From assembly GCF_004010195.1 (NCBI RefSeq), contig NC_057747.1:23010642-23074641 (forward strand): a stretch of DNA of 64,000 bases. The letters are read 5' to 3'. Every line of letters begins with the position of its first letter. Position 1 is the first letter of the stretch. Below the pieces are notes generated by a model. That model had not been told where the DNA came from and did no database searches. It saw only the letters and a program-made list of their open reading frames with translations. A program made the translations under genes and the position numbers. Positions 1 through 64,000 of this stretch are shown piece by piece. This stretch comes from Chiloscyllium plagiosum (taxonomy: Eukaryota).

Positions 1-236
1 AGGGAGAGAGAGTTGGAGCGGGCAGTGTGAGGGAGAGAGAGTGGGAGCGGGCAGTGTGAGGGAGAGAGAGTTGGAGCGGGTGGGGAGTTCTTGGACTAAT
101 GGGGACAGGACCGTGTCGAGGTAGGAGGAGATGAGTTCGGTGGGGCAGGAGCAGGCTGAGACGATGGGTCGTCCGGGGCAGTCAGGTTTGTGGATTTTGG
201 GCAGGAGGTAGAAGCGGGCGGTGCGGGGTTGTGTTG
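1..236 (-). mobile_element. Penelope-like RT fragment with a 29-bp tandem repeat
   Basis: Minus strand encodes [14 protein letters not shown], a Penelope RT N-terminal motif; repeat agggagagagagttggagcgggcagtgtg at 1-80. Confidence 0.7.
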
Positions 237-2508
237 TCTAATTTTTGTGATACTGATGCCACTTATAAAAGATATAAAAGAAACCTAAGGGGCAACTTTT
301 TCATGCAGAGGGTGCCAGAGGAAGTGGTGGAGGCTGGTACAATTGCAACATTTAAGAGGCATTTGGATGGGTATGTGAATAGGAAGGGTTTGGAGGGATA
401 TGGGCCGAGTGCTGGCAGGTGGACTAGATTGGGTTGGAATATATAGTCTGCAAGTTTGGGTTGGACCGAAGGGTGTGTTTCCATGCTGTACATCTCTATG
501 ACTCTGTACCACAGTTGAAACAGGTGCCAGTTTATATGTACAAGTAAAATACTTTGTGAACAAGACTACACTTCAACAGTGGCTATAAAACAGAAATCCT
601 GAGGTGTGGAAGGTGCTATTATTTATGTTTGAGAACTATCCATGGTAGACATTAATAATAAAATATTGGGACATGATATTTTCAAAGCTGCCATTACATT
701 AAAGCTACTTTGTGTACAAGTATCTCAATAGATAATTAAGGGCATCCTAAGATCATGGAAAGTGCTATATAAATGCAAAATTGTTATTTTTTTCTTTTAG
801 TTGTCAATAAGCTAAACACACTGTATCAGCCGCCAATTAATGCCAACAATTATCTTTGCCGCTTATCAGCAAATTCGGGAATAGCAATGACAATGTTTGC
901 ACTGTTCTTTGCTAGAAAACAATGCATTTCACAGGGAGCCTTTATGCAAGAAGGGAAATGTAAAGAATGTTTAAATTACAGATTTTTTTTTAAAAAATCA
1001 ATTATCGTAGCCTACTTTTTGGTGTCCAACTAACTATTAATTATAATCTGTGGCTATTATTCCTCACATGTAAATCATTCATCGCCTCTGCTGATTTTTC
1101 TTCATTGAGGAGATTTTTATTAGAACACTCTGTCTTTGTCAGTGTGTTTCTAATGAATTTTTACCAATTCTCCTGGAGGATTGCTAATACTGGCCTCACA
1201 ACAATCAGTCTCTGAGCATTCGTTGGTGCCCCATTACTCTAACAAGATTTTTTTTTGCTTGATGTCAGGTTAATGTTTGAGTCACATTTCCCAAATAGCT
1301 CCTAATCTCCTATCAATAGCATGCCACCATAGACTTGACTCAACTCTAAATCTTATTCATCCCCTTCAAGGTAGAAAGACATTAACTGTTCATTGTACAA
1401 TCAGCAGCAGTGGATTTGGGTTCTTCTTAATTACCACAAAATATGTGAGCATGTCATGATCCCTCTGGACATAGGGTGATCACATATTATTGTAGTTTAA
1501 TTACTTAAGTGCTTGGCTTTCTGCAAAATAATAGAGATTTTCACATATATATATTCTAAGTAATTTTTTTTTAGCAGTTCCCTAACCCAACATGCTTTTC
1601 CTTAGCAATTTTACAAACAGTGGCATCAGTATCACAAAAATTAGACAACACAATTTGCAACATTTAGATGTTCAAGTTCAATACCATGTATCAGGCATAT
1701 TCAACACCAATATCTTAATCCAGATACCCAGTTAAAACACAAACACAGTAACAGAGTCATAGAGATGTACAGCATGGAAACAGACCCTTCGGTCCAACTC
1801 GTCCATGCCGACCAGATATTCCAATGAATGACTACAAAGGATTAGTGGTGGTGTTCAAGTCTTTGGGTTTTATCCAGGAGAATTTCAGGCTGACAGGCTG
1901 TAGTTGTAATCTGAATGTTATAACCAAGTTGCTGCACTGTAATTCACCATCTAGAACACTTATGCATTTCTTACCCAAAGAAATTCTCTGGCTACACATC
2001 ATGGCGGTGAATACCATACGAACAACAACCTTTTTAACCTTCATGTTTGACAAATGGATGAGGGTCTGAACTTTGCTCTATGCTCGAAGAAGCAAGAACA
2101 GAGTTCAGAGATTATACATAGGAAAAGTAGAACAAATGACTGCCAATGAAACCTAAGTAAATTACTTTACACAAGTACAATAAATTAACTATTAAAATTA
2201 ATAAAGATTCAGTGGCGACACCTTGTGCATGAAAATAATGAAAATAACCATTGGACAGGATCTGCAGTCCTTACAAATATTCATCCCACCTTCACCATGC
2301 TCTTACATTAAGAAAATGTTCAATTAATTAATATTTCTGTTGCATGTAAATTGCCCAGTGAATTGATAAGCACAAGATGGTATACATTGGGCTGGACCTT
2401 TGCTCCACAATGATTGCATACTGGACTGAAACTGTGACTACATCCCGACAGGCGACAGGTTAGAGTTTATTATTAGTGGAAGGTGAGATAACGGAGTTTT
2501 ACATGATT

Positions 2509-4115
2509 TCATGCAGTTTTTGAGCTCAGAGTTCTACATGAATGATTGCAGTTTTTGAGCAAAGTACAATGTAACCCTGCAAGTACAAATTCACCCCACA
2601 AAATATATGTGTGCAATTGGGTCTTTGTCTGTGTGTGTCTGTCTGGGTTGGGGGTTGTGAGTGTGAGAAAGTTTATGTGTGTGTGTGTAGTGAGTGCAGA
2701 GTGTCTTAAGTCTGTGAGGGGGTGCATGTGTGAGTGTGGGAGTGTGTGTGTCTGTGAGGGTGTGTGTGAATGTCTGTGTGTGCATCTGTGTATATGTGTG
2801 TCCGTGTGTATGTGTGTATAGGAATGCCGGTGTGTGTGTGACAGTGTGTGTGTAGGAGTATCTGTGTGTGTGTATAGTGCAATGGTGGTCACCTATAATG
2901 TGGCCCTCCCTATGGTACTGAACTTAGCTATCAGCCTCTGCTCGGCCACTTTTCGCTGCTGCCTGTCCCGACGTCCGCCTTGGAGGATGGTCACCCGAAG
3001 ATCCGAGGTCAAATGTCCTGTACCACTAAAGTGTTCCCCAACTGGGAGGGAACACTCCTGTCTGTTGATTGTTGTGAGGTGCCCATTCATCCATTGTTGT
3101 AGCCTTTGCTCGGTTTCCCCAATGTACCATGCCTCAGGGCATCCTTGCCTGCAACATATAAGATAGGTGGCTGAGTCGCATGAGTACCTGCCATGTACAA
3201 GGTGGGAGGTGTCCCCACCCGTAATGGTGGTACCTATGTCCACACTCTGACATGTCTTGCAGTGCCTTCTGTGACAGGGTTGTATGGAGTTGTCTTGAGA
3301 GCCGGGCAGCTTGCTACGAACAATCTGTTTGAGGTTTGGCGGCTGCTTAAAGGCTGGAGGTGTGGGGAAGGTCTTGGTGAGGTGCTCATCCTCATTGATA
3401 ATGTGTTGCAGGTCACGAAGAACATGGCGTAGTTTTTCAGCTCCTGGGAAATACTGAACGACGAAGGGTACCCTGTCGGTTGCAGCACGTGTCTGTCTCC
3501 TCCTTGCTGTGGCACATCAGAACTGGCGGTCGATGAGTTGGTCATTGTACCCCGTTCTTGTGAGGGCATCCCTGAGTACTTCCAGGTGTCCGCCACGTTC
3601 CTCCTCATCTGAGGAGATCCGGTGTACGCGTAGGGCTTGTCCATAGGGGTGGCTGTTTTAATATGTTTTGAGTGGAAGCTGGAGATGTGTAGCATTGTGA
3701 GGTTGTCTGTGGGTTTGCGGTAGAGTGAGGTGCTGAGGTGTCTTTTTTAGATTAGAATCAATCTGAACATCATGGCATAGACAGAGAACAGAGGGGCTAA
3801 CACCTTCAACATGTTGTCTCGCTATCGCCATTGTTAACAGCTAACCGGAGAATGCAACTTTAAAAAAAAAATGTTTTGTGATTTACACATGAAAGAAGTG
3901 AAACTATCACTGTATTCTAACAGATGAAAGGCCTAACAATCAAATTTTTCAATGTATAATTTCAGTTACATCACACTGTAAATTTTTGCCCTAAATTCTG
4001 TGTTACGATCGAGCCCTCTACTACCACCTGATGAAGGAGCGTCGCTCCGAAAGCTGGTGCTTCCAATTAAACCTGTTGGACTATAACCTGGTGTTGTGTG
4101 ATTTTTAACTTTGTC
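2509..4115 (-). mobile_element. Penelope-like element (RT C-terminus plus GIY-YIG, frameshifted) with an inverted terminus
   Basis: CRQGCPEAWYIGETEQRL...AEQRLIAKF at 2893-3243; TG-rich 3' region; + strand terminus 3745-4115 carries a hammerhead core. Confidence 0.85.
4024..4059 (+). ncRNA. Hammerhead-like motif, probably inactive (CUG triplet)
   Basis: ccacCTGATGAaggagcgtcgctccGAAAgctggtg; G at the cleavage position. Confidence 0.5.
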
Positions 4116-4140
4116 CACTGCCAAGAGTGCGACTGCCGCA

Positions 4141-4375
4141 GATCACGTGACCTCGGTCAGTGTCACAGGGAAGATGACGGACCCGTTCGGTTGTTTGGGG
4201 GGGAATGTTGTTACGTGACGGACCCGGTCGGTGGGGCGGAAGTCGTTAAGCGACGGAACCCGCTAAGCGACGGAACCCGTTCGGTGGGGGCGGAAGTCGT
4301 TAAGCGACGGAACCCGTTCGGTGGGGGCGGAAGTCGTTAAGCGACGGAACCCGTTCGGTGGGGCGTGGGGGAAGA
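4141..4375 (+). promoter_or_regulatory. ECD CpG-rich proximal promoter: TCACGTGA E-box plus about 3 copies of a 37-bp repeat containing GGGGCGGAAGT (GC-box/ETS)
   Basis: GATCACGTGACC at 4141; unit cggtgggggcggaagtcgttaagcgacggaacccgtt repeated over 4229-4365, directly upstream of the ECD ATG. Confidence 0.65.
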
Positions 4376-4398
4376 CATTAAGTGAGGGGCAACGGGCC

Positions 4399-29174
<24,776 letters not shown>

Positions 29175-29964
29175 AAGCTGCTGTGCTGCCCCTGCAACAC
29201 AGCCATTTTGGAGTCTGCTTTCTGATTCTTTATCACTGCTGCAATACTACCGTTTCATAATGACTGACAGTCAAGCAGCCTTTAAAGCTCTACAGAACAG
29301 TCAAGATTCACCAATGAACTGAAAAGCTCAAATTCTTTGAAATTGGAAACTATGGATTAATGCTAGAAAGTATGAGAGAATGCATGCCTTTAAAAATAAA
29401 GTTTTGTAGAAACTATTTTTGTAATTGTAAATAAATACAATATCAACTTGGCAAATGATGAAATGGAGAACAGAGCCATTTTTTTAAACATCTCACAGCT
29501 AATCGTAAAAAGATAACTTGCTCTGGAAGTCATCAATACGTGAGTTGATATAACCAGGAATTTGAGTGCTGCAGTGGTCATTAATTGCAATAAGGTGTAT
29601 TGAGTGGCCAACTTGCTTTTGGTTTTTTGGTTGAGAGCAGATTTGGATTAAAATGAACAGAGTTTGAATTTGCCATTTCCTTGAAAGCCATAGTACCTGT
29701 AGGAATGTGCTTGCTACCTGGACATTGTGCAGTAAATATTTCCTAATTCTCACTAATCAGGTTAGTGTGCAGGATAAACAGAAAGTGCTGGAGAAACTCA
29801 GCCCAGGTCTGGCAGCATCTGTGCAGAGAGCAACTGTTAACAATTTGAGTGTCCTATATTGGAATTTATATTAACTGTTTCTGTTATCACAGGTGCTACC
29901 AAACCTACTGAGTTTTTTCAGCACTTTATTTTTATTTCAGGTCTCGAACATCTGCACTATTTTG

Positions 29965-30305
29965 GGAGGCATAGTGGTTCAGTGATAACACAAAGGACCC
30001 AGGTTCGATTCCAGCCTCGGGCAACTGTCTGTGTGGACTTTGCATACTCTCCCCATGTCTGCTTGAGTTTCTGCTGGGTACACTGGTTAACTCCCACCAC
30101 AGTCCAAAGATGTGCAGGTCAGGTGAATTGACCATGCCAAATTGCCAATGGTGTCCAGGAATGTGCAGGTTAGAGGAATTAGCCATGGGAAATGTCGGGA
30201 TACAGGGAGTGGGTGTGGGGAGGGTCAGGATGAGATGTTCTTTGTAGGGTTGGTGCAGACTTGATGGACTGAATAACCTCATTTTGTATTCAAGGGATTC
30301 TATGC
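29965..30305 (+). mobile_element. Older HE1-type SINE
   Basis: Diverged head and core. Confidence 0.7.
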
Positions 30306-32656
30306 TTTTGCGTTTATGTTAGGTCTGAGGTAAATGTATTGCCTTTGCAGATGAGTTACGTTTTTAATCCCTCATTTGGCAATTTACAGTTTATATTTCT
30401 AAAGTATGTCTGCAGCACCACAACACTACTGAATTATTTCCCATAATTTCCCTACATGTGTAGGACAGGAGGACAATGTAGTAACAGATTACTGATAATC
30501 AGGTGGAATGGAACAGTGGAAAGGTGCAGGTTTGTGATCTGTTTGGGCATACTATTAAATTATGGGGAGAGACTAGAGAAGCTGAAAATTGTTCTTCATG
30601 AAGCAATAGTTAAGGGGAAAGTTATTAGAGGTGTTCTGAATAACCAAGTGTTTTGGCAAATAAGAAACTGCTGCTACAGTCAAGAGCGCTGATGCCCTGA
30701 GAATAGGGATTGAAGGTACAAAACCTGAAAAGCAAGTCTGGCAGCATCTTCTGAAGAAGGGTCACTGGACTGAAACATTGACTCTGATTTCTCTCCACAG
30801 ATGCTACCACACCTGCTGAGTTTTTACACCAATCTGTTTTTGTTTCTGACTTCCAGCATCTGCAGTTTTTTTTTGTTTAAGGATTGAAATGGCTATAAAA
30901 CCAAGACACGATGAGATTTTTGTTTTACGCAATTAGTTAGAATCAGGAATGCACTGCCTGAAAAGTGGTTGGAAGCAGTTATAATCTGGAAAGTGAATTA
31001 GATAAACATTTGGGCTGTGGGCTAAAGACAAGTTAGGTTAACATCATGTTTCATTGTTTTATTTGTAATGAGAATCTATGCACATCCCCTGACATCTGAT
31101 TGGGTAAATGCATCCAGTTCTGCTGAGCTATGCTGATTTGAAAGGTCCCAGTTTGACAATTAATCTTGACTACTTGCCGTTCTATCTGCTCCCCTTCCCA
31201 GCTCTATCATTCTGTAATCAGTTACAGAACCTTAATTTGTCACATCTCTACACAATGACATTCATGTTTAAACTCTGCAATCTTGCAACATCTTCACCAC
31301 TTTCAAATGATGTATAGATTCATTATTCATAAAATCCTTTCACCAGACTCTTAAGTGCTCAATATAATCAGCACAAGTCTTAAGTTATAGAGTCAGAGAG
31401 ACGTACAGCATGGAAATGGACCCTTCGGCCCAACTCGTCCATGCCGACCAGATGGAAAGGTTGGGATGATTTCAAGATGTATGAATTGTTGGGCAAGGGA
31501 GGAGTAAAACAGATTGAGAATCCTTTCATTTATTGTAGGTTGGTAATGGTTGGATGGGCTGCAAAATACGACAGGTCACTGAGATCACTCTCTTCTTGAG
31601 TACAGTCACTTCCAGAAGGTGTTGGAGGGCAAGTTGTGCCTGTTGAATTGTGGCTTAAAATCGGGAAGGAAAAGTATCCTCAGTGTTGGAGTTAGAGATA
31701 AAAATGTGAGTATTTCCATAACATTTGGGTTTATTCAAAAGAAAGTATCATTTTCAACAATCACTCTGTGCAACAATAAATGACAAAAAAAACTTAAAGT
31801 CCAAAGACTTGAGTTCTGTACAGCTCTGAATACTTCAGTAACTATGGCCCTTTCCAAATTGGCCAAAGGGAAGGGGAAAGTAAAGTAAAAACGGTGAGAT
31901 TCATTTAAAAGGTGTTTTGCTCTAATGGTTTATTTTTAACCCTATTCCTATTAATTGAGACATACTGACCCAGAATGTGTCAGGTCCAAGCTGAGTTAGC
32001 ACAAGTTTTGCAATCAGTCTTTGTACATTTTAAGGAAAAACCTCCTGGAACATGTGCAATGGCATATCATGTCTGAGATATTATAAGTTAACTGTGGCTC
32101 AGTGGTTAGCACTTGCCCCATCTCAAACAGAGTTATGTTCATGTCCCACTCCAGAAACTTAAGGGCTGAGACTTGAGTAATGTGCTGAGGTAGTGCTGCA
32201 ATGTCAGAGATGCAGTTATTAAACTAAATGCCTATCTTTCAGATAAGCAAGATCAGCTGGCAATCTTGAAGAAGGGCAGAGCTGTTTTCCATGGTTCTTT
32301 GACCAAATATATCCATTAATCAATATTTTAGGAAGGGGAATATGTGGTCACTATCACAATTGCATGGGGGTTTGTGTATAAATTGTTGCTGATTTCCTAA
32401 ATACAACAAAAAGTATCTCGTTAGCTGCAAAACACTTGATTTTGTGAAAACTGCTATATGAATGCAAGACTTTTAAGTTGATTTGAACAGCTTTCCACCA
32501 TTCAGTAGTGAGGTTTGTACTTTGTATAGATAGTTGAACACAATAGTGGAGAATGGTAGTCATGGAACCAACAATGATTCAGCATTCTTGGATGAAGCAG
32601 GAATGAAAAGTGTCCTCTGATTTATATGCTAATATTTAGGATAAAATGAGCGGTTT

Positions 32657-33171
32657 TCAGGTGGTGATACACATTGCCTCTTTCTTCATTCCTGTATTCA
32701 GCTTCCAGGCTTCTTTATACATATAGACCCCTACTCCACTGATACTGATGAGAAGGCTGGTGAGAAGAGGGAGTGAGAAAGTCCATTCATGTGGGGAAAT
32801 GTTTCTCAGCATCAGTATGTCTGTCTTTGCAACTTCAAATATGTTCATGGTCAGGGCTGAGCTCATCAAGGTGCACAGGAAGACAAGAAAATTCAGCAAA
32901 CACCCAAGCAGCAGCACCAAGGAGAAGAAGCCCAAAAAGATCAGACTGGACCAGCTGCCCGATGAGAAGATCTGAGGAGTATCAGGATGGAGAAGGCAGT
33001 ATAGCAGCAGCAGCGGACAGGTATTAATGCTACACGTGTAATAGACATCCACCACCGACGACTTGCGGTCTTCATACATCTCCTGGATCAAAATGAGGTA
33101 CGTGCTCTTGAACATGAGATTTAATACTCCATAGGCATATACCAGAGCTTCATCAGTGAAGTTCTGAATCC
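32657..33171 (-). CDS. SLC35D3-like last coding exon
   Basis: cctgcttag acceptor; IQNFTDEALVYAYGVL...LCTLMSSALT...EAMCITT then stop. Confidence 0.88.
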
Positions 33172-36100
33172 CTAAGCAGGAACAAATTAGATCAATTCAT
33201 GTTTAGAAAGCTGAATAAAACACTGGAAATGGTTTCTTTTACACTTGCACTTTCTTAAAACAGATCTGCAATGATTAACTTTGAAGTACAGTGGTGTAAA
33301 AGGCTAGCTAGAATAGCATATTCTTCTTCAAATCTTACCTGCAAGAGCAGAGCACAAAGTCACCAGCAGTACCAAGAAAGCACTGTTGGAGGATGTTCTT
33401 TTCTTCAACTTGAATATTTCTGTCAATGCCAAGGTGGCCAGGGGTGTAAACTGTCTGATAAAATTAAACCCTACGGAGTTGGAGCTGGTCACAGCCCACA
33501 GGGTTAGCACTGAATGAAAACTAAAACAAATAGAAGGAAGCAGGAAAATCTCTCCACTCTCCAGTGAGTACGGCTGGATCTTCAACAGTCTGGCTTGGCT
33601 CAGCAATTGCAGCACCACAACGGTCAATAATGCCTAACAAAAGATAACACAATGGAACAGTACTATGCAGAGGAACTTGGATTTACATGCACTTTGCATG
33701 TCTCCCAGAAAGTCTCAAAGAATTTTACATGCAATAGATTCCTTAAAAATGTAATGACCATGAAGCACATTAAGTGGCTGTTTAATGCAGAGTGAGATCC
33801 CACAAATTACAATTACATTAATTGACAGCTGATTTGCTATTCTTAGTGTTGGTTGAGGAAGTTAAAGGGGACTTAGAATAATACGGCACAGTACAGGCCC
33901 TTCAACCCTCAATGTTGTGCCAACCTTTTATCCTACTCTAAGATCAAACTAATCTACCTGCCCTTCATTTTACTACCATCCATGTGTCTATCGAAGATTC
34001 GCTTCAATAGGTCATTAAGGGACTGGATGTTTTCTATTAAATTTGTTTAGAGATAGAGTTAAAAATCACACAACACCAGGTTATAGTCCAACAGGTTTAT
34101 TTGGAAGCACGAGCTTTGAGAGCGCTGTTCCTTCTACCACCTGATGAAGGAGCAGTGCTCCGAAAGCTAGAGCTTACAAATAAAATTCTGTGGCTGAATA
34201 CTTCAACTCCCCCTCCCACTCCACCACGGACATGCAGGTCCTGGATCTCCTCCATCGCCAAATCCTAACCACCCAATGTTTGGAGGAAGAACGCCTCCTC
34301 TTCCACCTTGGAACCCTGCAACCACACGAGTTTAATGTGGATTTCACCAGCTTCCCCATTTCCCCTCCTCCCAACTTATCCCAGTCCCAAACCTCCAACT
34401 CTGCACTGTCCGCTTGACCTGTCCATCATCTTTCCCATCTATCCGATCCACCCTCCTCTCCGACCTATTATCTTCCTACCCACCTTCATCTACCTATTGC
34501 ATTCCCAGCTACCATCCCCCGAGTCCCACGCCCCTCCCATTTATCTCTCAGCCCCTGCCCTGCTCATAAACCTCACTCCTGATGAAGGGCATATGCCTGA
34601 AATGTCAATTCTCCTGCTCCTCGGATGCTGCCTAACCTGCTGTGCTTTACCAGCACCACACTCTTGACTCTGTCGGACTATAACCTTGTGTGATTTTTAA
34701 TTTTGTCCACTACAGTCCAACACTGGCTCCTCCACATCCTGTTTAGAGATGTTATTGCATAACTCTAGAGCAGACAGAATGTGAATACAGACCTCCTGGC
34801 TCAGAGGTAGGGACATTACCACTGCAGCACAGGATCAGGGGTGGTTCTGCTATAAATTGTTGTGTTCTGAATTGGCTATTTAGCCCAATGCAGAATCCAT
34901 AGACTCTGCCACACACAGAGCAGCTGGTGCTTGCTGGGTTGAGTGAATGCATTGTTGGACATTTGTGTGCACCCTGCGTTGTCCCAGCTTCACCCCTGCA
35001 CATTCTCATTTTGTTTGCTGCCCTCCCAAATGAATTGGAGGTGCTGGTGTTGGACTGGGATGTACAAAGTTAAAAATCACACAACACCAGGTTATAGTCC
35101 AACAGGTTTAATTGGAAGCACACTAGCTTTCGGAGTATCGCTCCTTCATCAGGTGAAGAACTGCAGTGCCTGTGCATAATATGGACAACAGCTGTCCCTG
35201 TATATCATATAGAGAACAGCTGTCCCTATGCATAATACAGAGAGCAGCAGTCGCTCCGTATAATATGTATCACAACAGTCACTGTGTCTATTCTCAGGAA
35301 CAGCAGTGTATAGTATATAGAACAGCAGTCTCTGTGTACAATACACAGAATAGTTGTCCCTGTGTTTAATACAGAGAAAACTATCACCTGATGAAGGAGC
35401 GACACTCCGAAAGCTAGTGTGCTTCCAGTTAAACCTGTTGGACTATAACCTAGTTTTGTGTGATTTTTAACTCCCAAATGAACTTTGTGTATTTTCGTTG
35501 GTCATGAGCCTGTGTCCCACATACATTGGCGAGGGTCTGTTTGATCTCTTCAGTGCTGTCTTCAGGACATCCCTAAAGTGTTGCTCCTATCCTCCTGGGA
35601 GTCTCCTGCCACAAACGAGCCTCTGGATAGAGCAACTCATTCTCAGCACCATACCACAATACTTGAAGAACTGACACACAAACATGAGAAGGCCGAGTGA
35701 GAGCGAGAGGCCCTGTCCCTAGCTTCTCTGTTCATGGCACAGAGTAACCTCACGCGCCATCCCAGAGTACTTTCACCACATGGTCTCCAGCAGGTTCACG
35801 TGGATTGCTCGATGCCCATCTTCCCAAAGGCATTATGGGAATGGAGCAATAAACTTGCCAGTAATGCCAACGTCATATCAATGGATAAAAGGAAAGCTGA
35901 AAGCCAAAACAAAACAAAACAAAAACAACACAAAACTGCTAACCAATTTCAGGGCATAAGCAGGGACATTCTTCTTTGACTCCAAAAGGTGACGATGATC
36001 CAAAACAGCCGTAAAACATCTACAAATGATCGTAAAAAGACAGATTGACTTACGTATCCGCATTAACCCAATAGAAGTTGTTTAAGTCAATAGAAGCCTC

Positions 36101-37179
36101 AATATACAGACGCGAGGAGTAAAAATGGGGGACTATGGAGGAAAAAGCGAGGCAGTAGAATTAATCCAGAGGCCCTATCGAAAAGTCGGCACAGGTATAG
36201 TGGGCAGAATAGCTCCTCCTGTGCTTTATAGTTTGATGATTCTCTATTACATGGGGTGGAGGGTGGAATTCAGTCCCAATTTTTTTTATTAGTAATGACA
36301 GCAGAGATAAAATGACAGGTCCAAGAGCGAAGTACAGCTGACTCTCCTAACCTGACAGACAGCGATGAAAGCAGGGAAGCCGAAGCGGTACTGGTTGATG
36401 AAGACCCCATTGAAGAACTCGGAGAAGCCGGAGCAGAGTGTGTAGACAGCCCAGAAGCCCAACAACCAGCTGCCGCACTGGAGCCAGCGACCAGCAGAGT
36501 TCTGCACAGGGACTGCCGCTACCATCCTGGGGAGACCAACTGGCATGCAATTAAAAATTAACTTCAGACTCATTTATAATGCAGCAGCAGGCGAGAGGCA
36601 GTCTGCACTATCTGCATAGACCTTTAATCCCACTGCAGTCAATGATCTACAGGGTACTGATCAACATTTAATAAGAAGAAAAGACCTGGAAATCAGAAAA
36701 GGAAAAATAATGCTCAAAGCACATGGTTCATCCAAAATCAGTTAACATTGTGAGTGTGGCCTGACACGAAGCTATAAACACCTGAAAGAAAGGGCAAGAA
36801 TTGAATTTCATATTACACCTTTAATCACTTCAGCAGGTCCCAATTTGTCTATCTTTTCAGCATATTTTACATGACAACGGTAACCATGCTTCATTTGGCT
36901 GTGAAGCACTTTGCGTGACATAAATGCAGGCTCGAGCTCCGTTTCAGATGCTGGCGAGTCTCTTTTGTAATTGCAGAACTTTCTTAATTTCCTTCTGGAA
37001 AAGTGGCATTGACAAGGCCGTGGTGAGGGTGGGTTCCGATTATAATTTCAGCATCACTCAATATTGCTTCCTTGAGCTGGAGAGTTTAATGTTAAAACGC
37101 AATACTCTCACCATAAGCCAGCAGAGGGGGACGTGGGGGGAGGTACAGGAAGGATGGTGTGGGGATTGGTGGGCGCCAT
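32657..37179 (-). CDS. SLC35D3-like nucleotide-sugar transporter (SLC35D family), 350 aa with the putative first exon, or 327 aa from ATG 36525
   Basis: Exons 37179-37112 (putative), 36526-36352, 33633-33339 and 33171-32657 splice in frame. The protein has multiple hydrophobic helices. Segments SVLTLWAV, CSALAG|..YGVL..TYLILIQ, PLLLLYC..D....SW and LLGCLLNF...CT..SSALT...VAK resemble remembered SLC35D3, including the intron after ALAG. Confidence 0.85.
33339..33633 (-). CDS. SLC35D3-like exon (ALLTVVVLQ...CSALA)
   Basis: ttttgttag acceptor, GTAAGA donor, open hydrophobic frame. Confidence 0.88.
34058..34740. mobile_element. Composite Penelope insertion (fold-back terminus plus nested GIY-YIG C-terminal fragment)
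   Basis: ORF 34190-34417 (EEERLLFHLGTLQP); CTGATGA...GAAA cores at 34141 and 34579. Confidence 0.78.
35121..35156 (-). ncRNA. Minimal hammerhead ribozyme (Penelope-associated)
   Basis: tcacCTGATGAaggagcgatactccGAAAgCTAgtg on the - strand. Confidence 0.75.
35384..35419 (+). ncRNA. Minimal hammerhead ribozyme (Penelope-associated)
   Basis: CAC-CTGATGA-a-GGAG-cgaca-CTCC-GAAAG-CTA-GTG; palindromic AGCT stem III. Confidence 0.75.
36352..36526 (-). CDS. SLC35D3-like exon (TM1, ...FFNGVFINQYRFGFPAFIAVCQ)
   Basis: tctccccag acceptor, GTTAGG donor, YRF.FP motif typical of the SLC35D N-terminus. Confidence 0.85.
37112..37179 (-). CDS. SLC35D3-like putative first coding exon (MAPTNPHTILPVPPPTSPSAGL)
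   Basis: ATG at 37179, GTGAGA donor at 37111; phase 2 joins the single G before ATG 36525 to give an in-frame TGG. No homology support. Confidence 0.5.
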
Positions 37180-37431
37180 TTAGAATTGAGGTGAAGAGAA
37201 TGTCTTCACTCTATTGTGAGTTTTTGAAATTATCCATATCAGCAAGGTGTGGCTTACTGAAACAGGAACAGTACTAGCTGGAGAAACTCAGCAGGTCTGG
37301 CACCATCTGTGGAGAGAGAGAAATGCAGCGAACATTTCAAGTGCAGTTAACTCCCATCTGTTCTGAGGAAGAGTCACTAGACTCAAAACATCAACTCTGT
37401 TCGTCTCTGTACAGATGCTGCAGACATGCCA

Positions 37432-37884
37432 GGTTTAGCGAGTTTTGAGAAGATTTGTAGCACAAGTTGAGGTTCTGGATGTAAGTTTGCTCGCTGAGCT
37501 GGGAGATTTGTTCTCAGACGTTTTGTCACCATACTAGGTAACATCATCAGTGGGCCTCCGGTAAAGCACTGGTGGTATGTCCCACTTCTTATTTATGGGT
37601 TTAGGTTTTCTTGGGTTGGTGATGCCATTTCCTGTGGTGATGTCGTTTCCTGTTCTTTTCTCAGTGGGTGGTAAATGGGATACAAGTCAATGTGTTTGTT
37701 GATAGAGTTCTAGTTGAAATGCCATGCTTCTAGGAATTCTCGTGCGTGTCTCCAGCAGGTCTGCAATTCAGGCAGCAATTCAGGCAGCGTCCAACGAGCA
37801 GCGAAATCGACGTTTCAGGCAAAAGCCCTTCATCAGGAATAAAGGCAGAGAGCCTGAAGCGTGGAGAGATAAGCTAGAGGAGGG
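37432..37884 (-). mobile_element. Two adjacent Penelope terminal fragments from different families
   Basis: 37432-37751 resembles 16950-17200; 37752-37884 is a direct repeat of about 39480-39595; hammerhead cores present. Confidence 0.75.
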
Positions 37885-37908
37885 AACAGGTTTCAAGTCA
37901 ATCCAGTA

Positions 37909-38526
37909 TGTTAGAAACAAAATTCAATAAAATTATACGAGACCACCAAAGCTGGAAACAAGACAATTTATTCTACGATCTTGCAAGAAAGGACCCCAAT
38001 TGCAGAAAGCAATTGAAGTGATGATTATTCAAACTACTACACAGTTATACTTTTGAGCTGCGCGAGGTCACCTCTCCCGACTCCTGCATTACTCAATCTC
38101 CCTTAGTATTTTGCCTCTGCCCATCTATGCTCCACACCCATTGCCCCCTTCCCCAGGTTGGCAACCTTCCTCCCTGTAAGTGCTGACACATTATTTTGTC
38201 GATAGTACATCAAGATCTGGTTTAACATTTTGTATCAGTTCTGCTGGTACATTCCATCTTCGGACATTTCATTAACTTGTATCATTTTGTATAGCCCAAG
38301 CATTTCAGTTATCTCAGCTTTTTGCTGAAAGCATAATTTTTAAAAAGAATTTATTTGCTATAATAATTACACACCAAAGTTAGTATTTAATTAACCACAA
38401 TTATACACTGAAAAGTAGAGATACTCTTCCCTAAATACCTGCAGAGTTAATAGTTCTCTTGCTGTACCCCTTTTCTGTATGCTTTTTCTATATCTGCAAA
38501 AACAACACTTTTCCCCATTTCTAACA
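37909..38526 (-). mobile_element. ERV 3' LTR (618 bp)
   Basis: 9-bp terminal inverted repeat TGTTAGAAA...TTTCTAACA; purine tract GGGAAAAGAAAAGAAATGGGGGAGT (38551-38527) directly upstream; GTATAA at 38050-38045 and AATAAA at 37972-37967 on the - strand. Confidence 0.85.
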
Positions 38527-39422
38527 ACTCCCCCATTTCTTTTCTTTTCCCATTTGTTGTTTTTGCAGTTTTATTTTCTGCCCTCTTTTAACTCTACGGT
38601 GCAGAGGTTCACAATCTTGCCATTTCTGTCCTTCTAAATCTGTCTTTTTCAAACTCCAGGAGTAATCTGCTACTCCCTCTTTCTTGCGCTTGTATTGTCC
38701 TCCCAAAGACATTACCAGCTTAGTCATTATCCATTTTAACACATTGAATCCTAGCAGTAAACCTACAATTATTAGTAATAGATGTATGCCTAAATTAGCT
38801 GCCCATTTTCCCCAACCGGTCAGTCTCCAGTCACCCCATCCCCATCTTTCATCTTTTCGGCGTTCATCCGCAATTTCTCTTATATTGCTTATCTTTTTCT
38901 TTACTATTTCTGCCGTATCTTCCACTATGGGATGAAGGTGCAGCATTCCTTACCAATCAGCGCACAAGTTCCCCCTTTTTCGGCCAAGAGATAATCTAAA
39001 GCCATTCGATTCTGTAAAGCTGTTAGTCTTGTTGCTATCATTTTGGTGGTTATGGCTGATATCTGGGATTGAGTTTCTCCCATTGCGCCGGTGGTATCCT
39101 TAATTACATTTTCAAGGGCAGCCACCAGTTTCTGTATTTCCACCCCTGCCCTTGTAGTGCTGTAGTTTGGGAGTAGTGTCCACAGCAGGCGGTCTCCTTC
39201 AGGGACCTCTCGGGTCTTACGTCTTTTTCCCCCCCCCCCTCCTTTCTTAGGTTGGGCTATTCGGAGGTGAGGGACTATATAAGCAAGGTATTGGAACCAC
39301 TCTAGCCTTTCTTGTTTTAAGGCAATACTTCATCAATTTCATTACATGCATTTATTTTCACACATTCGGTTTCACGAATGTATTTTTCCCCGGGAATAAA
39401 TGGATAGGCCTTCAGACCACAT
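38521..39422 (-). pseudogene. env: Endogenous retrovirus env remnant (end of SU plus TM subunit), frameshifted
   Basis: KRRKTR cleavage site, heptad repeat, immunosuppressive domain LQNRMALDYLLAEKGG, CX6CC motif (CALIGKECC), Trp-rich juxtamembrane region and TM helix LGIHLLLIIVGLLLGF; frameshifts near 38930 and 39320. Confidence 0.9.
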
Positions 39423-40160
39423 AGGTAAAAACAATGACTGCAGATGCTGGAGACCAGATTCTGGATTAGTGGTGCTGAAAGAGCACAGCAGTTCAGGCAG
39501 CATCCAAGGAGCTTCGAAATCGACGTTTTGGGAAAAGCCATTCATCAGGAATAAAGGCAGTGAGCCTGAAGCGTGGAGAGATAAGCTAGAGGAAGGTGGG
39601 GGTGGGGAGAAAGTAGCATAGAGTACAATGGGTGAGTGGGGGAGGGGATGAAGGTGATAGGTCAGGGAGGAGAGGGTGGAGTGGATAGGTGGAAAAGGAG
39701 ATAGGCAGGTAGGACAAGTCCGGACAAGTCATGGGGACAGTGCTGAGCTGGAAGTTTGGAACTAGGGTGAGGTGGGGGAAGGGGAAATGAGGAAACTGTT
39801 GAAGTCCACATTGATGCCCTGGGGTTGAAGTGTTCCAAGGCGGAAGATGAGGCGTTCTTCCTCCAGGCGTCGGGTGGTGAGGGAGCAGCGATGAAGGAGG
39901 CCCAGGACCTCCATGTCCTCGGCAGAGTGGGAGGGGGAGTTGAAATGTTGGGCCATGGGGCGGTGTGGTTGATTGGTGCGAGTGTCCCGGAGATGTTCCC
40001 TAAAGCACTCTGTTAGGAGGTGCCCAGTCTCCCCAATGTAGAGGAGACCGCATCGGGAGCAATGGATACAATAAATGATATTAGTGGATGTGCAAGTAAA
40101 ACTTTGATGGATGTGGAAGGATCCTTTAGGGCCTTGGATAGAGGTGAGGGAGGAGGTGTA
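39423..40160 (-). mobile_element. Penelope-like element 3' part (GIY-YIG endonuclease plus terminus)
   Basis: ORF 39762-40163 IIYCIHCSRCGLLYIGET...RRLEEERLIFRLGTLQPQGIN; degenerate hammerhead near 39520-39550. Confidence 0.88.
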
Positions 40161-43100
40161 CATTTAAGTTGTCATTGAACAAGCATATGGACGTACATGG
40201 AATAGTGTAGGTTAGATGGGCTTCAGATTGGTATGACAGGTTGGCGCAACATCGAGGGCCAAAGGGCCTGTACTGCGCTGTAATGTTCTATATGTTCTAT
40301 GTGTGAGATGCCTTATTTCCCAGCCACCATCTGTTCTCAAGAAGGGTCACTGGACCTGGAGCATTAACTCTGCTTTCTCTCCATGCAGGCTGTCAGGTCT
40401 GCTGAGTTTCTCCAGCACTTTGATTTTTTTTTCAGATTTCCAACATCTGCAGTTCTGTTTATTTCTGAAATACTGTTACCGTGACAATACCACTGCGCCA
40501 CTGTCTTCCCAAATGTTTTTAGGGGAAACCCTTGGAATATGTCAGTAAATGCTGTTAATGCCCAAGAATATATCAATTTTGTGAGAGTTGTCTGAGGGTA
40601 GTTACTGGGAAGCAGGCTGAAGGGAGACATTGGATCGCTAGGATGTTGTCAACATATGCAGGAGGTCATTTGAGTTGATATGGCAAAGAAAGAAAAACGA
40701 CATTGCAGCTATTCAGCACCTTTCAGATCCTCAGAACTTTCCAAAGTATTTTTACAGCCAAAGGAAAACATTTTTGACATGCAGTCACTCTTATTACTTT
40801 GGCAGATTATGAGTGAAACATGATGATTTGTGTTGATTAGTCCAGAAATTGGCTGAATTGTCATCTGTAGCTTCCAAACAGCGTCACTGTTAAGGATTGA
40901 TTTTCTTACAGCACGTTCCTAGAATGCAACATCACTTCTTGGGAAGGTCATTAAGGAATTTCAGGGACTTGTGCAAAAATTGATGAAGAATTCATGTTGA
41001 TTTTCCAATACATGCAGAGTGTCTCAAGTCTGGCCCTCCAAAAACTGGATAAAATCAAAATTCTGCAGATGGTGGAAATGTGAAGCAAACACTGAGAATG
41101 CTGAAGACACTCAGCAGCATTTGTGAGAATTAATACTTCAAGTTATATTAAATATATCCCTTGATCTATATAAATACTGAATAATTCCAATATTTCTTAA
41201 TAATGTTTTAAAGTTCAGTATTGAATGTGATAGATTGGTGAGATGACATTTGAAGTCTTAACAGTTGTTGCATTAAGCAGAATTTAAGGTTCAGCTCCAA
41301 AGGTTGCTGAAGAATTCCTTACTGGCTAAATTAAGGTTCAGTCATTTAGATTACATGCTGAATAGAAAATTCCTTAGCTTGCAAAAACAAGAATTGTTGT
41401 TAACATCTGCCATTCAATGAGGTCATGGGCTGATCTGATTTTAACTTCAACCCTACATTCCTGCACATTTGTAAGTGACAATAACATGTAATATAATTGT
41501 CAATACAGATTCGTTAATACAGTAGGCTCATCCATGTCAACATGATATGCTATATGTGTTAAATATACAGGTTGAATGACAAGTGTGTAACGTGGACATT
41601 TGTTCTGAAAAAGTGACAGGTCAGCAATATAGTTGCAAACCGCTTTGGGGAAGTTGAAAAATGTCATAAAAGGAACTATGCAGATCAATCATTGTGGCTG
41701 GTGAAGGGGAGATGGCAAAATGCTGACAATAGCATTTAGATTTCTGAAACTAAAACAAAATACAGGGAGTATTAAATACGTATGGCAGCATCTGTGGAGA
41801 GAAAAACAGTTGATGCTTCAGATAGATCTTTCATGGGCTCTGCCCTAAAAGGCTTTGTTAATGGTATGTTTGCATGTGCCTTTTCCATATCATTTGCACA
41901 TCTATCTGTGTCGTTTGTTCGCTTGTGATTGCCTGTCAAGAGGAGTATCCTTGATGGTTTCCTACGAAAATTAGATGAGCAACCTCACAGAGGCTAGTTC
42001 AATTGCAACATGTAAAAGGCATCTGGATGGGTATATGAATAGAAAGGTTTTGAATGGATATGAGTCGGGTGCTGGCAGGTGGGACGAGATTGGTTTGGGA
42101 TATCTGGTCGGCGTGGACAAGTTGGACCGAAGGGTCTGTTTCTGTGCTGTACGACTCTATGAGTCTATGTCCCAAATACTCTTTCACCTACTTGGTATCT
42201 ACCTCTGTCTTAAATATATTTTTTTAAAAATTTAACTCCTCTGTATCCACTGCCTTTTAAGAAAGGAAATTCTGACACTTATTTTCTTATCTGTATCTTA
42301 ATTGGCAACCCTTATTTTTAAGCTATAAACCTTAATTCTAAATTCTCCCACAAGAGGAAATATCCTTTCAACATTCATTCAGTCAAGTCCCCACAAAATT
42401 GAATGTGTTTCAATTAAGTACATGTATTTAAGCTTTTATATCTTTTGCTTGATGGAAGAGGTTGGAAGAAATTATAGCTGTGGTGGGAAGAGTTTTTGAT
42501 TATGTTTCAATTAAGTCTCCTTCGACTCATCTAACTTTCCCCATAAGGCAATCAACTCGCATTACAGAAGATCTTTCATGACCTACAAATGTCCCACAGG
42601 CAACAGAATACTTTGAAGAATAATAACTGCTGTAAATAAGATGCATGAGAATTAAGAGACGCATTAATGTATGAATTTTAAGCGAGATTGATTTTTCTTT
42701 TATGTTTCATTTCGCTTCCTTGTTCATCTGTACTTTATAACTTGCACTCACCAACTTTAGAAGTTGCTGTTCCATCCTTTGGTGATTTTATTTCAAAAGT
42801 ATACTTTACTCATAAAAAAGTTTATATATATATGACACACACATACATTGTCACAAACACCATTTGGTTCTGAACACCTGGTGCCTCAAATGCATGCAAC
42901 TATATTTTATTTCAGTTTCCTCCATTAGTGGCGTTTTACATCTATGTCATGTGTCATAAACATTCACCAATTGCTTTACACGTAACAAAATATACTGTGT
43001 CTTAGTTATCTAATAACTTTCAGTTGATGTTATTTTTAATCTTTTGTTAAAAGTTTTAAAACACAAAATCTGGCCATTTGATCCTTTTGAGTTGATGACT

Positions 43101-44859
43101 GAGAATTCAAAATTATTTTCAAAAATGGTAAAAGTAAAAGGTTCTGTTGTTTCATTTCAGACCTTCACCAGTACTTTGCTTCTACTTAAAAGTTCTTGGT
43201 CTCTAAGGGGATCATAACAAGAGTTTGCTACATCTCTTCTCCTCCCTTCAAAGTAAAACCTGTTGGCTTGACCATAGAATACTTGATTGACTTAAAAATA
43301 AAACACCAAGCATCTGCATACTTTCCCAATCGAAAGAAGGGCTGACTCCCAGCCCAACTGTTTGTTTTGGAGCGTTGTGGATTCCATGGACCACATGTAT
43401 ATTGGTTGTGGGTGTTTGCACTCCTGGGTTAGCTATCGGAAAGACCTTCTGTTCTGTTTTTGGTTGCACTTCAGCCGCATGCTCCTGATCGTTGGGCATC
43501 TGGCGCAGAGGGGAGCAGGCAGGTCAGCAGATCTCCCTGTGGGTCTGTTCCTGGGCCTGGCTAGTCTAGCCGGCCATTAACAGGTCTTGGCAGTGGGCCA
43601 AAGAAGGGATCATCATGGCCAACTGCCTATCCTTCATCTGTGGTTATGTTTGTGCCCTGGTGTCCCTGGAGAAGGAGCACACAGTCCACCAATACTCTCT
43701 ATGCTTTTAGTGAGAAATGGGCACTGCAGGAGGTGGAGTGCTTTATTTGCCCTTCAGTTCTATTTTGATTTTGTACTCCCCTCCTCCCCTTCACTTCTTC
43801 TTTCACATAGGCATCGTCCCTACAGGCTCTGTCCGACACTGCTTTCCTGGCTACATGGGTATTTTTCCTGGTGGTGGATCTGTTGATTAAAATTACTTTG
43901 CACATTGTTTTTTTTTTAAAACGAGTCCCTGCACTTACTCACACACACACAACGGGTCTGTGGGGAAAAATAAGCACTACTGATTTACATGCGTTTTTGT
44001 TCATTGTTATAATTTGTCTAGAAAGACCAGGGAAAGAGACTAAATTGAGGCAGGCCTGTTCACAAGCCTAAATAAATAAGAATAGCTTGGCAACTGAAAA
44101 TGTACTTGTGGCATATTATATAATAAGAGTATGTTATTGACCAAATATCAGACTCTACTTCAGGTGCCATCTCATCCTTCAAGGATTGCATTTTTCCATG
44201 GATGGAAGAATCTAGGCTTGCTTTTGAAGTGCGTTTAGTTATTCAACTCTTTAAATAGACTGATTGTGATAAATGGCAAGTGCCCTTGTTAATTCTAGTC
44301 AAGAGGGGACCCTAAATCAGTTAGCTGATTTAAGATGCCAAACGCTGCCAATACCTCAGTTCCCTTCCAATACTGGCTGGGATTGTCATGAAGGGCCCAT
44401 TTCTCAATGTCAGGTTAAACTTACCCATAGTTCTCTTTCTCTCTCTGTAGAGAGTGTGGTCCATGGCCCTCTGGGACTTTAGCAACCTTCTTGAAATATT
44501 TCAGAAACGCTCAGCACAAACTAAACGTTTCTTTGCAAACCAAAGTGTTTTTTTATTGCATGCAATGGGTTTGCAATTTGGTTCCTCTGCTGCGTAGAAA
44601 TACAGTACATTTTAACATGATGTCAAAACCTTTCTTTAGCGAGCTGCCAGAATAGAGGACAGGAGATTGTGTGTGTGTGTGTGTGAGAGAGAGAAAATGA
44701 TCCCTGTTGTTTTAATTCACCCATAAAGAATGGTGTACATGAATTAACCCTTCATAGGTACTACAATAAGAGAAGAAAGCCAGTACTGCCTGAAGTAGTT
44801 GTATTTTCAGCTCCCTATGAACAGCGCAGCAGTAATCAGATCTTGGCTGTAGCTTTTAA

Positions 44860-45990
44860 AATCGTGGAGATGTACAGCACAGAAAGAGGTCCTTCGGTCC
44901 AACTCATCCACGCCAATCAAATATCCTAACCTAATCTAGTCCCATTTGCAAGCATTTGGTCCATATCCTTCTAAACTCTTCCTACTTATGTGCCCATTCA
45001 GGTGTCTTTTAAATACTGCAATTGTACCAGCCTCCACCACTTCCTTTGGCAGTTCGTTCTATACATGCACCATCTTCTGTGTGAAAAAGTTGCCCCTTCA
45101 GTCCCTTTTAAATCTTTACCTTCTCACTTAAACTTATGCTCTCTAGTTTTTGACTCCCCCACCCCAACGAACAGACATTATCTATTTACTCTATCCATGC
45201 CTTTATAATGACTTTATAAACCTCTATAAGGTCACCCCTCAGCCTCTGACCCTCCAGAGAAAATAGCACCAGCCTATTCAGCCACTCTCTATAGCTCAAA
45301 CCCTCCAAGCCTGGCAACATCCTTGTAAATCTTTTCTGAACCCTTCGTGACCTGACCAATGTCCTATATAGCCACAACATGACATCCCAACTCCTTTACT
45401 CAATGCACTAACCAATAAAGGCAAGCATACCAAACGCCTTCTTCACTATCCTAACTACCTGCAACTTCACTTTCAAGGAACTATGAACCTCCATTCCAAG
45501 GTCTCTTTGTTCAGCAGCACTCCCCCAGGACCTTACAAGTCCTGCCCTCTTTTGCCTTTCCAAAATGCAGCATCTCACATTTATCTAAATTAAACTCCAT
45601 CTGCCATTCCTCAGCCCATTGGCCCATCTGATCAAGATCCCATTGTAATCGGTGGTAACCTTCTTCGCTGTCCAATTTTGGTGTCATCTGCAAACTTACT
45701 AACCATAACTCATATAAATAACTTGGATGTGAACATAGAAGTGACGAAAAGCATTGATCCTTGCAGCACATCCCCAAAGGGCACAGGCCTCCAGTCTGAA
45801 AAGCAATCCTTCACCACCTCCCTCTGACTTCTACCTATGTACCAGTTCTGCTGTATCCAAATGGCTAGTTGTCCCTGATTCCATGCGATCTAACCTTCCT
45901 AACCAGTCTATTATGAAGAACCTTGTCAAACGCCTTACTTAAGTCCACATAGATCACGTCCACCGTTCTGCTCTCATCAATCCTCTTTAT
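44860..45990 (-). mobile_element. CR1/HER1 LINE, 5'-truncated
   Basis: [36 protein letters not shown]. Confidence 0.87.
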
Positions 45991-46309
45991 TACTTCTTCA
46001 AAAAAAAACAATCACGTTAGTGAGACAATTTCCCACACATAAAGCCTTAAAATGCACAGAATGCATTTAATGGATAGAAGTGATTCATCAAGTCCAACAC
46101 TGAGGCACTGAAATGTGCAAACATTGTCAAGAGTATAATTGTTAAATATATCAAAAATTGTAACAACTAATAGTTGCTTAAATATTTCAATGAAATTCAA
46201 TGTAACTGGATTTAATTGCTTAAGTTGTGTGCATTGCTATTCAGTCTATATAATACAAAAGATGATCAACTCCAATTGTATATTTTTCAATGATTCAGGT
46301 TTCTAATCA

Positions 46310-46610
46310 CAGAATCCCCATAGTGTGGAAGCAGGCCATTTGGCCCAGAGACCACAGCAACCCTCCAAAGAGCATCGCACCCAGACCCAGCCCCTCCCTA
46401 TAATGCTTCCATTCCCCATGGCTACACCTCCTTGGAAACTAGGGGCAGTTTAACAAGACCAATCCACCTAACCTGTACATGTTTGGACTGTGGGAGGAAA
46501 CACATGCAGACACAGGGAGAATGCCTGTGTGGAATGAGCAGAGTTGCCCAAGGCTAGAATTGAACCCAGGTTTCTGGCACTGTGAGGCAGCAGAGTCACC
46601 TTGCTGCCTG
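46310..46610 (-). mobile_element. Older HE1-type SINE
   Basis: tttggactgtgggaggaaa core, reverse orientation. Confidence 0.68.
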
Positions 46611-47235
46611 TAATTAACTTAATTCCTTTGTGGGTGGACTTTGGGAAATGATTTTAACATTATTTAACATTAACATTATTTACCTGAATATTGCCAGCAT
46701 TCTTTTGAAACAACCATCCTCAAACTTCAAGAAATTAAAGTTATAAAGTAGAAATTTATGTAGATTTTAGCAACATTCCCTTACCTCATTTCAGATTTTC
46801 TATATTCTGATAGAGCTCCCATATCCCGCAGTCTGATTTGACTTGAAGACAACAGGGACTTATTCAGTTTGGTTTTTAAAAAGGAAATCTATTCTGGGAA
46901 AATACCAAGCGTAAAACACTTTTTAAACACAAATCTCAGGATGTATCTTTTAAAATAAGCACATAATGCTCTGATGATGCCAATGATTTCAATAGGATCC
47001 ATATCAATAATGCCTTAATGCAGTGATCACTTTGTGATAATCTCCTATATCCCCTGTTATACATAGAAGACACCTATTCCGGTTTATAAATGTTATAGAA
47101 GAAAAGTCTGATACAATGAACATTTGTTGGGTTTTACAGCTACTTCATTAATACCTGACCAAGCACATAAATCAAATGAGAAAGAAATAGTTTCTACGCA
47201 GCAAACAATCCGACAAATACACCAATTGAAAAATT

Positions 47236-47424
47236 TCAGGATGGCTGCTGACTTTCGGTCCATTCCTTGATTAGTTGATGTGCTACAGCCCACGGTGGTG
47301 GGATCCAAAATGGAACATCTCCCATTTCTTTCTTGGTGGGCATCCGCTTACGTTTTAAAGCTTCCGTTAGCTCCTTAGCATCAAACCAGCGAGCAGCCTC
47401 AAGCTCCGAGTGGTTCAGGTCAAT
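47236..47424 (-). CDS. NUDT13: NUDT13 last coding exon
   Basis: [14 protein letters not shown]...[17 protein letters not shown] then TGA. Confidence 0.93.
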   Translation of the reverse strand: MDLNHSELEAARWFDAKELTEALKRKRMPTKKEMGDVPFWIPPPWAVAHQLIKEWTESQQPS

Positions 47425-50400
47425 CTAGTCATAATCAAATGAAAGTCAGCAATTTGGAAATTACAGCACTGGTAGTGAAACACTTGTCAGATATAACAGT
47501 AATACTGGAACCTCTGTTAACGTAAGGAAATCAAGGCTCTATCGCAATTCTGCAACTGGTTAAAGGTTAGAAACAACTGAAAACTAGCTCGTTAGCAATT
47601 TGTCTGCGTTAACAACTAATGGCTGTTTTACACAAAGAGATTGTGATGATTGCCTGACAAGGGAAAGACCAACTTCTCCACAGTGAACAACGGGAGTTTC
47701 AAAGAGTTTGGGAATTCAGCGTTAGCATCTCTCTTTGGCTGCTTGTTATGTTCAAAACATCCACTTGGTTAAAGAGTTCAACTGTAAATCCTTTTTTATA
47801 TCCGGTGTAAAGATTAAATGATAGGCAAGATAGGCAAGAATAAGGATGAGTAAGAAATTTCTGGTCTTGTTGACAATGCACAAATCCTGAGAATGAACAA
47901 AATTGATTTAGTACATTTTAGCTGATTTCACTTAGAAATAAAAGACAATTTTTCCCTTGCCTTCCTAAATCAGGATGTGTTGACCAATTCCAAGGCATTA
48001 TCACATTTTATGTGGAGAATAACATTCTGACATCAATCCGAGGTTTGTTTGGATTAGTTTAGACATGGCTTTTAGAACCAAGGTCTGGCACCAGCAAATT
48101 CTGCAGCAAGGGCTGCTCCTTTTAATTTGGATAAAGCGCAATAGGGGAATCGTAGAAACAGCTTTGCTTGACATCCAGTTCCTGTTACTTCTGACCTTGG
48201 AGTACTCTCCATATACTTTGGGTAACAAAAATGGAAAATACTCAATTCCTCATACTATCGTTAACACGCTTTAGAAGGTTATTGAATAAAAATAAAGAGG
48301 TTGGATCTGCAATACTTATTTTTTTTCTAAGAAAAGAGGATTAGAGTATCTTTAAAAAAAGTGTGCAATGAGTATTGATATAGATATTTTCATTGGACAT
48401 GATGGTGTTAGCATTTGTTCAGTGACTAACAACTTTCACTTCTCAGTCAGAAACGTCTAGTACAGGTTCCACAAACGTGAGCACCAGATTTTAGCTGGAT
48501 AATATGGATCCTAAGGGAACGCTTCATTGTTAGAAGGGCTGTATACACTTGGGTAGAGTTAAAGATCCCACAGGTTAAAAAAAAAGGACTGCAGATGCTG
48601 GAAGCCAGAGTCTAAGGTGTAGGTTTGCTCACTGAGCTGTAGGTTTGATATCCAGACGTTTCATTACCTGGCTAGGTAACATCATCAGTGGCGACCTCCA
48701 AGTGAAGTGAAGCGGTTGTCTCCTGCTTTCTATTTATATTTTTCTCCTGGATGGGGTTCCAGGGGTTTGTGGTGATGCCATTTCCTGTTTGTTTTCTGAG
48801 GGGGTTGATAGATGGCATCTAGATCTGTGTGTTTGTTTGTGGCGTTGTGGTTGGAGTGCCAGGCCTCTAGAAATTCTCTGGCATGTCTTTGCTTAGCCTG
48901 TCCCAGGATAGATGTGTTGTTCCAGTCGAAATGGTGGTTTTTTTCAGCCGTGTGTAGATAAAAATAGAAAGCAGGAGACAACAGCTTCGCTTCATTTGGA
49001 GGTCGCCACTGATGATGTTACCTAGCCAGGTAATGAAACGTCTGGATATCAAGCCTACAGCTCAGCGAGCAAACCTACACCCTAAACCTCAACCTGAGCT
49101 ACGAACCTTCACAAACCTTGCAAAAACCAGAGTCTAGATTAGAGTGGTGCTGGAAAAGTTGAGGCAGCAACTGAGGAGCAGGAAAATCGACGTTTCGGGC
49201 AAAAGCCCTTCATCAGGAAATGATCCTTAAAGATCCCACAGACCTGTTTTGAAAAAAAATGCAAGATCGCGCTGGTGTCCTGGCCAATATTTATCTTTCA
49301 ACCAACAACATTCAAACAGATTAACAGACTCTTATCAAATTTTCTAGATGCACCATAGGAAGCATTCTAACCGGATGCATCACGGCTTGGTATGGCAACT
49401 GCTCTGCCCAGGACTGTAAGAAACTACAGAGAGTTGTGGACATAGCACAGTCCATCATACAAGCCAAATTTCCATCCATTGACTCCATCTATAGTTCTTG
49501 CTGCCTTAGGAAGGCAGCCAACACGGTCACAAAGTCCCCTCCCATCCTGGTTAAAATCTCTTCTAACTTCTTCCATCAAAACCAACAGATTATAGAACAG
49601 CTTCTTCCTTTGTTACTAGACTTCTGAATAGACCTCAAATTTCAAACTCAATGCTGACCTCACACTTTGTGCAGCTTCTCTGCAGTTAGAACATAATATT
49701 GCTTCCCTTGTTCTATTACCCGGATGCACTTTTTATTGTATGACCTGCCTGTACTGCATGCAAAACAAACATTTCACTGTACCGCGGTACGTGTGACAAG
49801 AATAAATCAAATCAAGCTTATCCAGTAAGTATAGCATTGCTGTTTTTAGAGAGCTTGCTGTGCACAAATTGCTCACCGCATTTCCTACAAGTGGCTATAG
49901 TCCAGTAGAAATTAATTTCTTGAGATTGTGAGGATAAATAGAAACAAGTCTTTCTTTTAAAAGAAAGAAACTGGCAAAGTTATGCTGCACTGAACCCACA
50001 CACCTTTCTGTTGCAAAACGCTCTTTGCAGCTTTTAGAGCGAGGCACTAAGTGGGGACAGAACAAGACAAATAGAGTCAACGTTAACCACTTCTGTTATC
50101 TGCTACCTTTTTTTTGTTTTACAGGACAAGAATGGCAAAGTCACTGGATGCGGTGTCCAGTCCAGCAGCAGAGACAGGGCAAGATGAAAGAATACAAAAT
50201 AACCAAATAAACTAGATATTTCCTATAATTATTTTCATTTTCCTCATATCTTTGATCAGGACACTAATTTGCAGAATCTTATCTACCATCGGCCTGTTTT
50301 CTCTGCTCTCCACAAGTCTGACACAACTTACCTTGTTCTGCCCTGGTTGCACCATTGCATGGCAAGCAATCATCAGTGAGCTGTTGGGAAAGGGCCAGTG

Positions 50401-53400
50401 CTGAGATGCAGAATACTCTAGGGAGGATACATTCAAACCAACTTCTTCGGCAACCTCCCGTTGCACTGAGTCCTCCACAGTCTCCCCTGGGAAAAGAGGA
50501 GAAAATATTTAAGAATCCACACTTTGCGAGGAAAACAAATTTGTTGTGAATCAGTCTGAATGTATGATTGATACACAATACCATGCCTGTCAAATTGGCA
50601 AAGTGCCTCTTGCCTACAAAAAAAAGAGTGAAAATACACCTTTGCCACTCTCTAGTACCTTTACTGTGTGTCAGCAATTGTACAGGTCCTTGGTTTGGTG
50701 GCCTACCTGTGCAATGATTTATGATGGATGGGATTAGGGACAATGAGGCAACTAGGGGAAGTATGAAACTCTCCATCTTATCTGTTACACTTTCATGCCT
50801 ATGTCAGAATCTGAATCAAAGTGTGCCACATCTTTGTGGTGAATGTGGTGTTTATGGACTTCAGCAAGGCATTTGATACGGATCTCCATGGTAGGCTCGT
50901 TCAGAAGAATTTAGCTGTCTGGATACAGAATTGGCTGGTCGACAGAAGATAGCGAGTGATAGCGGAAGGAAAGTATTCTGCCTGGAAGTCAGTGGTGAGT
51001 GGTGTTCCACAGCGCTCTGCTCTTGGGCCTCTACTCTTTGTAATTTTTATTAATGACTTGGATGAGGAGATTGAAGGATGGGTTAGCAAGTTTGCAGACG
51101 ACAAACTTTGGAGGTGTCACGGACAGTATAGAGGACTGTTGTAGGCTGCAGCGTGACATTGACAGGATGCAGCGATGGGCTGAGAGGTGGCAGATTGAGT
51201 TCAACCTGGATAAATGCAAAGTGATGCATTTTGGAAGGTTAAACTTGAAAGTTGAGTACAGGATTAAAAGAGGATTCTTGGCAGTGTGGAGGAACAGCGG
51301 GATTTTGGTGTGTAGGTACATAGATCCCTTAAAATTGCCACCCAAGTGGACAGGGTTGTTAAGAAAGCATATGGTGTTTTAGCTTTCATTAACAGGGGGA
51401 TTGAGTTTAAGAGCCGTGAGATCTTGTTGCATCTCTATAAAACTTTGGTTAGACCGCACTTGGAATACCGTGTCCAGTTCTGGTCACCCTATTATAGGAA
51501 AGATGTGGATGCTTTGGAGAGGGTTCAGAGGAGGTTTACCAGGATGCTGCCTGGAATGGAGGGCTTATCTTACGAAGAGAGGTTGACTGAGCTCGGACAT
51601 TTTTCATTGGAAAAAAGGAAGAGAGGGGTTCTAATTGAGGTGTACAAGATAATGAAAGGCATAGATAGAATTGATAGCCAGAGACTTTTTCCCAGGGCAG
51701 AAATTGTTAACATGAGGGGTCATAGTTTTAAGCTGTTTGGAGGAAAGTGTAAAGGGGATGTCAGAGGTCGGTTCTTTACACAGAGAGTTGTGGGAACAAG
51801 AAATGCGTTGCCAGCAGCCATTGTGGAAGTGAGGTCATTGGGGATATTTAACAGACTGCTGAACATGCATATGGTCACAGAAATTTGAGGGTTTGTACAT
51901 TAGGTTTACCTTACATAAGGAAAAATGGTCAGCACAACATCGTGGGCTGAAGGGCCTGTTCTGTGCTGTACTGTTCTACGTTCTATGTTCTATTTCTGGA
52001 ATTGTGTACCAATATAGTGAATCTTTGAACATTTACCTATGCTTTTTTGGTTTTCACTTTCTCTTCTTGATCTCTGCACTTTATTGTTTATCTTTTCATT
52101 CTGTCTCCCTCTTTTGTAGGCCAACCTCTCTTCTCAACCTCACCATTGAGATTTCCTTTTCTCACAATGGCAAAAAAACTATAGGGTTGCAGCTTTCAAA
52201 AATGAGTTTGGAATAGGAAGTATAATTCCAAAATTTATGGATGACATCAAATTAGAACTGTAGGGAATATCAAGGAAAGCTGTGATGGAAGTGCAAGACG
52301 ACATTAATAAACTTGAGGTATTAATACACTTTTAAGAGTGGATGTGTTTTTGAGAATGAATTTCAATACAGTCAAGTGTGAACTGTTACATTTTGGTAAC
52401 AAAAGGACACACTAACGCTTAGATTATGAGTTCAAATTAGGTAGGTGAAATGGGATTTTGGGGTGCAGATGAATTAATTACAAAAAAAAAATCATTGTGG
52501 GTTAATTAAGGTCATAAATACCCAAGAATTTGTTTATACATAGACATAGGGACAGAATGAGAAAGCAGTAAAGCAACGTTAAACTTGTACTGAACCTTGT
52601 CTAGACTACAGCTGGAATAATGTGAATAGATGTAGTATCTGTGATGTGGAAAGGGTAATAGAGACATTATAGAAATAGTAATTTTAAAAATCACTAGAAT
52701 GACACCTGAAATAAGGGAACATACTTATCTAGAAAGACTGAAGATGCTTTCTTTTCTTGGAACGAGAAGTCAGAGGATGACCACATGGATTATAAAGAGG
52801 TTTGAGAAAGTAGAAATATTTTCATTCATTTAAGAGAACATGTTCTAACTTGTAGTAATACCAAATACACGAGTGCTAAATATGAAAGTGAACATGAAAT
52901 TCAATACAGAATTCTGCAGAAACCTCTATACCAACTATTTGAATAATGAACTACAACAAGGAGTAATTGCTTTGAATGGCATTAATGGACTACTCAAGGA
53001 GAAGCTAGATAAACACCTTGATGGGGGAAATGGACAGAACGATGTGGCAACAGGGTGCAATACAGTGGGGTAGTAGCTGAAGGAGTTGGCTCTGAGCACA
53101 AACATCAGAAAATTCCAGTTTATGGACCTGTTGGGTCAACGTCCTACATCCGTATTATGATTCTGTGCTTGCCTTCTCCCCATCAGCCACAATTTTTCCA
53201 TCTCAAGTATACTGCCAGACAAAGAGAGAAGTGAGAAAGCAGGCAATCCGCACACAAGGAGACTGTCTTCATGGATCACCTTATTGAGTTTCCTTACAAA
53301 AGGCTATTGGACATTTTCAGGTGTAATAGTAACAAAAGCCCATCCATGTGGTTACATTTCACAGTAAAAACAAATTGAATACCTTTTATTTGCACAACAT

Positions 53401-56400
53401 TACAGTGATACTTCGAGTAATGTACAAGAAATGCTAATTACCAATATCACAGAATCCAGCCAGGGCACTGTACATTCCAGGGGGAAATAACTTCTGACGT
53501 GCCAGCAGGCAGTGTGCTCCATCAGACACCAGCACAATAATTACAGGAGACACCTGGTAATAAAGAAATAGAGTGTGATTGGGCAGCAGGAAGGCTGCAG
53601 ATGTTGCAGCAATTGTTGACTTCGCTTTTTTGTTTAATTAGTAATAACCACTCATAATAACAGCTACTCTTCTGATAATCTGAGCGACTGCAATTAGTAG
53701 AAATAGGTAGGGTGAGTGTCACTAACATCAGGCAAAAAGGAACGAAGTTGCAAAAGACTCTGTGCTGTACTTTGAAAACCATTAACTTAGGCTAAGCAAT
53801 GAAATTAGTATACAATTACAGAGAGCCCGGGCACAAAAAGATAAATGGGACACAGCGAGAAAATGGAATATTTTATCCAAAATAGGAAGATGAAGGAAGA
53901 ATTATTAAGACCATAAAAAAATAGGAACAGGAGTAGGCCATTCAGCCCCTTGAGACTGCTTCACCATTCTATAGGATCATGACTGGTCCAACGTTCCTCA
54001 CTTCCCCATAACCCTTGATTCCATTACTTATCAAGAATCCATCTCAGCCTTAAAAACACACATCGACTCTGCTCCTACAGCTCTCTGTGGCAAGGAGATC
54101 CAAAGAATCTCAACCCTCCTTATCCCAGTCTATAATTAGCACTCCTTAATTCTGCGATTATGCCCTCTGGTCTTAAGACTCTCCATGAGGGAAAACATCT
54201 TCTCAACAGTTATGCTGAGAAACCCCTTAAGAGTCCTGTATGTCTCAATGAGGTCACCGCTCATTCTTCTAAACTCCAATGAGTAGAGTCTCAACCGGTT
54301 TAAGTTTTGCTCATAACCTAATCCCTCCATACCAGGATTCATCAGAGTGAACCGTCTCTGAACTGCCTCCAATGAAATAATGTATTTTCTTAAACAGAGG
54401 GACCAAAATTGCTCATAGTACTCCAGGTGAGGTCTCACCAGTACTTTGTATGGTTGGAGTAAGACACTCCTTGAAATAAAGCTGGAAAAGTGCAGCAGGT
54501 CAGGCAGCATCCAAGGAGCAGGAGAATAGACGTTTCGGGCATGAGCCCTTCTTCAGGAATTGAAGGGCTCATGCCCAAAACGTCGATTCTCCTGCTCCTT
54601 GGATGTTGCCTGACCTGCTGCGCTTTTCCAGCAACACATTTTCAGCTCTGATCTCCAGCATCCGCAGTCCTCACTTTCTCCTTGAAATAAAGGTCAACAT
54701 TCCATTAGTCTTCCAGACAATACAAGTGCTTGCTTTCTTGCAAGATACCAAAGTCTGTTTGGGTGATGCAGCTTTCTGCATTTTTTTTTACAATTAAATA
54801 ATTCTGTCCTTTTGTTCTTCCTTCCAAAACAAACAACATTGAATATTCCCACTTTTATACTCCATTTACCAATTTTTTCCCCAATTAAATCAATCAATGA
54901 ATAATCTTTCTGCAAGCCACTTGTATCCCTCTCAGAACCTTCCTCTCAACCTATTTTTGTGTCATCGCAAATTTGGTTACAATACATTTGCTTCCTTTCT
55001 CCAAGTCATTAATATATATTGTAAACAATTCAGTCCCAGCACTGATCCCTGTGGAATTGCACTGGTCACAGATCGCCAACCTGAACAAGAACCCCTTATC
55101 CCCACTCACTGTTTCCTACCCATTAGCCAATTCTCCATCGATACCATTAACACCACAGATTCTTAACTTATGACTTAAGTTTTTGGTGAGGTACCGTCTA
55201 TGCCAGAGAAAAAAAGTTAGTTAAATGTTAATTAGATTCTTGCTATAATGCTTACCTGCGGGTAGTAGGTTATTTCTTCTGAGCTACAGATACGTTTACT
55301 GCCTGACATATTCTTGTGTGTCCGACGTCCAGTTCTACTGCAATAGAGATGTGTGCTGTGCCAGCGGAGAAGACCCTGTGCCTAAAATATATTCGTTATT
55401 GTCTTGACATTTCCAGACAGTCTGATCTGATGTACAAGCACAGTCCGAAACCACAGAACATGCAATGCAAAATCCAAAGAAGTCATTCCTAAAATGTACA
55501 GCAACGCTGAAAAAAGCAGGCAGAAAACATTTGCTAATATTTTATAACAGAGACCAATACTGAAAACTGGCCATTAGGAAGGAAAGAGTCTTACATTATA
55601 ATTTTCCCATCAATAGATACACTGATAATTGCTTTAATTAAAAAAACATGCTAAATTGTGATGATACAAATAAAACAATCGATAACAATTATTAATTAAA
55701 ATGAAAATATAGTACAAGATTATAAAAGGATTGCATATTTATGAACATTTCATTATACAAATAAAATCAACATGCTATAATAAAGAATGATTCATCGGAC
55801 TATTTTCGATTTACCACCTCTGTAGCAATGTTTAATGTTACTAATTTGTATTTATACAGCGAAAATAAAACAGAATGAAATCACCAAAAGTTAAAAATTC
55901 CTGAATTGTATAAAAGGAAAATGCGTTATCACTGTGCTAATATGGTGTGAATCACTGGCTAAGGGTGAACTGAACCAGAATGTGTGGGATGGGGGTGCAT
56001 AGTGGGTATTACTGGACTAATAATCCAGAAACCAGGACTAATAACCAAGAGACGAGTTCAAATCCCATCAGAGCACTGTGTGAATTAAATCCAGTTAATG
56101 AAATAAATCTGGAGTAGAAAGTTATTAAAAACAACAGTAACCATGAAACTACTGGATTGTCATAAAGACCCATCTAGTTCTCTCATGTCCTTTAGAAAGG
56201 AAAACTGCCACTCTTACCCAGTCTGGTCTACATATGACTCCAGATCCACAACAATGTGGTTGACTGTTAACTGTCCTCCGAACTGGCTGAGCATGCCACT
56301 CAGTTAGCTCACTATCACCCTCTTGGACAAGCAGGTTTCAGGAATAAATGTAAGCCTTTCCAGTGATGTGCATAACTGGAAAGTTTAAACCTGGGTTTTG

Positions 56401-59400
56401 GTCTCAGAATTTTAGGATGTGCACGTGGGAGACCCCACATCAAATAAGTTGTGGGAGCCCATTTTACAGCTGCAGAAAGTGAGAACACCACTGATATTTT
56501 TGTTTTCTTCCAGATTTTCCACAAGATATAGGCATTTATTGACTATCCCCAATTGCCCTGAGAAGGTGATCATGTGTTGTCTTCTTGAATTGATGCAGAC
56601 CATTTGGTGCAGATACCTCCACGTAGGTTCAGAAGCTCCAAGGTTTTGGCAGTGAAGAAATGGCAATATAGTGCCAAATCAAGATGGTGTGTGGTTTGTC
56701 ATTCTCTCACATGGATGTGTTTGTAAGCCAGCAAAATATCTAAATCTGATATGCACTCTTGAATGGAAATAACAAGTGGAAACTTTTTTACTTTCTAAAC
56801 AAAAAACATGCTGTCAAAGATTTTCAAATTGCACCTACCAGGACAACTTCAAGAATTCCAGACTTCAAAGGGTACAACACATTATACTGCATGAGAGAAG
56901 GGTGCTGATTGGTTGGCAAATCAAATCCAATTGGTCAAGGCATTGTCATGGAAAATGCACTAGGGAACTTCTTAGTTTCAAAATTTGCCAATGTGTGTGT
57001 TCTACCTTTGACAGTAAAGGTGCATCCTTTCCATCCAAGAGGAAGAAGGCTTTCCGTAAATCAACAAATGTTCCCTTCAGAACCGATTCGGTTCTGGCTT
57101 TTTCAATTTTACCTGAAGTTAAAAGCGTAAATTAGAACATTATCTGTCATCAACTGTGTTAATGGAAATAGCATTTTAAGAGTTCCATATTTTTTTCCTA
57201 ATCTTTTCTAAGTAATTATGTTTTAAAAACACTAGTATTTCAGGCTGTCGGGTCAGCAAGAGCAGAATGGCTTATTTCTGCTCCTAATTCATTAGAAGCT
57301 CAAACCTCAAGGACAGTTGAGAGGGGCTTTGAAACAAATGTACAACCAAATAGAGATTCCATGCATTCATAGACTTTGATGAACAAAATACCAGTGGGGC
57401 AGCCACAGTATTTTGACAAGGAATAGGAAGAAAACATGCATTTTGACGGAGGAGACCTGGGCAAGAGGGTCAATTCCAACACAGAAGAACAAACTGCAGA
57501 TGCACATCATAAAATGAGACTACGTTCAGTACATCCAGCCTTTGCTGGCTCTTTGAAAGAGCTGTTCAATTACAACCACCCCTTGCTCTTTCCCTAGACT
57601 TTTGCCATTCTCTTCATTTAGTACTTATCCTACATATTTTGAAAGTTGCTTTCGCATCTGCTTTCATCACCTTTTCAAGTAAGGTCTCTTTGTATGTGGA
57701 GAAGGAACAGAGTTGCAAGAAAATGAGGAGTAAATTCATTTGCCCTATTCTGATTCAAACAATGTATACTGCAAACCTGCAGTTATTTAAGAAAAACATC
57801 CTTACAATGTGAGTCAATGTAAAGTAGATATGTGTTTAACTCCAAATGCATTGCTCACTGTACTGCAATAAAGGTGTACACTTTATGTTGCTGTCAGTGT
57901 TGCCCTTTGTAAGATAGTTACATTCATTTTGAATACAGATACTTGCATGATAGTCTTACCTAGATCTAGGGCAAATTGTGGCACACGACTCTCTGTACAG
58001 CTAATCAGCACTGACTGTTCCTTATACTTCTCCTTCTGATCCAGTATGTGGAGAATGCCATTCAGTTCTGGAAGAGAAGATGACCTTATTTAAAATAGCA
58101 CAGTTTCTAGGAATGTAGGATCAGGAATAAGCCGCTGAGCATGCTCCACTATTTAATATGGCCGTGACTGATTCTACACTTATCCACTCTATCCCCATCA
58201 ATCTTTATTATGAGAAATCTATAAGCTTCTCCACTAAATATACTCAAAGACTGAGCTTTCACAGAATTTCTGGGGTACAGACTTTCAAAGATTAACCTCC
58301 CTCTGGGTAAAACAAAATCATCTCGGTCCTGAAGAGCATTTCCCTTATATTTAAAATTGTGCTCCTGATTCTAAACTCACTAGCCAGGTGAAACACCTTA
58401 CCTGCCTCCACCCGGAATCTTCCTGCAAATATTTTGTATGTTTGATTAGATTAGATTACTTACAGTGTGGAAACAGGCCCTTTGACCCAACAAGTCCATA
58501 CCGACCCACCGAAGCGCAATCCGCCCAGACCCATTCCCCTACATTTACCCCTGCCCCTAACACTACAGGCAATTTAGCATGGCCAATTCACCTGACCTGC
58601 ACATTTTTTTGGACTGTGGGAGGAAACCGAAGCACCCGGAGAAACCCACGCAGACACTGGGAGAATGTACAAACTCCACACAGTCAGTCGCTTGAGGCGG
58701 GAACTGAACCTGGGTCTCTGGCGCTGTGAGGCAGCAGTGCTAACCACTGTACCACCGTGCCGTTTTCAATGAGGTCACCTCTCATTCTTAATAAGATAAC
58801 CCCCGCAGGTCAGCAATCAGTTGGGTGAACATTCTAAACTTCCTTTTATTTAAGAAAGGACATTATTAATTATATCAGAAACCAAATTAATACAGAGAAG
58901 GATTTGAAAGATTCTGCTTACTCAGATTTTTTAACAAGTATACAATAATTTTTTGTATGACATTTGGACACCTCCTACATTGTTTTATTAAGAGATAAGA
59001 AATAATTTGAGCTATAGGGAGAGGCTGAAATGCTGGGGCTATTTTTCCCTGGAACGTCAGAGGCTGAGGGGTGACCTTACAGAGCTTTATAAAATCGTGA
59101 GGGCATGGATAGGGTAAATAACCACAGTCTTTTTCCCTGTCTGGGGGGGGGGTCCAAAACTATGAAGGGTCTGCTTCTATGCTATATAACTCCATGACAC
59201 TAAAACTCTCCTATTTAGGACACTGTAATAAACAACTTCTGAGCAAGTTATTTATACAAGAGATCACCATTGTTTTAATTGGATTATAGTCTCTTAAAGA
59301 TCACACTCTAACATTCATTTCCAATTTAAAAAAAATAAACAAAGGATTGACATAAACCCCTTGTGCCTTCTGTTCTACGGCATTCATACCTGAGGCCATC

Positions 59401-61954
59401 ACAAACGGTGCCATATACTTGCTCTCACTCCTTTGCAACAAGGGTGAGAAACTGTGAAAGAGAAGAAATACTCCAGAGCTCAGCGCTTTCCGGCAGGCTT
59501 CATCATCCTCCTTCAGTTCAAGCAAGTAGCTGTGTTCCAAAACAATATTTCCATGATAGTTAATCTATGTTTCAGAGGTGCATTGAAAAATCTGCACACG
59601 CAAGAGCTATTAATGACTTGACATATGCTATAGCTGCTGATGTAACATGGCATTTTTGCCAAACTTTCAAAAAAGTGTGCATTTTTGAGCAGACTGCATT
59701 GCCGTCGGCTTTAAATCAGCAGCGCTCCTAAAGCTTGTACTTCCAAATAAACCTGTTGGACTATAATTGTGTTGAGAGATTTTTAACTTCATCACCTTTA
59801 AAGATATCGGATGTATTCTCAAGATAATCCATAAAATTTCCAGACAGAATACACAGGGGAAAACAGTAAGATCTTGTTTGGTAATACAGGAGCACTGATG
59901 GGGGGACATTGTTTAGCAGCTCTGCTCTTGGTTGGAAATGAATGTGACATGAAGGATAAACAAAAGCCAAGTATTGTGGATGCTGGAGATCAGTAATCAA
60001 AACAAAGTGGAGAAATTCAATAAATCTGGCAGCATCTGTGCAGAGGGAAACTGAGTTAACATCAAGTCCAATATAATTCTTCAAAGGAGAGTTATAGAGC
60101 CATAGAGATGTACAGCATGGAAACAGACCCTTCGGTCCAACTGGTCCATGCCGACCAGATATCCCAACCCAATCTAGTCCCACCTGCCAGCACCCGGCCC
60201 ATATCCCTCCAAACCCTTCCTATTCATATACCCATCCAAATCCTCCAACCCTGGCAACGTCCTTGTAAATCTTTTCTGAACCCTTTCAAGTTTCACAATA
60301 TCTTTCCGATAGGAAGGAGACCAGAACTGCACACAATATTTCAACAGTGGCCTAACCAATGTCCAACAGCCGGAACATGACCTCCCAACTCTTGTACTCA
60401 AATACTCTGACCAATAAAGGAAAGCATACCAAACACCACCTTCACTATCCTAGTTACCTGCGACTCCACTTTCAAGGAGCTAATCAGAGTCAAAACATTA
60501 ACCCTTTCTCCCTCCACAGATGCTGTCAGATCTGTTGAGTTTCTTCTGCATTTTTGGTTTTTATTTTATAAAATGAAAGATAATCTTCTGCGGGAAAGAA
60601 AATAGAAACAAAATTGGACAAAATTGGGCTGCACAATGGCTCAGTGGTTAGCACTGCTGCCTCAATGCCAGGGATCCGGGTTCAATTCCCACCTCAGGCA
60701 ACTGTCTGTGTGGAGTTTGCACATTCTCCTAGTGTCTGCGTGGGTTTCCTCTGGTTGCTCCGGTTTCCTCCCACTGTCCAAAGGTGTGCAGGTTAGGTGA
60801 ATTGGCAGTGCTAAAGTGCCCGTAGTGTTAGGTGCAGGGGTAAATGTAGGGGAATGGTTCTGGTTGCTCTTCGGAGGGTCGGTGTGGACTTGTTGGGCTG
60901 AAGGGCCTGTTTCCACACTGTAGGGAGTCTAATCTAAATCTAAAACCCAGAAAACCATCTGTACGTGTGATCATCATGAACATATGCCATTATTTATGAG
61001 CATGAACGCATTCTAAATGCAATTTAAAATTTGACTGGAGATTCAGGACCTGAGTGTAACTGCAATGGAAAAACGTTTGTACGAGTACAATTTGGAATTG
61101 ACCAATACTTTTTGGTTGATAGTGACAGCATTTTGTTTTGTGTGTGCTGTACACTTTCTTTGTCTGGGACAGCCCAATGTTGATATTGCAACTAAACATG
61201 GAACAGCACTCTTTTTTCCTATTGAATTATCTTCACTGGAAAATAAGTAAACATACTTGAAATAAGTAAACAAAAGGGCAAAGAGGGAACATTTATAGTC
61301 GGTATTCCTCTTAAATGGGTTTTGCATGTAAAATTAATCATTTATAGATTCATAGAGATATACAGCACTGAAACAGATGCCTCAGTCCAACTCGTCCATG
61401 TTGACCAGATATCCTAACCTAATCTTGTCCCATTTGCCAAAACTTGGCCCATACCCTTCTAAATCCTTCCTATTCATATACCCATCCAGATGCCTTTAAA
61501 ATGTTGTAATTTTATAGCCCTGAACACCCTCTGGCAGCTCATTCCATACACGCAGCACCCTCTGCATGAAAAAGTTGCCCCTTAGGTCCCTTGTATATCT
61601 TTCCCCTCTCACCCCAAACCTATGCCCTCTAGTTCTGAACTCCCCTACTCCAGGGAAAAGACCTTGCCTATTTATCCTCTCCACGCCCCTCCTGATACAA
61701 TAAACCTCTATAAGGTCACCTCTCAGTCTCTGAAGCTCCAGGAGACCATGGGTGATTTACTGGTGGCGGTCAATAGATGAAAAAAAGCAGGTGATTGGGT
61801 GATGGGCAAAAAATAAAACTTTTTTTGTAACAGCACTTCTGGACATTTAAACAAGAACTGGCAACACTCACCGCATCCGACTGACGTAACTTGAAACCAA
61901 TCTGCAGGATATTTGCATGGCCGGTGTAGTGAAATGCTTCAAAAAGACAGGCAT
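47236..61954 (-). CDS. NUDT13: NAD(P)H pyrophosphatase NUDT13 (Nudix hydrolase 13, mitochondrial), 8 coding exons, 339 aa
   Basis: Exons 61954-61872, 59529-59390, 58067-57960, 57112-57006, 55381-55256, 53553-53442, 50486-50332 and 47424-47236 join into 1020 nt. Contains Nudix box [17 protein letters not shown], the [13 protein letters not shown]-pyrophosphatase signature, [12 protein letters not shown] and [13 protein letters not shown]. Convergent with ECD, as in human. Confidence 0.95.
48652..48691 (-). ncRNA. Minimal hammerhead ribozyme (Penelope-associated)
   Basis: Reverse-complement copy of the 49006-49045 motif. Confidence 0.8.
49006..49045 (+). ncRNA. Minimal hammerhead ribozyme (Penelope-associated)
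   Basis: CCA-CTGATGA-t-GTTACCT-agcc-AGGTAAT-GAAAC-GTC-TGG: complete core, stems I and II pair, GUC cleavage triplet. Confidence 0.8.
49185..49219 (-). ncRNA. Minimal hammerhead ribozyme (third Penelope family)
   Basis: ttcCTGATGAagggcttttgcccGAAACGTCgatt; similar copies at 37804-37840 (-) and about 54525-54560 (-). Confidence 0.7.
49337..49815 (+). mobile_element. Rex1/Babar-like LINE 3' fragment
   Basis: Encodes [29 protein letters not shown]; tail aataaatcaaatc. Confidence 0.7.
50332..50486 (-). CDS. NUDT13: NUDT13 exon (Nudix box)
   Basis: [17 protein letters not shown]...[15 protein letters not shown]. Confidence 0.96.
50840..51992 (+). mobile_element. CR1 LINE, 5'-truncated and relatively young
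   Basis: [31 protein letters not shown]; 180-aa ORF at 51346-51888; (ttctatg)n tail. Confidence 0.9.
53442..53553 (-). CDS. NUDT13: NUDT13 exon
   Basis: [37 protein letters not shown]. Confidence 0.95.
53915..55190 (-). mobile_element. Degenerate CR1 LINE
   Basis: [25 protein letters not shown]. Confidence 0.82.
54481..54677. mobile_element. Mini fold-back Penelope terminus inserted in a CR1 LINE
   Basis: Palindrome centred near 54555; TSD ctccttgaaataaa at 54467 and 54678. Confidence 0.82.
55256..55381 (-). CDS. NUDT13: NUDT13 exon
   Basis: AQGLLRWH...CSRTG...GSKRIC...YYPQ; AG/GT flanks. Confidence 0.94.
57006..57112 (-). CDS. NUDT13: NUDT13 exon
   Basis: [25 protein letters not shown]; AG/GT flanks. 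Confidence 0.92.
57960..58067 (-). CDS. NUDT13: NUDT13 exon
   Basis: ...SVLISC...FALDL; GTAAGA donor. Confidence 0.9.
58443..58762 (-). mobile_element. HE1-type SINE
   Basis: Complete reverse copy with a (gatta)n end. Confidence 0.87.
59390..59529 (-). CDS. NUDT13: NUDT13 exon
   Basis: [16 protein letters not shown]...[10 protein letters not shown]; AG/GT flanks. Confidence 0.93.
60090..60482 (-). mobile_element. HER1/CR1 LINE fragment with an internal deletion
   Basis: [26 protein letters not shown] joined directly to the 3' tail. Confidence 0.8.
60626..60942 (+). mobile_element. HE1-type SINE
   Basis: Complete copy with aatct tail. Confidence 0.85.
61345..61745 (-). mobile_element. HER1/CR1 LINE 3' fragment
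   Basis: RTRGHRF...[17 protein letters not shown]. Confidence 0.8.
61872..61954 (-). CDS. NUDT13: NUDT13 first coding exon (basic presequence-like MPVFLKHF...SYVSRMR)
   Basis: In-frame upstream stop; GTGAGT donor; phase fits the next exon. Confidence 0.82.
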
Positions 61955-62187
61955 AACTTTCAGTTCACAGCTCCAGCTTCGAGTTTGTCACTAAGGTCGA
62001 CCCATCCCTTCTCACCAATCAGCAACATAACCTGTCAGGAAATAGATTGGCATTAAATGCCATACACAAACAGCCCTCCATAACTATTAAAGAAAGGGGT
62101 GAAAGGATGATCAGGGGAAGACGGCAGGGGGTGGGGAGGGGAGATATCAGACCGGGGGGAAGACGTCAGACTGGGGTGGGGGTGGGG

Positions 62188-63156
62188 NNNNNNNNNNNNN
62201 NNNNNNNNNNNNNNNNNNNNNNNNNNNNNNNNNNNNNNNNNNNNNNNNNNNNNNNNNNNNNNNNNNNNNNNNNNNNNNNNNNNNNNNNNNNNNNNNNNNN
62301 NNNNNNNNNNNNNNNNNNNNNNNNNNNNNNNNNNNNNNNNNNNNNNNNNNNNNNNNNNNNNNNNNNNNNNNNNNNNNNNNNNNNNNNNNNNNNNNNNNNN
62401 NNNNNNNNNNNNNNNNNNNNNNNNNNNNNNNNNNNNNNNNNNNNNNNNNNNNNNNNNNNNNNNNNNNNNNNNNNNNNNNNNNNNNNNNNNNNNNNNNNNN
62501 NNNNNNNNNNNNNNNNNNNNNNNNNNNNNNNNNNNNNNNNNNNNNNNNNNNNNNNNNNNNNNNNNNNNNNNNNNNNNNNNNNNNNNNNNNNNNNNNNNNN
62601 NNNNNNNNNNNNNNNNNNNNNNNNNNNNNNNNNNNNNNNNNNNNNNNNNNNNNNNNNNNNNNNNNNNNNNNNNNNNNNNNNNNNNNNNNNNNNNNNNNNN
62701 NNNNNNNNNNNNNNNNNNNNNNNNNNNNNNNNNNNNNNNNNNNNNNNNNNNNNNNNNNNNNNNNNNNNNNNNNNNNNNNNNNNNNNNNNNNNNNNNNNNN
62801 NNNNNNNNNNNNNNNNNNNNNNNNNNNNNNNNNNNNNNNNNNNNNNNNNNNNNNNNNNNNNNNNNNNNNNNNNNNNNNNNNNNNNNNNNNNNNNNNNNNN
62901 NNNNNNNNNNNNNNNNNNNNNNNNNNNNNNNNNNNNNNNNNNNNNNNNNNNNNNNNNNNNNNNNNNNNNNNNNNNNNNNNNNNNNNNNNNNNNNNNNNNN
63001 NNNNNNNNNNNNNNNNNNNNNNNNNNNNNNNNNNNNNNNNNNNNNNNNNNNNNNNNNNNNNNNNNNNNNNNNNNNNNNNNNNNNNNNNNNNNNNNNNNNN
63101 NNNNNNNNNNNNNNNNNNNNNNNNNNNNNNNNNNNNNNNNNNNNNNNNNNNNNNNN
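62188..63156. other. Assembly gap (N run)
   Basis: Run of N. Confidence 1.
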
Positions 63157-64000
63157 CGTAGTTGGGGAGTAAGTCCCAAGGCCTCGCAGTGTAGGAGCCG
63201 GAGCCGCTTCTAACAAACAAACCTCTCAGCAGCCTCGGTCCCTTTCGGATTCTTTTTACCGAAACGTCCCGTTTTGAGCCTCGGGTCCAACGATAAAACT
63301 GCAGCCGTTACCCGGGACAACGGAGCGCCCCTAAACTCGTCAGATGGGTTCCCCTAAACTCGTCAGTTTAACCAACCCAACACCATAATGCGATGTTTAA
63401 AAATTGGCGGCTTCATCTTTTAACAACACGTACGTCGTTAGCTTTGCTCATACTGTCAAGTTGTGGCGATATACATGTTCACAGCGCCTCTCGATGGCCG
63501 GAGGTCACATTGACCGCTGTCGCCTCGCAGCGCCCCCGATGGCCGGAGGTCACATTGACCGCTGTCGCCTCGCAGCGCCCCCGATGGCTCAAGGTCATAT
63601 TAACCGTTGTGGCCTCGCAGCGCCCCCTATGGCCAGCGGTCGAACTGACCGTTGCGGCCTCGCAGCGCCCCCCGATGGTCGGAGGTCGTGTCTATCGGTG
63701 GAGCGCGGGCATGAGCGCCCCCGCGAGCCTCGGAGGTCAGCTGGCGGGGCGGCGTTGTCCTTGAGCGCCCCCCGATGCTCGGAGGTTGCGTTGGCCGAGG
63801 ACCCGCGGAGAATGTGAGAGACTGCACGTCCAGGAGGTGGGGGATGGGATGGGGTGGGAAAGGAGGGACAAGGCGGGCTTTGGGAAGGAGGCCACGGGGT
63901 TTGAAGCTAGAGGAGGCCCCAATGAGGGAGGAGGAGGCGGATTGAGGCGCAGAGGAAAGGCCGAGGTAGGAATTTGGCTTCACCCCCTCCCCCCAGACGA
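63157..64000. promoter_or_regulatory. CpG island, probable NUDT13 promoter and first non-coding exon region
   Basis: High CpG density about 1.2 kb upstream of the NUDT13 ATG exon, whose 5' end is a splice acceptor (62033-62032). Confidence 0.5.
63490..63790. repeat. GC-rich 45-bp tandem repeat in a CpG island
   Basis: Unit cgatggccggaggtcacattgaccgctgtcgcctcgcagcgcccc at 63492, 63537, 63582 and diverged further copies. Confidence 0.85.

What the first reader, a model, noticed from the sequence alone, without database searches (positions are those of the whole stretch)
4024..54677. At least three families of minimal hammerhead ribozymes spread by Penelope termini
Seen: repeated CTGA(T/A)GA-stemII-GAAA-NUH motifs with three different stem II and stem III sequences. 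Family A is GGAG..CTCC with AGCT (35121, 35384, 34138, 22245, 4024). Family B is GTTACCT/AGGTAAT with ACGT (48652, 49006, degenerate at 37515 and about 17000/17800). Family C is GGGC....GCCC with ACGT (49185, 37804, 54525, 34579). The catalytic core is conserved while the stems covary. Known: Penelope-like elements carry minimal hammerheads whose palindromic stem III works as a dimer. Inference: this genome holds a very dense, probably unannotated ribozyme load, and intact copies lie sense within introns of NUDT13 and the SLC35D3-like gene.
Basis: partly seen in the sequence, partly recalled or inferred. Interest (0 to 1): 0.7.

Follow-up and report, generated by a model that had tools for sequence, protein, structure and literature searches.

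The report
Shark Penelope hammerheads with cutting record
These are real minimal hammerhead ribozyme motifs on the end-pieces of known Penelope-type jumping genes, with over 116,000 intact cores in this shark genome; the copies in host introns are likely idle, but U6 RNA copies joined exactly at the predicted cut suggest that the motif does cut the jumping gene's own RNA in the germ line.

Summary
The motifs exist and exceed chance: 10 descriptor hits in the window against 0.015 in shuffles. This kind is described (PMC4209133). Exact-pattern counts total 116,027 genome-wide. Most sampled copies are stubs of about 100 nt, and half sit in head-to-head pairs. Host-cutting is not supported: catalytic G12 decays like its neutral neighbour (3,550 vs 3,346), sense copies are not purged from introns (79 vs 93), and three of four sense intronic copies here are predicted to be locked by their antisense arm. 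Two features bear on mechanism. Stub 5' ends pile up at the ribozyme's first bases, often after an extra G, as run-off copies of capped, uncut RNA would. At five loci U6 is joined exactly at the predicted cut, indirect evidence of cleavage in vivo. The scan noted all this before, on other DNA of this genome and in other genomes; the extra-G and U6 leads came from those notes and I re-tested them.

The parts
2480..4112 (.). Family A Neptune-like PLE with a 5' inversion: RT thumb, CX4CX2C linker, GIY-YIG and 3' UTR on - (2480-3742), rest of 3' UTR, hammerhead and tail on + (3744-4112)
   Evidence: Colinear with locus L199 at 6152-7389 (inverted) and 7387-7758; L199 ORF has an RVT_1 hit over the Pfam cut-off
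4028..4056 (+). Family A hammerhead motif, G at position 17 (not a cleavable triplet); upstream of the ECD-like start
4808..4892 (-). Family C terminus lacking CTGANGA
16950..17905 (.). Family B2 two-armed head-to-head insertion with endonuclease C-terminus; decayed hammerheads at 16991-17024(-) and about 17797-17830(+); 15-bp flanking duplication with 1 mismatch
22135..22366 (.). Family A head-to-head stub pair; 22221(-) has a stem II deletion, 22247(+) has G12 to A
23688..23787 (-). Family D terminus, decayed (others at 30751+, 40334+, 37259-37357-, 60475-60551+)
34056..34185 (.). Family A stub pair; hammerhead 34141-34169(+) with broken stem I; partner arm lacks CTGA
34188..34680 (+). Older C-type PLE 3' end: endonuclease C-terminus, 3' UTR, decayed hammerhead at 34579, tail
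35035..35470 (.). Family A head-to-head pair around a 28-bp minisatellite; core-intact hammerheads 35124-35152(-, sense in intron 1 of the SLC35D3-like gene) and 35388-35416(+); 12-bp target duplication; tail on one arm only
37434..37751 (-). Family B2 3' end, hammerhead with G12 to A; intergenic
37773..37884 (-). Family C2 terminus, hammerhead 37809-37836 (core intact, 2-bp stem I); intergenic
39459..40159 (-). Family C2 PLE 3' end with GIY-YIG endonuclease (39765-40163), 3' UTR and decayed hammerhead at about 39551
   Evidence: Weak Pfam GIY-YIG hit, E 0.059; 92% identical to L182 over 701 nt
48610..49123 (.). Family B1 two-armed insertion; endonuclease C-terminus 48733-48957(-); core-intact hammerheads 48655-48688(-, sense in the last NUDT13 intron) and 49009-49042(+); 13-bp flanking duplication with 1 mismatch
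49121..49225 (-). Family C2 solo stub, hammerhead 49189-49216, sense in the last NUDT13 intron; stem II predicted to form, stem I only 2 bp
54482..54677 (.). Family C1 stub pair; 54529-54556(-) has a broken stem I, 54561(+) is truncated in the core; 15-bp target duplication; tail on one arm only; in a NUDT13 intron
59725..59788 (+). Family A terminus lacking the 5' core
32660..36525 (-). Host gene, SLC35D3-like (3 coding exons)
   Evidence: 94% to a Chiloscyllium punctatum protein; tblastn
47239..61954 (-). Host gene NUDT13 (8 coding exons)
4400..29171 (+). Host gene with Pfam SGT1 exons (ECD; the name is recalled); limits approximate

Best explanation
The motifs are minimal hammerheads carried on the end repeats of at least five Penelope-like retrotransposon families, copied into this shark genome over 116,000 times mostly as short stubs, likely selected in the source elements' RNA and likely idle once inserted. 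Shown: each of A, B and C continues upstream into an endonuclease gene; stubs end at fixed tail positions, often head-to-head inside one target duplication; copies decay at near-neutral rates. Inferred: reverse transcription starts in the tail just downstream of the ribozyme, on one or both nicked DNA strands, and usually runs through an uncut ribozyme to stop at the RNA's capped 5' end, which lies at or just before stem I; this gives the stubs and two-armed inserts. Inferred: in the element's own ribonucleoprotein the ribozyme sometimes cuts, as a dimer through the palindromic AGCU or ACGU and probably with protein help; the 5'-OH product is occasionally ligated to U6 and retrotransposed. Predicted: in host pre-mRNA a paired copy anneals to its antisense arm, which is transcribed first, and a solo copy lacks a matching partner, so cutting is rare.
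For: PLE link: RVT_1 hit and a CX4CX2C linker in family A ORFs; GIY-YIG and the same linker upstream of C; GIY-YIG without a linker upstream of B (L192, broken by frameshifts). Covariation across family consensuses: stem I CAC/GTG, CCA/TGG, TCA/TGA, ATTC/GAAT, AGTT/AACT, AGTC/GACT; stem II of 4-7 bp; palindromes AGCT or ACGT; position 17 is A, C or T. Counts: A 17,799; C 95,326; B 2,321; D 581; reversed-pattern controls 0. Pairs: 113 of 222 A/C termini in 0.94 Mb have a divergent partner within 1 kb, 7 a convergent one; duplications of 12-15 bp flank 4 of 7 window inserts tested. Neutral decay: dead G12A 3,550 vs tolerated C11.1U 3,346 at one CpG. Introns: sense 79 vs antisense 93, p 0.32; intact solo copies 15 vs 14. 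Masking: P(unpaired) of the core is 0.0 for 35152 and 48688, and G10.1 of 54556 pairs with the other arm at P 1.0. 5' ends: 54 of 166 high-identity copies start at -6 to -1 of C3, 7 of 166 at +24 to +32. G precedes A-4 in 16 of 46 truncated and 0 of 43 long C copies. Cutting record: of 48 U6 matches, 5 junctions at 4 loci join the U6 T-tail to the first base after GUC, in four different C tail variants, with no shared base at the joint; a targeted search adds one family A locus at CUA.
Against: No cleavage assay was run. RNA reads from one run show no pile-up of ends at the cut or at a start site (717 reads laid). [quoted passage not shown] Consensus stem I of the largest subfamilies C1 and C2 is only 2 bp plus a T-T mismatch, and cofolding does not give the hammerhead dimer as the lowest-energy fold in any of 3 copies tried. 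Two further U6-PLE loci join inside the endonuclease gene, not at the cut. The 5'-end pile-up is stronger in paired copies (39 of 77) than in solo copies (11 of 43), so annealing of two cDNA ends at short near-palindromes could add to it; 4 of the 16 extra-G cases could take the G from the partner arm. Initiator-like matches are absent at stem I in families A and B. Core A/T positions are somewhat more conserved than tail A/T positions (15 of 742 vs 88 of 1,995, p 0.003), and intact sense copies number 25 vs 33 antisense, so a mild purge is not excluded.
Confidence: 0.8

Rival explanations
1. An active ribozyme load on the host: intact sense copies cut NUDT13, SLC35D3-like and many other pre-mRNAs, and are regulated or selected against.
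For: Core-intact sense copies exist at 35152, 48688 and 49216. The dead G12A variant exceeds the tolerated variant by 6% genome-wide. Intact copies in four genes are 25 sense vs 33 antisense.
Against: The strand difference is not significant (p 0.36) and vanishes for solo copies (15 vs 14). Paired copies are predicted to be masked; stem I is family-specific, so B and C copies in one intron should not form a productive dimer. Reads show no ends at the cut. Published monomers did not cut and dimers cut weakly (PMC4209133); the anole motif needed the element's protein (PMC11167929).
Confidence: 0.1
2. The motif never cuts. It is kept in source elements as a protein-binding fold or promoter, and U6 junctions arise by template switching where reverse transcriptase stalls on that fold.
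For: Most copies run through the cut site. PMC11167929 found cleavage dispensable for insertion in vitro and no RNA-seq reads ending at the cut. Naiad PLEs proliferate without hammerheads (PMC8557442).
Against: All 5 hammerhead-region junctions in the U6 set fall on the single scissile bond, at the 5' base of the stem I 3' strand rather than at its outer edge, with no microhomology. In L232 and L242 both arms of the insertion carry the same junction, as a pre-formed chimeric RNA would give. Position 17 is never G in the ten consensuses.
Confidence: 0.2
3. The stubs and hairpins are a separate non-autonomous element (retrozyme-, SINE- or MITE-like) that spreads as its own unit.
For: Most copies are 90-230 nt, with shared ends and target duplications. 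Non-LTR retrozymes were reported in one chondrichthyan (10.64898/2026.07.22.740005).
Against: Junctions between arms differ from copy to copy and arm lengths grade from stubs to kilobases of coding sequence. Same-strand neighbours within 1 kb are fewer (25 of 222) than divergent ones (113 of 222), and no tandem hammerhead array is in the window. Only one arm carries the tail, as in ordinary PLE insertions (PMC3846280).
Confidence: 0.1

Closest known systems
Minimal type-I hammerheads (min-HHR) of metazoan PLE pseudo-LTRs (Cervera and De la Pena 2014, PMC4209133; read parts 1-2 of 4)
   Same: CUGANGA core, extra base between 9 and 10.1, G10.1-C11.1, palindromic 15.2-16.2, no helix III, several consensus families per genome, mostly solo or truncated copies, dual motifs on opposite strands 100-700 bp apart.
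   Different: No shark is named in the parts read. Counts there are about 4,000 (coelacanth) and 9,000 (Xenopus) against 116,027 here, by a different method. Stem I here is 2-4 bp and stem II 4-7 bp (4-5 and 7-8 bp in the Schistosoma families).
Anole Poseidon PAc in vitro system (Frangieh et al. 2024, PMC11167929; read parts 1-2 of 4)
   Same: Reverse transcription starts at two sites downstream of the hammerhead (the tail), on both DNA strands, from uncut RNA; this matches the fixed 3' ends, one-sided tails and two-armed inserts here.
   Different: That paper found no in vivo trace of cleavage and, in the parts read, reports no 5'-end pile-up at the ribozyme. Whether the shark ORFs start inside the hammerhead was not tested.
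Complex insertions of endonuclease-positive PLEs: pLTR, adjacent inverted 5'-truncated copy, 30-40 bp tail (PMC8557442, PMC3846280; passages)
   Same: Head-to-head arms, target duplication, optional tail, microhomology joints; Neptune-type cysteine linker in A and C.
   Different: Here the typical insert is reduced to the hammerhead plus tail, at about 236 A/C termini per Mb.
U6/LINE-1 chimeric pseudogenes made by RtcB ligation (Moldovan et al. 2019, PMC6789731; passages)
   Same: U6 ending in its T-tail joined without homology to a 5'-truncated retroelement; ligation needs a 5'-OH end.
   Different: L1 junctions are variable and attributed to an unknown nuclease; here they fall on one bond that a hammerhead would cut to leave a 5'-OH.
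Animal non-LTR retrozymes (10.64898/2026.07.22.740005; read part 1 of 5 and passages)
   Same: Type-I hammerheads related to PLE pLTRs.
   Different: Retrozymes are defined as tandem arrays with a hammerhead in each unit; these copies are dispersed and mostly inverted.

Membership tests
Minimal type-I hammerhead (min-HHR) | Core CUGANGA ... GAAA ... UH | tested here: met
   Invariant in ten subfamily consensuses; many single copies fail it
Minimal type-I hammerhead (min-HHR) | Extra base after position 9 and G10.1-C11.1 closing helix II | tested here: met
   Extra A or T in all; G-C in A1, A2, C1, C1c, C2, D; G-U in the consensus of B1, B2, A3 and E
Minimal type-I hammerhead (min-HHR) | Palindromic 15.2-16.2, no helix III | tested here: met
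   AGCT or ACGT in nine of ten consensuses; B2 (3 old copies) reads ACAT
Minimal type-I hammerhead (min-HHR) | Short helix I | tested here: inconclusive
   3-4 bp or more in A1, A2, B1, B2, C1c, D, E; only 2 bp plus T-T plus A-T in C1 and C2; 1 bp as aligned in A3 (2 copies)
Minimal type-I hammerhead (min-HHR) | Self-cleavage as a dimer or with the element's protein | not testable with these tools
   Only indirect: U6 junctions at the scissile bond; no read ends at the cut
Endonuclease-positive Penelope-like element | RT followed by C-terminal GIY-YIG endonuclease | tested here: met
   Family A: RVT_1 hit then GIY-YIG-type motif in one frame. B and C: endonuclease region directly upstream of the motif; their RT core was not examined. 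D and E: no coding link examined.
Endonuclease-positive Penelope-like element | Inverted 5'-truncated copy, optional tail, target duplication | tested here: met
Neptune clade (A, C) | CX2-5CxxC linker between RT and endonuclease | tested here: met
   PCHGRRCKTC in L199; PCNRRRCNTC in L141; feature from PMC8557442 passages
Penelope/Poseidon clade (B) | No cysteine linker; placement in an RT tree | tested here: inconclusive
   No linker seen in broken copy L192; no tree built because no named PLE reference proteins were at hand
Non-LTR retrozyme | Tandem repeats with a hammerhead in consecutive units | tested here: not met
   No such array in the window; divergent pairs dominate
Rfam hammerhead families | Match to a covariance model | tested here: not met
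   No hammerhead family among 23 matches at E up to 10

The most novel reading that the evidence does not exclude
Shark genomes hold a DNA record of the Penelope RNA life cycle. Most stubs are strong-stop-like run-off copies that map the capped transcription start to the first bases of the ribozyme, and U6 chimeras joined at the scissile bond in two families show that animal minimal hammerheads cut in the germ line and feed 5'-OH ends to an RtcB-type ligase.
Probability: 0.55. Interest if true: 0.7.

Novelty: new member of a known kind. Interest (0 to 1): 0.45.

Why it matters
Whether animal Penelope hammerheads cut in vivo, and what RNA these elements copy, is open: one paper states there is no in vivo evidence (PMC4209133) and another found none in RNA-seq (PMC11167929). 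A genome with more than 100,000 copies lets both questions be read from junction statistics and names the exact bases to test. It also shows that a vertebrate can carry this many ribozyme cores in its transcribed DNA with no clear sign of cost, which fold-back masking and partner dependence would explain. The motifs themselves are a described kind.

Tried and rejected
1. Strand bias over megabases: the listing showed 42 of 43 matches on + at G000:C1:1.62-2.95 Mb. A direct scan of 200 kb there gave 13 on + and 10 on -, and C termini and control repeats were unbiased. It is an artefact of the listing and was dropped. 2. Long intact PLE ORFs of 800-2,000 aa were assembly gaps; the longest gap-free PLE frames seen were 597 and 595 aa. 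No full-length element was recovered. 3. A first core-versus-tail test (3.0% vs 7.3%) was confounded by subfamily-diagnostic sites and base composition; redone by base class. 4. A 5'-end peak at +44/+45 was mostly family D tails hitting the C query. 5. Insertions ending at the cut: 1 of 161 hits ends at +27. 7. Cofolding did not favour the hammerhead dimer, which is weak evidence either way. 8. Rfam microRNA matches at 17273-17539 and 54497-54616 are the fold-back arms, below gathering scores. 9. Literature searches for shark or Chiloscyllium PLE hammerheads and for U6-Penelope chimeras listed no paper on the subject; the library lacks most subscription papers and Repbase was not available.
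Full report
Setting. The window is G000:C38:23010642-23074641 of a 3.56-Gb assembly. Host proteins place it in a carpet shark close to Chiloscyllium (94% identity for the SLC35D3-like protein; NUDT13 96% to Rhincodon and Hemiscyllium). It holds an SGT1-domain gene on + (ECD, name recalled), an SLC35D3-like gene on - (36525-32660) and NUDT13 on - (61954-47239). Hammerhead numbering (C3, G12, H17) is recalled standard usage.

Observation. All cited sites carry the motif or a decayed form. A descriptor gives 10 hits in the window against 0.015 on average in 200 dinucleotide shuffles. Rfam does not detect them.

What carries them. Family A is the 3' end of an RT plus GIY-YIG element with a CX4CX2C linker: the window's 2480-4112 matches L199 in two adjacent pieces, the upstream piece inverted. 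Family C follows a GIY-YIG domain with the same linker. Family B follows a GIY-YIG domain with no linker seen. By the diagnostic quoted in PMC8557442 (passages), A and C are Neptune-like; B is Poseidon-like by absence only, as no tree was built. The coding links of D and E were not examined.

Covariation. Across ten subfamily consensuses the core, the extra base after A9 and U16.1 do not vary, position 17 is A, C or T, and stems change together: stem I CAC/GTG, CCA/TGG, TCA/TGA, ATTC/GAAT, AGTT/AACT, AGTC/GACT; stem III AGCT or ACGT. The two largest subfamilies, C1 and C2, have a weak stem I (2 bp, a T-T mismatch, then A-T). This is the min-HHR of PMC4209133 (parts 1-2 of 4 read; supplements not read, and they may hold shark motifs).

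Abundance. Exact patterns give 17,799 (A), 95,326 (C), 2,321 (B) and 581 (D), with 0 for each reversed control: 116,027 in all. These patterns fix the core through U16.1 and stem II; only the D pattern also fixes position 17 and stem I, so the total is not a count of competent ribozymes. In 100 stretches of 10 kb chosen without regard to motif content, apart from 20 taken to check a strand bias (0.94 Mb without gaps), there are 222 A/C termini at 78% identity or more; 76 weaker, family B or in-window hits of the 298 were left out. PMC4209133 gives about 4,000 and 9,000 motifs for coelacanth and Xenopus by another method. The supplements of the 2026 preprint, which includes one chondrichthyan, are closed and could bear on any claim of a record.

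Insertion form. Of the 222 termini, 113 have a divergent partner within 1 kb, 7 a convergent one and 25 a same-strand one. Four of seven window inserts tested have 12-15 bp flanking duplications, and in the 35035 and 54482 pairs only one arm carries the extra tail. The 3' ends fall at a few fixed positions. This matches known PLE insertions (PMC3846280, PMC8557442, passages) and the finding that the anole enzyme extends both strands from two internal start sites (PMC11167929, parts 1-2 of 4).

Fate after insertion. In 106 copies that span the motif, core G/C sites differ from consensus at 17 of 318 against 101 of 1,966 in the tail, CpG sites at 17 of 106 against 37 of 150 (p 0.12), and A/T sites at 15 of 742 against 88 of 1,995 (p 0.003). 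Genome-wide, the two outcomes of one CpG are nearly equal: catalytically dead G12A 3,550, tolerated C11.1U 3,346. So conservation is mainly a property of source elements. In 800 kb inside four large laminin-G genes whose strands come, A/C termini are 79 sense and 93 antisense, intact ones 25 and 33, intact solo ones 15 and 14. A short-read assembly could dilute a bias, and a mild purge is not excluded.

The window's intronic copies. Sense copies with a full core are 35152 (SLC35D3-like intron 1), 48688 and 49216 (last NUDT13 intron) and 54556 (stem I broken). In 600-nt context folds, 35152, 48688 and 54556 pair with their antisense arm, which precedes them in the transcript; 49216 keeps stem II but has no same-family sense partner in its intron. 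These are predictions. One RNA run laid on a C1c copy gave 717 reads in both directions, continuous across the cut, with no place where many molecules begin or end; the library's strand rule is unknown and reads come from many loci.

Where copies begin. Of 166 copies at 85% identity or more, 54 start at -6 to -1 of C3 and 88 at -12 to +5, but 7 at +24 to +32; upstream sequences inspected are unique flanks or the partner arm (output partly cut). An initiator-like YYANWYY sits on the first base of stem I in C1, C2, D and E; an internal initiator promoter is known for Drosophila Penelope (PMC2377424, passages). Following a lead from earlier scan notes, I found G directly before A-4 in 16 of 46 truncated and 0 of 43 long C copies (G vs A 16 to 7, p 0.009; this set includes loci picked by motif searches). 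An untemplated G is the recalled signature of copying a cap. The inference is that most stubs are run-off copies of the capped, uncut front of the RNA. Microhomology between arms is a live alternative for paired copies.

Evidence of cutting. Also from an earlier scan lead, I searched for U6 (Rfam RF00026): 48 matches were scored out of a much larger candidate list, and all 48 were read. Five junctions at four loci (L215, L232, L242 twice, L249) join the U6 T-tail to GATT, the first bases after GUC, in four different C tail variants and with no shared base at the joint. L232 and L242 are two-armed inserts with 14- and 13-bp duplications, and both arms carry the same junction. Two other loci (L227, L231) join inside the endonuclease gene; six downstream sequences were checked by BLAST and the rest by eye. 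A targeted pattern found one family A locus joined after CUA. RtcB joins U6 cyclic-phosphate ends to 5'-OH RNA (PMC6789731, passages), and hammerhead cleavage leaves a 5'-OH (PMC6155905, passage). Ligation and template switching at an RNA end would both need the cut. Searches for such chimeras in print listed nothing on the subject.

Verdict. The motifs are new members of a described kind. Cutting of host introns is unlikely on present evidence. The value lies in the junction record, which makes the in vivo role of these ribozymes and the start of PLE RNA directly testable. The scan has noted the same picture before in this genome and others; those notes were leads, not support. Interest 0.45.

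Noticed in passing
window 38524-39329 (-): Retroviral envelope-like fragment (Pfam TLV_coat, E 2e-6), intergenic; described only.
   Followed up: no
window 2480-4112: Family A insertion whose upstream part is inverted against its 3' part at a near-exact breakpoint, the geometry of twin priming known from LINE-1 (recalled); it sits about 300 bp upstream of the ECD-like start.
   Followed up: partly
window 35157-35378: A 28-bp minisatellite (8 copies) lies between the two family A arms, inside the target duplication; possibly captured foreign sequence.
   Followed up: no
L141:6054-6065: The C1c tail contains AATAAA, and 60 reads leave the reference a few bases later into a poly(A) run; a PLE tail may serve as a polyadenylation site somewhere, or this is internal priming.
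   Followed up: no
L213, L220, L221, L225, L230, L233-L240, L243, L246, L252-L254: About 18 of the 48 U6 matches are followed within 30 nt by the 5' end of the common SINE of this genome (counted by eye).
   Followed up: no
L216, L218: One U6 copy is followed by a tRNA-like sequence and another is preceded by a 5S-like 3' end (identities recalled).
   Followed up: no
window 4264-4363 and 63482-63687: GC-rich tandem repeats near gene starts: 37 bp x 2.7 with GGCGGAAGT boxes before the ECD-like gene, and 45 bp x 4.5 upstream of NUDT13.
   Followed up: no
window 32660-36525 (-): The SLC35D3-like gene between ECD and NUDT13 had only cartilaginous-fish relatives among the 9 longer proteins found.
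   Followed up: no
G000:C1:1.62-2.95 Mb: The place listing of the pattern search under-reports minus-strand matches, which mimics a strand bias.
   Followed up: yes
window 62188-63156: Assembly gap of 969 N upstream of the first NUDT13 coding exon.
   Followed up: no
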